Source of the DNA: Pristiophorus japonicus
Taxonomy: Eukaryota
Reading direction: 5' to 3'
Assembly: GCF_044704955.1 (NCBI RefSeq)
Contig: NC_092007.1
Coordinates: 4,960,001 to 5,024,000 of the forward strand
Length of the DNA stretch: 64,000 bases
In this document: piece after piece, positions 1 through 64,000 of the stretch
Position numbering within the stretch: position 1 is the stretch's first letter
How the letters are laid out: each line of letters starts with the position of its first letter
The notes under the pieces: model-generated
The model's database searches: none
Told to the model about the DNA's origin: nothing
What the model saw: the letters and a program-made list of their open reading frames with translations, nothing else
Made by a program: the position numbers and the translations under genes

Positions 1-849
1 TGGATAGACGGGGGTTGTATTCTTTTGAATTGAGAAGGCTAATAGGAGATTTTATTGAAGTGAATAAAGTTATGAGGGACCTCGACGGATTCAATAGGAC
101 TTTTGAACTTCCCAGGCGTCCAAAACACTGTAGAACCCCAGGAATTGTTGAAAAGACATCAACCTGCCAGTCGCTATCTGTAGGTGAAGATATCAGTGAA
201 CATTCTGTGTAATGAGTTCATCAGAATTTAAAACGAGCCAAAATGAAGCACAATAGTAAAGCGAGAAGAGGAAAGTCTTGACGGGACAAAAGAGGCCCAC
301 ATTACAGGATGGGGATCACGTACTTACTATCCGGTTCATACAAGGCTGTTAGAGCATATAAAGTTTCATCGTGCAGCGAATGGAAATGCACTATAACAAC
401 TGATGCTGTGCAAACAGTAAGATGCATGGACATTTTCCAAAACGAACACCCCGTGAGGCACTCTGATTGTGACTATTAAATTATATTATAGGATGTATAC
501 CCACTTAGCTGGATATGCTGTCTGCAGCAGAGCCAATTTCGTGGACTATCTCCGGGTTCATCAATTCAGGAAAGGGAGTGCCACCTTCTCGGGAGTGCCC
601 TGTGAATATGCCACTCTCTCACCGGTATTAAATAATTGGATGAGGATCAGTGAAAGTGAGCTTCACACCGGCAAGTTGCAACATCCGTGGAACCAAGAAA
701 CAATGCTGTTTAAATTGTTCTACTGAAATTCGGGGCTGACACTAACTGTGGGGTGTAAGGAATGGTTGCTGCATTTGGGGAGTGTGGACGACAGGGCTGT
801 GCACCGGCAGATTAATGATTACAGTCATACACAGCTCTGATCATGATAT

Positions 850-1200
850 TACAAAAAAGAGCATGAACTAATTGTCGAAGGTGCAACAAAGATTTCCACG
901 AATTATACAAGAAATGATAGGATATTAACAGCAGCGAAGTCCGAACGGTCTGAAACTCTTGTCTCCACAAAAAAGAAGGCGGAGGGACGCCCTAATGGAG
1001 GACTTTAAAATTATGAAGGGGTTTGATAGGATAGAGAGAGAGAAAATGTTTCCACTCGTAAGGAGATAAAAACGAGAGTTCATCGACATCTGATAATCTC
1101 TAAGAAATACAACATGGAAATTCAAGAGAATAATTTTTTTAACCGAGCGAGTGATTTTACTTCGGAACTTGCTACTAAATGGACTGATTGAGGCTCAAAA
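850..1200 (+). mobile_element. CR1-like LINE 3' fragment, degraded
   Basis: RRRRDALMEDFKIMKGFDRI-type ORF2 C-terminal remnant. Confidence 0.7.
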
Positions 1201-1284
1201 TATAATGATGAATTCAGTAAAGTTTGTTCTGATCCAGCTCATGGATTGGATTTAGTGACTGGTGTAAATATATATGTAGAAAAA

Positions 1285-2033
1285 TTGCTAAGTGCTGAAG
1301 TACAGAGGGATCTGGGGGTCCTTGTGCATGAAACACAAATGTTTAGTTTACAGGTACAGGAGGTAACTAGGAATGCAAATGAAATGTTGGCCTTTATTGT
1401 AAGGGGGATAGAGTATAAAACCAGAGAAGTCCTGCTACATCTGTATAGGATGTTGTCGAGGCAGCACCTAAAGTACTGCGTTCAATTTTAGTCTCCGTAT
1501 TTAAGGAAGGATATACTTGTATTCGAGAATGTTCAGAGAGTATTCATTAGGTTGATTCCGGCGATGAGGGGATGGACATATGATGACAGGTTGAATAATC
1601 TGGCCCTATGCACAATGGCGTTCAGAAGAATGAACGGTGATCTTATAGAAACATGTAAGATAATGAGGCGGCACTACAAGGTGGATGCAGAGAGGATTTT
1701 CCACATAGGGAAAATTAACCTTGGGGTAATTGACTCAGAATAAGAGGCCGCCTATTTAAAACTAAGATGAGGAGGAATTTCTTCTCTCAGAGGGTTGTAC
1801 ATCTATGGAATTCTCTGCCCCAGAGAGATTTGGAGGCTAATCATTGAATGTATTAAAGGCAGAGATAGACAGATTTTTGAGCGATAAGGGAATATTGGCT
1901 TATGGGGAGCGCGCCGGGAAGTGGAGCGGAGTCCATGATCAGATCAGCCATGATGTTAGTAAAAAGGCGGAGCAGGCTCGAGGGGCGAAATGACCTACAC
2001 TTTCTCCTTTTTCTTATGTTCTTATGTTCTTAT
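1285..2033 (+). mobile_element. CR1-like LINE 3' fragment with microsatellite tail
   Basis: QRDLGVLVH..ANEMLAFI..YCVQF..RRMNGDLIE; ends in (TTCTTATG)n. Confidence 0.85.
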
Positions 2034-3169
2034 CAACAGCTGACATGGGAAAGAGAGAAGACAAGAGAAACAAGAGAAACAGAAACATTCGGGGCAGGGT
2101 TTACGATTTGAAAATTTGGAACTCGATGTTGAGTACAGAAGGCTCTGAAAATTCCTTAAGCTTAATTGGAATAGTGCAGCAGGCCGATGACGGAGAGGTC
2201 AGAGTGGGAGTGGAGTGGAGAATTAAAGTGACAGACAACCGGAAGTTCTGAATCACATTTGCAGACTGATTGGACTGTGGATGGACATCTCTGTTTAACG
2301 CGGAATTACTGGCTCGGACACGGTCAGCATAGTATTAAAGGCTCACCAGCAGAGATCTACACCTGCCCCTCATCAGCTATACATGTACAGGAGAGGAAAT
2401 AAAATTTTTGATTCGAATATCTAAACTCGCCTTGTGCGAAAACTGCAACCACATATGTGCACATGCTTATCGGCTTGGCTCCAATGTGCTATTGGCGAGG
2501 CGGTGTGGTCTGTTCTGTAGCCGCTGTATACAGACATGTGGGTTAAACACCTTTGGCAGTTTGGGGCACAACACAAGTCAGAAAGTTCAAAATATAAAAT
2601 AATGTGTCAGTAAACAATTTTGCACGGGTAAACTGACCTTTTTGCAAGTGACTTCAACTATATGAATTAACGCTCTAGCAATATTAAATCTGCTGAAATT
2701 AACTCATGTATATCCTCGTTGCTACAATTACCTGTTCATCATTTTCTAATGTCAGTGCTCGGACTAGGACATGTGTTTATATTCGAGTGTTAATGCTGCA
2801 GGAAGCAAAATGAACATTTTTTAATCTCCATGAGCGAGACCCTTTAAAATTCATCAATATAAATAAATTATGGATCCAATCGGGAAACTCAATCAAACAC
2901 CGTCCAAATTAAGCTTTAGACATCTTTATCGTTATATTGAGAAGCAGAATCATTTCAGATTCGCGCACCCAGCAGGAGATGATTGGGACGTATCTTTGCT
3001 CACATGAAGCTGCGGTCAGGGTTCGACTGCTGTGTTGCATTACAGATCACAGTGAAGTGATTGGAGGAGCCTCGTATAGTTTATTCAGCAAATGTACCAA
3101 CAGTTAGCGTCAGGAACAGAAGCCTTGATCATTATGCCCGTCCCACACAATCGCGATATCTTGTGTATC

Positions 3170-3510
3170 ACAATATATAGTCTCCACACCACCCCCCCAA
3201 AAAAAACATGTGATATTCTGGGAGAGGCGAAAACCGGGTAACAAAAACCCAGGTTAATTTTGGGGGGGAAATTCTAGGAAATTCCTCTCCGACCCATCTA
3301 GTCCAGAAGACCACTCTGGCCTTGACTTCCCTGAACAACGTGGCCCATTGCAAGAGGCAATCTCCGTCGCAGCCAGAAACAGGTCCAGCTCTCGCTTGAA
3401 GAAATTCAGCGAGGCTGAAACCACAACACGAGACTGCAACTTGTTTCAGAGGTCCACTATTCGCTGGGGAATGAACCACCTACAGACATGTAACTTACAT
3501 CTGGCATTAC
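3170..3510 (-). mobile_element. CR1-like LINE 3' end with UTR
   Basis: QRIVDLWNKLQSRVVVSASLNFFKRELDLFL on the minus strand. Confidence 0.7.
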
Positions 3511-3789
3511 ACATCTCGAATTTGCGACCCCTGATTCTCCCTCACCAATATAATTGGAACAAACTCTCACTTGCAACAAAATCTAACACGCAATTATCTT
3601 ATACGGCTGAGTTAGATCCTCTGATATCTATGCATCTCTAAAGTGTGGAGTCCCAGTTCTTTGCGTCAATCTTGATAACTAAAATGATTTAAACTGGGAA
3701 AAAATCTAGTAGCCCTCCTCTGCACTCCTTCCATAACCCAAGTATCTCCCATGCTTTCACCTTTGCCTCAGCTTCTTATTTCACAAACC

Positions 3790-4120
3790 GGTAGTTAATA
3801 TAACAGACATGTCATTGGATTAATAATACAGGGAACGTGAGTTCAAATCCAACCGTGGCAGTCTGAGAATATGTGGTCTGTTTTTTTCTATCTCTGGAAA
3901 TTAAAAAATTCAGTAATAATGATCATGAAGCGAGCAGATTGTCGAAAAAGTCAACTGCTTCACTGATGTCTTTGGGAAGGAAATCTGCCGTCTGATCCGG
4001 TCTGGACTACATGTGCCTCGAGTCCCACATCAGTGTGATTGACTCTCAGCGACTCTCTGAATTAGCCTCGAGAGCCATTCAATTGTTTCAAACTCAGTGC
4101 AGCTACGGATGAGAAATAAA
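3790..4120 (+). mobile_element. tRNA-derived SINE, degraded
   Basis: B-box-like GTTCAAATCC at ~3841; 3' end ctacggatgagaaataaa resembles the LINE tail at ~17520-17542. Confidence 0.6.
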
Positions 4121-4123
4121 ACC

Positions 4124-4733
4124 GAGGCATAGAATATAAGAGCATGGAAGTTAAGTTCGAACTGTATACAACATTAGTTAGGCCACAGCTCGTATACTGC
4201 GTGCAATTCTGGTCACCACCTTACAGGAAAGATGTGCTTGCACCAGAGAGATTGCAGAGAAGATTACGAAGATGTTGCCTGGACTAGAGAATTTTAGCTA
4301 TGAGGAATCATTGGATAGGGTGGGGTTGATTTCTTCTGAACAGTGTCGGCTGAGATGCGATTTAATTGAGGTGTACAAAATTATGACGGTTCTAAACAGA
4401 ATGGATAGAAAGGACATATTTCCCTCAGCAGAGGGGTCAATAACCAGGGGGCATAGATTTAAAGTAGTTAGTAGCAGGATTAGAGGAGAGATGAGGAAAT
4501 ACATTTTCATCCAGTGGATGACGCGAGTCTGGAAATCACGGTCTGCAAGGGTGGTAGACGCAGAGATACTCATGCTATTTTAAAAGGACTTGGATGTGCA
4601 CCAAAAGAGCCGTAACCTACAGTGCTAAGGTCATAGTGCTGGAAGTTGTATAGCTCTTTTTCAACTGGCATGGACATGATGGGACGAATGGACTTCTTCT
4701 GTGTCATAATATTTTAATGATTCTCTGATTTAT
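4124..4733 (+). mobile_element. CR1-like LINE 3' fragment
   Basis: LVRPQLVYCVQFWSP..MLPGLENFSYEESLDRVGL..RLRCDLIEVYKIM. Confidence 0.85.
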
Positions 4734-5065
4734 GAAATGTGTGGTGATTATCACAGATGTGAATTTTAAAAAGATTGTTTGCGGAAATGCGGAGTTGAAA
4801 CATTTAGTATGTGGATTTACCAAAGTCCCACATCCACACATTATAATTCCTTCCCTCTCTGCATGATGTGAAAGAAATCTCAATAAATATAGATGAATGA
4901 CAGTCTGAAGTAGACGAATGGAGGTTAACGTTAAGATGAACGCTTATGACACTGGGCTGAGAGAGGGTACAAAGCTAAGCCAGCCTTCAATAGAGAGGGT
5001 CAACGCTGGGTTATTTAGGAAGATAGAAGTCCTGAATCAAATAACGTTCCAGTTGCAAAAGTTAT

Positions 5066-5071
5066 TTTATT
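5066..5071 (-). terminator. Candidate polyadenylation signal (AATAAA) for copy A
   Basis: TTTATT on + about 265 nt downstream of the stop codon. Confidence 0.4.
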
Positions 5072-5334
5072 AAAGCAGACTTAAAGAGATTAACAGTTAA
5101 ACTGACCATTAAGCTACACAATGTCCGAAGAATGTTTGCAATGGAGACTCGTTGCGTTTGCAAATCGAAATTTCCCGCAAAATAGGTTTTAAAATGTTAG
5201 CAATTACTCTCTGAAAGATGTCCATTATCACAGCACATTCCAAAGTGTGAGTTCCTGTTTTAAATTTTAAAAAACAGTTGTGTTAAGGCATTGAACTGCG
5301 AAATTTTTAAGAATAGTATCAATCCCACTGACTT

Positions 5335-5502
5335 TCAGTGAAATTTAAGTGCGGCGTATTCAGTGGATTCCTCATTCTTCTGATATCTTTCATGTTTGCG
5401 AACTTTTGACACACTGACAGCTGCGTACACGACCTGATCGCTTTGAGCTGATTGGCTGGGTGGAGCCCCTCTTACACCAATATTTCTGGACTTGTCTTGT
5501 CT
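5335..5502 (-). CDS. Copy A exon 8, terminal cytoplasmic exon with ITIM and ITSM-like motif
   Basis: ttctattacag| acceptor; RQDKSRNIGVRGAPPSQSAQSDQVVYAAVSVSKVRKHERYQKNEESTEYAALKFH*. Confidence 0.88.
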   Translation of the reverse strand, partial: RQDKSRNIGVRGAPPSQSAQSDQVVYAAVSVSKVRKHERYQKNEESTEYAALKFH

Positions 5503-8500
5503 CTGTAATAGAAAGTGGCGCGTTAGATATGGAGGTACTGATCCGGTTGAGAGTGCGTTTCCTGTACCAGAATAACCCGCTTTATTCCATTTCTGCCACC
5601 ATTGTGGTGTTCCTACCTAGCGAGTGAAGTATTTCAACTGCTAATACAATACACATCTTATAGTGACAGAGTAAAGCACTACTGCCCACCGTACTTAATG
5701 GATTACATTTACAATGCATCAGGTAATTGCAGGCAATTATGATTTGTAATAGCAAATGAGTACAACGACATGGCGATCCACTCAGGTGGTGTTTGGAGAA
5801 ATGTTAACCTGGACATGTGGAGACATCTCTGTTCTTCTTCCAAAACTGAATGAGATTCCTAAGAGCCACCTGATTTGCTAGATCAGACAGCCAAGAACTT
5901 GGATAAAGATCCAGTCTGAAAGCACTAGATCCTATAATTCTGTCCTTTCTCAATACTGCACCCCAATCACTCACTAGATGAAGGTACAAAATTTTGCATT
6001 TCCACTCACAATCATCTGTTTCAGATGTGTGCCTCACAATAGCAGCGAAACGAACCCCAGTTTACGGGGGAACATTACACTGAACAAGCCCTTCGGGATA
6101 CTGACTGTATCGGAAGCAACAATGGTTTTACACCCCGCCTAATAATATTCTACATTGAAGTAAGTTCTGCTGGGGTGAAATCCGGCATTCCACACGATCC
6201 CGAGAGTTCCCTGTCCGGCCAATTAATGTTACCTCATCTCTTGGCTCAGATTGAGGCACTTAGTCTCTCCCAAAGGCCAGGCAACAATTTATGTCGCTTT
6301 CGGTTGGGAGTCGGTCGAGATCATGAAATAAGGCTTATTTATTGTAAGACTTAAAATCTCCCCACCCTACTTCCACACAGAAACATAAGAGGTATTACAT
6401 CTTGATAGGAAATAAAGGAAGGTCACTTCTTAATTGGAGGGTGCAAGTCTAGCTGGGTAGAGGAAGAAGGGGTTTTCGAAATACAAATGCTAAAACTTGT
6501 GACACAGTTTAGCAAGGCTGTATACAATATGAAAACAAGAAGTAGGGTTTCTTTCTTGAGGTATTGCATTGAATCGTAAGGCAGTTATGCTGAAATGTAA
6601 CGAACCTTGATCAGCCCAAACTTAGAGTACGATATACAATTCTGGTCGCCGAATTTTAAAAAGGATATAGACGCACTGGAGAGCGCACAGAGAAGATTCA
6701 CAAAGAGGATACCAGAAATGCGAGGTTATACATATCTGGAAAGGATCAACATAAGAACATGAGAACATAAGGAATGCGAGCTGGAATACGTCATTTGGCG
6801 GGTTGAACACATGAAGAGGCAGGGTCCCTTTCGTCTTGAAAAAAGCAGGCTGAGGGGTGACCTAATAGAGGTCTGTACAATTTTGAAAGGCTTTATAGAG
6901 TGGATAGAGAGAGAATGTTTCCACTTGTGGGAAAGACTGGAGGAGGGTCGAGTGGAGCAAAAATGCCATAATGAATCGGTAGGACCGATTGGCCTGTTTC
7001 GGCACCGTATAATTTTTTAATCCTTGTCCAGAAACCTCGCAAGGATCAAAGTTGTCCTGCGATAATGATCGGCATGCAAAATCAAAGGAGGAAAATACAG
7101 ATGATCTTTTGGGCCTTTCATTTCCCTCATATTGATATATCTCGTTGATAATTTATATCCTCGGAACTAATGTCATGGGGGACGTGAGTGTGTGCATTGT
7201 TCTGGTAACTGGGTAATGATACTGGGCCTCGATTGTGTTACGTTGTCTTCGATTTCCAAAGCCATCCCCTACAGTGACAATGTCAACATTTACCAGGACA
7301 TGACCTTTGCATTACATCCAGTTATTGGACTGAGGTGCTCATTCCACACTTGAAAATGCTCTGTGAAACACTTCAATATAGCAAGAGTTGATTCGTCAGA
7401 TTTGCATTTAATATGACTCCCAATGATTGCAAATAGAGCAAGTATCTGGCAGATAACTCAAGCGGATGCTGGGCAATTTCCATATCGTCACTTAACTCAG
7501 TGTCCAACGTGTGCTACACCAGAAACTAACTCACCGTATCGCTGTTGGTTGGGACTACACCAGTGGTATCTCTGGTCTTCTTCCTGATACAAAAAGAATA
7601 CAAATAACGCCCATGTCATAACTGCTTAAAATTGAGTTTAATAAATATTCTGGTGTTCTATATTGAACCATGAACCACACAAGTGGCTAGTGTGGCTATC
7701 ATTTACTTATTACATTGAGAGAATTATGGAACCCTACAATGGTTGCAACAAGGAAGGAGGCCATTCAGCCCGTCGAGCCCGTGCCAGATCTTTAAAAGCG
7801 AATTTCAACTAGTCCCACTCCCCCACTCTGTCCCTGTCCTGCTAGCCCTGCATGTATTTTCCTTCAGGTACTTATCCAACTTCCCTTTGAAAGCCGCAAT
7901 TGAGTCTTCCTCCACATCCCTTTCAGGTAATGCATTCCAGAATATAATCACTCGCTGTGTGAAATCTTTCCCTCATGTCGCATTTGAACCTTTTGACAAA
8001 CAACTTAAATCAGCATCCTCTGGTTCTCGACCCGCCCACCAATGGGAGCAGTTTTCCTTTATCTACTCTTGTCCAACTCCTCGTGATTTTGAACAGCTCT
8101 GTAAAATCTCCTTTCAAATTCTGTAAAGTGGGATTAGGCTAGATAGCTCCTTGTCGGCTGGCGTGGATACAATGTGGCTAAATGGACTCCTTCTGTGCTG
8201 TAAATTTCTATGAATCTATGATTATTTGTTTCTCTTCTCTAAGGAGAACAACCCAACTTCTCCAGTCCTTCCACGTAACTGAAGTCCCGCAATCCTGGAA
8301 CCATTCTTGTAAAATCTTTGCTGCACCGTCTCTAAGGCCTTCACATCCTTCGTAAAGTGCGCTGGCCAGAATTGGACACAATGCTACAGTGGAGGCCGAA
8401 CAAGTGTTTTATAAAGGTTCATCATAACTTCCTTGCTTTTGTATGCTTTGCCTCTATTTATCCGGTGATAGACCGGCACAGGGCAGATTATCCTTCCACA

Positions 8501-11500
8501 ATTCCCTAGTTGCCCCACAGAATCACTTGACCAATTTAATCCTGCCTTTCACAAATCTTATCTGAGCTTCAGAGTCAATGTTTTCACGGTTGATTTATTT
8601 GAAGCAATAGTAGCTCATAGGCAGAAATACTGATGTCACGGAACCTATCAGATCTGCAATTAACACAAGAGTTTAAGTAATTATGAACCACACATACCTC
8701 CGTACCTTCAACGCAATCAGCATCAGCAGGAGAACTGTGACGGCTGCGAGTACTGAGATAGCAATTTTCCAGGGAAATGTTCCTAAAAGTAAAAATTACA
8801 CTGCCGTTCATTATTGCTCGAATAGTACATCATCCTATTAGAATAATTTTATCAGCATGTGTAGGCAAGTTTGATAGAAATTTGCAGCTTAATTGTGAGA
8901 GTCTTACTGTTTCTCTCCTTTCCTAAAACTGTAGGACTCAGCCACACAATCAGATGATGGACTATTTGACAATGAACCCAAATCTAACCCTGCAAATTCT
9001 TATCGTCTTTTATTCATTAATGTGAAATGTTCACTGGACACAGAGCGGGCATCATCTGAACTGATTTCTCCTTCCATAAAAAAGCACAGAATTTATCCTC
9101 ATATTGATCTGTCCCTTGTGTAAATTGTAAATAAATTATTTAAGATTTATTTCCGATAGTTACGTTCCTAAGAGAAAGAAATGCATAGAAACAAACCCCT
9201 GTACACAGCTCAGCCTCGGTCAGACATGTTGAATCATGTCATGCCAATATTTGGTGTTTAATATTATGAGCGGATGAGATAGCGTGGATAGGAAGGACCT
9301 ATTTCCCTTAGCTGAATGGTCAAGAAGCAGGGGGCACAGAATTATAATAATTGGAAGAGGGTTTAGAGAGATGTTGAGAAGCATTTGTTTCATCGAGAGG
9401 GTGGTGGGGGTCTGGAACTCACTGCATGAAATGTTGGTAGAAGCAGAAACCTCACCGCATTTAAAAATACTTGGATCGGCACTTGTAACGATACCGAGAT
9501 CTGGGAATTGCGATTAGGCTGGATGGTTCTTTGTCCACCGGCACAGTCACGATCGGCCGAATAGCCTCCTACTGTGTCCCATTTTTCTATGATTGTAATT
9601 GAGATGTGCTACAAATTATTATCATCGGAAGTTAAGGAACTGGTGACTCCTCTTCATACGATGCACTTTTTGTACTACAAGGGAACCATCCACCTTGAAA
9701 CATGTCATTTAAGTTCTGACTTAACATATGTCTCCAGGTATAACCCAGAGAGTGTATCTATATCCTCACTATACACTCAGACCTGTTCGCTTGCGTTTGG
9801 AAATTTGATGTTATGCTCGAATCTGTTCTTCCAATTATCTCAGATATCGCGACTCTATTTTCACAATGAAACCACATTATTGTTTTCTCAGAGAAAATGC
9901 AGGATACCAATTTCAGTGATAGCATCAACTAATTGCAAGATCTGCACAGTGGAGTTTTATGAACAAGATATAACGGAGCATGTATTAATTGATTGAGAGA
10001 CTGCAGCTGGCTACCATTACAATGTGAGGAAGCAAGACCTCGGAAAGTTTATAATGAATTCAGAAGGTCCCGATTTTTCAAAGAACGCACCTTACCTTTA
10101 CAGTTTAATATTAACCTCTATCTTTCTTTAGAAGCACAGTGCGACAAGAAATGAATGCATACAGTCAGTGATTAAATTTAACATTATTACAACAAAAGTG
10201 AGATGGCAGTCAGTCATGAACCAGACCCTTATGCGACTGAATTTAGCAATGGATTCAGTCCTCAATCATAGATCAGTGAGAGATTATAACGTCAAATGGA
10301 ACTGGATTTTGATGACACTACCTCCACTCGCTTAGTATCTAGCCAGTGATGCAACAAACCAGCGACAGTAATGAAATGGCAGCATATCTCAACACTCACC
10401 TGTTGAATAGAACTGATATTTGCCGACACTAACGCCATGTTCGTTCCCTGCAACACAGGAGAAGTGGTGTCCTGTACCAGTTGGGTTAGTCAGTGTCAGA
10501 GAGCTCTGCACCAGGGAAGTATTCACTGCCTGTGTGGTGACTCCGAGACCTGGCATGTTTCCAGTGATGTTTCTTCCATTGACGCTCCATGTGATGTTTG
10601 CCGGGGGCTTGGCTCTTACACTGCACGTACAATGAAACCCACTCTCAGATGTGGTGCAGGTCGGGCCCCATACCATGGTGGGTTTAACTGAAAAAATAGA
10701 GTGTTCCACTTAAGATCTTTTTAATCATGCAGTTGCATTGTACAAATTGAATCAATTGGCGCTATTTGGAGAAGCATAGGAGTGAATGCAAGGCCGGCAT
10801 TAACAACAATAATAATAACTTGCATTTCAACTTGCATTCCACTCTCCAGTTCTGACGAAAGGTCATCGCTCTGAAACGTTAACTCTGCCTTCTCTGCAAA
10901 GATGCTACCTGACCTGCTGAGATTTCCAGCTTTTCTGATTTTATTCCAGATTGTAGCATCCGCAGTATTTTGCTTTATAAATTTACAATTATATAGCGCC
11001 GCTAACGTCGCAAAAACTCCCAATGAGCTTCAGAAGTTTACAGAAGACTACATCGGATGTATGGCACAAAAACGGTACATTTGGATCCAACACTCCATGC
11101 CTGAGTTAATGTTCCACTCGAGCCGCCTCCCGTCTTTCCTCACCTAAAGCTATCAGCATAACGCTCTATTCCCTTAACCTTCATACGCTTTTTCAACATC
11201 ACTTTACATGCATCTGTTCCATCAGCTTCAACCACTCGCTGTAAAGAAGTTCCTTCTGAATTCCCTATTGCATATATCTTTTTGTCTACCCTATAAAAAC
11301 CTTTCGTCATTTTAAAGATGTCAATTAGATCACTCCTCAGCCTTCTATTTTCAAGTGAAAAAAGACCCCAAAGAGCGTTAGCAAACAACATTTGATACGG
11401 ATCATTCCTGTACCGTTACAAATTTAATTGGCTCACATCACACTTACATTGTACAGAAATCTGTGTGGATCTGTTGGCGGTGCTCAGGTTATTTTCAGCC

Positions 11501-14500
11501 ACGCAATAATACTCGCCGTCATCTTCAGAACTAATGTTGTGAAATGTGTGCTTCAGTTCACCGGTGGATGATCTGCTGATCTCAGTGACAACTCGGACCA
11601 ATGTTAAATTGACGGGCTGGTCACCCAGAGCCCTGCAGTACAATAATAATGAAGTACCCTCCACTATTACGATAGAAGAATTGAAGCTTGGTTTCTCCAG
11701 TGCATCTGAAACACACGAGAGCATTGATGTTATTGGAGAATATCGGAGCAGAAGAGTAAAATCAAGTTGGCAATTGAAGAATAATATTAAAGCCGATATG
11801 GTGGCTATATTGCCAAATCTAAATTTAAAAAGCCAGCCTATGATTGTTGGCGCTATACTGCTTAAGATTATTTCAAATTTAGACCAAATTTATCTCAACG
11901 TTTTATCCTCTTCACTTCAAACGTTTGTAGTGACTGCCTGGACGTGATTCTTTTCCACAAATACATCAATCAAGCGGCCATTCCTCCAACAACAATAACA
12001 GTGGCCTTTCCCATCACTTGAACAGAGCTGTTGAGGCGGATTGCAGGCTCCCGACCACCACCGCTGATAACTCGTCACATACACTTATGTTTCAGATGCT
12101 CTCTCGGTGCAACTATATCAGGAATTAGGAGCCTTTGGAATAACATTTGACATAAGTAGCATCTATGGAGCCTTCCAATGTTACTCCCTGGGTCTTTGTC
12201 AATGTGAAATAATACAACTCACAAGAAATGTTTGATAGTCAGTTCGACCCAATGGTTATAGGAATATATCTTACACTTCGAGTACGTTCCGCTATTCAAT
12301 TAGATCATGGCTCATCCATATGGTAGCTCTGCCTACCCGCCTTTGCTTTATCCTTATTTTTAAAAACTATCCATCACATATGTTGTATATTTAATTATCT
12401 AGGCGAGCTATCACTCCACTGAGCATCAAGACAAGTTTGGATCTTGTTTATCAAAGGATGGTGCAATGCAGGGTACAGCAGATACTTACTTTGAATGTGC
12501 AGTGTGAGAGTTTCTTGAACACTCCCCACGAAACCATCAACGACAAGCTGACATCCCAGCGTTTTCCCATTGTGGTCTGGTGATGGGGTGAAGATGAATG
12601 TTGTTGAAACAGCCCATGATCCCTCCAACCTGTTGTCTCTGTATTTGGAATTTTTAGTCTCTTGCAGCAAACGAACATTATCCTCGTCCTGAATCCACGT
12701 CAGTTCTGGATTGGCGGAGGGGCAGCTGGAGGTGACTGAGCAGGTTAAATGTACGGGCTTTCCAGCAATCAATTCCCCAGGGACTGAAATCCATGACTCA
12801 TCTGTAAGCAGTGAAAGGAATTCGTGTGACTGTGGATTTCAATATAACACATGTGGAGGGAAGGGCCAGGCGGTTCAGTTCAATGTCTGAGATAATACCA
12901 TGAGCAAAAATTTATATGTTTTCCACTTGATCTCTGCTATGGGAAGGAGCCGATTGTTAATTATTACTTACAGTCACAGAATCAATCGATTGATACATGT
13001 GTTCATGAACTTAATGTCCTGCCACAATATGAATGAATTATTCATGTGAGCTTGTTTCTGATCGGTCAGTCACCGCTCTGCAGCACACAATTATTTCAAT
13101 TCAAATTGAGGTCAGAAAAAACAGTCAAAACAGAGTCCCAGATTTGGTTCCTTGAGTGTACCTGCGATATTCTTAGTCCAACGGCTCACTCTCACGTGGA
13201 ACAGTTGATTTAGCCATTGCTTATTTTTATTCTTGCTTTAAATTCATTTTCTCTCATTTAGTCTCGCGATAGGAGTGCCACAACTAACCTTCAGGACGAG
13301 GGACACGCTTAACTAACCTGGATTGTTACTGTTACCAACAGCGGGACAGTGCACAGCTATGAGAAGAAAGCAAGACCAGGTTGCGGGTTCAACACCCATT
13401 TAGGGACTTAAGCACAACCTGTAGCCTGACACTCCAGTGCAGTACTGATGCATTGTCACAATGCCGGAGATTCCATTTTACGGATGAGATATGAACCTGT
13501 TCTCCTAATTTACCTCTCAAGTGTACATAACAGTTCGCGCAGTATTATTTTGAATGGGCCTTTGTCCTCGTTAACTTTGATTGATTGACGCGTTATCTGC
13601 AAGGCTGGTGGATGTTTTAAAAGACATATACAGATGTCCTTCAGCCGTGGTGGGCCGAAGGGCCTCTTAATGTAATGTAAGATTAAATATTTCTATGATT
13701 GTATTTTATAACACACACCTGGATATTATTCAGTGTACCAGCCCTGCAGAGATGGCGTGTGACGTGGGCCAATGTCAACATGAAATCTTTCATTTTAGGC
13801 AAAAAATTGAATGGCATTGGCGAGATGGAACATTAACTACAAAAGCAAAAATTCAAAATAACTTACTTAAAATAGAAATATTGACAGGAGTTTTGGAACC
13901 GTATCCTTCTATCTGATCCTGGGAGTTCATGATCTTCAATATGAAGTAATATTCTCCTCCATCGCTCTCCCTGATGTCCTTTAACCGTAAGGAGCATTGC
14001 TTCTTTATAAAGTCGCCGGCTAACTCTGCCCTCCCTCGATAGTCATGGTGCATATTGTCTGCATCTCTGGAATCATAGATAACCGAGACCCCTGGTGCAT
14101 AAAGATGAGGACTCCCCTTTAACCACATACCCTGTGGATTGCGACCATTCGTGGGATAGTCAAATCTACACGGGATCTTTGCACATGAACCCTTCACCGC
14201 CGATAAACTCCATGGTGTCGTCACAGACCATCGTGAACTACGTACAACTGGTGAAGAAATAGAAATTAAACATCCATTGAAATCCCCAATATGAATACTT
14301 TCCCTCATCGTCAGGTTAAATACTATTACTTTAACCTTTGACGCCCACGAAAACATATTAATGAGTACCTCAATGAAAAGGCGTTAACTTTTAATTAAAA
14401 CTCCTCCAATTCCATTAACTACTCCATTGAAAGTCGGCAAATCAGAAAGTAAATATTAAATCAATATGATAAATACATAAAGAAGTTCTGAATAAAACAT

Positions 14501-14665
14501 ATTAAAAGTGCAATTCACAAATTACTAGTTAAGCATGTACTATATCTATAAAGTAAGAACGTTTTAATTGAACACAAAATGGAAATCGTTTCGAACATCA
14601 ATTAGTAAACTGAACATTTTACCTTTACAGAATATCAGAATGGAGATAAATGTTAAACTCTTCAT
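5335..14665 (-). CDS. Copy A: Siglec/MAG-like Ig-superfamily receptor, inhibitory type (SP-V-C2-C2-C2-TM-ITIM/ITSM-like), 8 coding exons, 527 aa
   Basis: Exons (minus strand): 14623-14665, 13867-14247, 12490-12801, 11448-11705, 10400-10687, 8698-8782, 7535-7583, 5335-5502. All introns are GT-AG with compatible phases (1,1,1,1,1,2,0). Total 1584 nt = 527 aa + stop. Siglec-type cysteine pattern (CAKIPC...QCSL in V; LTCSVTSSCP in D2). Confidence 0.88.
6560..7020 (+). mobile_element. Composite CR1-like fragments
   Basis: LEKSRLRGDLIEVCTILKG remnant. Confidence 0.7.
7535..7583 (-). CDS. Copy A exon 7, juxtamembrane cytoplasmic (KKTRDTTGVVPTNSDT)
   Basis: ttctttttgtatcag| acceptor, ACG|GTGAGT donor; phase 2->0 bridges the TM and terminal exons exactly. 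Confidence 0.75.
7720..8460 (-). mobile_element. CR1-like LINE fragment with a nested + strand CR1 3' tail (~8125-8222)
   Basis: Reverse-complement CR1 ORF2 end interrupted by gtgggattaggct...ctatgaatctatg. Confidence 0.75.
8698..8782 (-). CDS. Copy A exon 6, transmembrane, uncharged core (GTFPWKIAISVLAAVTVLLLMLIALKVRR)
   Basis: tttttacttttag| acceptor, AG|GTATGT donor, phase 1->2; homologous to the TM exons of B-E (WKIA.S). Confidence 0.88.
9255..9595 (+). mobile_element. CR1-like LINE 3' fragment
   Basis: DRKDLFPLAEWSRSRGH..RVVGVWNSL. Confidence 0.8.
10400..10687 (-). CDS. Copy A exon 5, membrane-proximal Ig domain (MAG domain-5-like)
   Basis: ttttttcag| acceptor, G|GTGAGT donor; PTC..GFHCTCSVRAKPPANITW...SSLTL...SCVAGNEHG. 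Confidence 0.92.
10845..10980 (+). mobile_element. Penelope-like element terminal remnant with degenerate hammerhead motif (also ~24425, ~37975, ~51527)
   Basis: CTGACGAAAGG..CTGAAACGTTAACT followed by gatgct.cctgacctgctgag.tttccagc. Confidence 0.55.
11040..11365 (-). mobile_element. CR1-like fragment (one per unit)
   Basis: LFSLENRRLRSDLIDIFKMTKGF. Confidence 0.8.
11448..11705 (-). CDS. Copy A exon 4, Ig domain 3 (C2/I-set)
   Basis: gtgtttcag| acceptor, |GTAAGT donor; EGTSLLLYCRALG...NISSEDDGEYYCVAEN. Confidence 0.92.
12490..12801 (-). CDS. Copy A exon 3, Ig domain 2
   Basis: cttacag| acceptor, |GTAAGT donor; LTCSVTSSCPSANPELTW...FTPSPDHNGKTLGC. Confidence 0.92.
13375..13560 (+). mobile_element. 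Deu-domain SINE (SacSINE1/AmnSINE-like) fragment (one per unit)
   Basis: gggttcaa..gacttaagcaca..ctgacactccagtgcagtactga..cggatgagat; recognised from recall only. Confidence 0.6.
13867..14247 (-). CDS. Copy A exon 2, Siglec-type V-set Ig domain
   Basis: ttcttcaccag| acceptor, |GTAAGT donor; WSVTTP..GSCAKIPCRFDYP..W..YRGRAELAGD..CSLRLKDIRESDGGEYYF. Confidence 0.93.
14623..14665 (-). CDS. Copy A exon 1, signal peptide MKSLTFISILIFCK(V)
   Basis: ccacccATG context, hydrophobic core, AAAG|GTAAAA donor, phase 1 matches the V exon. Confidence 0.8.
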
Positions 14666-15049
14666 GGGTGGAACGGTTCACGATGTCAAAATGACAGAAA
14701 TTGACTCAATCTCAGATATCACTAATCTAGTTCCAGATTCCGTTCGCCGGTAATATCCTGGAGTTCACAGATGACCGAATCAGAGTATCAGCAGGTCAGT
14801 TGAAAGCTATCCAACAAACATTCGACACCGTGGTTGCTCAAACAGCTATCACCACTCCTCGGATGTTGTTCATCAAAACTGCTGCAATTCTGGATCATTT
14901 CGAACGTGACCATGTCCTGTAGTAATTGGCCCGCAGTTACAGGATATGATGAGACCCCGCCTGTTGCTGATTAGCCCTGAGCAGAAATATACCAATTTCC
15001 CCTTCATCAGCACAGCTACAGGGCACGGGTGGCATTCTAGTTTGGAATA

Positions 15050-16590
15050 CAGAATAAATGTTCGGACACTGAAATATGTAGAGGAACAAAGTGGCCTTGG
15101 AGTGCAAGTCCACCGATCCCTGAAGGTAGCAGGACAGGTAGATAAGCTGCTCAAGAAGGCATACGGAATACTAGCATTTATTAGTCAAGGTGCAGAATAC
15201 AAGAACAAAGAGGTTATTCTTGAACTGTATAAAACACTAATTGGACCACTGCTAGAGTACTGTGTGCAGTTCTGGTCTTCACTTTACAGGAAAGATGTGA
15301 TGCACCAGAGAGGGTATGTTGCCTTTAATGGAGAATCTTATATTTGAGGAACGGTACTGTAGGCTGGTGTAGTATTCTTTGAAATAGATGAGGCTGAAGG
15401 AAGATTAAATTGAGCTGTATTACATTATGAGAGGCCTGGATAGAGTGGATAAGAAGGACCTACTTCCTTTAGCAGAGGGGTCAATAACGATGGGGCATAG
15501 ATTAAAAGTAATTGGTAGGAGGTGTAGTGGGCATTTGAGGAGAATTATTTTCAGCCAGAGGGTGATGGGGGACTGGAATCACTGCCTCAAAGCATGGTAG
15601 AGACAGAAACCCTCAGCATCTAAAAATTACGTGGATGTGCACTTGAAGTGCTGTAACCTACAGGGATATGGAGCGAGAGCTGGAAATGGGATTAGGCTGG
15701 CATCGCTGAAATTAACGGACTTATATCCAGGTTGCTGCAATGAAACTTTTCTGATGATTCTAATTACAGTGCTGGAACTGTGAGTTGTGATTCAGCTTTT
15801 AGATTCGAGGGTCTATGTAGCTGGAAGCAATGTGGAAATTTGTCTACAGGAATATATCCCTTCACCTTCTATGTTACAAGAAGGACATAGATGAACTGGA
15901 GAAGGTGCAAATCAGATTTTCAAAAAGTAGACCAGAAATGGGAGAATATAAACAGCAGGAAAGTCTGAACGGTCTGGCAAGCTTTCCTCTAGAAAAGAGA
16001 AGGTGGAGGGGTGACATAATAGAGGCCTGTAAAATGATGAAGGGGTTTGATAGGATAGATGAAGCAGAGATTTTCCACTTGTGCGGGGATCAAAACCAGA
16101 GTTCATCGATATGAGATAGTCATTCAGAAATAACAGAAGGAATTCAGGAGAACCTTATTTACCCAGAGAATGGTGAGAATGTGGAAGTTGCTACCACACG
16201 GAGGGATTGAGGCGAATAGTATAGATGTGTTTAAGAGGCAGCTAGATAGCTACATGAGGGAGAAAGGAATATGCTGCTGGATGAAATAAACTTGGGAGGA
16301 GAAAGCTCCGGTGGAGCATAAACGTTGCCTTGGACAAGTTGGGCCCAATTGCATGTTTCTTTGCTGCACATTTGATGTAATTAACCCTGAATTAATTACA
16401 TCAAGTTTGCTGAGTCTCTCACTATATTCAAGGATGCGATAGATAGATATTTGTAGTTTAGAGAATGAAGAGCTATGTGGAGAGGGCGGGAATTTGCTAA
16501 GGTCGATGATCAGCTATGACCTCATTGAATGGCGGAGCAGGCTTGAGGGGCCATGTTGGCTACTCCTGCTACTATTTCTTATGTACTTTT
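15050..16590 (+). mobile_element. Cluster of CR1-like 3' fragments (one cluster per unit)
   Basis: LGVQVHRSLKVAGQVDK..AYGILAFI..PLLEYCVQFWS; LEKRRWRGDIIEACKMMKGFDR. Confidence 0.85.
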
Positions 16591-17304
16591 GTTCTTTATT
16601 ATGGTTCTGTGTCGTCAATGAGCTCTACGTTTGTTTTTTATTTATTTTTATTTTGTTTCTGTCTTGACTGGTGTATGGAATGTGTATTCAATTCAGGCGC
16701 CAGCTTGGTTTATCTGTCTAGATTAGGGATGTGTGTTCAGATCCAAGACTCAGGTGTTTAACAATAGCTGACTCCATATGCCTGCTCAGTCCCAGAGTGG
16801 AGGGTGATGCAATGCACTTTGCTCAATTACACTCCACACAAAGCCCAGCTTGCTTTGAGGCTCATGGGTTGGGTGTTGTGAAATCAGCATCTGGGCCTAG
16901 TAAGTGTTTACCACTGACAGTCCCTATGGTACATGCTTAGTGTCTCCCTCAGTGTCGCTGCCTCGAGGTGGGTTTATTTGCACCGTGTGTTGTGTAGCAG
17001 CAGAGCGCGCTGTGAAGCGCTGGGTCCTATTTAGCGACTATGTTGTTGTGGTTACCGCAACGCACAGCACCCTGCTATCTCTGGCGTACATGTGAGTGAA
17101 TCATTGTGTACGACGGACATGGATGAAAGATATCTGTTGTCAAGCAACATCTCTTTATACCGTGTGCTGCATCTTGAAATTTCATGTTCTGTTTGCAGCT
17201 CTGTGTTTAACCCTTCAAGCAATGTGAGATTAGGTTTGACAGTGTGCTTGAGTGATTTATATGAAACACGGGTGGAAACTACAAAGAGGATGCCGTTGCC
17301 TCAG

Positions 17305-17585
17305 ATCAGGGCAGTTGGTGCATGGGAACCCCATCCTCTTCCAGTTCCCCTGCAAGTCACAGCATAACCCTGATTTGAATATATATCACCCTCCCTGCAA
17401 CAGAGATAGGGCAAAGTCCTAAAATCCCGGAACTCCGTCCTTAACAGCGCTGTGGGAGTACCTTCACCAGACGGGCTGCAGCGGTTGCAGAGCTCGGCTC
17501 ATTACCAGCTTCTCAGGGGCGATTAGGGATGGGCAATAAATGAGACATTGCAAGCGATGCTCACATTCCAGGAGCGAATAAAAGA
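17305..17585 (+). mobile_element. LINE 3' end fragment, clade not determined (one per unit)
   Basis: Homologous to ~19040-19270; tail ggcgattagggatgggcaataaat. Confidence 0.7.
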
Positions 17586-17794
17586 TATGCAGCTGCATTT
17601 TTCCACGGTCCTCTCCCACCTCCAATATTCAAATTATGCCCCTGTTCTGAAATGTATCTTTATTAGTAAAATGAGTTCCCGCCAGTACCTCAAACAACTA
17701 ACCATTTTTAACTTGCAAGTCACGCAAATAATATCTCCAGGATTTTCGATAGGAGCGGAATTTTTATGATCCTGGCACTGGTTGGCTGGGATGG

Positions 17795-18305
17795 GGATTT
17801 ATAATTGCTGATTGGCCCTTGGATTTTAAGAAAATCGACAATGCAATTGTGTATTGCAGTGTGTTGCCATTTCCTCGACTGCTCCTGCAGCCTGAGCTGA
17901 TGTCGATTCCTTGGGCTCAGTGCGAAAGTGAAAGGCTTCTCCATGCAACAGCACCACACAGTGGCAGCCCGACGGCATTACAAGAGCTATTTTTCACTGC
18001 ACCATCAGACACATCTGGGCTCAGCTGTGGCTAACATCCTCTATCATGCCAAGATTAACTCCTAGTTCACCTCACCTTACCCAACACGTTGCCGAAATGT
18101 ACTTCAGCATCTACAGAATGAAATAGGGAAATGTGTTATTCCTGATACAATGGACTTTCCACTTTTGTCCAACACATCGCACACTTGGATCTGTTCTCTC
18201 TCCACACATGCTCTCAATAGCAGCAACAGCTCCCACCCCTATTTGGATCAGTTTACAGACCAGGCACATGAGTCTTCAGTTGTACAAGCGAAATGCTTCC
18301 GGAAC
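17795..18305 (-). promoter_or_regulatory. Candidate immune-type promoter/enhancer upstream of each gene copy
   Basis: TATAAA 17798-17803(-), CCAAT 17811-17815(-), GAGGAA 17871-17876(-), GAAAGTGAAAG 17924-17934, ACCACA 17953-17958, GGACTTTCC 18152-18160. Confidence 0.3.
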
Positions 18306-18924
18306 AAGTTGTAAACCTTGCGAAATTCCTCTTGTTAAGGTATACTGCTCTTACTGACAAACACGGTCTGGGCCTATTAGGTTGAATTGTTGTAAAGGGT
18401 GGAGTTCTGGCAAGGTGAATTGTTACCATATTTCATGCACATTATTGTGTTTGATGCTTGGAACACAGTTATATCATGGAAATCACCATGATTTTTTTTT
18501 ACTGAATTGGGACATTGAGACTATTTACTTTTCACAGTATCAAGTTCCCAGCATCGGTTTTTGGTCCTTGCACAATGAGCTCACATGGTTGAGCAGATGT
18601 CCCACTGGGAATATCCTAAAGATGCACCATACCAATCGTTGTGGAAATAGCACGGCCCACTAAGTTCTTTGTTTTTAACTCGTGCTGTGCAATTCACTGG
18701 AACTAGTCGCAGTCCCACTACTCTATCCTCACAGCGCTGTACATTATTCCCGTTTAAAATATATATCCAATATGGGTTTGAAAGTTACTATTGATTTTGA
18801 TACTCCCAGATTTTCAGGCAGTGAATTCCATGTCATAACAATTCTCTGTCGATTCCCTGCAAATGTTTTCCAAATTTACTTTCCGGTGCCTTTCAGTTTA
18901 ATGCAGAGCACACCAGTTACCCAC

Positions 18925-19270
18925 CTTCAACACTCACTCCCTCCACCACCGTGGTGCACCGTCTACAAGATGCACTGCAGCAACTCGCCAAGGCTTCTTC
19001 GGCAGCACCTCCCAAACCCGCCACTTCAAACACCTAGAAGGACAAGGACAGCAGGCGCATGGGAACATGACCACCTCCACATTCCCCTCCAAGTCACACA
19101 CCATCCAGACTTGGAAATATATCGCCCGTTCTTTCATCGTCGCCGGGTCAAAATCCTGGAAAGTCCTCCACAACAGCGCTGTGATAGCACCTTCACCACA
19201 CGGACTGCATCGGTTCAAGAAAGCAGCTCACCACCAATTTCTCAAGAGCAATAAGCAACGGGCAATATAT
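18925..19270 (+). mobile_element. LINE ORF2 C-terminal/3' end fragment (one per unit)
   Basis: HSL..CTVYKMHCSNSPRLLRQHLPNP. Confidence 0.75.
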
Positions 19271-19804
19271 TATGTCGTGCCACTGATAAAGAGTCAAACA
19301 TAACTAATTACCCATTATTATAAAATATCTCAGAAAATTATTTAATTGTTAAGCTTCTCTTGGGCTCAAATCGGGACCCTAATAAATCAGGTTGCATGTA
19401 TGTTCCTGGGTTTTATTGACAGGCTGAACATAATGGGAAGATTCAATTCTATTGGCATCATAACATCCTGGGAAAGCTTCACGATTTCAGTGGAAATAGT
19501 GAAGGAGGAAATTGTTGCCGAAAAGCATTTCCAATATAACAAAGTAGCTGGTATTACTCAGAAATATCCACGCTGTCCCAACCACATTTGCTGCATTGAG
19601 TAACAGGAGCATATTTCCACTATTCACTGCACTGTGTCTGACCGGGAGAAGGTGGAGGTTTATTTTGGATGTAAGTATAGCGTTCCACTCTCAGCACCTC
19701 TGAGCTCCAGTAACAAATATCAAAATAAATTAGTTGTGATGTGTTTTAATGAAGCATTGCATAAACTAAACTATGACAAATTACAAGTTACATAACAGAA
19801 TTAT

Positions 19805-20380
19805 GCAATCATAGAAAGGTTACAGCACAGAAGACTATTTGACCCGTCGAACCCATGCCGACTCTCAGCTCGAACCACTCCTGCTCCCTTTTCCCGTGGT
19901 CCTGCATTTTTTCCCTTCAGATATAATCTACCTCAGTTTTGAACGGTAAGATTGATTCTGCTGGCACCGCCCTTCCAGGCAATGCATTCCAGATCCCAAC
20001 CACGCGCCGCATAAAAAGCATTTATCTTACATCACAATTTGCTTCTTTTGCCAATCACCTTAAATCTGTGTTTCTGGTTCTCGACCCTTCTGCCAATGGG
20101 AACAGTTTATCTCAATCTACTCTGTACAGTCCCATCATGATTTTGAACTCCTCTATCAAATCTGCTCTCAATACTATCAGTTCCAAAGATAACAACCCCC
20201 CAGGTTCTCCAGTCTCTCCTCGTAACTGAAGTCCCACATTCTCGGAATCTTTCTCGTAAATCTTTACTGCACCTTCTCTGAAGCAGATGTATCTGTACCC
20301 AGTTGGGGCCGAACCAGTGTTTTATACAGGTTAATCATAACTTCCGCACTTTTGTACTCCCTACCACTATTTATGAGGCC
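19805..20380 (-). mobile_element. CR1-like fragment (one per unit)
   Basis: Reverse complement of the CR1 3' end seen at 20860-21440. Confidence 0.8.
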
Positions 20381-20859
20381 AACTGGCCTTACCTAATTTA
20401 ATTTGCAATTTTCTGCACAGATTGATAATGAGCGGAATCTAATACAGACAGCAATACTTCAGAAACCACGCAGATGCATTGTTTCTTAAACACATGTTCC
20501 TAAATAGTACACGGCTTTTAAATGACCCTATTGAAAACACAATAGTTTGTACAATATCTGTGTATTGTAAAGGTAACTGATTAGAATTGACACTGAGCTG
20601 TGAAGGTTTATTATACTGTGTTGACAGATGCTGCCAAATTAATCCAATTAACTATGGAGAAGTTCCTCATTGACCGCCAGAGTTGTCTAAGACGTTAACA
20701 GAGGGAGGTGTGCAATGCAAACAATCTTAACATTACTGGGGAAGATTGCTACTTTATTAAAGCACATCAACACTGTTTAAAAGTGACTGGAACCATTCAA
20801 GCCAACGGCATTTCAGGCATCTGTTTGGAGTGAAAACAAGTGTGGGATTGTAAATTTCA

Positions 20860-21440
20860 CAAACGCAAGGATGTTATGCCAACCCTTTATAAAATATCGG
20901 ATTGGCCTCAACTGGAGAATTCAGTCCAATTCTGGGCATCGCACATGAGGAAGGACGTGAAGGCCTGAGAGAGGGTGCAGAAAATATATACGAGAATAGT
21001 CCCAATGACGAGGGACTTCAGTTACGTGGAGAGACTGGAGAAGCTGGGGTTGTTCTCCTTAGAGCAGAGACGTTGGAGAGGAGATTTGACAGTGGTGTTC
21101 AGAATCAAAAGTAGATAGAGAGAAATTGTTCCCATTGGAGGAAAGGTCAAGAACCAGAGGACACAGATTTAAGATGATTGCCAGAAGAACCAATGGCGAT
21201 ATGAGGAAAAAATATTACGCAGCGAGTGGTTAGGAGCTGGAATGCACTGCCTGGACGGGTGGTGGAGGCAGATTCAATCGTGGCTTTCAAAAGAGAATTG
21301 GATATGTACCTGAAGGAGAATAAATGCAAGGCTACAGGTAAAGGGCGGGGCAGTGGGATTGGCTGAAATGCTCTTGCAGAGATCCGGCACGGATTGGAAG
21401 GGGGCCAATGACCTCCTTTTTTGCTGTAACGATTTTAGAA
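20860..21440 (+). mobile_element. CR1-like 3' fragment (one per unit)
   Basis: ttacgtggagagactggagaagctggggttgttctccttagagcagag..tggaatgcactgcctg. Confidence 0.85.
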
Positions 21441-21549
21441 TTTTATTTTGTTTAAAAAAAACACAGTAAACAGAACTGAAAATATTAGCGATTAATCTGC
21501 GAAATTTGCTCATTTTCACAGAAATTGCAGGCATATGAACTTTAAAATC

Positions 21550-21712
21550 ATTTAACTTTGCAGCATATTAACTGTAATCTTCATTCTTGAGATACCTTTC
21601 ATATTTGTGAAAGTTTCAAACTTCCAGCGATTGGCGCCGGAAACTCGACACTTTGCGCCAATTGGATGGATGCTGTCCATCTGCTAGCAATGTTTCTCTC
21701 CTGGTCTTGGCT
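21550..21712 (-). pseudogene. Decayed homologue of the ITIM/ITSM terminal exon downstream of copy B TM
   Basis: SQDQERNI..AQS aligns with RQDKSRNI..AQS of copy A. The ITIM Tyr is lost and there is a frameshift; the shifted frame reads HKYERYLKNEDYS*YAA versus RKHERYQKNEESTEYAA. Confidence 0.85.
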
Positions 21713-21959
21713 CTGTAACAGAAAGCAGTGCGTTAGAAAAGGGGGTGAGGCCACTTTCTGTCCCAGAATAACCCTCTTTCTCGCTGCTCAGATCATTTTC
21801 AATCTTTCCCTACTCAATGATGGAAACATTCTGAGCGTTGCAACATGCAGGACCTATGAAAAGACGAACACGAAAATAACAGATGCCAAATCGAGCCTAT
21901 CCCAAACAGTCAGGACGCAACAATGCCTCAGGATTGCAACTCTCCCTCTCGGCACCATG

Positions 21960-24900
21960 TCAGCTCTGACTGGTGGGAAATAACGTAATAAAAAAGTACT
22001 GGGTCAATTCAGCAATAAATACATCTGCAAATGTCTTCTCCTACCTCTATGACGAACAAAACGAGTTTCAATTGATAACAATGTCGATGAGGTACATCAC
22101 CTAACAGAGCAACTAAGATTTGCCCGCAATGATATTAGCCCCAGGAGCGGATTCTACCCGTTCCAGTCCAGCAATTCTTGCTCATATGCTGAAATTCTGA
22201 CGACACGTTATTTTGAAATCTCTCTTTATTACCCCACGAGTTGAAGTAATTATTCCCATACCCGTGTAAGTCCATTTCTTTCATCACCAAGACAATGATG
22301 GCAATCAGAATGAGAACGGCAACAGCGTTTCTGATTGACATGGCGATTTTCCAAAATGATCCTGAAAATATTCAACAACAAAAAACACGCTCTTCATTAT
22401 TGCTCTGATTAACCCAGGTTTCTCGATAGCATTTAACAACATGTATGGGACTATTAAGATAGAAATCAACTCACATTTATTTAGTGCTTTTCCCAACCTC
22501 GCAACCCACTTTACAGCCAATGAAGTACGATGGAAGTTTATTCACTGTTGCACTGCAGGTAACGTGGCAGCTGTATTGCGCATAGAATGCTCCCACAAAC
22601 AGCGATGAGATAAATAAGCAGATAATCTCTTTCAGTATTACTGGTTGAGGGATAAATAATTGCCAAGGCATCGGAAAGCGCTGCACCTGCTCGTCTTCAA
22701 TCGATTCAGTATTACAGCATCCCTTAGAAAATGCAGCTATCCACATCGCATACTCGAATCTGCTCCTCCGTTATCCGATATCTTAATTCAGTCCATAAGT
22801 TGTGTTTAAAGTTAATCTGCGCCAATTGTCAGTATTTTGACACGTGATAGTTTGCTCAGAATATCAATAAAACTGACATTCGGCTAAAAAAACTGCGTGA
22901 AAATAAATTGAACTGAGCATTTGTAAATTGAATGATGGACTGTGCCCCACTAATGTTACAGTGAGCGCAAATATGGTTTCATAGAGTGTGTCACTAATTC
23001 AGAAAGTTCTGTTTTTTATAAACGATGACACATTCCTTCTAGTGTTTTATATTACACTTTCTATCTTCGTTAAAAAAGGCGACAATAATCAAATTCAGAA
23101 GACCAGAATATAAACTTGACGGGGATTATTCTCATCTGAATTTCGCGAGCAGCATGAACCAGAGCCAAACACTACTAAAATTAAGAATGGTATACGTCCT
23201 AAATTGCAAATAATCAGAGAAAAATACAACATTACTGCATAGGAGGAGGACATTCGGCCCATCATGTTCCTGCCGGCCAATTTAGCATTATCCAGCCTAA
23301 TTCCATTTTCAAGCTCATCGTCATATCCAACTAAATGCTATGGGAGAGTGTGCCTCTAAAGTCTTTCTGGCGGTGATTTGCAGAGCACGACCATCCTCTG
23401 GTGAAAGCATATCATCTCAAATCCCCTCTAATCCTTCTACAAATTACTTGAAATAAGTATGGTATTACGGACTCAGTGGAATTATTGCCTTCTCAGGGAT
23501 ACTCTGAAATAGCTGCAAGCCCTCCGTAGTTAAGCTGTGTGGCCAAGTTAAATCTGAGCATCGATCAAGTGATTGAGAGCCTGCAGCTCACTACCATTAC
23601 AATGAAAGGAAACCAGACGTCATAAAGTCTCCGATCAATTCAGAAGGTCTCGCTTGTTTAACGATCATACGCTACCTTTACTGTTTAATGTTAACCCCTT
23701 CCTCTCATCACAAGCACAGTGCGACCATAACTTAATTCAGAAAATCAGTGATTAAATTTTACATTTTTCCAACAATTTTAAGATAGCAGACAGTCACTAA
23801 CCAGACAATTACTCTACTGAAATTAGCAATGGATTCAGTCCTCAATCATAGATCAGTAAGTTAATACAAGCTCAAATGGAACTGATATTTGCTGACACTA
23901 ATTCTGTTCACTTAGTATCGGGCCAATGATGGAATAAACCAGCTATTTTAATCAAATTGCAGCAAATCTCAACACTCACCTGTTGAACAGATCTGATATT
24001 TGCCGACACTAACACCGTGTTCGTTCCATGCAACACAGGAGATATGGTGTCCTGTACCGGTTGGGTGGGTCAGTGTCAGATAGCTCTGCACCAGGGAATT
24101 ATTCATTGACCGGGTGGTGACTCCGAGACCTGGCATGTTTCTAGTGATGTTTCTTCCATTGACGCTCCAGGTGATGTTTGCCGGGGGCTTGGCTCTTACA
24201 CTGCAGGTACAATGAAACCCACTCTCAAATCTGGTGCAGGTCGGGCCCCATACTATGGTGGGTTTAACTGAAAAAATAGACAGTTCCACTTAAGATGATT
24301 TTAATCATGCAGTTGCATTGTTTAAGTTAAACCAATTGGCGCTATTTGGAGAAGCACAGGAGTGAACACAAAGCCCGGCATTACCAATAAAAAAACTTGC
24401 ATTTCAACTTGCATTCCAATCTCCAGTTCTGATGAAAGGTCCGCGGCCCGAATCGTTAACTCTGCCTTCTTTGCACAGATGCTGCCTGACCTGCTGAGTT
24501 TTGCAGCATTTTCAGATTTTATTCCAGATTCTAGCATCCGCAGTTTTTTGCTTTTTTTAATTTGCATTAATATAGCGCCGCTAACGTGGCAAAAATTCCC
24601 AATGAGCTTCAAAAGTTCACAGAAGACTACATCGGAAGTTTGGCACAGAAACGGTACAGTTGGCTCAACCACTCCATGCCTGAGTTAATGCTCCACTCGA
24701 GCATCCTCCCGTCTTTCCTCATCTAAAGCTATCAGCATAACGCTCTATTCCCTTCTCCCTCATACGCTTTTTCAACATCACTTTACATGCATCTGTTCAA
24801 TCAGCTTCAACCACTCGCTGTAAAGAAGTTCCTTCTGAATTCCCTCTGGGATATATCTTTTTGTCTACCCTATAAAAACCTTTCGTCATTTTAAAGATGT

Positions 24901-27900
24901 CAATTAGATCACTCCTCAGCCTTCTATTTTCAAGTGAAAAAAGACCCCAAAGAGCGTTAGCAAACAACATTTGATACGGATCATTCCTGTACCGTTACAA
25001 ATTTAATTGGCTCACATCACACTTACATTGTACAGAAATCTGTGTGGATCTGTTGGCGGTGCTCAGGTTATTTTCAGCCACGCAATAATACTCGCCGTCA
25101 TCTTCAGAACTAATGTTGTGAAATGTGTGCTTCAGTTCACCGGTGGATGATCTGCTGATCTCAGTGACAACTCGGACCAATGTTAAATTGACGGGCTGGT
25201 CACCCAGAGCCCTGCAGTACAATAATAATGAAGTGCCCTCCACTATTACGATAGAAGAATTGAAGCTTGGTTTCTCCAGTGCATCTGAAACACACGAGAG
25301 CATTGGTGTTATTGGAGAATATCGGAGCAGAAGAGTAAAGTCAATTTGGCAATTGAAGAATAATATTAAAGCCGATATGGTGGCTATATTGCCAAATCTA
25401 AATTTAAAAAGCCAGCCTATGATTGTTGGCGCTGTACTGCTTAAGATTATTTCAAATTTAGACCAAATTTATCTCAACGTTTTATCCTCTTCACTTCAAA
25501 CGTTTGTAGTGACTGCCTGGACGTGATTCTTTTCCACAGAAACATCAATCAAGCGGCCATTCCTCCAACAACAAGAACAGTGGCCTTTCTCATCACTTGA
25601 ACAGAGCTGTTGAGGCGGATTGCAGGCTCCCGACCACCACCGCTGATAACTCGTCACATACACTTATGTTTCAGATGCTCTCTCGGTGCAACTATATCAG
25701 GAATTAGGAGCCTTTGGAATAACATTTGACATAAGTAGCATCTATGGAGCCTTCCAATGTTACTCCCTGGGTCTTTGTCAATGTGAAATAATACAACTCA
25801 CAAGAAATGTTTGATAGTCAGTTCGACCCAATGGTTATAGGAATATATCTTACACTTCGAGTACGTTCCGCTATTCAATTAGATCATGGCTCATCCATAT
25901 GGTAGCTCTGCCTACCCGCTTTTGCTTTATTCTTATTTTTAAAAACTATCCATCACATATGTTGTATATTTAATTATCTCGGCGAGCTATCACTCCACTG
26001 AGCATCAAGACAAGTTTGGATCCTGTTTATCAAAGGATGATGCAATGCAGGGTACAGCAGATACTTACTTTGAATGTGCAGTGTGAGAGTTTCTTGAACA
26101 CTCCCCTCGACACCATCAACGACAAGCTGACATCCCAGCTTTTTCCCATTGTGGTCTGGTGATGGGGTGAAGATGAATGTTGTTGAAATAGCCCATGATC
26201 CCTCCAACCTGTTGTCTCTGTATTTGGAATTTTTAGTCTCTTGCAGCAAACGAACATTATCCTCGTCCTGAATCCACGTCAGTTTTGGATTGGCGGAGGG
26301 GCAGCTGGAGGTGACTGAGCAGGTTAAATATACGGGCTTTCCAGCAATCAATTCCCCAGGGACTGAAATCCATGACTTATGTGTAAGCAGTGAAAGGAAT
26401 TCGTGTGACTGTGGATTTCAATATAACACATGTGGAGGGAAGGGCCAGGCGGTTCAGTTCAATGTCTGAGATAATACCATGAGCAAAAATTTATATGTTT
26501 TCCACTTGATCTCTGCTATGGGAAGGAGCCGATTGTTAATTATTACTTACGGTCACAGAATCAATCGATTGATGCATGTGTTCATGAACTTAATGTCCTG
26601 CCACAATATGAATGAATTATTCATGTGGGCTTGTTTCTGATCGGTCAGTCACCGCTCTGCAGCACACAATTATTTCAATTCAAATTAAGGTCAGAAAAAA
26701 CATTCAAAACAGAGTCCGAGATTTGGTTCCTTGAGTATACCTGGGATATTCTTAGTCCAACGGCTCACTCTCACGTGGAACAGTTGATTTAGCCATTGCT
26801 TATTTTTATTCTTGCTTTTAATTCATTTTCTCTCATTTAGTCTCGCGATAGGAGTGCCACAACTAACCTTCAGGACGAGGGACACGCTTAACAAACCTGG
26901 TTTGTTACTGTTACCAACAGCGGGACAGTGCACAGCTATGAGAAGAAAGCAAGACCAGGTTGCGGGTTCAAGACCCATTTCAGAGACTTAAGCACAACCT
27001 GTAGCCTGACACTCCAGTGCAGTACTGATGCATTGTCACAATGCCGGAGATTCCATTTTACGGATGAGATATTAACCTGTTCTCCTAATTTACCTCTCAA
27101 GTGTACATAACAGTTCGCACAGTATTATTTTGAATGAGCCTTTGTCCTCGTTAACTTTGATTGATCGACGCGTTATCTGCAAGGCTGGTGGATGTTTTAA
27201 AAGACAAATACAGATGTCCTTCAGCCGTGGTGGGCCGAAGGGCCTCTTAATGTAATGTAAGATTAAATATTTCTATGATTGTATTTTATAACACACACCT
27301 GGATATTATTCAGTGTACCAGCCCTGCAGAGATGGCGTGTGACGTGGGCCAATGTCAACATGAAATCTTTCATTTTAGGCAAAAATTGAATGGCATTGGC
27401 GAGATGGAACATTAACTACAAAACGAAAAATTCAAAATAACTTACTTAAAATAGAAAGATTGACAGGAGTTTTGGAACCGTATCCTTCTATCTGATCCTG
27501 GGAGTTCATGATCTTCAATATGAAGTAATATTCTCCTCCATCGCTCTCCCTGATGTCCTTTAACCGTAAGGAGCATTGCTTCTTTATAAAGTCGCCGGCT
27601 AACTCTGCCCTCCCTCGATAGTCATGGTGCATATTGTCTGCATCTCTGGAATCATAGATAACCGAGACCCCTGGTGCATAAAGATGAGGACTCCCCTTTA
27701 ACCACATACCCTGTGGATTGCGACCATTCGTGGGATAGTCAAATCTACACGGGATCTTTGCACATGAACCCTTCACCGTCGATAAACTCCATGGTGTCGT
27801 CACAGACCATCGTGAACTACGTACAACTGGTGAAGAAATAGAAATTAAACATCCATTGAAATCCCCAATATGAATACTTTCCCTCATCGTCAGGTTAAAT

Positions 27901-28244
27901 AATATTACTTTAACCTTTGACGCCCACGAAAACATATTAATGAGTACCTCAATGAAAAGGCGTTAAATTTTAATTAAAACTCCTCCAATTCCATTAACTA
28001 CTCCATTGAAAGCCGGCAAATCAGAAAGTAAATATTAAATCAATATGATAAATACATAAAGAAGTTCTGAATAAAACATATTAAAAGTGCAAATCACAAA
28101 TTACTAGTTAAGCATGTACTATCTCTATAAAGTAAGAACGTTTTAATTGAACACAAAATGGAAATCGTTTCGAACATCAATTAGTAAACTGAACATTTTA
28201 CCTTTACAGAATATCAGAATGGAGATAAATGTTAAACTCTTCAT
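21960..28244 (-). CDS. Copy B: Siglec-like receptor, activating type (TM Arg, short tail); D2 acceptor mutated
   Basis: Exons: 28202-28244 (SP), 27446-27826 (V), 26069-26380 (D2, acceptor AG->AC), 25027-25284 (D3), 23980-24267 (D4), 22262-22361 (TM: GSFWKIAMSIRNAVAVLILIAIIVLVMKEMDLHG). Probable last coding bit 21960-21969 (GQS*). The 3' end is uncertain. Confidence 0.75.
22262..22361 (-). CDS. Copy B transmembrane exon with Arg
   Basis: atattttcag| acceptor, GG|GTATGG donor, phase 1->2 as in copy A. Confidence 0.85.
22470..22730 (-). mobile_element. Deu-domain SINE 3' part (one per unit)
   Basis: cactttacagccaatgaagtac..cccacaaacagc..ggttgagggataaat; recognised from recall only. Confidence 0.6.
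23980..24267 (-). CDS. Copy B membrane-proximal Ig exon
   Basis: GT-AG intact; 14 aa differences from copy A. Confidence 0.9.
25027..25284 (-). CDS. Copy B Ig domain 3 exon
   Basis: Protein identical to copy A; GT-AG intact. Confidence 0.9.
26069..26380 (-). CDS. Copy B Ig domain 2 exon (canonical acceptor lost)
   Basis: Open frame; acceptor reads cttacac instead of cttacag. Confidence 0.75.
27446..27826 (-). CDS. Copy B V-set exon
   Basis: Same splice sites as copy A; 2 aa differences. Confidence 0.9.
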
Positions 28245-31200
28245 GGGTGGAACGGTTCACGATGTCAAAATGACAGAAATTGACTCAATCTCAGATATCA
28301 CTAATCTAGTTCCAGATTCCGTTCGCCGGTAATATCCTGGAGTTCACAGATGACCGAATCAGAGTATCAGCAGGTCAGTTGAAAGCTATCCAACAAACAT
28401 TCAACACCGTGGTTGCTCAAACAGCTATCACCACTCCTCGGATGTTGTTCATCAAAACTGCTGCAATTCTGGATCATTTCGAACGTGACCATGTCCTGTA
28501 GTAATTGGCCCGCAGTTACAGGATATGCTGAGACCCCGCCTGTTGCTGATTAGCTCTGAGCAGAAATATACCAATTTCCCCTTCATCAGCACAGCTACAG
28601 GGCACGGGTGGCATTCTAGTTTGGAATACAGAATAAATGTTCGGACACTGAAATATGTAGAGGAACAAAGTGGCCTTGGAGTGCAAGTCCACCGATCCCT
28701 GAAGGTAGCAGGACAGGTAGATAAGCTGCTCAAGAAGGCATACGGAATACTAGCATTTATTAGTCAAGGTGCAGAATACAAGAACAAAGAGGTTATTCTT
28801 GAACTGTATAAAACACTAATTGGACCACTGCTAGAGTACTGTGTGCAGTTCTGGTCTTCACTTTACAGGAAAGATGTGATGCACCAGAGAGGGTATGTTG
28901 CCTTTAATGGAGAATCTTATATTTGAGGAACGGTACTATAGGCTGGGGTAGTATTCTTTGAAATAGATGAGGCTGAAGGAAGATTAAATTGAGCTGTATT
29001 ACATTATGAGAGGCCTGGATAGAGTGGATAAGAAGGACCTACTTCCTTTAGCAGAGGGGTCAATAACGATGGGGCATAGATTAAAAGTAATTGGTAGGAG
29101 GTGTAGTGGGCATTTGAGGAGAATTATTTTCAGCCAGAGGGTGATGGGGGACTGGAATCACTGCCTCAAAGCATGGTAGAGACAGAAACCCTCAGCATCT
29201 AAAAATTACATGGATGTGCACTTGAAGTGCTGTAACCTACAGGGATATGGAGCGAGAGCTGGAAATGGGATTAGGCTGGCATCGCTGAAATTAACGGACT
29301 TATATCCAGGTTGCTGCAATGAAACTTTTCTGATGATTCTGATTACAGTGCTGGAACTGTGAGTTGTGATTCAGCTTTTAGATTCGAGGGTCTATGTAGC
29401 TGGAAGCAATGTGGAAATTTGTCTACAGGAATATATCCCTTCACCTTCTATGTTACAAGAAGGACATAGATGAATTGGAGAAGGTGCAAATCAGATTTTC
29501 AAAAAGTAGACCAGAAATGGGAGAATATAACCAGCAGGAAAGTCTGAACGGTCTGGCAAGCTTTCCTCTAGAAAAGAGAAGGTGGAGGGGTGACATAATA
29601 GAGGCCTGTAAAATGATGAAGGGGTTTGATAGGATAGATGAAGCAGAGATTTTCCACTTGTGCGGGGATCAAAACCAGAGTTCATCGATATGAGATAGTC
29701 ATTCAGAAATAACAGAAGGAATTCAGGAGAACCTTATTTACCCAGAGAATGGTGAGAATGTGGAAGTTGCTACCACACGGAGGGATTGAGGCGAATAGTA
29801 TAGATGTGTTTAAGAGGCAGCTAGATAGCTACATGAGGGAGAAAGGAATATGCTGCTGGATGAAATAAACTTGGGAGGAGAAAGCTCCGGTGGAGCATAA
29901 ACGTTGCCTTGGACAAGTTGGGCCCAATTGCATGTTTCTTTGCTGCACATTTGATGTAATTAACCCTGAATTAATTGCATCAAGTTTGCTGAGTATCTCA
30001 CTATATTCAAGGATGCGATAGATAGATATTTGTAGTTTAGAGAATGAAGGCTATGTGGAGAGGGCGGGAATTTGCTAAGGTCGATGATCAGCTATGACCT
30101 CATTGAATGGCGGAGCAGGCTTGAGGGGCCATGTTGGCTACTCCTGCTACTATTTCTTATGTACTTTTGTTCTTTATTATGGTTCTGTGTCGACAATGAG
30201 CTCTACGTTTGTTTTTTATTTATTTTTATTTTGTTTCTGTCTTGACTGGTGTATGGAATGTGTATTCAACTCAGGCGCCAGCTTGGTTTATCTGTCTCGA
30301 TTAGGGATGTGCGTTCAGATCCAAGACTCAGGTGTTTAACAATACCTGACTCCATATGCCTGCTCAGTCCCAGAGTGGAGGGTGATGCAATGTACTTTGC
30401 TCAATTACACTCCACACAAGGCCCAGCTTGCTTTGAGGCTCACGGGTTGGGTATTGTGTAATCAGCATCTGGGTCTAGTAAGTGTTTACCACTGACTGCC
30501 CCTATGGTACATGCTCAGTGTCTCCCTCAGTGTCGCTGCCTCGAGGTGGGTTTATTTACACCGTGTGTTGTGTAGCACCAGAGCGCGCTGTGAAGCGCTG
30601 GGTCCTATTTAGCGACTGTGTTGTTGTGGTTACCGCAACGCACAGCACCCTGCTATCTCTGGCGTACATGTAAGTGAATCATTGTGTACGACGGACATGG
30701 ATGAAAGATATCTGTTGTCAAGCAACATCTCTTTATACCGTGTGCTGCATCTTGAAATTTCATGGTCTGTTTGCAGCTCTGTGTTTAACCCTTCAAGCAA
30801 TGTGAGATCAACTTTGACAGTGTGCTTGAGTGATTTATATGAAACACGGGTGGAAGCTACAACGAGGATGCCGTTGCCTCATATCAGGGCAGTTAGTGCA
30901 TGGGAACTCCATCCTCTTCCAGTTCCCCTGCAAGTCACAGCATAACCCTGATTTGAATATGTATCACCCTCCCTGCAACAGAGATAGGGCAAAGTCCTAA
31001 AATCCCGGAACTCCGTCCTTAACAGCGCTGTGGGAGTACCTTCACCACACGGGCTGCAGCGGTTGCAGAGCTCGGCTCATTACCAGCTTCTCAGGGGCGA
31101 TTAGGGATGGGCAATAAATGAGACATTGCAAGCGATGCTCACATTCCAGGAGCGAATAAAAGATATGCAGCTGCATTTTTCCACGGTCCTCTCCCACCTC

Positions 31201-34200
31201 CAATATTCAAATTATGCCCCTGTTCTGAAATGTATCTTTATTAGTAAAATGAGTTCCCGCCAGTACCTCAAACAACTAACCATTTTTAACTTGCAAGTCA
31301 CGCAAATAATATCTCCAGGATTTTCGATAGGAGCGGAATTTTTATGATCCTGGCACTGGTTGGCTGGGATGGGGATTTATAATTGCTGATTGGCCCTTGG
31401 ATTTTAAGAAAATCGACAATGCAATTGTGTATTGCAGTGTGTTGCCATTTCCTCGACTGCTCCTGCAGCCTGAGCTCATGGAGATTCCTTGGGCTCAGTG
31501 CGAAAGTGAAAGGCTTCTCCATGCAACAGCACCACACAGTGGCAGCCCGACGGCATTACAAGAGATGTTTTTCACTGCACCATCAGACACATCTGGGCTC
31601 AGCTGTGGCTAACATCCTCTATCATGCCAAGATTAACTCCTAGTTCACCTCACCTTACCCAACACGTTGCCGAAATGTACTTCAGCATCTACAGAATGAA
31701 ATAGGGGAATGTGTTATTCCTGATACAATGGACTTTCCACTTTTGTCCAACACATCGCACACTTGGATCTGTTCTCTCTCCACACATGCTCTCAATAGTA
31801 GCAACAGCTCCCACTCCTATTTGGATCAGTTTACAGACCAGGCACATGAGTCTTCAGTTGTACAAGCGAAATGCTTCCGGAACAAGTTGTAAACCTTGCG
31901 AAATTCCTCTTGTTAAGGTATACTGCTCTTACTGACAAACACGGTCTGGGCCTATTAGGTTGAATTGTTGTAAAGGGTGGAGTTCTGGCAAGGTGAATTG
32001 TTACCATATTTCATGCACATTATTGTGTTCGATGCTTGGAACACAGTTATATCATGGAAATCACCGTGATTTTCTTTACTGAATTGGGACATTGAGACTA
32101 TTTACTTTTCACAGTATCAAGTTCCCAGCATCGGTTTTTGGTCCTTGCACAATGAGCTCACATGGTTGAGCAGATGTCCCACTGGGAATATCCTAAAGAT
32201 GCACCATACCAATCGTTGTGGAAATAGCACGGCCCACTAAGTTCTTTGTTTTTAACTCGTGCTGTGCAATTCACTGGAACTAGTCGCAGTCCCACTACTC
32301 TATCCTCACAGCGCTGTACATTATTCCCGTTTAAAATATATATCCAATATGGGTTTGAAAGTTACTATTGATTTTGATACTCCCACATTTTCAGGCAGTG
32401 AATTCCATGTCATAACAATTCTCTGTCTATTCCCTGCAAATGTTTTCCAAATTTACTTTCCGGTGCCTTTCAGTTTAATGCAGAGCACACCAGTTACCCA
32501 CCTTCAACACTCACTCCCTCCACCACCCTGGTGCACCGTCTTCAAGATGCACTGCAGCAACTCGCCAAGGCTTCTTCGGCAGCACCTCCCAAACCCGCCA
32601 CTTCAAACACCTAGAAGGACAAGGGCAGCAGGCGCATGGGAACACGACCACCTCCAAGTTCCCCTCCCAGTCACACACCGTCCAGACTTGGAAATATATC
32701 GCCCGTTCTTTCAACGTCGCCGGGTCAAAATCCTGGAAAGTCCTCCACAACAGCGCTGTGATAGCACCTTCACCACACGGACTGCATCGGTTCAAGAAGG
32801 CAGCTCACCACCAATTTCTCAAGAGCAATAAGCAACGGGCAATATATTATGTCGTGCCACTGATAAAGAGTCAAACATAACTAATTACCCATTATTATAA
32901 AATATCTCAGAAAATTATTCAATTGTTAAGCTTCTCTTGGGCTCAAATCGGGACCCTAATAAACGAGGTTGCATGTATGTTCCTGGGTTTTATTGACAGG
33001 CTGAACATAATGGGAAGATTCAATTTTATTGGCATCATAACATCCTGGGAAAGCTTCACGATTTCAGTGGAAATAGTGAAGGAGGAAATTGTTGCCGAAA
33101 AGCATTTCCAATATAACAAAGTAGCTGGTATTACTCAGAAATATCCACGCTGTCCCAACCACATTTGCTGCATTGAGTAACAGGAGCATATTTCCACTAT
33201 TCACTGCACTGTGTCTGACCGGGAGAAGGTGGAGGTTTATTTTGGATGTAAGTATAGCGTTCCACTCTCAGCATCTCTGAGCTCCAGTAACAAATATCAA
33301 AATAAATTAGTTGTGATGTGTTTTAATGAAACTATGACAAATTACAAGTTACATAACAGAATTATGCAATCATAGAAAGGTTACAGCACAGAAGACTATT
33401 TGACCCGTCGAACCCATGCCGACTCTCATCTCGATCCACTCCTGCTCCCTTTTCCCGTGGTCCTGCATTTTTTCCCTTCAGATATAATCTACCTCAGTTT
33501 TGAAAGGTAAGATTGATTCTGCTGGCACCGCCCTTCCAGGCAATGCATTCCAGATCCCAACCACGCGCCGCATAAAAAGCATTTATCTTACATCGCAATT
33601 TGCTTCTTTTGCCAATCACCTTAAATCTGTGTTTCTGGTTCTCGACCCTTCTGCCAATGGGAACAGTTTATCTCAATCTACTCTGTACAGTCCCATCATG
33701 ATTTTGAACTCCTCTATCAAATCTGCTCTCAATACTATCAGTTCCAAAGATAACAACCCCCCAGGTTCTCCACTCTCTCCTCGTAACTGAAGTCCCACAT
33801 TCTCGGAATCTTTCTCGTAAATCTTTACTGCACCTTCTCTGAAGCAGATGTATCTGTACCCAGTTGGGGCCGAACCAGTGTTTTATACAGGTTAATCATA
33901 ACTTCCGCACTTTTGTACTCCCTACCACTATTTATGAGGCCAACTGGCCTTACCTAATTGAATTTGCAATTTTCTGCACAGTCTGATAATGAGCGGAATC
34001 TGATACAGACAGCAATACTTCAGAAACCACGCAGATGCATTGTTTCTTAAACACATGTTCCTAAATAGTACACGGCTTTTAAATGACCCTTTTGAAAACA
34101 CAATAGTTTGTACAATATCTGTGTATTGTAATGGTAACTGATTAGAATTGACACTGAGCTGTGAAGGTTTATTATACTGTGTTGACAGATGCTGCCAAAT

Positions 34201-35109
34201 TAATCCAATTAACTGTGGAGAAGTTCCTCATTGACCGCCAGAGTTGTCTAAGACGTTAACAGAGGGAGGTGTGTAATGCAAACAATCTTAACATTACTGG
34301 GGAAGATTGCTACTTTATTAAAGCACATCAACACTGTTTAAAAGTGACTGGAACCATTCAAGCCAACGGCATTTCAGGCATCTGTTTGGAGTGAAAACAA
34401 GTGTGGGATTGTAAATTTCACAAACGCAAGGATGTTATGCCAACCCTTTATAAAATATCGGATTGGCCTCAACTGGAGAATTCAGTCCAATTCTGGGCAT
34501 CGCACATTAGGAAGGACGTGAAGGCCTGAGAGAGGGTGCAGAAAATATCTACGAGAATAGTCCCAATGACGAGGGACTTCAGTTACGTGGAGAGACTGGA
34601 GAAGCTGGGGTTGTTCTCCTTAGAGCAGAGACGTTGGAGAGGAGATTTGACAGTGGTGTTCAGAATCAAAAGTAGATAGAGAGAAAGTGTTCCCATTGGA
34701 GGAAGGGTCAAGAACCAGAGGACACAGATTTAAGATGATTGCCAGAAGAACCAATGGCGATATGAGAAAAAAATATTACGCAGCGAGTGGTTAGGAGCTG
34801 GAATGCACTGCCTGGACGGGTGGTGGAGGCAGATTCAATCGTGGCTTTCAAAAGAGAATTGGATATGTACCTGAAGGAGAATAAATGCAAGGCTACAGGT
34901 AAAGGGCGGGGCAGTGGGATTGGTTGAAATGCTCTTGCAGAGATCCGGCACGGACTAGAAGGGGGCCAATGACCTCCTTTTTTGCTGTAACGATTTTAGA
35001 ATTTTATTTTGTTTAAAAAAAACACAGTAAACAGAACTGAAAATATTAGCGATTAATCTGCGAAATATGCTCATTTTCACAGAAATTGCAGGCATATGAA
35101 CTTTAAAAT

Positions 35110-35273
35110 CATTTAAATTTGCAGCATATTAACTGTAATCTTCATTCTTGAGATACCTTTCATATTTGTGAAAGTTTCAAACTTCCAGCGATTGCCGCCG
35201 GAACCTCTACACTTTGCGCCGATTGGATGGATGCTGTCCATCTGCTAGCAATGTTTCTCTCCTGGTCTTGGCT
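35110..35273 (-). pseudogene. Decayed ITIM-exon relic, copy C
   Basis: Same lesions as 21550-21712. Confidence 0.8.
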
Positions 35274-35520
35274 CTGTAACAGAAAGCAGTGCGTTAGAAA
35301 AGGGTGTGAGGCCACTTTCTGTCCCAGAATAACCCTCTTTCTCGCTGCCCAGATCATTTTCAATCTTTCCCTACTCAATGATGGAAACATTCTGAGCGTT
35401 GCAACATGCAGGACCAATGAAAAGACGAACACGAAAATAACAGATGCCCCATCGAGCCAATCCCAAACAGTCAGGACGCAACAATGCCTCAGGATTGCAA
35501 CTCTCCCTCTCGGCACCATG

Positions 35521-38500
35521 TCAGCTCTGACTGGTGAGAAATAACGTAATAAAAAAGTACTGGGTCAATTCAGCAATAAATACATCTGCAAATGTCTTCT
35601 CCTACCTCTATGACGAACAAAACGAGTTTCAATTGATAACAATGTCGATGAGGTACATCACCTAACAGAGCAACTAAGATTTGCCCGCAATGATATTAGC
35701 CCCAGGAGCGGATTCTACCCGTTCCAGTCCAGCAATTCTTGCTCATATGCTGAAATTCTGACGACACGTTATTTTGAAATCTCTCTTTATTACCCCACGA
35801 GTTGCAGTAATTATTCCCATACCCGTGTGAGTCTATTTCTTTCATCACCAAGACAATGATGGCAATCAGAATGAGAACGGCAGCAGCGGTTCTGATTGAC
35901 ATGGCGATTTTCCAAAATGATCCTGAAAATATTCAACAACAAAAAACACGCTCTTCATTATTGCTCTGATTAACCCAGGTTTCTCGATAGCATTTAACAA
36001 CATGTATGGGACTATTAAGATAGAAATCAACTCACATTTATTTAGTGCTTTTCCCAACCTCGCAACCCACTTTACAGCCAATGAAGTACGATGGAAGTTT
36101 ATTCACTGTTGCACTGTAGGTAACGTGGCAGCTGTATTGCGCATAGCATGCTCCCACAAACAGCGATGAGATAAATAAGCAGATAATCTCTTTCAGTATT
36201 ACTGGTTGAGGGATAAATAATTGCCAAGGCATCGGAGAAGGATCCGCCTGCTCGTCTTCAATCGATTCAGTATTACAGCATCCCTTAGAAAATGCAGCTA
36301 TACATATCGCATACTCGAATCTGCTCCTCCGTTATCCGATATCTTAATTCAGTCCATAAGTTGCGTTTAAAGTTATTCTGCGCCAATTGTCAGTATTTTG
36401 ACACGTGATAGTTTGCTCAGAATATCAATAAAACTGACATTCGGCTGAAAAAACTGCGTGAAAATAAATTGAACTGAGCATTTGTAAATTGAATGATGGA
36501 CTGTGTCCCACTAATGTTACAGTGAGCGCAAATATGGTTTCATAGAGTGTGTCACTAATTCAGAAAATTCTGTTTTATAAACGATGACACATTCCTTCTA
36601 GTGTTTTATATTACACTTTCTATCTTCGTTAAAAAAGGCGACAATAATCAAATTCAGAAGACCAAAATATAAACTTGACGGGGATTATTCTCATCTGAAT
36701 TTCGCGAGCAGCATGAACCAGAGCCAAACACTACTAAAATTAAGAATGGTATACGTCCTAAATTGCAAATAATCAGAGAAAAATACAACATTACTGCATA
36801 GGAGGAGGACATTCGGCCCATCATGTTCCTGCCGGCCAATTTAGCATTATCCAGCCTAATTCCATTTTCAAGCTCATCGTCATATCCAACTAAATGCTAT
36901 GGGAGAGTGTGCCTCTAAATTCTTTCGGGCGGTGATTTGCAGAGCACGACCATCCTCTGGTGAAAGCATATCATCTCAAATCCCCTCTAATCCTTCTACA
37001 AATTACTTTAAATAAGTATGGTATTACGGACTCAGTGGAATTATTGCCTTCTCAGGGATACTCTGAAATAGCTGCAAGCCCTCCGGAGTGAAGCTGTGTG
37101 GCAAAGTTAAATCTGAGCATCGATCAAGTGATTGAGAGCCTGCAGCTCACTACCATTACAATGAAAGGAAACCAGACGTCATAAAGTCTCCGATTAATTC
37201 AGAAGGACTCGCTTGTTTAACGATCATACGCTACCTTTACTGTTTAATGTTAACCCCTTCCTCTCTTCACAAGCACAGTGCGACCATAACTTAATTCAGA
37301 AAATCAGTGATTACATTTTACATTTTTCCAACAATTTTAAGATAGCAGACAGTCACTAACCAGACAATTACTCTACTGAAATTAGCAATGGATTCAGTCC
37401 TCAATCATAGATCAGTAAGTTAATACAAGCTCAAATGGAACTGATATTTGCTGACACTAATTCTGTTCACTTAGTATCGGGCCAATGATGGAATAAACCA
37501 GCTATTTTAATCAAATTGCAGCAAATCTCAACACTCACCTGTTGAACAGATCTGATATTTGCCGACACTAACACCGTGTTCGTTCCATGCAACACAGGAG
37601 ATATGGTGTCCTGTACCGGTTGGGTGGGTCAGTGTCAGAGAGCTCTGCACTAGGGAATTATTCATTGACCGGGCGGTGACTCCGAGACCTGGCATGTTTC
37701 CAGTGATGTTTCTTCCATTGACGTTTGCCGGGGGCTTGGCTCTTACACTGCAGGTACAATGAAACCCACTCTCAAATCTGGTGCAGGTCGGGCCCCATAC
37801 TATGGTGGGTTTAACTGAAAAAATAGAGAGTTCCACTTAAGATGATTTTAATCATGCAGTTGCATTGTTTAAGTTAAACCAATTGGCGCTATTTGGAGAA
37901 GCACAGGAGTGAACAAAAAGCCCGGCATTACCAATAAAAATAACTTGCATTTCAACTTGCATTCCAATCTCCAGTTCTGATGAAAGGTCCGCGGCCCGAA
38001 TCGTTAACTCTGCCTTCTTTGCACAGATGCTGCCTGACCTGCTGAGTTTTCCAGCAATTTCAGATTTTATTCCAGATTCTAGCATCCGCAGTTTTTTGCT
38101 TTTTTTAATTTGCATTAATATAGCGCCGCTAACGTGGCAAAAATTCCCAATGAGCTTCAAAAGTTCACAGAAGACTACATCGGAAGTTTGGCACAGAAAC
38201 GGTACAGTTGGCTCAACCACTCAATGTCTGAGTTAATGCTCCACTCGAGCCTCCTCCCGTCTTTCCTCATCTAAAGCTATCAGCATAACGCTCTATTCCC
38301 TTCTCCCTCATACGCTTTTTCAACATCACTTTACATGCATCTGTTCAATCAGCTTCAACCACTCGCTGTAAAGAAGTTCCTTCTGAATTCTCTCTGGGAT
38401 ATATCTTTTTGTCTACCCTATAAAAACCTTTCGTCATTTTAAAGATGTCAATTAGATCACTCCTCAGCCTTCTATTTTCAAGTGAAAAAAGACCCCAAAG

Positions 38501-41500
38501 AGCGTTAGCAAACAACATTTGATACGGATCATTCCTGTACCGTTACAAATGTAATTGGCTCACATCACACTGACATTGTACAGAAATCTGTGTGGATCTG
38601 TTGGCGGTGCTCAGGTTATTTTCAGCCACGCAATAATACTCGCCGTCATCTTCAGAACTAATGTTGTGAAATGTGTGCTTCAGTTCACCGGTGGATGATC
38701 TGCTGATCTCAGTGACAACTCGGACCAATGTTAAATTGACGGGCTGGTCACCCAGAGCCCTGCAGTACAATAATAATGAAGTGCCCTCCACTATTACGAT
38801 AGAAGAATTGAAGCTTGGTTTCTCCAGTGCATCTGAAACACACGAGAGCATTGGTGTTATTGGAGAATATCGGAGCAGAAGAGTAAAGTCAATTTGGCAA
38901 TTGAAGAATAATATTAAAGCCGATATGGTGGCTATATTGCCAAATCTAAATTTAAAAAGCCAGCCTATGATTGTTGGCGCTGTACTGCTTAAGATTATTT
39001 CAAATTTAGACCAAATTTATCTCAACGTTTTATCCTCTTCACTTCAAACGTTTGTAGTGACTGCCTGGACGTGATTCTTTTCCACAGAAACATCAATCAA
39101 GCGGCCATTCCTCCAACAACAAGAACAGTGGCCTTTCTCATCACTTGAACAGAGCTGTTGAGGCGGATTGCAGGCTCCCGACCACCACCGCTGATAACTC
39201 GTCACATACACTTATGTTTCAGATGCTCTCTCGGTGCAACTATATCAGGAATTAGGAGCCTTTGGAATAACATTTGACATAAGTAGCATCTATGGAGCCT
39301 TCCAATGTTACTCCCTGGGTCTTTGTCAATGTGAAATAATACAACTCACAAGAAATGTTTGATAGTCAGTTCGACCCAATGGTTATAGGAATATATCTTA
39401 CACTTCGAGTACGTTCCGCTATTCAATTAGATCATGGCTCATCCATATGGTAGCTCTGCCTACCCGCTTTTGCTTTATTCTTATTTTTAAAAACTATCCA
39501 TCACATATGTTGTATATTTAATTATCTCGGCGAGCTATCACTCCACTGAGCATCAAGACAAGTTTGGATCCTGTTTATCAAAGGATGATGCAATGCAGGG
39601 TACAGCAGATACTTACTTTGAATGTGCAGTGTGAGAGTTTCTTGAACACTCCCCTCGACACCATCAACGACAAGCTGACATCCCAGCTTTTTCCCATTGT
39701 GGTCTGGTGATGGGGTGAAGATGAATGTTGTTGAAATAGCCCATGATCCCTCCAACCTGTTGTCTCTGTATTTGGAATTTTTAGTCTCTTGCAGCAAACG
39801 AACATTATCCTCGTCCTGAATCCACGTCAGTTCTGGATTGGCGGAGGGGCAGCTGGAGGTGACTGAGCAGGTTAAATATACGGGCTTTCCAGCAATCAAT
39901 TCCCCAGGGACTGAAATCCATGACTTATGTGTAAGCAGTGAAAGGAATTCGTGTGACTGTGGATTTCAATATAACACATGTGGAGGGAAGGGCCAGGCGG
40001 TTCAGTTCAATGTCTGAGATAATACCATGAGCAAAAATTTATATGTTTTCCACTTGATCTCTGCTATGGGAAGGAGCCGATTGTTAATTATTACTTACGG
40101 TCACAGAATCAATCGATTGATGCATGTGTTCATGAACTTAATGTCCTGCCACAATATGAATGAATTATTCATGTGGGCTTGTTTCTGATCGGTCAGTCAC
40201 CGCTCTGCAGCACACAATTATTTCAATTCAAATTAAGGTCAGAAAAAACATTCAAAACAGAGTCCGAGATTTGGTTCCTTGAGTATACCTGGGATATTCT
40301 TAGTCCAACGGCTCACTCTCACGTGGAACAGTTGATTTAGCCATTGCTTATTTTTATTCTTGCTTTTAATTCATTTTCTCTCATTTAGTCTCGCGATAGG
40401 AGTGCCACAACTAACCTTCAGGACGAGGGACACGCTTAACAAACCTGGTTTGTTACTGTTACCAACAGCGGGACAGTGCACAGCTATGAGAAGAAAGCAA
40501 GACCAGGTTGCGGGTTCAAGACCCATTTCAGAGACTTAAGCACAACCTGTAGCCTGACACTCCAGTGCAGTACTGATGCATTGTCACAATGCCGGAGATT
40601 CCATTTTACGGATGAGATATTAACCTGTTCTCCTAATTTACCTCTCAAGTGTACATAACAGTTCGCACAGTATTATTTTGAATGAGCCTTTGTCCTCGTT
40701 AACTTTGATTGATCGACGCGTTATCTGCAAGGCTGGTGGATGTTTTAAAAGACAAATACAGATGTCCTTCAGCCGTGGTGGGCCGAAGGGCCTCTTAATG
40801 TAATGTAAGATTAAATATTTCTATGATTGTATTTTATAACACACACCTGGATATTATTCAGTGTACCAGCCCTGCAGAGATGGCGTGTGACGTGGGCCAA
40901 TGTCAACATGAAATCTTTCATTTTAGGCAAAAATTGAATGGCATTGGCGAGATGGAACATTAACTACAAAACGAAAAATTCAAAATAACTTACTTAAAAT
41001 AGAAAGATTGACAGGAGTTTTGGAACCGTATCCTTCTATCTGATCCTGGGAGTTCATGATCTTCAATATGAAGTAATATTCTCCTCCATCGCTCTCCCTG
41101 ATGTCCTTTAACCGTAAGGAGCATTGCTTCTTTATAAAGTCGCCGGCTAACTCTGCCCTCCCTCGATAGTCATGGTGCATATTGTCTGCATCTCTGGAAT
41201 CATAGATAACCGAGACCCCTGGTGCATAAAGATGAGGACTCCCCTTTAACCACATACCCTGTGGATTGCGACCATTCGTGGGATAGTCAAATCTACACGG
41301 GATCTTTGCACATGAACCCTTCACCGTCGATAAACTCCATGGTGTCGTCACAGACCATCGTGAACTACGTACAACTGGTGAAGAAATAGAAATTAAACAT
41401 CCATTGAAATCCCCAATATGAATACTTTCCCTCATCGTCAGGTTAAATAATATTACTTTAACCTTTGACGCCCACGAAAACATATTAATGAGTACCTCAA

Positions 41501-41792
41501 TGAAAAGGCGTTAAATTTTAATTAAAACTCCTCCAATTCCATTAACTACTCCATTGAAAGCCGGCAAATCAGAAAGTAAATATTAAATCAATATGATAAA
41601 TACATAAAGAAGTTCTGAATAAAACATATTAAAAGTGCAAATCACAAATTACTAGTTAAGCATGTACTATCTCTATAAAGTAAGAACGTTTTAATTGAAC
41701 ACAAAATGGAAATCGTTTCGAACATCAATTAGTAAACTGAACATTTTACCTTTACAGAATATCAGAATGGAGATAAATGTTAAACTCTTCAT
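35521..41792 (-). CDS. Copy C: Siglec-like activating-type receptor, possibly impaired (D2 acceptor AC, 12-nt deletion in D4)
   Basis: Exons: 41750-41792, 40994-41374, 39617-39928, 38575-38832, 37539-37814, 35823-35922 (TM SIRTAAAVLILIAIIVLVMKE); probable stop exon 35521-35530. Confidence 0.65.
35823..35922 (-). CDS. Copy C transmembrane exon with Arg
   Basis: Same splice sites as copy B. Confidence 0.85.
37539..37814 (-). CDS. Copy C membrane-proximal Ig exon (ITWS deleted)
   Basis: 276 nt versus 288 nt in the other copies; in-frame. Confidence 0.85.
38575..38832 (-). CDS. Copy C Ig domain 3 exon
   Basis: Open frame; donor GTCAGT. Confidence 0.85.
39617..39928 (-). CDS. Copy C Ig domain 2 exon (canonical acceptor lost)
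   Basis: Open frame; acceptor AG->AC at 39929. Confidence 0.75.
40994..41374 (-). CDS. Copy C V-set exon
   Basis: Identical protein to copy B. Confidence 0.9.
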
Positions 41793-44700
41793 GGGTGGAA
41801 CGGTTCACGATGTCAAAATGACAGAAATTGACTCAATCTCAGATATCACTAATCTAGTTCCAGATTCCGTTCGCCGGTAATATCCTGGAGTTCACAGATG
41901 ACCGAATCAGAGTATCAGCAGGTCAGTTGAAAGCTATCCAACAAACATTCAACACCGTGGTTGCTCAAACAGCTATCACCACTCCTCGGATGTTGTTCAT
42001 CAAAACTGCTGCAATTCTGGATCATTTCGAACGTGACCATGTCCTGTAGTAATTGGCCCGCAGTTACAGGATATGCTGAGACCCCGCCTGTTGCTGATTA
42101 GCTCTGAGCAGAAATATACCAATTTCCCCTTCATCAGCACAGCTACAGGGCACGGGTGGCATTCTAGTTTGGAATACAGAATAAATGTTCGGACACTGAA
42201 ATATGTAGAGGAACAAAGTGGCCTTGGAGTGCAAGTCCACCGATCCCTGAAGGTAGCAGGACAGGTAGATAAGCTGCTCAAGAAGGCATACGGAATACTA
42301 GCATTTATTAGTCAAGGTGCAGAATACAAGAACAAAGAGGTTATTCTTGAACTGTATAAAACACTAATTGGACCACTGCTAGAGTACTGTGTGCAGTTCT
42401 GGTCTTCACTTTACAGGAAAGATGTGATGCACCAGAGAGGGTATGTTGCCTTTAATGGAGAATCTTATATTTGAGGAACGGTACTATAGGCTGGGGTAGT
42501 ATTCTTTGAAATAGATGAGGCTGAAGGAAGATTAAATTGAGCTGTATTACATTATGAGAGGCCTGGATAGAGTGGATAAGAAGGACCTACTTCCTTTAGC
42601 AGAGGGGTCAATAACGATGGGGCATAGATTAAAAGTAATTGGTAGGAGGTGTAGTGGGCATTTGAGGAGAATTATTTTCAGCCAGAGGGTGATGGGGGAC
42701 TGGAATCACTGCCTCAAAGCATGGTAGAGACAGAAACCCTCAGCATCTAAAAATTACATGGATGTGCACTTGAAGTGCTGTAACCTACAGGGATATGGAG
42801 CGAGAGCTGGAAATGGGATTAGGCTGGCATCGCTGAAATTAACGGACTTATATCCAGGTTGCTGCAATGAAACTTTTCTGATGATTCTGATTACAGTGCT
42901 GGAACTGTGAGTTGTGATTCAGCTTTTAGATTCGAGGGTCTATGTAGCTGGAAGCAATGTGGAAATTTGTCTACAGGAATATATCCCTTCACCTTCTATG
43001 TTACAAGAAGGACATAGATGAATTGGAGAAGGTGCAAATCAGATTTTCAAAAAGTAGACCAGAAATGGGAGAATATAACCAGCAGGAAAGTCTGAACGGT
43101 CTGGCAAGCTTTCCTCTAGAAAAGAGAAGGTGGAGGGGTGACATAATAGAGGCCTGTAAAATGATGAAGGGGTTTGATAGGATAGATGAAGCAGAGATTT
43201 TCCACTTGTGCGGGGATCAAAACCAGAGTTCATCGATATGAGATAGTCATTCAGAAATAACAGAAGGAATTCAGGAGAACCTTATTTACCCAGAGAATGG
43301 TGAGAATGTGGAAGTTGCTACCACACGGAGGGATTGAGGCGAATAGTATAGATGTGTTTAAGAGGCAGCTAGATAGCTACATGAGGGAGAAAGGAATATG
43401 CTGCTGGATGAAATAAACTTGGGAGGAGAAAGCTCCGGTGGAGCATAAACGTTGCCTTGGACAAGTTGGGCCCAATTGCATGTTTCTTTGCTGCACATTT
43501 GATGTAATTAACCCTGAATTAATTGCATCAAGTTTGCTGAGTATCTCACTATATTCAAGGATGCGATAGATAGATATTTGTAGTTTAGAGAATGAAGGCT
43601 ATGTGGAGAGGGCGGGAATTTGCTAAGGTCGATGATCAGCTATGACCTCATTGAATGGCGGAGCAGGCTTGAGGGGCCATGTTGGCTACTCCTGCTACTA
43701 TTTCTTATGTACTTTTGTTCTTTATTATGGTTCTGTGTCGACAATGAGCTCTACGTTTGTTTTTTATTTATTTTTATTTTGTTTCTGTCTTGACTGGTGT
43801 ATGGAATGTGTATTCAACTCAGGCGCCAGCTTGGTTTATCTGTCTCGATTAGGGATGTGCGTTCAGATCCAAGACTCAGGTGTTTAACAATACCTGACTC
43901 CATATGCCTGCTCAGTCCCAGAGTGGAGGGTGATGCAATGTACTTTGCTCAATTACACTCCACACAAGGCCCAGCTTGCTTTGAGGCTCACGGGTTGGGT
44001 ATTGTGTAATCAGCATCTGGGTCTAGTAAGTGTTTACCACTGACTGCCCCTATGGTACATGCTCAGTGTCTCCCTCAGTGTCGCTGCCTCGAGGTGGGTT
44101 TATTTACACCGTGTGTTGTGTAGCACCAGAGCGCGCTGTGAAGCGCTGGGTCCTATTTAGCGACTGTGTTGTTGTGGTTACCGCAACGCACAGCACCCTG
44201 CTATCTCTGGCGTACATGTAAGTGAATCATTGTGTACGACGGACATGGATGAAAGATATCTGTTGTCAAGCAACATCTCTTTATACCGTGTGCTGCATCT
44301 TGAAATTTCATGGTCTGTTTGCAGCTCTGTGTTTAACCCTTCAAGCAATGTGAGATCAACTTTGACAGTGTGCTTGAGTGATTTATATGAAACACGGGTG
44401 GAAGCTACAACGAGGATGCCGTTGCCTCATATCAGGGCAGTTAGTGCATGGGAACTCCATCCTCTTCCAGTTCCCCTGCAAGTCACAGCATAACCCTGAT
44501 TTGAATATGTATCACCCTCCCTGCAACAGAGATAGGGCAAAGTCCTAAAATCCCGGAACTCCGTCCTTAACAGCGCTGTGGGAGTACCTTCACCACACGG
44601 GCTGCAGCGGTTGCAGAGCTCGGCTCATTACCAGCTTCTCAGGGGCGATTAGGGATGGGCAATAAATGAGACATTGCAAGCGATGCTCACATTCCAGGAG

Positions 44701-47700
44701 CGAATAAAAGATATGCAGCTGCATTTTTCCACGGTCCTCTCCCACCTCCAATATTCAAATTATGCCCCTGTTCTGAAATGTATCTTTATTAGTAAAATGA
44801 GTTCCCGCCAGTACCTCAAACAACTAACCATTTTTAACTTGCAAGTCACGCAAATAATATCTCCAGGATTTTCGATAGGAGCGGAATTTTTATGATCCTG
44901 GCACTGGTTGGCTGGGATGGGGATTTATAATTGCTGATTGGCCCTTGGATTTTAAGAAAATCGACAATGCAATTGTGTATTGCAGTGTGTTGCCATTTCC
45001 TCGACTGCTCCTGCAGCCTGAGCTCATGGAGATTCCTTGGGCTCAGTGCGAAAGTGAAAGGCTTCTCCATGCAACAGCACCACACAGTGGCAGCCCGACG
45101 GCATTACAAGAGATGTTTTTCACTGCACCATCAGACACATCTGGGCTCAGCTGTGGCTAACATCCTCTATCATGCCAAGATTAACTCCTAGTTCACCTCA
45201 CCTTACCCAACACGTTGCCGAAATGTACTTCAGCATCTACAGAATGAAATAGGGGAATGTGTTATTCCTGATACAATGGACTTTCCACTTTTGTCCAACA
45301 CATCGCACACTTGGATCTGTTCTCTCTCCACACATGCTCTCAATAGTAGCAACAGCTCCCACTCCTATTTGGATCAGTTTACAGACCAGGCACATGAGTC
45401 TTCAGTTGTACAAGCGAAATGCTTCCGGAACAAGTTGTAAACCTTGCGAAATTCCTCTTGTTAAGGTATACTGCTCTTACTGACAAACACGGTCTGGGCC
45501 TATTAGGTTGAATTGTTGTAAAGGGTGGAGTTCTGGCAAGGTGAATTGTTACCATATTTCATGCACATTATTGTGTTCGATGCTTGGAACACAGTTATAT
45601 CATGGAAATCACCGTGATTTTCTTTACTGAATTGGGACATTGAGACTATTTACTTTTCACAGTATCAAGTTCCCAGCATCGGTTTTTGGTCCTTGCACAA
45701 TGAGCTCACATGGTTGAGCAGATGTCCCACTGGGAATATCCTAAAGATGCACCATACCAATCGTTGTGGAAATAGCACGGCCCACTAAGTTCTTTGTTTT
45801 TAACTCGTGCTGTGCAATTCACTGGAACTAGTCGCAGTCCCACTACTCTATCCTCACAGCGCTGTACATTATTCCCGTTTAAAATATATATCCAATATGG
45901 GTTTGAAAGTTACTATTGATTTTGATACTCCCACATTTTCAGGCAGTGAATTCCATGTCATAACAATTCTCTGTCTATTCCCTGCAAATGTTTTCCAAAT
46001 TTACTTTCCGGTGCCTTTCAGTTTAATGCAGAGCACACCAGTTACCCACCTTCAACACTCACTCCCTCCACCACCCTGGTGCACCGTCTTCAAGATGCAC
46101 TGCAGCAACTCGCCAAGGCTTCTTCGGCAGCACCTCCCAAACCCGCCACTTCAAACACCTAGAAGGACAAGGGCAGCAGGCGCATGGGAACACGACCACC
46201 TCCAAGTTCCCCTCCCAGTCACACACCGTCCAGACTTGGAAATATATCGCCCGTTCTTTCAACGTCGCCGGGTCAAAATCCTGGAAAGTCCTCCACAACA
46301 GCGCTGTGATAGCACCTTCACCACACGGACTGCATCGGTTCAAGAAGGCAGCTCACCACCAATTTCTCAAGAGCAATAAGCAACGGGCAATATATTATGT
46401 CGTGCCACTGATAAAGAGTCAAACATAACTAATTACCCATTATTATAAAATATCTCAGAAAATTATTCAATTGTTAAGCTTCTCTTGGGCTCAAATCGGG
46501 ACCCTAATAAACGAGGTTGCATGTATGTTCCTGGGTTTTATTGACAGGCTGAACATAATGGGAAGATTCAATTTTATTGGCATCATAACATCCTGGGAAA
46601 GCTTCACGATTTCAGTGGAAATAGTGAAGGAGGAAATTGTTGCCGAAAAGCATTTCCAATATAACAAAGTAGCTGGTATTACTCAGAAATATCCACGCTG
46701 TCCCAACCACATTTGCTGCATTGAGTAACAGGAGCATATTTCCACTATTCACTGCACTGTGTCTGACCGGGAGAAGGTGGAGGTTTATTTTGGATGTAAG
46801 TATAGCGTTCCACTCTCAGCATCTCTGAGCTCCAGTAACAAATATCAAAATAAATTAGTTGTGATGTGTTTTAATGAAACTATGACAAATTACAAGTTAC
46901 ATAACAGAATTATGCAATCATAGAAAGGTTACAGCACAGAAGACTATTTGACCCGTCGAACCCATGCCGACTCTCATCTCGATCCACTCCTGCTCCCTTT
47001 TCCCGTGGTCCTGCATTTTTTCCCTTCAGATATAATCTACCTCAGTTTTGAAAGGTAAGATTGATTCTGCTGGCACCGCCCTTCCAGGCAATGCATTCCA
47101 GATCCCAACCACGCGCCGCATAAAAAGCATTTATCTTACATCGCAATTTGCTTCTTTTGCCAATCACCTTAAATCTGTGTTTCTGGTTCTCGACCCTTCT
47201 GCCAATGGGAACAGTTTATCTCAATCTACTCTGTACAGTCCCATCATGATTTTGAACTCCTCTATCAAATCTGCTCTCAATACTATCAGTTCCAAAGATA
47301 ACAACCCCCCAGGTTCTCCACTCTCTCCTCGTAACTGAAGTCCCACATTCTCGGAATCTTTCTCGTAAATCTTTACTGCACCTTCTCTGAAGCAGATGTA
47401 TCTGTACCCAGTTGGGGCCGAACCAGTGTTTTATACAGGTTAATCATAACTTCCGCACTTTTGTACTCCCTACCACTATTTATGAGGCCAACTGGCCTTA
47501 CCTAATTGAATTTGCAATTTTCTGCACAGTCTGATAATGAGCGGAATCTGATACAGACAGCAATACTTCAGAAACCACGCAGATGCATTGTTTCTTAAAC
47601 ACATGTTCCTAAATAGTACACGGCTTTTAAATGACCCTTTTGAAAACACAATAGTTTGTACAATATCTGTGTATTGTAATGGTAACTGATTAGAATTGAC

Positions 47701-48657
47701 ACTGAGCTGTGAAGGTTTATTATACTGTGTTGACAGATGCTGCCAAATTAATCCAATTAACTGTGGAGAAGTTCCTCATTGACCGCCAGAGTTGTCTAAG
47801 ACGTTAACAGAGGGAGGTGTGTAATGCAAACAATCTTAACATTACTGGGGAAGATTGCTACTTTATTAAAGCACATCAACACTGTTTAAAAGTGACTGGA
47901 ACCATTCAAGCCAACGGCATTTCAGGCATCTGTTTGGAGTGAAAACAAGTGTGGGATTGTAAATTTCACAAACGCAAGGATGTTATGCCAACCCTTTATA
48001 AAATATCGGATTGGCCTCAACTGGAGAATTCAGTCCAATTCTGGGCATCGCACATTAGGAAGGACGTGAAGGCCTGAGAGAGGGTGCAGAAAATATCTAC
48101 GAGAATAGTCCCAATGACGAGGGACTTCAGTTACGTGGAGAGACTGGAGAAGCTGGGGTTGTTCTCCTTAGAGCAGAGACGTTGGAGAGGAGATTTGACA
48201 GTGGTGTTCAGAATCAAAAGTAGATAGAGAGAAAGTGTTCCCATTGGAGGAAGGGTCAAGAACCAGAGGACACAGATTTAAGATGATTGCCAGAAGAACC
48301 AATGGCGATATGAGGAAAAAATATTACGCAGCGAGTGGTTAGGAGCTGGAATGCACTGCCTGGACGGGTGGTGGAGGCAGATTCAATCGTGGCTTTCAAA
48401 AGAGAATTGGATATGTACCTGAAGGAGAATAAATGCAAGGCTACAGGTAAAGGGCGGGGCAGTGGGATTGGTTGAAATGCTCTTGCAGAGATCCGGCACG
48501 GACTAGAAGGGGGCCAATGACCTCCTTTTTTGCTGTAACGATTTTAGAATTTTATTTTGTTTAAAAAAAACACAGTAAACAGAACTGAAAATATTAGCGA
48601 TTAATCTGCGAAATATGCTCATTTTCACAGAAATTGCAGGCATATGAACTTTAAAAT

Positions 48658-48821
48658 CATTTAAATTTGCAGCATATTAACTGTAATCTTCATTCTTGAG
48701 ATACCTTTCATATTTGTGAAAGTTTCAAACTTCCAGCGATTGCCGCCGGAACCTCTACACTTTGCGCCGATTGGATGGATGCTGTCCATCTGCTAGCAAT
48801 GTTTCTCTCCTGGTCTTGGCT
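48658..48821 (-). pseudogene. Decayed ITIM-exon relic, copy D
   Basis: Same lesions as 21550-21712. Confidence 0.8.
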
Positions 48822-49068
48822 CTGTAACAGAAAGCAGTGCGTTAGAAAAGGGTGTGAGGCCACTTTCTGTCCCAGAATAACCCTCTTTCTCGCTGCCCAG
48901 ATCATTTTCAATCTTTCCCTACTCAATGATGGAAACATTCTGAGCGTTGCAACATGCAGGACCAATGAAAAGACGAACACGAAAATAACAGATGCCCCAT
49001 CGAGCCAATCCCAAACAGTCAGGACGCAACAATGCCTCAGGATTGCAACTCTCCCTCTCGGCACCATG

Positions 49069-52000
49069 TCAGCTCTGACTGGTGAGAAATAACGTAATAA
49101 AAAAGTACTGGGTCAATTCAGCAATAAATACATCTGCAAATGTCTTCTCCTACCTCTATGACGAACAAAACGAGTTTCAATTGATAACAATGTCGATGAG
49201 GTACATCACCTAACAGAGCAACTAAGATTTGCCCGCAATGATATTAGCCCCAGGAGCGGATTCTACCCGTTCCAGTCCAGCAATTCTTGCTCATATGCTG
49301 AAATTCTGACGACACGTTATTTTGAAATCTCTCTTTATTACCCCACGAGTTGCAGTAATTATTCCCATACCCGTGTGAGTCTATTTCTTTCATCACCAAG
49401 ACAATGATGGCAATCAGAATGAGAACGGCAGCAGCGGTTCTGATTGACATGGCGATTTTCCAAAATGATCCTGAAAATATTCAACAACAAAAAACACGCT
49501 CTTCATTATTGCTCTGATTAACCCAGGTTTCTCGATAGCATTTAACAACATGTATGGGACTATTAAGATAGAAATCAACTCACATTTATTTAGTGCTTTT
49601 CCCAACCTCGCAACCCACTTTACAGCCAATGAAGTACGATGGAAGTTTATTCACTGTTGCACTGTAGGTAACGTGGCAGCTGTATTGCGCATAGCATGCT
49701 CCCACAAACAGCGATGAGATAAATAAGCAGATAATCTCTTTCAGTATTACTGGTTGAGGGATAAATAATTGCCAAGGCATCGGAGAAGGATCCGCCTGCT
49801 CGTCTTCAATCGATTCAGTATTACAGCATCCCTTAGAAAATGCAGCTATACATATCGCATACTCGAATCTGCTCCTCCGTTATCCGATATCTTAATTCAG
49901 TCCATAAGTTGCGTTTAAAGTTATTCTGCGCCAATTGTCAGTATTTTGACACGTGATAGTTTGCTCAGAATATCAATAAAACTGACATTCGGCTGAAAAA
50001 ACTGCGTGAAAATAAATTGAACTGAGCATTTGTAAATTGAATGATGGACTGTGTCCCACTAATGTTACAGTGAGCGCAAATATGGTTTCATAGAGTGTGT
50101 CACTAATTCAGAAAATTCTGTTTTATAAACGATGACACATTCCTTCTAGTGTTTTATATTACACTTTCTATCTTCGTTAAAAAAGGCGACAATAATCAAA
50201 TTCAGAAGACCAAAATATAAACTTGACGGGGATTATTCTCATCTGAATTTCGCGAGCAGCATGAACCAGAGCCAAACACTACTAAAATTAAGAATGGTAT
50301 ACGTCCTAAATTGCAAATAATCAGAGAAAAATACAACATTACTGCATAGGAGGAGGACATTCGGCCCATCATGTTCCTGCCGGCCAATTTAGCATTATCC
50401 AGCCTAATTCCATTTTCAAGCTCATCGTCATATCCAACTAAATGCTATGGGAGAGTGTGCCTCTAAATTCTTTCGGGCGGTGATTTGCAGAGCACGACCA
50501 TCCTCTGGTGAAAGCATATCATCTCAAATCCCCTCTAATCCTTCTACAAATTACTTTAAATAAGTATGGTATTACGGACTCAGTGGAATTATTGCCTTCT
50601 CAGGGATACTCTGAAATAGCTGCAAGCCCTCCGGAGTGAAGCTGTGTGGCAAAGTTAAATCTGAGCATCGATCAAGTGATTGAGAGCCTGCAGCTCACTA
50701 CCATTACAATGAAAGGAAACCAGACGTCATAAAGTCTCCGATTAATTCAGAAGGACTCGCTTGTTTAACGATCATACGCTACCTTTACTGTTTAATGTTA
50801 ACCCCTTCCTCTCTTCACAAGCACAGTGCGACCATAACTTAATTCAGAAAATCAGTGATTACATTTTACATTTTTCCAACAATTTTAAGATAGCAGACAG
50901 TCACTAACCAGACAATTACTCTACTGAAATTAGCAATGGATTCAGTCCTCAATCATAGATCAGTAAGTTAATACAAGCTCAAATGGAACTGATATTTGCT
51001 GACACTAATTCTGTTCACTTAGTATCGGGCCAATGATGGAATAAACCAGCTACTTTAATCAAGCAAATCTCAACACTCACCTGTTGAACAGATCTGATAT
51101 TTGCCGACTCTAACACCGTGTTCGTTCCATGCAACACAGGAGATATGGTGTCCTGTAGCGGTTGGGTGGGTCAGTGTCAGAGAGCTCTGCACCAGGGAAT
51201 TATTCATTGACCGGGCGTTGACTCCGAGACCTGGCATGTTTCCAGTGATGTTTCTTCCATTGACGCTCCAGGTGATGTTTGCCGGGGGCTTGGCTCTTAC
51301 ACTGCAGGTACAATGAAACCCACTCTCAAATCTGGTGCAGGTCGGGCCCCATACTATGGTGGGTTTAACTGAAAAAATAGACATGTTCGACTTAAGATGA
51401 TTTTAATCATGCAGTTGCATTGTTTAAGTTAAACCAATTGGCGCTATTTGGAGAAGCACAGGAGTGAACACAAAGCCCGGCATTACCAATAAAAATAACT
51501 TGCATTTCAACTTGCATTCCAATCTCCAGTTCTGATGAAAGGTCCGCGGCCCGAATCGTTAACTCTGCCTTCTTTGCACAGATGCTGCCTGACCTGCTGA
51601 GTTTTGCAGCATTTTCAGATTTTATTCCAGATTCTCGCACCGCAGTTTTTTGCTTTTTTTAATTTGCATTAATATAGCGCCGCTAACGTGGCAAAAATTC
51701 CCAATGAGCTTCAAAAGTTCACAGAAGACTACATCGGAAGGTTGGCACAGAAACGGTACAGTTGGCTCAACCACTCAATGTCTGAGTTAATGCTCCACTC
51801 GAGCCTCCTCCCGTCTTTCCTCATCTAAAGCTATCAGCATAACGCTCTATTCCCTTCTCCCTCATACGCTTTTTCAACATCACTTTACATGCATCTGTTC
51901 AATCAGCTTCAACCACTCGCTGTAAAGAAGTTCCTTCTGAATTCTCTCTGGGATATATCTTTTTGTCTACCCTATAAAAACCTTTCGTCATTTTAAAGAT

Positions 52001-55000
52001 GTCAATTAGATCACTCCTCAGCCTTCTATTTTCAAGTGAAAAAAGACCCCAAAGAGCGTTAGCAAACAACATTTGATACGGATCATTCCTGTACCGTTAC
52101 AAATTTAATTGGCTCACATCACACTGACATTGTACAGAAATCTGTGTAGATCTGTTGGCGGTGCTCAGGTTATTTTCAGCCACGCAATAATACTCGCCGT
52201 CATCTTCAGAACTAATGTTGTGAAATGTGTGCTTCAGTTCACCGGTGGATGATCTGCTGATCTCAGTGACAACTCGGACCAATGTTAAATTGACGGGCTG
52301 GTCACCCAGAGCCCTGCAGTACAATAATAATGAAGTGCCCTCCACTATTACGATAGAAGAATTGAAGCTTGGTTTCTCCAGTGCATCTGAAACACACGAG
52401 AGCATTGGTGTTATTGGAGAATATCGGAGCAGAAGAGTAAAGACAATTTGGCAATTGAAGAATAATATTAAAGCCGATATGGTGGCTACATTGCCAAATC
52501 TAAATTTAAAAAGCCAGCCTATGATTGTTGGCGCGATGCTGCTTAAGCTTATTTTAAATTTAGACCAAATTTATCTCAACGTTTTATCCTCTTCACTTCA
52601 AACGTTTGTAGTGACTGCCTGGACGTGATTCTTTTCCACAGAAACATCAATCAAGCGGCCATTCCTCCAACAACAAGAACAGTGGCCTTTCCCATCACTT
52701 GAACAGAGCTGTTGAGGCGGATTGCAGGCTCCCGACCACCACCGCTGATAACTCGTCACATACACGTATGTTTCAGATGCTCTCTCGGTGCAACTATATC
52801 AGGAATTAGGAGCCTTTGGAATAACATTTGACATAAGTAGCATCTATGGAGCCTTCCAATGTTACTCCCTGGGTCTTTGTCAATGTGAAATAATACAACT
52901 CACAAGAAATGTTTGATAGTCAGTTCGACCCAATAGTTATAGGAATATATCTTACACTTCGAGTACGTTCCGCTATTCAATTAGATCATGGCTCATCCAT
53001 ATGGTAGCTCTGCCTACCCGCCTGTGCTTTATCCTTATTTTTAAAAACTATCCATCACATATGTTGTATATTTAATTATCTAGGCGAGCTATCACTCCAC
53101 TGAGCATCAAGACAAGTTTGGATCCTGTTTATCAAAGGATGGTGCAATGCAGGGTACAGCAGATACTTACTTTGAATGTGCAGTGTGAGAGTTTCTTGAA
53201 AACTCCCCACAACACCATCAACGACAAGCTGACATCCCAGCGTTTTCCCATTGTGGTCTGGTGTTGGGTTGAAGATGAATATTGTTGAAACAGCCCATGA
53301 TCCCTCCAACCTGTTGTCTCTGTATTTGGAATTTTTAGTCTCTTGCAGCAAACGAACATTATCCTCGTCCTGAATCCACGTCAGTTCTGGATTGGCGGAG
53401 GGGCAGCTGGAGGTGACTGAGCAGGTTAAATGTACGGGCTTTCCAGCAATCAATTCCCCAGGGACTGAAATCCATGACTCATCTGTAAGCAGTGAAAGGA
53501 ATTCGTGTGACTGTCGATTTCAATATAACACATGTGGAGGGAAGGGCCAGGCGGTTCAGTTCAATGTCTGAGATAATACCATGAGCAAAAATGTATATGT
53601 TTTCCACTTGATCTCTGCTGTGGGAAGGAGCCGATTGTTAATTATTACTTACGGTCACAGAATCAATCGATTGATACATGTGTTCATGAACTTAATGTCC
53701 TGCCACAATATGAATGACTTATTCATGTGGGCTTGTTTCTGATCGGTCAGTCACCGCTCTGCAGCACACAATTATTTCAATTCAAATTGAGGTCAGAAAA
53801 AACATTCAAAACAGAGTCCCAAATTTGGTTCCTTGAGTGTACCTGGGATATTCTTAGTCCAACGGCTCACTCTCACGTGGAACAGTTGATTTAGCCATTG
53901 CTTATTTTTATTCTTGCTTTTAATTCATTTTCTCTCATTTAGTCTCGCGATAGGAGTGCCACAACTAACCTTCAGGACGAGGGACACGCTTAACTAACCT
54001 GGTTTGTTACTGTTACCAACAGCGGGACAGTGCACAACTATGAGAAGAAAGCAAGACCAGGTTGCGGGTTCAAGACTCATTTCAGAGACTTAAGCACAAC
54101 CTGTAGCCTGACACTCCAGTGCAGTACTGATGCATTGTCACAATGCCGAAGATTCCATTTTACGGATGAGATATTAACCTGTTCTCCTAATTTACCTCTC
54201 AAGTGTACATAACAGTTCGCGCAGTATTATTTTGAATGAGCCTTTGTCCTCGTTAACTTTGATTGATCGACGCGTTATCTGCAAGGCTGGTGGATGTTTT
54301 AAAAGACAAATACAGATGTCCTTCAGCCGTGGTGGGCCGAAGGGCCTCTTAATGTAATGTAAGATTAAATATTTCTATGATTGTATTCTATAACACACAC
54401 CTGGATATTATTCAGTGTACCAGCCCTGCAGAGATGGCGTGTGACGTGGGCCAATGTCAACATGAAATCTTTCATTTTAGGCAAAAATTGAATGGCATTG
54501 GCGAGATGGAACATTAACTACAAAAGGAAAAATTCAAAATAACTTACTTAAAATAGAAAGATTGACAGGAGTTTTGGAACCGTATCCTTCTATCTGATCC
54601 TGGGAGTTCATGATCTTCAATATGAAGTAATATTCTCCTCCATCGCTCTCCCTGATGTCCTTTAACCGTAAGGAGCATTGCTTCTTTATAAAGTCGCCGG
54701 CTAACTCTGCCCTCCCTCGATAGTCATGGTGCATATTGTCTGCATCTCTGGAATCATAGATAACCGAGACCCCTGGTGCATAAAGATGAGGACTCCCCTT
54801 TAACCACATACCCTGTGGATTGCGACCATTCGTGAGATAGTCAAATCTACACGGGATCTTTGCACATGAACCCTTCACCGCCGATAAACTCCATGGTGTC
54901 GTCACAGACCATCGTGAACTACGTACAACTGGTGAAGAAATAGAAATTAAACATCCATTGAAATCCCCAATATGAATACTTTCCCTCATCGACAGGTTAA

Positions 55001-55346
55001 ATACTATTCCGTTAACCTTTGACGCCCACGAAAACATATTAATTAGTACCTCAATGAAAAGGCGTTAAATTTTAATTAAAACTCCTCCAATTCCATTAAC
55101 TACTCCATTGAAAGCCGGCAAATCAGAAAGTAAATATTAAATCAATATGATAAATACATAAAGAAGTTCTGAATAAAACATATTAAAGGTGCAATTCACA
55201 AATTACTAGTTAAGCATGTACTATCTCTATAAAGTAAGAACGTTTTAATTGAACACAAAATGGAAATCGTTTCGAACATCAATTAGTAAACTGAACATTT
55301 TACCTTTACAGAATATCAGAATGGAGATAAATGTTAAACTCTTCAT
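49069..55346 (-). CDS. Copy D: Siglec-like activating-type receptor, apparently intact
   Basis: Exons: 55304-55346, 54548-54928, 53171-53482 (AG intact), 52129-52386, 51081-51368, 49371-49470 (TM Arg); probable stop exon 49069-49078. Confidence 0.8.
49371..49470 (-). CDS. Copy D transmembrane exon with Arg
   Basis: Same splice sites as copy B. Confidence 0.85.
51081..51368 (-). CDS. Copy D membrane-proximal Ig exon
   Basis: GT-AG intact, 288 nt. Confidence 0.9.
52129..52386 (-). CDS. Copy D Ig domain 3 exon
   Basis: Open frame; donor GTCAGT. Confidence 0.85.
53171..53482 (-). CDS. Copy D Ig domain 2 exon
   Basis: GT-AG intact. Confidence 0.9.
54548..54928 (-). CDS. Copy D V-set exon
   Basis: GT-AG intact; P->L in CRFDYLT. 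Confidence 0.9.
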
Positions 55347-58300
55347 GGGTGGAGCGGTTCACGATGTCAAAATGACAGAAATTGACTCAATCTCAGATAT
55401 CACTAATCTAGTTCCAGATTCCGTTCGCCGGTAATATCCTGGAGTTTACAGTTGACCGAATCAGAGTATCAGCAGGTCAGTTGAAAGCTATCCAACAAAC
55501 ATTCGACACCGTGGTTGCTCAAACAGCTATCACCACTCCTCGGATGTTGCTCATCAAAACTGCTGCAATTCTGGATCATTTCGAATGTGACCGTGTCCTG
55601 TAGTAATTGGCCCGCAGTTACAGGATATGCTGAGACCCCGCCTGTTGCTGATTAGCCCTGAGCAGAAATATACCAATTTCCCCTTCATCAGCACAGCTAC
55701 AGGGCACGGGGTGGCATTCTAGTTTGGAATACAGAATAAATGTTCGGACACTGAAATATGTAGAGGAACAAAGTGTCCTTGGAGTGCAAGTCCACCGATC
55801 CCTGAAGGTAGCAGGACAGGCAGATAAGCTGCTTAAGAAGGCATACGGAATACTAGCATTTATTAGTCAAGGTGCAGAATACAAGAACAAAGAGGTTATT
55901 CTTGAACTGTATAAAACACTAATTGGACCACTGCTAGAGTACTGTGTGCAGTTCTGGTCTTCACTTTACAGGAAAGATGTGATGCACCAGAGAGGGTATG
56001 TTGCCTTTAATGGAGAATCTTATATTTGAGGAACGGGACTATAGGCTGGGGTAGTATTCTTTGAAATAGATGAGTCTGAAGGAAGATTAAATTGAGCAGT
56101 ATTACATTATGAGAGGCCTGGATAGAGTGGATAAGAAGGACCTACTTCCTTTAGCAGAGGGGTCAATAACGATGGGGCATAGATTAAAAGTAATTGGTAG
56201 GAGGTGTAGTGGGCATTTGAGGAGAATTATTTTCAGCCAGAGGGTGATGGGGGAAAGGAATCACTGCCTCAAAGCATGGTAGAGACAGAAACCCTCAGCA
56301 TCTAAAAATTACGTGGATGTGCACTTGAAGTGCTGTAACCTACAGGGATATGGAGCGAGAGCTGGAAATGGGATTAGGCTGGCATCGCTGAAATTAACGG
56401 ACTTATATCCAGGTTGCTGCAATGAAACTTTTCTGATGATTCTGATTACAGTGCTGGAACTGTGAGTTGTGATTCAGCTTTTAGATTCGAGGGTCTATGT
56501 AGCTGGAAGCAATGTGGAAATTTGTCTACAGGAATATATCCCTTCACATTCTATGTTACAAGAAGGACATAGATGAACTGGAGAAGGTGCGAATCAGATT
56601 TTCAAAAAGTAGACCAGAAATGGGAGAATATAAACAGCAGGAAAGTCTGAACGGTCTGGCAAGCTTTCCTCTAGAAAAGAGAAGGTGGAGGGATGACATA
56701 ATAGAGGCCTTTAAAATGATGAAGGGGTTTGATAGGATAGATGAAGCGGAGATTTTCCACTTGTGCGGGGATCAAAACCAGAGTTCATCGATATGAGATA
56801 GTCATTCAGAAATAACAGAAGGAATTCAGGAGAACCTTATTTACCCAGAGAATGGTGAGAATGTGGAAGTTGCTACCACACGGAGGGATTGAGGCGAATA
56901 GTATAGATGTGTTTAAGAGGCAGCTAGATAGCTACATGAGGGAGAAAGGAATATGCTGCTGGATGAAATAAACTTGGGAGGAGAAAGCTCCGGTGGAGCA
57001 TAAACGTTGCCTTGGACAAGTTGGGCCCAATTGCATGTTTCTTTGCTGCACATTTGATGTAATTAACCCTGAATTAATTGCATCAAGTTTGCTGAGTCTC
57101 TCACTATATTCAAGGATGCGATAGATAGATATTTGTAGTTTAGAGAATGAAGGCTATGTGGAGAGGGCGGGAATTTGCTAAGGTCGATGATCAGCTATGA
57201 CCTCATTGAATGGCGGAGCAGGCTTGAGGGGCCATGTTGGCTACTCCTGCTACTATTTCTTATGCACTTTTGTTCTTTATTATGGTTCTGTGTCGACAAT
57301 GAGCTCTACGTTTGTTTTTTATTTATTTTTATTTTGTTTCTGTCTTGACTGGTGTATGGAATGTGTATTCAACTCAGGCGCCAGCTTGGTTTATCTGTCT
57401 AGATTAGGGATGTGTGTTCAGATCCAGGACTCAGGTGTTTAACAATACCTGACTCCATATGCCTGCTCTGTCCCAGAGTGGAGGGTGATGCAATGTACTT
57501 TGCTCAATTACACTCCACACAAGGCCCAGCTTGCTTTGAGGCTCACGGGTTGGGTGTTGTGTAATCAGCATCTGGGCCTAGTAAGTGTTTACCACTGACT
57601 GTCCCTATGGTACATGCTTAGTGTCTCCCTCAGTGTCGCTGCCTCGAGGTGGGTTTATTTGCACCGTGTGTTGTGTAGCACCAGAGCGCGCTGTGAAGCG
57701 CTGGGTCCTATTTAGCGACTGTGTTGTTCTGGTTACCGCAACGCACAGCACCCTGCTATCTCTGGCGTACATGTAAGTGAATCATTGTGTACGACGGAGA
57801 TGGATGAAAGATATCTGTTGTCAAGCAACATCTCTTTATACCGTGTGCTGCATCTTGAAATTTCATGTTCTGTTTGCAGCTCTGTTTTTAACCCTTCAAG
57901 CAATGTGAGATCAGCTTTGACAGTGTGCTTGAGTGATTTATATGAAACACGGGTGGAAGCTACAAAGAGGATGCCGTTACCTCAGATCAGGGCAGTTGGT
58001 GCATGGGAACCCCATCCTCTTCCAGTTCCCCTGCAAGTCACAGCATAACCCTGATTTGAATATATATCACCCTCCCTGCAACAGAGATAGGGCAAAGTCC
58101 TAAAATCCCGGAACTCCGTCCTTAACAGCGCTGTGGGAGTACCTTCACCAGACGGGCTGCAGCGGTTGCAGAGCTCGGCTCATTACCAGCTTCTCAGGGG
58201 CGATTAGGGATGGGCAATAAATGAGACATTGCAAGCGATGCTCACATTCCAGGAGCGAATAAAAGATATGCAGCTGCATTTTTCCACGGTCCTCTCCCAC

Positions 58301-61300
58301 CTCCAATATTCAAATTATGCCCCTGTTCTGAAATGTATCTTTATTAGTAAAATGAGTTCCCGCCAGTACCTCAAACAACTAACCATTTTTAACTTGCAAG
58401 TCACGCAAATAATATCTCCAGGATTTTCGATAGGAGCGGAATTTTTATGATCCTGGCACTGGTTGGCTGGGATGGGGATTTATAATTGCTGATTGGCCCT
58501 TGGATTTTAAGAAAATCGACAATGCAATTGTGTATTGCAGTGTGTTGCCATTTCCTCGACTGCTCCTGCAGCCTGAGCTGATGTCGATTCCTTGGGCTCA
58601 GTGCGAAAGTGAAAGGCTTCTCCATGCAACAGCACCACACAGTGGCAGCCTGACGGCATTACAAGAGCTATTTTTCACTGCACCATCAGACACATCTTGG
58701 CTCAGCTGTGGCTAACATCCTCTATCATGCCAAGATTAACTCCTAGTTCACCTCACCTTACCCAACACGTTGCCGAAATGTACTTCAGCATCTACAGAAT
58801 GAAATAGGGGAATGTGTTATTCCTGATACAATGGACTTTCCACTTTTGTCCAACACATCGCACACTTGGATCTGTTCTCTCTCCACACATGCTCTCAATA
58901 GTAGCAACAGCTCTCACTCCTATTTGGATCAGTTTACAGACCAGGCACATGAGTCTTCAGTTGTACAAGCGAAATGCTTCCGGAACAAGTTGTAAACCTT
59001 GCGAAATTCCTCTTGTTAAGGTATACTGCTCTTACTGACAAACACGGTCTGGGCCTATTAGGTTGAATTGTTGTAAAGGGTGGAGTTCTGGCAAGGTGAA
59101 TTGTTACCATATTTCATGCACATTATTGTGTTTGATGCTTGGAACACAGTTATATCATGGAAATCACCGTGATTTTCTTTGCTGAATTGGGACATTGAGA
59201 CTATTTACTTTTCACAGTATCAAGTTCCCAGCATCGGTTTTTGGTCCTTGCACAATGAACTCACATGGTTGAGCAGATGTCCCACTGGGAATATCCTAAA
59301 GATGCACCATACCAATCGTTGTGGAAATAGCACGGCCCACTAAGTTCTTTGTTTTTAACTCGTGCTGTGCAATTCAATGGAACTAGTCGCAGTCCCACTA
59401 CTCTATCCTCACAGCGCTGTACATTATTCCCGTTTAAAATATATATCCAATATGGGTTTGAAAGTTACTATTGATTTTGATACTCCCAGATTTTCAGGCA
59501 GTGAATTCCATGTCATAACAATTCTCTGTCGATTCCCTGCAAATGTTTTCCAAATTTACTTTCCGGTGCCTTTCAGTTTAATGCAGAGCACACCAGTTAC
59601 CCACCTTCAACACTCACTCCCTCCACCACCGTGGTGCACCGTCTACAAGATGCACTGCAGCAACTCGCCAAGGCTTCTTCGGCAGCACCTCCCAAACCCG
59701 CCACTTCAAACACCTAGAAGGACAAGGGCAGCAGGCGCATGGGAACACGACCACCTCCACATTCCCCTCCCAGTCACACACCGTCCAGACTTGGAAATAT
59801 ATCGCCCGTTCTTTCATCGTCGCTGGGTCAAAATCCTGGAAAGTCCTCCACAACAGCGCTGTGATAGCACCTTCACCACACGGACTGCATCGGTTCAAGA
59901 AGGCAGCTCACCACCAATTTCTCAAGAGCAATAAGCAACGGGCAATATATTATGTCGTGCCACTGATAAAGAGTCAAACATAACTAATTACCCATTATTA
60001 TAAAATATCTCAGAAAATTATTTAATTGTTAAGCTTCTCTTGGGCTCAAATCGGGACCCTAATAAACCAGGTTGCATGTATGTTCCTGGGTTTTATTGAC
60101 AGGCTGAACATAATGGGAAGATTCAATTCTATTGGCATCATAACATCCTGGGAAAGCTTCACAATTTCAGTGGAAATAGTGAAGGAGGAAATTGTTGCCG
60201 AAAAGTATTTCCAATATAACAAAGTAGCTGGTATTACTCAGAAATATCCACGCTGTCCCAACCACATTTGCTGCATTGAGTAACAGGAGCATAGTTCCAC
60301 GATTCACTGCACTGTGTCTGACCGGGAGAAGGTGGAGGTTTATTTTGGATGTAAGTATAGCGTTCCACTCTCAGCACCTCTGTGCTCCAGTAACAAATAT
60401 CAAAATAAATTAGTTGTGATGTGTTTTAATGAAGCATTGCATAAACTAAAATATGACAAATTACAAGTTACATAACAGAATTATGCAATCATAGAAAGGT
60501 TACAGCACAGAAGACTATTTGACCCGTCGAACCCATGCCGACTCTCAGCTCGATCCACTCCTGCTCCCTTTTCCCGTGGTCCTGCATTTTTTCCCTTCAG
60601 ATATAATCTACCTCAGTTTTGAAAGATAAGATTGATTCTGCTGGCACCGCCCTTCCAGGCAATGAATTCCAGATCCCAACCACGCGCCGCATAAAAAGCA
60701 TTTATCTTACATCGCAATTTGCTTCTTTTGCCAATCACCTTAAATCTGTGTTTCTGGTTCTCGACCCTTCTGCCAATGGGAATAGTTTATCTCAATCTAC
60801 TCTGTACAGTCCCATCATGATTTTGAACTCCTCTATCAAATCTGCTCTCAATACTATCAGTTCCAAAGATAACAACCCCCCAGGTTCTCCAGTCTCTCCT
60901 CGTAACTGAAGTCCCACATTCTCGGAATCTTTCTCGTAAATCTTTACTGCACCTTCTCTGAAGCAGATGTATCTGTACCCAGTTGGGGCCGAACCAGTGT
61001 TTTATACAGGTTAATCATAACTTCCGCACTTTTGTACTCCCTACCACTATTTATGAGGCCAACTGGCCTTACCTAATTTAATTTGCAATTTTCTGCACAG
61101 ATTGATAATGAGCGGAATCTAATACAGACAGCAATACTTCAGAAACCACGCAGATGCATTGTTTCTTAAACACATGTTCCTAAATAGTACACGGCTTTTA
61201 AATTACCCTTTTGAAAACACAATAGTTTGTACAATATCTGTGTATTGTAAAGGTAACTGATTAGAATTGACACTGAGCTGTGAAGATTTATTATACTGTG

Positions 61301-62229
61301 TTGACTAATGCTGCCAAATGAATCCAATTAACTATGGAGAAGTTCCTCATTGACCGCCAGAGTTGTCTAAGACGTTAACAGAGGGACGTGTGTAATGCAA
61401 ACAATCTTAACATTACTGGGGAAGATTGCTACTTTATTAAAGCACATCAACACTGTTTAAAAGTGACTGGAACCATTCAAGCCAACGGCATTTCAGGCAT
61501 CTGTTTGGAGTGAAAACAAGTGTGGGATTGTAAATTTCACAAAGGCAAGGATGTTATGCCAACCCTTTATAAAATATCGGATTGGCCTCAACTGGAGAAT
61601 TCAGTCCAATTCTGGGCATCGCACATTAGGAAGGACGTGAAGGCCTGAGAGAGGGTGCAGAAAATATAGACGAGAATAGTCCCAATGACGAGGGACTTCA
61701 GTTACGTGGAGAGACTGGAGAAGCTGGGGTTGTTCTCCTTAGAGCAGAGACGTTGGAGAGGAGATTTGACAGTGGTGTTCAGAATCAAAAGTAGATAGAG
61801 AGAAATTGTTCCCATTGGAGGAAGGGTCAAGAACCAGAGGACACAGATTTAAGATGATTGCCAGAAGAACCAATGGCGATATGAGGAAAAAATATTACGC
61901 AGCGAGTGGTTAGGAGCTGGAATGCACTGCCTGGACGGGTGGTGGATGCAGATTCAATCGTGGCTTTCAAAAGAGAATTGGATATGTACCTGAAGGAGAA
62001 TAAATGCAAGGCTACAGGTAAAGGGCGGGGCAGTGGGATTGGCTGAAATGCTCTTGCAGAGATCCGGCACGGACTAGAAGGGGGCCAATGACCTCCTTTT
62101 TTGCTGTAACGATTTTAGAATTTTATTTTGTTTAAAAAAAACACAGTAAACAGAACTGAAAATATTAGCGATTAATCTGCGAAATATGCTCATTTTCACA
62201 GAAATTGCAGGCATATGAACTTTAAAATC

Positions 62230-62392
62230 ATTTAAATTTGCAGCATATTAACTGTAATCTTCATTCTTGAGACACCTTTCATATTTGTGAAAGTTTCAAA
62301 CTTCCAGCGATTGCCGCCGGAACCTCGACACTTTGCGCTGATTGGAAAGATGCTGTCCATCTGCGAGCAATGTTTCTCTCCTGGTCTTGGCT
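62230..62392 (-). pseudogene. Decayed ITIM-exon relic, copy E
   Basis: Homologous to 21550-21712. Confidence 0.78.
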
Positions 62393-62940
62393 CTGTAACA
62401 GAAAGCAGTGCGTTAGAAAAGGGTGTGAGGCCACTTTCTGTCCCAGAATAACCCTCTTTCTCGCTGCTCAGATCATTTTCAATCTTTCCCTACTCAATGA
62501 TGGAAACATTCTGAGCGTTGCAACATGCAGCACCTATGAAAGACGAACACGAAAATAACAGATGCCCCATCGAGCCTATCCCAAACAGTCAGGACGCAAC
62601 AATGCCTCAGGATTGCAACTCTCCCTCTCGGCACCATGTCAGCTCTGACTGGTGGGAAATAACGTAATAAAAAAGTACTGGGTCAATTCAGCAATAAATA
62701 CATCTGCAAATGTCTTCTCCTACCTCTATGACGAACAAAACGAGTTTCAATTGATAACAATGTCGATGAGGTACATCACCTAACAGAGCAACTAAGATTT
62801 GCCCGCAATGATATTAGCCCCAGGAGCGGATTCTACCCGTTCCAGTCCAGCAATTCTTGCTCATATGCTGAAATTCTGACGACACGTTATTTTGAAATCT
62901 CTCTTTATTACCCCACGAGTTGAAGTAATTATTCCCATAC

Positions 62941-63040
62941 CCGTGTGAGTCTATTTCTTTCATCACCAAGACAATGATGGCAATCAGAATGAGAACGGCA
63001 GCAGCGGTTCTGATTGACATGGCGATTTTCCAAAATGATC
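62941..63040 (-). CDS. Copy E transmembrane exon with Arg (ectodomain exons lie beyond the window end)
   Basis: GSFWKIAMSIRTAAAVLILIAIIVLVMKEIDSHG, same splice sites; probable stop exon 62639-62648. Confidence 0.8.
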
Positions 63041-64000
63041 CTGAAAATATTCAACAACAAAAAACACGCTCTTCATTATTGCTCTGATTAACCCAGGTTT
63101 CTCGATAGCATTTAACAACATGTATGGGACTATTAAGATAGAAATCAACTCACATTTATTTAGTGCTTTTCCAAACCTCGCAACCCACTTTACAGCCAAT
63201 GAAGTACTATGGAAGTTTATTCACTGTTGCACTGTAGGTAACGTGGCAGCTGTATTGCGCATAGCATGCTCCCACAAACAGCGATGAGATAAATAAGCAG
63301 ATAATCTCTTTCAGTATTACTGGTTGAGGGATAAATAATTGCCAAGGCATCGGAGAGCGCTGCGCCTGCTCGTCTTCAATCGATTCAGTATTACAGCATC
63401 CCTTAGAAAATGCAGCTATCCACATCGCATACTCCAATCTGCTCCTCCGTTATCCGATATCTTATTTCAGTCCATAAGTTGCGTTTAAAGTTATTCTGCG
63501 CCAATTGTCAGTATTTTGACACGTGATAGTTTGCTCAGAATATCAATAAAACTGACATTCGGCTGAAAAAACTGCGTGAAAATAAATTGAACTGAGCAAT
63601 TGTAAATTGAATGATGGACTGTGCCCCACTAATGTTACAGTGAGCGCAAATATGGTTTCATAGAGTGTGTCACTAATTCAGAAAGTTCTGTTTTATAAAC
63701 GATGACACATTCCTTCTAGTGTTTTATATTACACTTTCTATCTTCGTTAAAAAAGGCGACAATAATCAAATTCAGAAGACCAGAATATAAACTTGACGGG
63801 GATTATTCTCATCTGAATTTCGCGAGCAGCATGAACCAGAGCCAAACACTACTAAAATTAAGAATGGTATACGTCCTAAATTGCAAATAATCAGAGAAAA
63901 ATACAACATTACTGCATAGGAGGAGGACATTCGGCCCATCATGTTCCTGCCGGCCAATTTAGCATTATCCAGCCTAATTCCATTTTCAAGCTCATCGTCA

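Follow-up and report, generated by a model that had tools for sequence, protein, structure and literature searches.

A probable paired-receptor cluster of Siglec-type genes in the shark Pristiophorus japonicus

Results

The window, the whole stretch of 64,000 nucleotides analysed here, carries a tandem array of receptor genes on its reverse (−) strand, on which all exons and relics given below lie. Self-blastn and alignment of the units placed the array at 9913–64000, with units of about 13.55 kb starting at 9913, 23493, 37052 and 50600 (self-blastn), and it continues past the right end of the window. Gene A is the last gene of the array and is closed by an intact two-tyrosine tail, whose exons lie outside the array because this begins only at 9913. 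No genes besides this receptor family were recognised in the 64 kb, and Tandem Repeats Finder, applied to 1–24000, reported no repeats.

Gene A was modelled as an open frame of 527 aa encoding a leader, one V and three C2 domains, a transmembrane segment and a tail, with AG/GT ends at all seven introns. The leader exon (MKSLTFISILIFCK; 14623–14665, donor AAG/GTAAAA) resembles the N-terminus of Heptranchias P0160; it ranked fourth by a crude score and its choice was a judgement, the other candidates being rejected on donor quality and on this likeness. It is followed by the V-set domain (13867–14247; Pfam V-set, PDB sequence match, AlphaFold/Foldseek), with Siglec-type cysteines and Ile117 at the essential-Arg position, the C2-set domain D2 with an extra Cys168 (12490–12801; Pfam, MAG alignment), D3 (11448–11705; Pfam and exon model) and D4 with four cysteines (10400–10687; exon model). 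The exon model continues with an uncharged transmembrane exon (8698–8782, phase 1 to 2), a cytoplasmic exon c1 (7535–7583, phase 2 to 0, donor ACG/GTGAGT) and a terminal coding exon c2 (5335–5502, phase 0 to stop); AATAAA at 5066–5071 on the same strand is a candidate polyadenylation signal. A fifth Ig exon was not found by tblastn across 1–24400, which leaves four Ig domains, and tblastn with nine relatives gave no convincing extra Ig or tail exon between D4 and the stop.

A preliminary description had proposed a tail of three small exons with canonical splice sites and continuous phase. This was borne out, as 8698–8782, 7535–7583 and 5335–5502 join at AG/GT ends without a stop to read GTFPW...KVR-RKKTRD...DQVVYAAV...STEYAALKFH and then the terminal stop. 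Both tyrosine motifs lie in c2, the ITIM VVYAAV at 5416–5433 (Tyr498) and the distal motif TEYAAL at 5347–5364 (Tyr521). The bare motif pair matched once in the 46,980 six-frame codons of 1–23492, and at least one match also arose in 32 of 200 base shuffles, so that the pair alone appears weak as evidence for the tail and homology is its main support. Against Heptranchias P0173, c2 is identical at 34 of 55 residues, ungapped and stop-free (tblastn E 4e-17), and c1 at 10 of 16. At the level of sequence, a tail of inhibitory type with only one intact copy in the window is supported; taken alone, an ITIM tail is ordinary.

Alignment to relatives identified the decayed 3′ part of an ancestral c1 exon (VS-stop-FLV-stop-HTLDTE, then GAG/TTAAGT) at 7496–7534, directly 3′ of the c1 donor and now intronic. 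This block holds the former first ITIM, with its Tyr codon now TAG, two stops and an old donor without its G. Five of six inhibitory-type queries aligned across both stops (tblastn), and six of seven tails of relatives scored 33–47 points higher when the block was included. The donor ACG/GTGAGT after 7535 matches eight of nine consensus positions and is the sole GT donor scoring at least 6 in 7380–7583. Both stops lie in the 13 skipped codons, against none in the 71 retained ones (Fisher p 0.022, a test that is small and post hoc). VVYAAV, earlier described as the membrane-proximal ITIM, is a real motif, but by this alignment it is the ancestral second motif, the first being the one that sits decayed in the intron. 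Gene A is likely spliced at the newer donor after 7535, which would keep two of three ancestral motifs.

The remaining units carry copies with a different anchor. Gene B extends from leader to D4 over 23980–28244 (leader 28202–28244, V 27446–27826, D2 26069–26380, D3 25027–25284, D4 23980–24267), with AC instead of AG as its D2 acceptor. Its transmembrane exon (SFWKIAMSIRNAVAVLILIAIIVLVMKEMDLH; 22262–22361) contains an Arg (codon 22330–22332) and was detected by tblastn with Cetorhinus P0042 and Mustelus P0057 (E 2e-4). A relic of the ITIM exon (21559–21712) has kept its acceptor and has lost the first Tyr, with a frameshift and a stop just before the second Tyr; AATAAA lies past it at 21442–21447. 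Gene C (leader to D4, 37539–41792) has an AC D2 acceptor, a GTCAGT D3 donor and a 12-nt in-frame deletion in D4 that removes ITWS. In gene D (leader to D4, 51081–55346) all splice sites are AG/GT and the frame is open. Given the D2 acceptors of B and C and the loss of ITWS in C, gene D is the sole fully intact Arg-type copy of the three complete in the window. Arg-containing transmembrane exons were modelled at 35823–35922 (C), 49371–49470 (D) and 62941–63040 (E, whose ectodomain would fall beyond 64000), and blastn with c2 placed the corresponding ITIM-exon relics at 35120–35273, 48668–48821 and 62239–62392.

The anchor thus contains Arg in all four units, and its exon is open, with AG/GT ends, beside a wrecked ITIM exon. 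In blastn the relics are 66.7–67.9 % identical to c2 over 153 nt in C, D and E (E 2.5e-9 to 1.3e-6) and, for B, 77 % over a 53-nt stretch. A separate alignment gave 68 % over 190 nt, and both tyrosine motifs are destroyed in every unit. Joined to the relic, the Arg anchor gives a tail without tyrosine in four of four copies; the exon after the anchor is a prediction, and no ITIM appears in the tails from the candidates found by tblastn. On either side of the anchor, and ahead of the relic, the intron sequence can be aligned with that of gene A (scores of 65.5, 48 and 55.5 against 33, 36.5 and 38 for the best of 100 shuffles), and a c1 relic was not found in the repeated unit (21.5 against 38.5 for shuffles). 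The earlier view of a single inhibitory copy with its tail outside the tandem unit therefore stands for the window, whereas the view that these tail exons are unique to copy A does not, each unit having a paralogous transmembrane exon and a c2 relic. Read-through secreted forms of B–D that end after D4 (...STGEC, then stop) were set aside once these copies proved to have their own anchor exons; they may occur as minor isoforms.

Identity between gene A and the copies rises stepwise in the unit alignment, from 75 % (9913–10312) through 86–90 % (10313–11109) to 96–100 % (above 11110). Residues 1–331 of the ectodomain of A are identical to B at 322 positions and to D at 324 (97–98 %); D4 of A is 92 % identical to B and D, and V, D2 and D3 98–99.6 %. 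No purifying selection was seen in V–D3 among the copies (pN 0.010–0.016 against pS 0.005–0.014; no test significant), and positive selection was significant in none of six comparisons.

By sequence and predicted fold, the ectodomain is of the Siglec family. Pfam V-set and Ig_CD22 matches are followed by C2-set domains, anchor and tail, in the Siglec-type order, and the top PDB sequence matches are MAG and sialoadhesin. The AlphaFold model of the V domain (pLDDT 93) has sialoadhesin and MAG at Foldseek ranks 1–11, with TM about 0.85. MAG is the best solved match for V (E 1.5e-14) and D2 (E 1.5e-11); D4 matches MAG residues 401–479 weakly (E 0.006) and alone otherwise gives generic Ig matches. 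The family profile ranks MAG (E 7.8e-70 for a 500-residue chain, 2e-39 for a 317-residue chain) above Siglec-8 (2e-34), Siglec-5 (5e-26) and CD33 (3e-23). Over the sequence comparisons as a whole, similarity to MAG also exceeds that to Siglec-10; chains differing in length and rate are compared in this ranking. Siglecs have a pair of cysteines early in V and a third in strand E, besides an additional one in D2. Cys36, 41 and 99 (V) and Cys162, 168 and 225 (D2) of gene A align in sequence with the MAG cysteines.

Arg97 of the sialoadhesin V domain is essential for sialic acid binding (PMC13358205), and in each of the window's V domains (A–D) its position is occupied by Ile (YYFILK against YNFRFE). 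Since this key Arg is absent, the array receptors probably do not bind sialic acid. The tail had also been called a hallmark of CD33-related Siglecs. The ITIM and distal ITIM-like motif of that subfamily are indeed present as VVYAAV and TEYAAL, but the link was overstated: similar pairs occur in other inhibitory receptor families, for example SIRP-alpha. Fish MAG and CD22 also carry ITIMs (PMC7226832). With Ile for the essential Arg and MAG as the closest solved relative, CD33-related membership is not established.

Relatives were obtained by HMMER search from Heptranchias, Heterodontus, Mustelus, Scyliorhinus, Carcharodon, Cetorhinus, Chiloscyllium, Stegostoma and rays; the shark proteins are auto-named 'MAG-like' or 'Siglec-5/8/13/14-like', names that are pipeline labels. 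When longer proteins were searched by word index with the V exon, none was found in 51 candidates. Identity to gene A over nearly full length is 44–46 % for P0007, P0009, P0035 and P0156 and 57 % for the partial P0159, and the V domain of P0173 is 61 % identical. The shark relatives are of the same family and share its tail motifs, although most inhibitory ones keep three tyrosine motifs where gene A has two. A regular-expression search over all stored proteins picked out Mustelus P0057 and Cetorhinus P0042 as further carriers of an Arg-type anchor, with the Arg in the same alignment column as in the copies; in the fused model S. torazame P0163, inspection by eye showed one that sits a position earlier. 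A search with the D4-anchor region of P0042 gave six proteins, all already known, and no further Arg-type member. Mustelus P0057 and the three-motif P0009 have consecutive accessions, and the contig given for each is of equal length.

In a tree of V domains, grouping followed lineage and not type: window copies A–D (100/100), the Mustelus pair (100/99) and Cetorhinus Arg-type with Carcharodon inhibitory (100/99). In a second tree, built from stored proteins that included no mammalian CD33-related sequence, P0127, named MAG at its source, groups with teleost Siglec-like proteins and not with ostrich MAG, and it was dropped as a MAG reference. Anchor segments tend to group by type (96/99), in a short alignment whose support is 88/96 once the Arg column and C-terminal extension are removed; grouping by species was not rejected (p-AU 0.26 for the window copies, 0.098 for the Mustelus pair). 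No paper describing this shark receptor family was found in the literature searched.

Discussion

Paralogous Arg anchors, wrecked ITIM exons and ectodomains 97–98 % identical to that of A point to a paired-receptor layout. The genes are clustered with highly similar ectodomains, and at the sequence level one member has an ITIM and the others a short tail with an anchor Arg, which fits the definition of paired receptors (PMC3533184; PMC6288428). With a probability of about 0.7, the window would represent a shark paired-receptor cluster in which gene A would inhibit through SHP-type phosphatases and its tandem near-copies would activate through an ITAM adaptor, the ligand probably not being sialic acid. 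An old duplication of a whole inhibitory gene may have produced the Arg-type gene, which would then have lost exon c1 and both motifs. Unequal crossing-over or conversion could have multiplied it, and recent events of either kind may hold leader to D3 at 97–100 % between A and the copies, a conversion pattern also described for SIGLEC11/16 (PMC5701461). Clustering by ligand would lead to phosphorylation of Tyr498 and Tyr521 of A and recruitment of SHP-1/SHP-2, while an adaptor of the FcR-gamma, CD3-zeta or DAP12 type would contribute an acidic partner for the anchor Arg. This Arg sits close to the outer end of the membrane anchor, where it might only snorkel. If Siglec-5/14 and Siglec-11/16 are a guide, the likeliest purpose would be to counter microbes that engage the inhibitory receptor.

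The loss of one ITIM in gene A could be a sign of decay, with transcripts reading past 7535 to the first TAG (...NSDTVS, then stop), no tyrosine motif and c2 a recent leftover. The alignment of queries through both stops and the score gained with the block 7496–7534 show that the ancestral exon reached this far and would suit such decay. However, the new donor is strong, unrivalled nearby and keeps phase 0, both stops are confined to skipped codons, c2 retains both motifs where its truly released paralogues lost both, and a two-motif tail exists in the family (Chiloscyllium P0006); we consider a decaying tail very improbable. Cassette splicing as known from clustered protocadherins, with every repeated ectodomain joined to a single shared tail at 5335–8782, is scarcely credible: there is just one intact cytoplasmic module and all D4 donors are phase 1, as the anchor of A requires, but every unit possesses an anchor exon of its own, some 1.6 kb beyond D4, whose acceptor is intact and which is followed at a distance by AATAAA. 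It is unlikely that gene A works as an inhibitory receptor while the copies are pseudogenes or non-signalling decoys whose Arg has no adaptor role. The broken D2 acceptor in two of three complete copies, the D4 deletion in C and the lack of a synonymous excess in V–D3 would agree with this, as would the cited part of a 2014 genome survey, in which the FcεRI-gamma chain was not found in sharks (PMC4016189). Yet gene D is intact, the anchor exon has stayed open in four of four units next to a wrecked neighbour, its Arg is shared in position with Mustelus and Cetorhinus, and a pair system that works commonly includes null alleles of the activating Siglec (PMC6288428, PMC5701461).

We hold it highly doubtful that gene A encodes a genuine sialic-acid-binding Siglec with mammalian CD33-related Siglecs or MAG as its orthologues. 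The fold and cysteines are there, eight of the 24 parsed shark-family V domains have the Arg, among them that of the closest member, P0173, and certain Siglecs are reported to bind glycolipids although they lack the canonical Arg (PMC10122656). Against this stand Ile in all four V domains of the window and the second tree, in which the family forms an elasmobranch group of its own, distinct from ostrich MAG and from the Siglec-like proteins of teleosts (96/95, midpoint root). MAG has five Ig domains, against four in gene A. MAG (Siglec-4) is the best solved match to V, D2 and the family profile, and in fish it shares the ITIM (PMC7226832), but the gene A family differs further in being multigene and apparently paired.

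As a probable paired-receptor cluster, the array resembles SIGLEC11/16 in its Siglec-type V and C2 ectodomain, in an inhibitory member with an ITIM and an ITIM-like motif, in partners with a basic anchor residue and no ITIM, and in broken forms of the activating partner; N-terminal exons are homogenised in both (97–99 % in SIGLEC11/16, PMC5701461; 96–100 % here). In contrast to those pairs, it sets a single inhibitory gene against at least four Arg-type units arranged head to tail, with near-identity throughout the leader-to-D3 region and the intergenic DNA and no essential Arg in any copy; the likeness is one of sequence. An anchor Arg with a short tail is the activating signature of LILRA/LILRB, DCAR/DCIR and other FcR-gamma-coupled pairs (PMC3533184), and skate MDIRs form an activating/inhibitory multigene family in cartilaginous fish (PMC3031540). 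By domain type, the LILR C2-type, C-type lectin and CD300/TREM-like V ectodomains are unrelated to that of the array.

A bolder reading, which we hold to be doubtful, is that receptor pairs of Siglec type date back to the origin of jawed vertebrates, with one locus ancestral to both the shark cluster and the mammalian CD33-related cluster. The Arg-anchor lineage would have arisen once before the shark orders split and been kept matched by conversion; deletion of the phase-changing c1 would have put the ITIM exon out of frame and so silenced the tail, and the sialic-acid Arg would have been switched off repeatedly, with protein ligands of pathogens being read. Paired Siglecs have been described from primates. 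According to a 2020 paper on teleosts, inhibitory CD33-related Siglecs are missing from fish genomes (PMC7226832). The array would add a cluster from a cartilaginous fish that combines an ITIM member with Arg-anchor partners and ectodomains homogenised by lineage, at a locus where the intermediate steps can still be read: duplication of a whole gene, loss of c1, destruction of the ITIM exon, expansion by unequal crossing-over, and a new donor that cost the inhibitory gene one ITIM. Gene D would offer a concrete bait for the ITAM adaptor of shark leukocytes. If true, the same paired design would exist in a far more distant branch, either by shared descent or in parallel.

The two-motif tail of gene A

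Gene A, the last of the array and on the minus strand, is assembled from a leader exon (14623–14665), four Ig exons and three tail exons at 8698–8782 (phase 1–2), 7535–7583 (2–0) and 5335–5502 (0–stop), all with AG/GT ends. The resulting open frame of 527 aa has the order leader-V-C2-C2-C2-anchor-tail (the anchor being the transmembrane segment), with VVYAAV at residues 496–501 around Tyr498 and TEYAAL at 519–524 around Tyr521, and an AATAAA lies on the same strand at 5066–5071. By itself the motif pair is weak evidence, since it occurred once in the six frames of 1–23492, and 32 of 200 base-shuffled sequences contained it one or more times. The tail is settled as real by homology of its last exon to the Heptranchias protein P0173 (34 of 55 residues identical, ungapped; tblastn E 4e-17). 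The tail exons with both motifs, proposed in the preliminary description, are borne out by splice ends, phases, open frame and homology. The nearest relatives were sharks and rays throughout, which points to a shark as the source of the window, with Heptranchias matching best for V and tail. D3 of A (11448–11705) has Leu (VNLTL) for the usual C-strand Trp, a change also seen in Mustelus P0009.

Most inhibitory relatives have three motifs; Chiloscyllium P0006 also has two. The 39 bases past the donor of the first cytoplasmic exon of A (c1) translate as VS*FLV*HTLDTE, which gives an ungapped alignment with VTYAAVQHPFNTE of the related protein P0159. Including this block raised the score by 33–47 points in six of seven tails, and five of six inhibitory-type tblastn queries span it. 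It ends in GAG|TTAAGT, a donor that lacks the G. The donor chosen in the preliminary description, ACG|GTGAGT, holds up as the sole good donor in 7380–7583, matching 8 of 9 consensus positions and keeping phase. Both stops lie within the 13 skipped codons, and the 71 retained codons are free of stops (post hoc Fisher test, p 0.022). The simplest reading is that A shortened c1 and retained motifs two and three; the rival is a transcript that reads through the c1 donor up to the first stop.

Arginine-type copies in the tandem array

In the self-alignment, the array begins at 9913, continues to the end of the window and has a repeat unit of about 13.55 kb, so the tail exons of A lie outside the array, as had been described. 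The accompanying claim of uniqueness did not stand, as every unit has its own anchor exon and a relic of the ITIM exon. The anchor exons, on the minus strand about 1.6 kb behind D4 of each unit (22262–22361, 35823–35922, 49371–49470 and 62941–63040), have the sequence SFWKIAMSIR(N/T)A.AVLILIAIIVLVMKE, with arginine in the anchor (Arg type). The relic lies 550 bases beyond; its first tyrosine is replaced, its frame is shifted and TAA is the codon before the second tyrosine. The introns flanking the anchor exon, and the intron DNA leading up to the relic, aligned to A above the best of 100 shuffles, and no c1 relic was detectable in the repeated unit by alignment against A with shuffle comparison. 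Together, the aligned introns, the motif-less relic and the lack of c1 point to the repeated gene being a diverged whole-gene duplicate of A, minus c1 and both motifs and plus the anchor arginine. Joining the phase-2 donor of the anchor exon to the relic's kept acceptor is predicted to give a short tail in another frame with no tyrosine in all four copies, with an AATAAA downstream. Five other acceptor candidates and read-through, assessed in copy B, also gave short predicted tails, all without an ITIM.

A 27-base echo of the D4 3' end (93 % identical) occurs some 80 bases inside the intron that follows in B (23875–23901), C (37434–37460) and D (50982–51008), and was not reported for A. Dispersed repeats of 68–80 % identity, in both orientations, lie at 846–1491, 4131–4644, 7734–8461, 9255–9485, 15194–16213 and 19875–21438. 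Their translations resemble CR1/L2 LINE ends; the pieces searched had no Pfam match.

Homogenization and integrity of the copies

Identity of A to B, C and D was 75 % in the intron behind D4, 86–90 % across D4 and its upstream intron, and 96–100 % above 11110. Residues 1–331 of A are identical to B at 322 positions and to D at 324, with just 82 and 80 of 96, respectively, in D4, where about 8 % of the bases differ. Site patterns united A and D against B and C at 88 sites spread along the unit (the alternative patterns have 8 and 2 sites), indicating that the closest relative of A is not the adjoining copy. Units B (23493–37051) and C (37052–50599) are 99.83 % identical, and 100 % in most 400-base windows; the second unit may have been duplicated very recently, vary in copy number or be an artefact of assembly.

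The D2 acceptor is AC in B (26381–26382) and C (39929–39930), and D4 of C is missing four residues, including the conserved Trp, leaving D as the only intact Arg-type copy among the three complete ones. Skipping of D2 would keep the frame and give V-D3-D4; D2 is also absent from relatives such as P0049 and P0060, and a D2-less form may be viable. Six tests of the two kinds of change among copies found no significant excess of either. Differences in D2 were nearly all amino-acid changing (7:0, 5:0 and 10:1 codons); pooled V, D2 and D3 were not significant.

Relationship to Siglecs

By sequence, V matched MAG and sialoadhesin best (E about 2e-14), followed by Siglec-8, -7, -10, -5 and CD33 (1e-8 to 3e-6), and by fold these two occupied Foldseek ranks 1–11 (model pLDDT 93). 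D2 matched MAG (1.5e-11), then CD22, CD33 and Siglec-5 (4e-4 to 7e-3), and the cysteines of A align with those of MAG. All four copies have Ile117 at the position of sialoadhesin Arg97. Across the shark family this essential position is Arg in 8 of 24 parsed V domains and another residue in 16 (26 examined; two unparsed, one of which shows Arg; two proteins outside the group excluded); Mustelus P0009 naturally has the Arg. A midpoint-rooted V+D2 tree of 30 rows, covering 29 of 33 proteins (P0173, P0072, P0137 and P0208 did not pass the length filter) and leaving out mammalian CD33-related sequences, placed the family as an elasmobranch group (96/95), with ostrich MAG, the teleost Siglec-like proteins and Pristis P0020 falling outside it. 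A Pseudorasbora protein that its source calls myelin-associated glycoprotein, P0127 (XP_067307726.1), grouped with the teleost proteins and not with ostrich MAG.

These matches argue that the shark family is Siglec-derived, and the tail of A would work like that of an inhibitory CD33-related Siglec. Of the CD33-related hallmark claimed earlier, the tail type stands, but the essential arginine is replaced and the best matches are MAG and sialoadhesin.

Arginine anchors in other sharks

Mustelus P0057 and Cetorhinus P0042 have an anchor Arg in the identical alignment column. P0057 and the three-motif P0009 are probably neighbours, because their accessions are consecutive and their contigs equal in length. 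In P0163 the Arg lies one column earlier, upstream of an uncharged anchor. This Scyliorhinus torazame model (XP_072326203.1, named hemicentin-1-like) seems to combine the last part of a gene with an Arg anchor, a stretch resembling LINE sequence and another gene whose anchor is uncharged. Its D3 domains are near-identical, and it probably represents a second pair, from another subfamily.

Trees of 30 V and 39 D4 domains grouped charged and uncharged members by lineage, with V support of 100/100 for the window, 100/99 for Mustelus and 100/99 for Cetorhinus with Carcharodon. A tree of 24 anchor segments instead placed the seven Arg rows on one side (96/99), these rows being cut 2–6 residues longer than the others; support was 88/96 without the Arg column, the extension and two duplicate rows. 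Grouping of anchors by species was not rejected (p-AU 0.26 for the window copies, 0.098 for the Mustelus pair). These results at most favour a single, ancient emergence of the Arg type.

A probable paired-receptor cluster

Literature searches, covering few subscription journals, turned up no account of this shark family or of its pairing. Reviews of Siglec evolution may already list shark Siglec-like genes. The whale-shark genome paper names Siglecs once, in general terms (PMC8455134), and families with activating and inhibitory members are already known in skate, the MDIRs (PMC3031540).

Paired receptors have alike ectodomains, one member carrying an ITIM and the other a short tail with an anchor Arg or Lys that binds an ITAM adaptor (PMC3533184, PMC13358205). 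At the level of sequence, the window fits this arrangement. A would recruit phosphatases and the Arg type would bind an adaptor, with co-expression and a ligand presumed. Against this reading, FcεRI-gamma was not found in sharks in a 2014 survey (PMC4016189), and intact Arg-type copies are one in three of those complete. In Siglec-5/14 and -11/16, likeness is maintained by gene conversion, the pairs are interpreted as counter-traps against microbes, null alleles of the activating member are frequent, and the essential arginine is absent from great-ape Siglec-5 and human Siglec-XII (PMC6288428, PMC5701461). Xenopus CEACAMs follow the same pattern outside mammals (PMC5112662). The tail of A is real but ordinary by itself, and the cluster around it would be a known paired design in variant form.

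What the first reader, a model, noticed from the sequence alone, without database searches (positions are those of the whole stretch)
5335..64000. Paired inhibitory/activating Siglec-like receptor cluster: one ITIM gene plus at least four TM-Arg genes, with a near-identical ectodomain
Seen: five paralogous minus-strand genes. Copy A has a neutral TM and an ITIM/ITSM-like tail. Copies B-E have an Arg in the TM and no intact inhibitory motif. The SP, V, D2 and D3 exons of B-D are almost identical to those of A (V differs by about 2 aa, D3 by none). Established: this is the architecture of paired immune receptors such as SIGLEC5/SIGLEC14, SIGLEC11/SIGLEC16 and LILRB/LILRA, where activating partners are thought to counter pathogens that exploit the inhibitory receptor. 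Inference: an independently evolved, copy-number-expanded paired receptor system in a probable cartilaginous fish. I am not aware of a description of it but cannot search. The ORF track misses the copy A TM and tail exons, so automated annotation could overlook the pairing.
Basis: partly seen in the sequence, partly recalled or inferred. Interest (0 to 1): 0.92.

Follow-up and report, generated by a model that had tools for sequence, protein, structure and literature searches.

The report
Shark paired Siglec-like receptor gene array
A tandem array of immune-receptor genes in a cartilaginous fish has one copy built to inhibit and several built to activate, all with almost the same outer part; this is the decoy-style pairing known from human Siglecs, but expression is unproven and several activating copies have damaged splice sites.

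Summary
From 9964 to the window's end runs a tandem array of about 13.55-kb units, 97-100% identical. Each unit carries minus-strand SP, V and three C2 exons. Copy A continues into unique DNA with a neutral TM exon, a 49-nt exon and a last exon carrying VVYAAV and TEYAAL (1584 nt, 527 aa, all consensus splice sites). Copies B-E use a diverged paralogous TM exon with an Arg, followed by a decayed copy of the tail exon (Tyr lost, early stop). Between A and the others, identity steps from about 77% near D4 to over 99% from 11361 upward, as repeated gene conversion would give.

The nearest relatives are unpublished automatic gene models from many sharks and rays. They include ITIM forms and TM-Arg forms, apparently neighbouring genes in Mustelus. 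V domains group by species, not by signalling type.

Caveats:
- Every copy has Ile where Siglecs have the sialic-acid-binding Arg.
- B and C have lost the D2 acceptor (AG to AC). C and D have a weakened D3 donor. C also lacks four D4 residues.
- No RNA run was listed, so no exon chain is confirmed.

Verdict: a real, new member of a known kind; function is inferred.

The parts
9964..64000 (-). Tandem array of about 13.55-kb units: U1 9964-23543, U2 23544-37114, U3 37115-50662, U4 50663-64000 (cut by the window's end)
   Evidence: Self-BLAST offsets of 13580, 27139 and 40687 at 97.2-98.4% identity; repeat families spaced 13548-13580; windowed identity
14623..14665 (-). Copy A signal-peptide exon (MKSLTFISILIFCK + G, donor gtaaaa); identical in B (28202-28244), C (41750-41792) and D (55304-55346)
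   Evidence: it matches the Heptranchias P0162 N-terminus MKSIKFILILIISKVVHSSRWSV
13867..14247 (-). Copy A V-set exon (Siglec-type, three Cys, Ile at the essential-Arg position); B 27446-27826, C 40994-41374, D 54548-54928
   Evidence: Pfam V-set 5e-10 and Ig_CD22 2.7e-07; PDB MAG 1.5e-14 and sialoadhesin 4e-14, with Ile aligned to Arg of YNFRFEI; column tally
12490..12801 (-). Copy A D2 (C2-set) exon with acceptor cag; B 26069-26380 and C 39617-39928 have cac (AG lost); D 53171-53482 has cag
   Evidence: PDB MAG residues 126-203, 1.5e-11
11448..11705 (-). Copy A D3 (Ig/I-set) exon with donor gtaagt; B 25027-25284 gtaagt; C 38575-38832 and D 52129-52386 gtcagt
   Evidence: protein identical in all four copies; PDB MAG domain 4, 1.1e-13
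10400..10687 (-). Copy A D4 (Ig) exon; B 23980-24267, C 37539-37814 (12-nt in-frame deletion removing ITWS), D 51081-51368. A differs from B-D at about 8% of bases
8698..8782 (-). Copy A TM exon, uncharged core, acceptor tag, donor gtatgt, leaves in phase 2
   Evidence: it matches the TFPW...KV(R/Q/H) TM of inhibitory relatives
7535..7583 (-). Copy A 49-nt cytoplasmic exon (KKTRDTTGVVPTNSDT), acceptor cag, donor gtgagt. It is the shortened remnant of the relatives' exon that carries the proximal SVTYAAV motif
   Evidence: tblastn of relatives' tails; sequence view; frame test
7496..7534 (-). Decayed remainder of that exon, with two in-frame stops where relatives have SVTYAAV
5335..5502 (-). 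Copy A last coding exon: RQDKSRNIGVRGAPPSQSAQSDQVVYAAVSVSKVRKHERYQKNEESTEYAALKFH*, with an ITIM and a distal ITIM/ITSM-like motif
   Evidence: homologous to relatives' ...VLYAAV...SEYAAIKWK
22262..22361 (-). Copy B TM exon with Arg (SFWKIAMSIRNAVAVLILIAIIVLVMKEMDLH); C 35823-35922, D 49371-49470, E 62941-63040
   Evidence: same offset from D4 as in copy A, about 72% identical to A including intron flanks; motif shared with Mustelus P0058 and Cetorhinus P0031
21590..21712 (-). Fossil tail exon of copy B (ITIM Tyr replaced, VEFPAP; early stop; ITSM remnant out of frame); C 35151-35273, D 48699-48821, E 62270-62392
   Evidence: 68% BLAST match to 5350-5536
11161..11360 (.). Last identity step between copy A and B-D (96-97% here, 99% or more above), marking the end of the most recent conversion tract in the D3-D4 intron
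   Evidence: 100-bp windows and positions of differences private to U1

Best explanation
This is a cluster of an elasmobranch family of MAG-like Siglec-type receptors, organised as an inhibitory/activating pair.

Copy A encodes SP, V and three C2 domains, an uncharged TM and a tail with an ITIM (VVYAAV) and a distal ITIM/ITSM-like motif (TEYAAL). Once phosphorylated, such a tail would recruit SH2 phosphatases (inferred).

Copies B-E encode nearly the same ectodomain joined to a paralogous TM helix with an Arg in its outer third, and a short tail without tyrosine motifs. That is the signature of receptors that signal through an ITAM adaptor such as FcR-gamma or DAP12 (inferred).

The two gene types are old paralogues: DNA from D4 to the tail is about 68-80% identical. 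Repeated gene conversion or unequal crossing-over has kept everything from the promoter to the D3-D4 intron 98-100% identical. The same process amplified the activating unit in tandem.

In this lineage the canonical sialic-acid-binding Arg became Ile (ATA; one base from AGA) and spread to all copies. The present ligand is therefore probably not bound in the classical Siglec way.

Several activating copies carry splice lesions. These would either drop an Ig domain in frame or inactivate the copy.
For: Array and exon sets.

Copy A: all eight exons have consensus splice sites and give one open frame of 1584 nt.

Age of the two types: the TM exons of A and B sit at the same distance from D4 and align at about 72%, introns included. 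The B-E tail exon is a decayed homologue of A's.

Stepwise identity: 74-82%, then 84-90%, then 96-97%, then 99% or more.

Siglec-type ectodomain.

Relatives: they have the same inhibitory tail (RKKTRD..SVTYAAV..VLYAAV..SEYAAI) and the same TM-Arg type (FW without Pro, IR in the same column, M-x-x-SH extension) in Mustelus and Cetorhinus. The two Mustelus forms have consecutive accessions on one contig.

V-domain tree: inhibitory and TM-Arg forms pair by species (Mustelus 100/98, window 98/100).

The closest relative, Heptranchias P0162, still has Arg (YYFRLNI).

The known parallel is described in PMC6288428.
Against: - No expression evidence: no RNA run was listed, and no protein from this genome was found in the protein collections.
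- B and C lack the D2 acceptor AG. C and D have a gtcagt D3 donor after a non-G last exon base. C lacks ITWS in D4.
- Differences among copies in V, D2 and D4 are almost all nonsynonymous (for example 9 N to 0 S for A-B in V plus D2). This fits relaxed constraint as well as it fits diversifying selection.
- The 3' end of the B-E message is undetermined; three models give three different short tails.
- TM peptides are too short to prove orthology with the Mustelus and Cetorhinus Arg types. B is 50% identical to A's TM but 38-45% to theirs.
- Adaptor pairing rests on analogy.
Confidence: 0.62

Rival explanations
1. The cluster is real, but in this genome the TM-Arg copies are decaying duplicates produced by recent copy-number expansion. 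Only copy A is a working (inhibitory) receptor, so there is no functional pairing in this species or individual.
For: Every complete TM-Arg copy has at least one lesion: B has D2 acceptor AC; C has acceptor AC, donor gtcagt and a 12-nt deletion removing the conserved Trp region; D has donor gtcagt. Copy A has none. The N:S ratio among copies is near or above neutral. The tail exon is already a fossil. Human SIGLEC14 and SIGLEC16 null alleles are common (PMC6288428).
Against: All Ig exons are phase 1-1, so skipping D2 or D3 stays in frame. Natural relatives lacking D3 (Cetorhinus P0031) or D2 (Heterodontus P0050) exist. An in-frame CAG lies 18 nt inside D2. No copy has a stop or frameshift in any Ig or TM exon.
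Confidence: 0.22
2. The TM-Arg receptors are made but are not ITAM-coupled activators. They could be decoys without signalling, partners of another membrane protein, or sources of soluble forms.
For: No adaptor was tested. The tail is undefined. A Heptranchias isoform skips the TM exon (P0162).
Against: An Arg in the outer third of an otherwise hydrophobic helix, combined with loss of the tyrosine motifs, recurs in three shark lineages in this subfamily. It also occurs in another shark Siglec-like protein, P0019 of Scyliorhinus torazame. In other vertebrate receptor families this combination marks adaptor coupling (established knowledge; PMC6288428).
Confidence: 0.1
3. Part of the array is an assembly artefact (an over-expanded repeat), so the copy number, and perhaps the junction of copy A with the array, is not real.
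For: U2 and U3 are 100% identical over about 12 kb. No reads could be laid on the window.
Against: U2 and U3 differ in their D4 regions (98-99%, 12-nt indel). U1 and U4 differ from them by 1-3% throughout. The A/B-type transition is a graded series of steps, not a sharp mis-join. The window has no N.
Confidence: 0.06

Closest known systems
Primate SIGLEC5/SIGLEC14 and SIGLEC11/SIGLEC16 paired receptors
   Same: - Adjacent genes with near-identical 5' ectodomain exons kept alike by repeated gene conversion.
- One partner has an ITIM plus a distal ITIM-like motif; the other has a basic TM residue and a short tail.
- The activating partner is often defective.
- The essential Arg is lost in some lineages (PMC6288428; PMC4042635).
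   Different: - A different branch of the family: V and D2 are closest to MAG and sialoadhesin, not to CD33-related Siglecs.
- The activating unit is amplified in tandem (at least four in the window).
- Arg is absent from both partners.
- The fossil ITIM exon is still recognisable behind each activating copy.
- The pair appears shared by several shark orders rather than being recent.
Automatic NCBI gene models in other elasmobranchs, e.g. Mustelus asterias XP_078093182 (ITIM form, named Siglec-14) and XP_078093181 (TM-Arg form, named MAG-like); Heptranchias perlo Siglec-5-like and MAG-like; Cetorhinus maximus Siglec-13-like
   Same: - The same domain order, the same TFPW-type TM and ITIM/ITSM tail, or the same FW...IR TM.
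- 62% identity to Heptranchias P0162 over SP plus V.
   Different: - In relatives the middle cytoplasmic exon keeps a third motif (SVTYAAV); copy A has lost it.
- Several relatives, including the closest, keep the essential Arg.
- Their genomic loci could not be read here.
Myelin-associated glycoprotein (MAG, Siglec-4)
   Same: It is the best solved-structure match for V and D2. D3 and D4 match MAG domains 4 and 5. The cysteine pattern is the same.
   Different: Four Ig domains instead of five, no Arg118 equivalent, an ITIM/ITSM tail, a multigene array and paired TM types. It is not a MAG orthologue.
LILRB/LILRA, PIR-B/PIR-A and FcalphaRI-type receptors (comparison from memory, not tested)
   Same: An Arg a few residues into the TM helix (xIRxAVA...), as in FcR-gamma-coupled receptors; paired with ITIM-bearing relatives in one cluster.
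   Different: An unrelated Ig-domain lineage. The resemblance is a lead for which adaptor to test first, not evidence.

Membership tests
Siglec family | N-terminal V-set domain most similar to Siglec V domains | tested here: met
   PDB: MAG 1.5e-14, sialoadhesin 4e-14, Siglec-8/7/10/5 and CD33 from 1e-8 to 1e-6. Pfam Ig_CD22 31.4 bits against a cut-off of 27.
Siglec family | Siglec cysteine pattern: three Cys in V (intra-sheet pair plus one for a bond to domain 2) and an extra Cys in D2 | tested here: met
   V has GSCAKIPC...KKQCSL, and all three columns are Cys in the window and in reference Siglecs. D2 has LTCSVTSSCP...LGC. The disulfide bonds themselves are inferred.
Siglec family | Essential Arg on strand F that binds the sialic-acid carboxylate | tested here: not met
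   Ile (YYFILKI) is aligned to Arg of sialoadhesin YNFRFEI and of MAG YYFRGDL and the other reference Siglecs. The same holds in A, B, C and D.
Siglec family | C2-set Ig domains after the V domain, with a type I membrane topology | tested here: met
   Pfam C2-set_2, Ig_2 and ig on D2-D4; TM exons.
Siglec family | Binds sialylated glycans | not testable with these tools
   Needs glycan arrays with the ectodomain. Loss of the Arg predicts no classical binding.
CD33-related Siglecs | Tail with an ITIM and a membrane-distal ITIM-like/ITSM motif | tested here: met
   VVYAAV and TEYAAL in copy A's last exon, in frame under the 8-exon model.
CD33-related Siglecs | Groups with CD33-related Siglecs rather than with MAG, sialoadhesin or CD22 | tested here: not met
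   CD33-related structures score far below MAG and sialoadhesin. In the V tree the window sits inside an elasmobranch-only group. The deep split has weak support (62/64), and no mammalian CD33-related sequence was in the tree.
MAG (Siglec-4) orthologue | Single-copy gene with V plus four C2 domains, Arg118, and a tail without ITIM/ITSM | tested here: not met
   Four Ig exons, Ile at the Arg position, an ITIM/ITSM tail and a multicopy array.
Paired activating/inhibitory immune receptors | Neighbouring genes with near-identical ectodomains | tested here: met
   V 124/126, D2 96-98/103, D3 85/85, D4 79-81/95; same array.
Paired activating/inhibitory immune receptors | One partner with ITIM; the other with a basic TM residue and no ITIM | tested here: met
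   This is met at sequence level only; the exon joins are inferred from splice sites, frame and homology.
Paired activating/inhibitory immune receptors | Concerted evolution of the ligand-binding part against old signalling parts | tested here: met
   Identity steps from 74-82% to 99% or more. The V tree pairs the two forms by species. Derived TM-Arg features are shared across species.
Paired activating/inhibitory immune receptors | Both partners expressed; activating partner bound to an ITAM adaptor; inhibitory partner recruits SHP-1/2 | not testable with these tools
   No RNA run was listed. No adaptor sequence from this genome was at hand.

The most novel reading that the evidence does not exclude
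An inhibitory/activating Siglec-type pair arose before the shark orders diverged and has been held together by concerted evolution ever since. Members repeatedly lost the canonical sialic-acid Arg: 16 of the 26 elasmobranch V domains aligned here lack both Arg and Lys at that column, counting three of the window's own copies. If so, the decoy-style pairing is an ancestral property of jawed-vertebrate Siglec-like receptors. It would not be tied to sialic-acid recognition, pointing instead to a protein or non-classical glycan ligand.
Probability: 0.3. Interest if true: 0.7.

Novelty: new member of a known kind. Interest (0 to 1): 0.55.

Why it matters
Paired Siglecs have so far been discussed as a primate and mammalian speciality of the CD33-related branch. 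This locus shows the same architecture in a cartilaginous fish, in a MAG-like branch of the family, with the conversion history still readable in the DNA: graded identity steps and a fossil ITIM exon behind each activating copy.

Relatives in other sharks suggest the pair is old. That would move the origin of Siglec-type inhibitory/activating pairing towards the base of jawed vertebrates. It would also give a natural series of Arg-containing and Arg-less members for asking what these receptors bind.

The practical value is modest. It corrects misleading automatic names (MAG-like, Siglec-13, Siglec-14) and gives exact exon models to test.

Tried and rejected
Tools that gave nothing or were closed:
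- RNA evidence: the look-up of sequencing runs listed no run.
The Mustelus and Heptranchias loci could therefore not be read, and adjacency in Mustelus rests on consecutive accessions on one contig.
- No protein of this genome turned up in three large protein searches.
- Pfam found nothing in six plus-strand ORFs of the spacers.
- Paper searches for shark or cartilaginous-fish Siglecs and paired receptors found no description.

Models rejected for copy A:
- TM donor 8698 joined directly to CAG|5502 gives a stop after 10 codons.
- The full ancestral middle exon gives a stop (TVS*).
- The 49-nt exon joined to the second AG (5500) shifts the frame.
- Two further models reach the same ITIM frame and cannot be excluded without cDNA: donor 8706 to 5502, and donor 8698 to 5500.

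Positive selection: NG86 counts are nearly all nonsynonymous in V, D2 and D4, but there are too few for a test. No claim is made.

Searches were made exon by exon, by reference. Junction frames were read only in local scripts.
Full report
**What is in the window**

The window has no N. A self-comparison shows one long tandem array. Positions 9964-50430 match 23544-64000 at 98.4%, with further diagonals at offsets 27139 and 40687. Repeat families are spaced 13548-13580. I call the units U1 (9964-23543), U2 (23544-37114), U3 (37115-50662) and U4 (50663 to the window's end).

U2 and U3 are 100% identical over about 12 kb but differ at 1-2% of positions, plus a 12-nt indel, in their D4 regions. 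U4 differs from them by 1-3% throughout.

**Exons**

Each unit carries, on the minus strand, five exons with consensus sites, all in phase 1:
- a signal-peptide exon
- a 381-nt V-set exon
- three Ig exons of 312, 258 and 288 nt

Pfam calls V-set and Ig_CD22 on the first Ig exon and C2-set or Ig families on the others.

Against solved structures:
- V and D2 match myelin-associated glycoprotein best (1.5e-14 and 1.5e-11).
- Sialoadhesin scores 4e-14 on V; CD33-related Siglecs lie at 1e-8 to 1e-6.
- D3 matches MAG domain 4, and D4 weakly matches MAG domain 5.

The three-cysteine pattern of Siglec V domains is kept.

**Copy A's 3' end**

Below 9964 the DNA is unique to copy A.
- The TM exon 8698-8782 encodes an uncharged helix.
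- The last exon 5335-5502 ends ...VVYAAV...TEYAALKFH*.
- Joined directly, these two exons run into a stop.

Tails of shark relatives, laid on the window, revealed a third cytoplasmic exon. In relatives it reads RKKT.D....SVTYAAV.... In copy A the second half carries two stops. A gtgagt donor just before them makes a 49-nt exon, 7535-7583, with a strong cag acceptor.

With this exon the frame runs through to the ITIM and the distal motif. Two other joins reach the same frame and cannot be excluded without cDNA.

**Copies B-E**

At the same distance from D4 as in copy A lies a paralogous TM exon: 22262-22361 and its three repeats. It aligns to A's at about 72%, intron flanks included.

It encodes SFWKIAMSIR(N/T)A.AVLILIAIIVLVMKE..., with Arg where A has Leu.

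About 550 nt further on is a 68% identical copy of A's last exon. There the ITIM tyrosine is replaced (VEFPAP or VEVPAA), a stop comes early, and the distal motif survives only out of frame. Whichever 3' end is used, the tail is short and has no tyrosine motif.

**History**

Identity between U1 and U2-U4, in 100-bp windows (500-bp windows):

| Positions | Identity | Feature |
|---|---|---|
| 9964-10363 | 74-82% (69% in one U1-U4 window) | |
| about 10364-10760 | 82-96% | D4 exon |
| 10763-11160 | 84-90% | |
| 11161-11360 | 96-97% | |
| 11361 upward | mostly 99-100% for about 1.4 kb, then 97-99% | A's promoter region and gene B's 3' end |

A single crossover would give one sharp step. Several nested steps fit repeated conversion or unequal exchange with different end points. 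The A type and the B type are therefore old whole-gene paralogues whose 5' halves are kept alike, and the B-type unit was then amplified.

**Relatives**

I searched the V exon alone against 1.84 billion representatives. I then searched with two full-length relatives found that way. Both routes gave only elasmobranch proteins as close hits. All were automatic NCBI models with assorted names: MAG-like, Siglec-5, -12, -13 and -14. The closest is Heptranchias perlo P0162, at 62% over SP plus V. Its N-terminus confirms the SP-V join.

Most relatives have the TFPW-type TM and a tail with three tyrosine motifs.

Mustelus asterias P0058 and Cetorhinus maximus P0031 instead share three features with B-E:
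- FW without Pro
- Ile-Arg in the same column
- an M-x-x-SH extension after the helix

The Mustelus ITIM and TM-Arg models have consecutive accessions on one contig.

In a V-domain tree the two forms pair by species: Mustelus 100/98, the window's copies 98/100. This is what concerted evolution of an old pair predicts. The short TM peptides cannot exclude convergence.

**The missing arginine**

In every copy the strand-F position that holds the essential Arg in all reference Siglecs is Ile. The codon is ATA, one change from AGA.

The closest relative still has Arg. Across the elasmobranch V domains aligned, 8 have Arg and 2 have Lys. The remaining 16 have another residue, counting three of the window's own copies. 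Classical sialic-acid binding is therefore unlikely here, which weakens the pathogen-mimicry story as the present driver.

**State of the activating copies**

No Ig or TM exon has a stop or a frameshift. However:
- B and C have cac instead of cag at the D2 acceptor.
- C and D have gtcagt instead of gtaagt at the D3 donor, after a T.
- C lacks the four residues ITWS in D4.

Because all Ig exons are phase 1-1, skipping stays in frame. Relatives without D2 or D3 exist. An in-frame CAG also lies 18 nt inside D2. Copy A has no lesion.

Differences among copies are nearly all nonsynonymous in V, D2 and D4, and none is nonsynonymous in D3. The counts are too small to tell selection from drift.

**Limits**

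- No RNA run was listed.
Searches were exon by exon, by reference. Junction frames were read only in local scripts.
- Adaptor coupling and phosphatase recruitment are inferences from well-known receptor families (PMC6288428).

**Verdict**

The reading as an inhibitory/activating Siglec-type pair shaped by concerted evolution is the best explanation (about 0.6). The main rival is that the activating copies in this genome are decaying.

The kind of system is known, and the family is already in databases under automatic names. No paper describing it was found. They agree with what I measured.

Noticed in passing
window 10290-10320 and 23870-23905 (also in U3 and U4): About 100 nt downstream of each D4 exon lies a short relic resembling the end of a D4 exon (SVSKYQFHL in B, SVIKIQFHL in A). 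It is probably the remnant of a second D4-like exon; Heterodontus P0006 and Chiloscyllium P0004 have two D4-like domains.
   Followed up: partly
window 25041-37114 versus 38600-50662: About 12 kb of U2 and U3 are 100% identical, while their D4 regions differ. This is either a very recent duplication or conversion, or an assembly effect.
   Followed up: partly
window 14946-15347, 28525-28926, 42073-42474, 55724-56029 (+), and 1246-1491, 4272-4583 (+): Plus-strand ORFs with motifs such as LEYCVQFWS recur in each unit and, diverged, below copy A. They look like fragments of interspersed repeats (my impression: LINE reverse-transcriptase tails), but Pfam gave no hit.
   Followed up: partly
window 18682-19254 (+) and its repeats at 32259, 45807 and 59362: A 190-aa proline-rich plus-strand ORF is conserved in every unit. 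It has no Pfam family, and its conservation is explained by the recent duplication.
   Followed up: partly
P0162 (Heptranchias perlo isoform X2), seen against window 7495-7593 and 5340-5633: This relative's isoform skips the TM exon and reads the cytoplasmic exons in another frame. It could be a soluble form of the receptor.
   Followed up: no
P0019 (Scyliorhinus torazame, named Siglec-12), P0021, P0022: Other fish Siglec-like proteins among the V-domain hits also have Ile-Arg near the start of the TM helix and no ITIM, so TM-Arg forms are not confined to this subfamily.
   Followed up: partly
window 22227-22235: An AATAAA hexamer lies about 30 nt past the TM-Arg exon donor in copy B and is absent at the aligned place in copy A. 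Its meaning is unclear, since cleavage there would leave no stop codon.
   Followed up: no

Follow-up and report, generated by a model that had tools for sequence, protein, structure and literature searches.

The window analysed here, 64,000 nucleotides (64 kb) of the Pristiophorus japonicus genome, harbours a shark Siglec-like paired-receptor cluster, composed of one ITIM gene (A) and four genes whose membrane exon encodes an arginine (Arg-type genes, B to E). Each lies on the minus strand and includes a leader, one V and three C2-type exons, and an exon for the membrane segment. The features are the following.

5338..5502, minus: gene A last exon, open, with the motifs VVYAAV and TEYAAL
7490..7534, minus: second fossil, in gene A, with 13 former middle-exon codons (7496-7534) and a dead donor TTAAGT (7490-7495)
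7535..7583, minus: gene A middle cytoplasmic exon, shortened, with a putatively used in-frame GTGAGT donor at its end
8698..8782, minus: gene A membrane exon, 85 nt, uncharged hydrophobic stretch
10400..14665, minus: gene A leader, V and three C2-type exons (14623-14665, 13867-14247, 12490-12801, 11448-11705, 10400-10687)
21442..21447, minus: AATAAA, candidate poly(A) signal (weak evidence)
21550..21712, minus: gene B relic, last cytoplasmic exon; proximal ITIM Tyr lost, net +1 shift, two stops, distal Tyr codon intact, +3 Leu lost
21713..21779, minus: gene B relic-side intron end, homologous to that of A; intact AG, pyrimidine tract 12/17, branch-point motif at -24 as in A
22262..22361, minus: membrane exon of gene B (100 nt), with its Arg close to the outer end of the hydrophobic stretch; its phase-2 donor, GTATGG, has its homologue in A
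23980..28244, minus: gene B leader, V and three C2-type exons (28202-28244, 27446-27826, 26069-26380, 25027-25284, 23980-24267)
35111..35273, minus: gene C relic exon
35823..35922, minus: gene C Arg-type membrane exon
37539..41792, minus: gene C ectodomain exons
48659..48821, minus: gene D relic exon
49371..49470, minus: gene D Arg-type membrane exon
51081..55346, minus: gene D ectodomain exons, all open, with AG/GT sites
62230..62392, minus: gene E relic exon
62941..63040, minus: gene E Arg-type membrane exon (ectodomain beyond the window)

Siglec-like genes in a tandem array

The encoded proteins have the architecture of Siglecs, with an N-terminal V-set domain followed by C2-type domains in a type I membrane protein. 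Pfam assigns the V exon to V-set and Ig_CD22 and the other Ig exons to C2-set_2/Ig, and the best PDB matches of the V plus first C2 domains are MAG, sialoadhesin, Siglec-7/8 and CD33. Alignment with MAG also revealed the Siglec cysteine pattern in the V domain (two early Cys and one later) and the first C2 domain (an extra Cys), with the disulfides predicted. The essential V-domain arginine, described as important in Siglecs in the accessible part of PMC13358205, is absent. All four V exons encode Ile (ATA) at the sialoadhesin Arg column (13942, 27521, 41069 and 54623, minus strand), a state common to the inhibitory and the Arg-type genes, and for this reason the family is named Siglec-like and not Siglec. 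A loss of sialic-acid binding would be predicted from it. Among 15 related V domains, 8 keep the arginine at this column, and the two nearest ones, from Heptranchias, are among these. The closest proteins are shark models annotated as 'MAG-like/Siglec-like', led by Heptranchias (63-68% in the last Ig domain, vs 57-60% for the others), to which the source shark is thus probably the nearer. A literature search over listings and the main text of a few papers, with most subscription journals outside its range, brought up no study of the shark Siglec-like family.

A 13.55-kb tandem unit is present in about four copies from 9.9 kb of the window onward. Units 2 and 3 are 99.8% identical: of 13,547 positions 24 differ, and almost all of these fall within the first 1.5 kb. 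Their near-identity spans about 11.7 kb (25150-36830 vs 38700-50380), the mark of either a very recent duplication or an assembly artefact. Units 2 or 3 and unit 4 are about 98.5% identical. Above 11.3 kb unit 1 matches the others at about 98.5%; the figure is about 90% between 10.4 and 11.2 kb and about 74% between 9.9 and 10.3 kb. Around the last Ig exon (9900-11250 vs 23480-24830) the identity of A and B changes in steps, from about 99% to about 90% and then about 74%, which suggests conversion tracts of different ages. The first three Ig exons of B to D, the three whole copies, are 98-99.6% identical to those of A. Differences between A and B amount to 0/43 nt in the leader and to 7/312, 1/258 and 22/288 nt in the C2 exons; in the V exon, A and each of B to D are apart by 2 of 381 nt. 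Such close linkage of genes whose ectodomains are nearly the same is typical of paired receptors.

Several splice sites and one domain are damaged in the Arg-type genes. The first C2 acceptor in genes B and C is AC and not AG (26381 and 39929, minus strand), where the frame could be restored either by in-frame skipping of the exon or by use of an AG located 18 nt downstream. In the last C2 exon of gene C (37539-37814, minus strand) a 12-nt deletion takes out the conserved Trp, and the second C2 donor in genes C and D is GTCAGT instead of GTAAGT. Given the acceptors of B and C and the missing Trp of C, some of the genes B to E may be non-functional. Reverse-transcriptase-like repeat fragments, which we take to be of the CR1/LINE type, fill the introns (21073-21438, 7734-8118, 4131-4644 and 15194-15685); one of them begins just past the AATAAA of the gene B relic, with repeat homology from 21438.

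Gene A has the properties of an inhibitory member, namely an uncharged membrane segment and the motifs VVYAAV and TEYAAL, in a last exon that is putatively spliced on in frame. This exon is open throughout and shares 63% identity with the tail of a Heptranchias protein. The middle exon aligns with Heptranchias up to the exon end; VS*FLV*HTLDTE is the reading of its last 13 codons, and the two stops stand at positions that are Tyr and Gln in the relatives. The GTGAGT donor 39 nt upstream preserves the frame. Together, the stops, the dead TTAAGT donor, the in-frame upstream donor and the open last exon indicate that A probably intronised its own first, membrane-proximal ITIM.

Genes B to E encode an arginine in all four membrane exons, located near the edge of the most hydrophobic 19 residues. 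On the basis of this residue, a basic one as in the activating members of paired receptors, they are labelled as likely activating, via putative coupling to an ITAM adaptor. The edge position of the arginine counts against this reading. Regarding candidate adaptors, and also as a point against, the accessible text of a 2014 survey reports that the FcR gamma chain was not found in draft shark genomes (PMC4016189), and cd247 is present in the bamboo shark according to the part of PMC11372145 available.

The decayed ITIM exon and the tail of B to E

The first-pass annotation of this DNA had proposed that a fossil ITIM exon lies behind every activating copy. Pairwise alignment of the 3' end of A (5250-5600) with 21480-21800 (minus strand) bears out the homology, with 196 of 308 columns identical (71% ungapped, about 290 nt) and a score of 156.5; the 300 doublet shuffles gave a mean of 23.4 and a maximum of 37.5, and none reached the observed score. 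With blastn the match is 68% over 190 nt (E 3e-13); the last exon of A, run as a query against proteins, had no hit in 5 candidates at E 0.01. Collinearity between A and B takes in the rest of the 3' end as well, including the intron after the last Ig exon (76%, 0/30 shuffles as high), the membrane exon with its flanks (74%, 0/300 shuffles as high) and the first 85 nt of the intron after the membrane exon (75%). The further relics placed at about 35110, 48658 and 62230 were recovered as well, so that the exon is present behind all four Arg-membrane genes, with starts at 21712, 35273, 48821 and 62392 (B to E) and an intact AG before each. However, these copies are not independent. The four relics differ among themselves at 0-11 of 331 nt and lie in one recently amplified 13.55-kb unit, and therefore represent one event.

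The relic has lost the ITIM of its inhibitory counterpart. The replacement of DQVVYAAV by VEFPAPIA, described earlier for the ITIM codons, is found in B only, whereas C to E read VEVPAAIA. The frameshift is also present, but its net +1 falls inside the ITIM segment (28 nt vs 27) and not after it. In all four copies the TAA at 21568-21570 stands directly before the intact distal Tyr codon, as had been noted, and a second stop in the same frame, TGA at 21616-21618, had been missed. A further 1-nt insertion, likewise overlooked before, turns YAAL into YAAK/YAAN, with the distal Tyr codon intact and the +3 leucine gone. The differences of the relic by codon position are 13/12/16, an even spread as expected without coding constraint. 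The exon thus has marks of an ITIM pseudoexon of the CHIR2A kind, being homologous to the ITIM exon of the partner gene, with broken motifs and free of coding constraint; its intact splice signals suggest that part of it is translated, out of frame.

Two adaptive readings of this decay were considered and rejected. Targeted destruction of the ITIM codons was suggested by an alignment with one gap (11/27 identical vs 94/135 in the flanks, p 0.007), but the signal is not robust, since with two gaps C to E have 13/24 identical (p 0.16) and B gives p 0.03. Selection for two in-frame stops is unsupported, as neutral simulation yields at least two stops in 8-16% of the runs.

Three tyrosine motifs, one in the middle exon, an ITIM in the last exon and a distal one, are present in relatives of the inhibitory type from Heptranchias, Heterodontus, Carcharodon, Mustelus and two species of Scyliorhinus, and deeper paralogues possess two or three of these motifs. 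Exceptions are the protein models P0002, without the middle Tyr in both halves, P0005, which ends before the distal motif, and P0027 and P0066, without the middle motif. Because these outgroups carry tyrosine motifs, the polarity from inhibitory to activating holds, and the ancestor would have been an inhibitory receptor with three tyrosine motifs. The earlier proposal that the Arg-type lineage derives from an inhibitory ancestor is supported by the homology of the A and B 3' ends, by the tyrosine motifs of shark orthologues and deeper paralogues, and by the even codon-position differences. Its companion claim, that both tyrosine motifs were disabled, stands in so far as the motifs are lost; nonetheless, the ancestral tail had three, and these need not have been disabled singly, because loss of the middle exon would by itself change the reading frame.

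No trace of the middle tail exon was detected in the 549-nt intron of B (191/300 shuffles scored as high), and no homologue in its other neighbouring intron (72/100 shuffles as high). Loss of the middle exon removes the first motif and, given a phase-2 end of the membrane exon and a phase-0 start of the last one, puts the rest out of frame. Genes B to E keep the homologous donor, the acceptor AG, the pyrimidine tract and the branch-point motif at -24; the 26 nt upstream of the relic are identical to A at 21 positions, and the exon body is 70% identical. A direct splice from membrane exon to relic, computed for the four copies, gives tails of 32 residues (B and E) or 22 residues (C and D), all tyrosine-free. 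The +1 insertion in the old ITIM returns the distal part to the frame of this direct splice, and both stops fall in that frame. No splice into the relic can restore the distal motif, since the TAA abuts the distal Tyr codon, and no ITIM was found in the direct splice, in read-through or in the 12 acceptor options examined in B from DNA.

The best explanation of the whole, to which we assign a probability of about 0.6 from the DNA sequence, is that a decayed ITIM last exon lies behind a likely activating Arg membrane exon and probably continues to be joined to the transcript by splicing as its terminal exon, with an out-of-frame, tyrosine-free reading. The proposed course would start with the duplication of an inhibitory gene, one duplicate of which would gain the membrane arginine and lose the middle exon (88 nt in its ancestral extent in A). 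This loss would remove the first ITIM and shift the last exon, leaving a tail of 22-32 residues without tyrosine, after which the last exon would drift. Within each lineage, gene conversion or unequal crossing-over would have held the ligand-binding exons in step with those of the inhibitory partner, and recent amplification of one 13.55-kb unit would have produced B to E.

The relic had instead been placed in the 3' UTR, with the AATAAA at 21442-21447 (minus strand) as poly(A) signal. The hexamer is present; however, AWTAAA occurs 245 times on both strands of the 64 kb, about once per 520 nt, which makes it weak evidence. A pure UTR is not required either, since the two ancestral splice sites are still in place and a direct splice would bring 21-31 codons of the relic into translation, out of frame. 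It is possible but doubtful that the relic, with the same ancestry, is wholly 3' UTR, with translation ending earlier by read-through of the donor or at a new intron acceptor. Read-through would give an open 42-residue tail in all four copies, and the Mustelus model ends three residues past the membrane-exon end, as if its donor were read through. Translation would end after three residues if splicing used the acceptor at 21969, which has a good pyrimidine tract, and the 549-nt intron of B contains eleven AG sites with a comparable tract besides the ancestral acceptor. Nevertheless, the read-through frame has an AATAAA (22225-22230) ahead of its stop, and the ancestral donor, the branch point and the AG have all been preserved next to an exon body with 70% identity, which is suggestive only.

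Age of the Arg-type membrane exon

Among 162 proteins, 38 match the last Ig domain, and two of these possess the same Arg-type membrane exon, Cetorhinus XP_078392811.1 (P0008) and Mustelus P0016, the other sharks being compared through protein models only. Similar to B, both have 34 residues (29 in A), a lost proline, the Ile-Arg position and an acidic/His extension. A membrane-exon tree of 21 rows unites the four Arg rows in a single group (99/99), which persists when the Arg is masked and the extension cut (92/92); these trees have 27-33 columns, with P0066 and P0027 included and P0107 left out. In the Ig tree, which contains one mis-cut row (P0066) and is without P0027, each Arg row pairs with the local inhibitory gene (99/99, 98/97 and 100/100), and monophyly of the Arg rows is rejected (p-AU 7e-63). 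The Ig domains hence group by species and the membrane exons by type, as in concerted evolution. On these trees this is the paired-receptor pattern of an apparently old signalling exon with refreshed ectodomains.

As the Arg-type exon also occurs in the basking shark and the smooth-hound, the inhibitory-activating switch is likely old. The lineages of a Heptranchias-like shark, the basking shark and the smooth-hound split over 200 million years ago. We lean, by a small measure, towards one activating Siglec-like signalling exon having been kept since before that split and refitted in each lineage with the local ligand-binding exons, with the ITIM fossil still as its terminal exon. If true, this would be a long-lived activating lineage, contrary to the short-lived view derived from KIR and Ly49.

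The age of the relic itself is left unsettled by the last-exon tree (13 rows), in which it falls weakly beside A (54/87), its nearest match (52% over 42 columns). This position agrees more with a later exchange than with a fossil that goes back as far as the Arg exon, and the relic may date such an exchange with the inhibitory gene and not the first conversion. It is nonetheless quite unlikely that later recombination or gene conversion put part of the local inhibitory 3' end behind the Arg exon, making the relic younger than the conversion. Conversion is evident in the ectodomain, and the start of the membrane exon of B is closer to that of A than the Cetorhinus or Mustelus one is; but the support is weak, a grouping of A with Heptranchias to the exclusion of the relic is not rejected (p-AU 0.11), and relic, membrane exon and introns are alike in their divergence from A (71-76%), as from one old split. 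The damage described above, with the AC acceptors in B and C, the Trp deletion in C and the weakened donor in C and D, would also agree with genes B to E being tail-less decoys or decaying pseudogenes, not activating, and with the arginine as an interface residue. This is improbable considering that three shark lineages retain both the arginine and the exon length of 34 residues, that gene D is fully open with canonical sites, and that the architecture fits the paired receptors described in the accessible portions of PMC13358205 and PMC10679719. Improbable too is a partial assembly duplication of units 2 and 3, which would lower the real copy number. Their few differences, crowded in the first 1.5 kb, would fit it; the other unit pairs, on the other hand, differ at about 200 or more positions, so that at least three distinct tails exist, and the relic is unaffected.

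Comparison with known paired receptors

The concept of an ITIM relic is not new, being documented in chicken and primates. According to the available part of PMC1458963, the chicken gene CHIR2A belongs to a system with ITIM pseudoexons 6 and 7 behind activating genes, from which inhibitory ancestry was argued. The shark locus resembles it in the decayed ITIM exons behind activating genes, the inhibitory-ancestor argument and the block duplications. In the same partial text, the chicken receptors are C2-only members of the bird LRC with several independent conversions, whereas the shark family is V-plus-C2 and Siglec-like, with one apparently old Arg exon.

In macaque KIR3DH the ITIMs were lost through a frameshift caused by omission of a tail exon (PMC2213150, accessible sections). 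Similar to rhesus KIR3DH and the hominoid short-tailed KIR of that text, the shark genes combine a charged membrane residue with ITIM loss, and recombination refits the ectodomains. However, KIR3DH leaves exon 8 unexpressed, whereas the middle exon of shark B is undetectable in the DNA. The accessible sections also describe activating receptors as short-lived, with no activating KIR going back further than about 18 million years and no activating Ly49 further than about 31; by comparison, the shark Arg exon is common to several shark lineages.

Like Siglec-5/14 and Siglec-11/16, as far as the excerpts of PMC5701461 and PMC13358205 go, the shark locus pairs an ITIM gene with a putatively adaptor-coupled type of gene, with Siglec-type ectodomains homogenised by gene conversion. 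Those pairs are mammalian and CD33-related, and all four shark V domains are without the essential arginine. LILRA-type receptors likewise possess a membrane arginine and a short tail opposite ITIM-bearing paralogues; in the part of PMC10679719 available their ectodomain is C2-only and coupling to FcR gamma is shown, whereas in the sharks coupling is only predicted.

If our reading holds, Siglec-type paired receptors extend to cartilaginous fish, and a single exon loss suffices to silence three tyrosine motifs. The activating lineage would then be much older than the 18-31 million years of KIR and Ly49, and which ITAM adaptor serves the shark arginine receptors becomes directly testable.

Separately from the Arg-type genes, the protein model P0041 possesses a lysine mid-way in an inhibitory-type membrane segment and a short, tyrosine-free tail, and is possibly a second, independent activating conversion.

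Follow-up and report, generated by a model that had tools for sequence, protein, structure and literature searches.

Arginine-type Siglec-like genes in the shark Pristiophorus japonicus as likely activating partners of a linked inhibitory gene

Introduction

Do the linked Siglec-like genes of the shark Pristiophorus japonicus include activating partners of an inhibitory receptor and, if so, with which signalling adaptor would those partners pair? The question is raised by a 64-kb stretch of DNA (hereafter the window, numbered from its first letter) that contains five minus-strand transmembrane (TM) exons, A to E. The initial annotation of this stretch described a leucine-to-arginine switch near the outer end of the TM in copies B to E, and proposed that they encode FcRγ-coupled Siglec-like receptors, a convergent solution to that of receptors such as LILRA. 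It is already known that paired receptors are made from inhibitory ancestors. For cartilaginous fish, a whale shark genome paper names Siglecs once, in a list (PMC8455134), and the statement that fish genomes lack inhibitory CD33-related Siglecs is one on teleosts (PMC7226832). We found no paper on shark Siglecs or their adaptors among the open-licence papers listed.

Results and Discussion

Gene anatomy and the tandem array

Exon models built from splice signals and homology give genes A to D a signal exon, a V-set exon, three C2-set exons and a TM exon, with every junction in phase 1. On the minus strand, the ectodomain exons of A occupy 10400..14665 (signal 14623-14665, V 13867-14247, C2a 12490-12801, C2b 11448-11705, C2c 10400-10687), those of B 23980..28244 (signal 28202-28244, V 27446-27826, C2a 26069-26380, C2b 25027-25284, C2c 23980-24267), and those of C and D 37539..41792 and 51081..55346, respectively. 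The ectodomain exons of E lie beyond the window, and ectodomain comparisons cover A to D. Only the model of A has two extra exons after the TM, the last of which (5335..5502, minus strand, with AATAAA at 5071) holds an ITIM, VVYAAV, and an ITSM/ITIM-like motif, TEYAAL.

Positions 9913..64000 form a tandem array (no strand assigned) of ~13.56-kb units with 97-98% identity, each linking one gene's TM and 3' part with the ectodomain of the gene that follows. Pairwise differences between units are 1.38-1.47%, one pair differing at 1/8581 nt; all four units agree in 8050 of 8568 non-coding triplets (94%). Units 2 and 3 (window 23493-50599) show the single difference in 8581 nt over most of their length and differ by 1-2% near one end; their near-identity points either to unequal crossover in the very recent past or to an effect of assembly. 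Divergence between A and the arginine copies rises stepwise within 9700-11150, from ~2% above 11143 through 12-15% over C2c to ~33% below 10146, marking old and recent crossover or conversion boundaries. Elsewhere, decayed interspersed repeats with mutual identity of 70-80% are present at 846-1194, 4131-4644, 7734-8442, 15194-16213 and 19875-21438. The open reading frame fragments in these repeats resemble what we take to be LINE reverse-transcriptase ends.

Two old types of TM exon

The TM exon of B (22262..22361, minus strand; 100 nt, phase 1 to phase 2), delimited by translation and splice ends, encodes in order Trp-Lys, an arginine (residue 11 of the exon), a run of 16 uncharged residues and finally Lys-Glu. 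The modelled arginine-type exons of C (35823..35922), D (49371..49470) and E (62941..63040), also on the minus strand, are 100 nt each with AG/GT ends as in B, and B differs from C-E at four sites, all non-synonymous. The TM exon modelled for A (8698..8782, minus strand) is 85 nt long and its core is without a charged residue. Counting from the exon start on the minus strand, the arginine codon is AGA in all four copies (22330..22332 in B, 35891-35893 in C, 49439-49441 in D and 63009-63011 in E) and its counterpart in A is the leucine codon CTC (8748-8750), so the peptides and coordinates first quoted are correct.

The initial annotation had also drawn support from the codon being kept in all four copies and from the change being multi-nucleotide; neither argument holds. 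An invariant AGA in B to E is expected because the units are near-identical, with 94% of non-coding triplets equally invariant, and units this alike are not four independent pieces of evidence. Across 22 TM codons, 26 of the 66 nt are different between A and B, and 4 of the 22 codons have every base changed, which is no point switch. We therefore set both arguments aside as evidence. The introns flanking the two TM exons are still alignable, with 124/214 (upstream) and 142/217 (downstream) bases identical; the alignment scores, 104 and 118, exceed the highest values among 500 base shuffles (95 and 97, respectively). From these comparisons we read the A and B TM exons as old paralogues, not alleles of one switch.

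The arginine type in other sharks

The same TM type was found, among the 150 matches listed, in Cetorhinus maximus (XP_078392811.1) and Mustelus asterias (XP_078093181.1), both from this shark subfamily, and the 12 matches of a further search held no others. Both TMs align to that of B ungapped over 33 residues with the arginine in the same column, and only 7-9 of 23 core residues are identical to B; three of the 23 core columns, Ile10, Arg11 and Ala21, are invariant in the window, Cetorhinus and Mustelus. The arginine is thus more than chance, being conserved in two other shark orders. Mustelus XP_078093181.1 has a short tail without an ITIM, whereas a paralogue with the adjoining accession, on a contig of equal length, does carry ITIMs.

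V domains group by species (support 100/100 and 100/98) and TM exons by type (97/98), the latter grouping keeping support of 92/95 when the arginine column, the proline gap and the extension are removed. The TM-exon trees rest on 26-34 columns, and the alternative tree placing A, B and C together is not rejected (p-AU 0.107); the Heptranchias row was excluded from the reduced-column and alternative-tree tests. A single old origin of the arginine, with ectodomains homogenised later, is favoured by these trees but not proven.

Scored against a background of 191 TMs (mean 24.5), the shark arginine TMs resemble A and six shark inhibitory TMs (scores 36-49, matched by at most 1 of the 191). Scores with five mammalian Siglec-14-type TMs (17.5-23; 112-187 background TMs as high or higher) and with three (N/D)IIR TMs, one from a named teleost (28-30.5; 20-37 as high), fall within the background, and derivation of the shark arginine TM from a Siglec-14-type or a teleost (N/D)IIR-type TM was rejected. 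A shark/horse match with arginine at 'position 11 after a Gly' was not taken as homology. The arginine looks to have been gained independently in sharks, apart from mammalian Siglec-14 and LRC-type TMs, and for the residue itself the word convergent is a fair one.

Outer TM arginines also occur elsewhere among Siglec-like proteins. Scyliorhinus torazame XP_072326180.1 (P0019), of another Siglec-like subfamily, has one together with a short tail, and its TM shows no clear kinship to that of the window. Three long multi-Ig proteins with Siglec-like V domains (P0020, P0022 and P0095; one from the teleost Scatophagus argus, annotation hemicentin- or perlecan-like) have a TM that opens with NIIR or DIIR, a true or near NxxR motif.

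A decayed ITIM exon below each arginine TM

Below the TM exon of B lies a decayed homologue of the terminal ITIM exon of A (21545..21712, minus strand), identified by alignment against shuffles: 136 of 192 aligned nucleotides are identical and the score of 197 compares with a maximum of 87 in 500 shuffles. Its ITIM tyrosine codon is lost, the frame is shifted by a deletion of 2 nt, and just ahead of the second tyrosine comes a TAA stop. Homology to the same exon of A places the starts of its counterparts at 35273 in C, 48821 in D and 62392 in E (minus strand), such that all four arginine copies carry the relic 548-549 nt below the arginine TM exon with both tyrosine motifs destroyed. The presence of this relic in each copy argues that the arginine genes descend from an inhibitory gene, which we regard as the strongest new result of the analysis, although the relic falls beyond the coordinates first annotated. 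In B the relic may still be usable as a 3' exon, because its acceptor is retained and AATAAA follows at 21447.

No ITIM or two-tyrosine ITAM was found in any of the 26 tail routes scanned, which comprised read-through and candidate acceptors; the signalling motifs present were limited to a lone YxxL, in a single route, and to the YxN of the read-through. The read-through frame after the B TM donor (22135-22261, minus strand) is 42 residues long with two YxN motifs and AATAAA in frame at 22230. These YxN motifs were not counted, since the sequence is homologous to an intron of A and unconserved in Mustelus. Below B, a candidate homologue of A tail exon 2 reached a non-significant score of 81 (mean of shuffles 75, maximum 102), and the predicted Cetorhinus tail gave no match to frames below B or C (scores 20-25).

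The tail of A has itself changed. The exon model and shark comparison place tail exon 2 of A at 7535..7583 (minus strand) with a shifted donor: over 7496-7583 the ancestral donor is apparently lost (GT to TT), and an in-phase upstream donor would be used instead. The shift omits 13 codons that contain a first ITIM in Heptranchias and other sharks and what is left of it in A, where the stretch now has two TAG stops, and A would be truncated if the upstream donor were unused.

Condition of the copies

The arginine copies could instead be mostly decaying duplicates, or partly an over-expansion of the assembly, the arginine then being inherited baggage. The C2a acceptor AG has become AC in B (26381) and C (39929), that is, in two of the three visible arginine-copy ectodomains, and a 12-nt in-frame deletion in C2c of C (37539-37814) takes out the core tryptophan, both as decay would predict. 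Purifying selection among the copies is also not evident, as five of six pairs show, in C2a, 5-10 codon differences that are non-synonymous and 0-1 that are synonymous; differences between copies in V and C2a are mostly non-synonymous and too few to part drift from selection. C and D share a non-consensus GTCAGT donor after C2b (38574 and 52128). The 1/8581 difference between units 2 and 3 would suit over-expansion, but the same units differ by 1-2% elsewhere. The broken C2a acceptor could be bypassed by an in-frame AG 18 nt downstream (an out-of-frame AG lies at +5) or by exon skipping, which preserves the frame. Moreover, D is intact, with every frame open and all GT/AG in place, no modelled coding exon contains a stop or frameshift, and the arginine type is conserved in other sharks. 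We consider decay or over-expansion a very unlikely account of the arginine copies.

Siglec-like ectodomains that have lost the essential arginine

The V exon matches the Pfam V-set and Ig_CD22 families, and the best PDB matches of the V domain are MAG, sialoadhesin, Siglec-8, -7, -10 and -5, and CD33. Siglecs are marked by two cysteines close to the B strand, a single one on the E strand and an extra cysteine in domain 2. Such characteristic cysteines are present here, V-domain Cys 21, 26 and 84 aligning with those of MAG and sialoadhesin and C2a having three, within a Siglec layout of an N-terminal V-set homologous to Siglec domain 1, C2-set domains and a type I membrane protein. The nearest proteins are shark RefSeq models with the automatic names 'MAG-like' or 'Siglec-5/13/14-like'; A shares 62% identity with Heptranchias perlo XP_067831352.1 and 43-50% with the seven other proteins compared. 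The Pfam and PDB matches back the first description of these genes as Siglec-like. The V-domain tree places the window sequences within a group rich in sharks (92/87) and separate from MAG, sialoadhesin and the mammalian CD33-related Siglecs; its deep nodes are weakly supported. The membrane-proximal part of P0031 has SIGLECL1 as its best Atlas feature match (0.96), which we treat as a lead only.

The F-strand arginine that is essential to Siglecs (R97 of sialoadhesin) aligns with isoleucine, codon ATA, in the four V exons of A to D (13940-13942 in A and 27519-27521 in B, minus strand). It is kept in 8 of 18 shark or ray V domains picked from the matches and replaced in the other 10 by Ile, Thr, Ala, Ser or Lys, and its loss among sharks and rays seems recurrent. 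Because the essential V-set arginine is isoleucine, A to D probably do not have canonically bound sialic acid as their ligand, and we refer to the copies as Siglec-like proteins without classing them as sialic-acid-binding Siglecs. Their ectodomains are very alike, with 0-2 of 126 codons different in V and 0-2 of 85 in C2b across A to D. As in paired receptors, these linked genes have near-identical ectodomains and comprise one form that bears ITIMs and another that lacks them but has a basic residue in its TM.

Position of the arginine in the membrane

TM hydropathy prediction bore out the placement of the arginine near the outer end, at position 2-5 of the best 19-residue Kyte-Doolittle windows. 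Some equally good windows begin just after it, most clearly in Cetorhinus, and an approximate insertion scale likewise gave near-equal windows including the arginine or starting just after it. The uncharged run that follows is 16 residues then Lys-Glu in the window, 17 then Asp in Mustelus, and 21 in Cetorhinus, such that the inner TM end has an acidic residue in the first two and none in Cetorhinus. A single-sequence AlphaFold model of the TM frame, one long helix over residues 2-65 (pTM 0.32), is uninformative on membrane depth. On hydropathy we place the arginine at the outer TM edge, and it may lie in the head-group zone, given that some equal windows start after it.

If so, the residue could be an interfacial anchor snorkelling to the head groups, and B to E could be adaptor-free, tail-less decoys or adhesion forms that rival A for ligand. 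Several top-scoring windows do start at or just past the arginine, the TM is ~3 residues longer than that of A on the inner side, which would allow a surface arginine, and the tail routes offer no signalling motif beyond the lone YxxL (one route) and the read-through YxN. However, three lineages keep Ile-Arg in a single column even as ~60% of the TM changes, which a mere anchor need not do, Trp-Lys/Arg/Asp already marks the outer interface, and 16-17 uncharged residues after the arginine in two of the three lineages are short for a full TM. An anchor function appears unlikely on this evidence.

Choice of adaptor

We regard B to E as likely activating partners of A because they combine an outer-end arginine with a decayed ITIM exon. 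For the adaptor, accessible literature describes coupling of CD89 to γγ through an arginine that lies close to the top of its TM, assumes a like arginine coupling to ζ/γ for NKp46 and NKp30, and notes that DxxxT-type adaptors mostly take a central lysine and that NKG2D uses a mid-TM arginine for DAP10 (PMC13107469). NxxR, a DYT motif and an acidic C-end are the defining marks of the conserved FcRγ-binding TM (PMC6557307, PMC2413239, PMC4536121). NxxR and DYT are both absent from the shark arginine TMs of the window, Cetorhinus and Mustelus, where the residue at -3 is Met, Leu or Phe. Of the initial proposal of FcRγ-coupled Siglec-like receptors, the Siglec-like identity, the activating type and the outer arginine therefore stand, and FcRγ itself is not established.

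An outer-end TM arginine is also found in five Siglec-14-type TMs among the 120 of 988 mammalian matches listed, namely P0184 and P0253 (named Siglec-14, equid), P0257, P0185 and P0235. In human Siglec-14 the outer TM arginine is presumably the DAP12 contact; we found no paper on Siglec-14 Arg362 or R362A in the open-licence literature. Reviews give DAP12 as the adaptor of Siglec-14 and link Siglec-14, -15 and -16 to DAP12 via a lysine or arginine (PMC13358205, PMC13233462, PMC6288428, PMC6890642, PMC12706041). The contrast first drawn, in which arginine denotes FcRγ and Siglecs use DAP12, is undercut by Siglec-14-type TMs with an outer arginine and the report of Siglec-14 with DAP12.

These observations open an alternative in which B to E are activating receptors whose arginine engages DAP12 or DAP10, as reported for Siglec-14, and the convergence would be on the Siglec-14 solution, not the LILRA solution. 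In its favour are the outer-end arginine shared by the five mammalian TMs, the tie of Siglec-14, -15 and -16 to DAP12 in reviews, the NKG2D precedent of a mid-TM arginine for DAP10, and the absence of NxxR here together with a 2014 survey, predating current genomes, that detected no FcRγ chain in the shark data existing at that time (PMC4016189). On the other side, the shark TMs score against Siglec-14 TMs (17.5-23) below the background mean of 24.5 for 191 TMs, and the post-arginine run is 16-17 in the window and Mustelus versus 20 in four of the five Siglec-14-type TMs. The general rule for DAP12 is also a central lysine (PMC13107469). DAP12 or DAP10 coupling seems to us doubtful, and coupling to a γ/ζ-type (FcRγ/CD3ζ) adaptor, which the outer position of the arginine favours, an evenly balanced proposition.

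Proposed origin and comparison with known systems

The explanation that we propose, to which we give about even credence as a whole, is that B to E are likely activating partners of the inhibitory gene A, their outer-end arginine pairing with an ITAM adaptor that would be FcRγ or CD3ζ over DAP12. We infer an early shark duplication of an inhibitory gene, after which one descendant would have gained the arginine, extended its TM by ~3 residues and shed the tyrosine motifs. Within each species the ectodomains would then be kept alike by unequal crossover or conversion, and the 13.56-kb unit would have been multiplied recently in this one. Under this model the arginine of B to E would pair with the two aspartates that an ITAM adaptor dimer contributes, FcRγ/CD3ζ type being more likely than DAP12, and A and B to E would see the same ligand and give opposite signals.

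This arrangement resembles the primate pairs SIGLEC5/SIGLEC14 and SIGLEC11/SIGLEC16, described as combining near-identical ectodomains with an ITIM form, a short-tailed form with a basic TM residue and gene conversion; SIGLEC16 is reported to derive from the inhibitory SIGLEC11, as B to E appear to from an inhibitory gene, and Siglec-14-type TMs share the outer arginine. In contrast to the primate pairs, the present one belongs to a cartilaginous-fish lineage, its arginine TM appears to come from a shark inhibitory TM unlike that of Siglec-14, there are at least four activating-type copies per inhibitory gene in the window, and the essential arginine is lost in all four visible V domains. The NxxR-TM receptors of FcRγ (LILRA, GPVI, NKp46, FcαRI, OSCAR, TARM1 and Xenopus XFL) are like B to E in having an arginine near the TM top and a short tail; of their inner-end acidic residue, the window and Mustelus have a counterpart and Cetorhinus has none. 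Unlike them, B to E lack Asn at -3 and DYT, have a Siglec V-set ectodomain in place of LRC or FcR C2 domains, and would be of separate origin. Activating KIRs likewise go back to inhibitory KIRs that acquired a basic residue in the TM (PMC6557307), and differ in using lysine with DAP12 and in their unrelated ectodomain. The closest relatives, Heptranchias XP_067831352.1, Mustelus XP_078093181.1 and XP_078093182.1, and Cetorhinus XP_078392811.1, share the family and TM types; the essential arginine, kept in 8 of the 18 shark or ray V domains checked, is missing in the window's copies. What appears new is a shark-specific, arginine-type and essential-arginine-negative pair in which the lost ITIM exon can still be read as a fossil.

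We offer, tentatively, a broader reading that we hold less probable than not: sharks may have made their own pair before the major shark split, γ/ζ-type without NxxR, and in the present lineage the whole pair would have dropped canonical sialic-acid binding and be undergoing amplification against a protein ligand, probably a pathogen's. If true, the dead ITIM exon would be a readable fossil of the conversion of an inhibitory into an activating receptor, and B to E would include the first γ/ζ-coupled Siglec-family receptor among those we found described. As the paired design is already familiar, the gain would be for comparative immunology, with no new mechanism. The locus offers a natural test of adaptor choice, setting residue type and depth against the NxxR motif, and bears on which ITAM adaptors cartilaginous fish use. 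Paired Siglecs have so far been described from mammals, and a separately evolved shark pair would show that the design arose more than once in the Siglec family.
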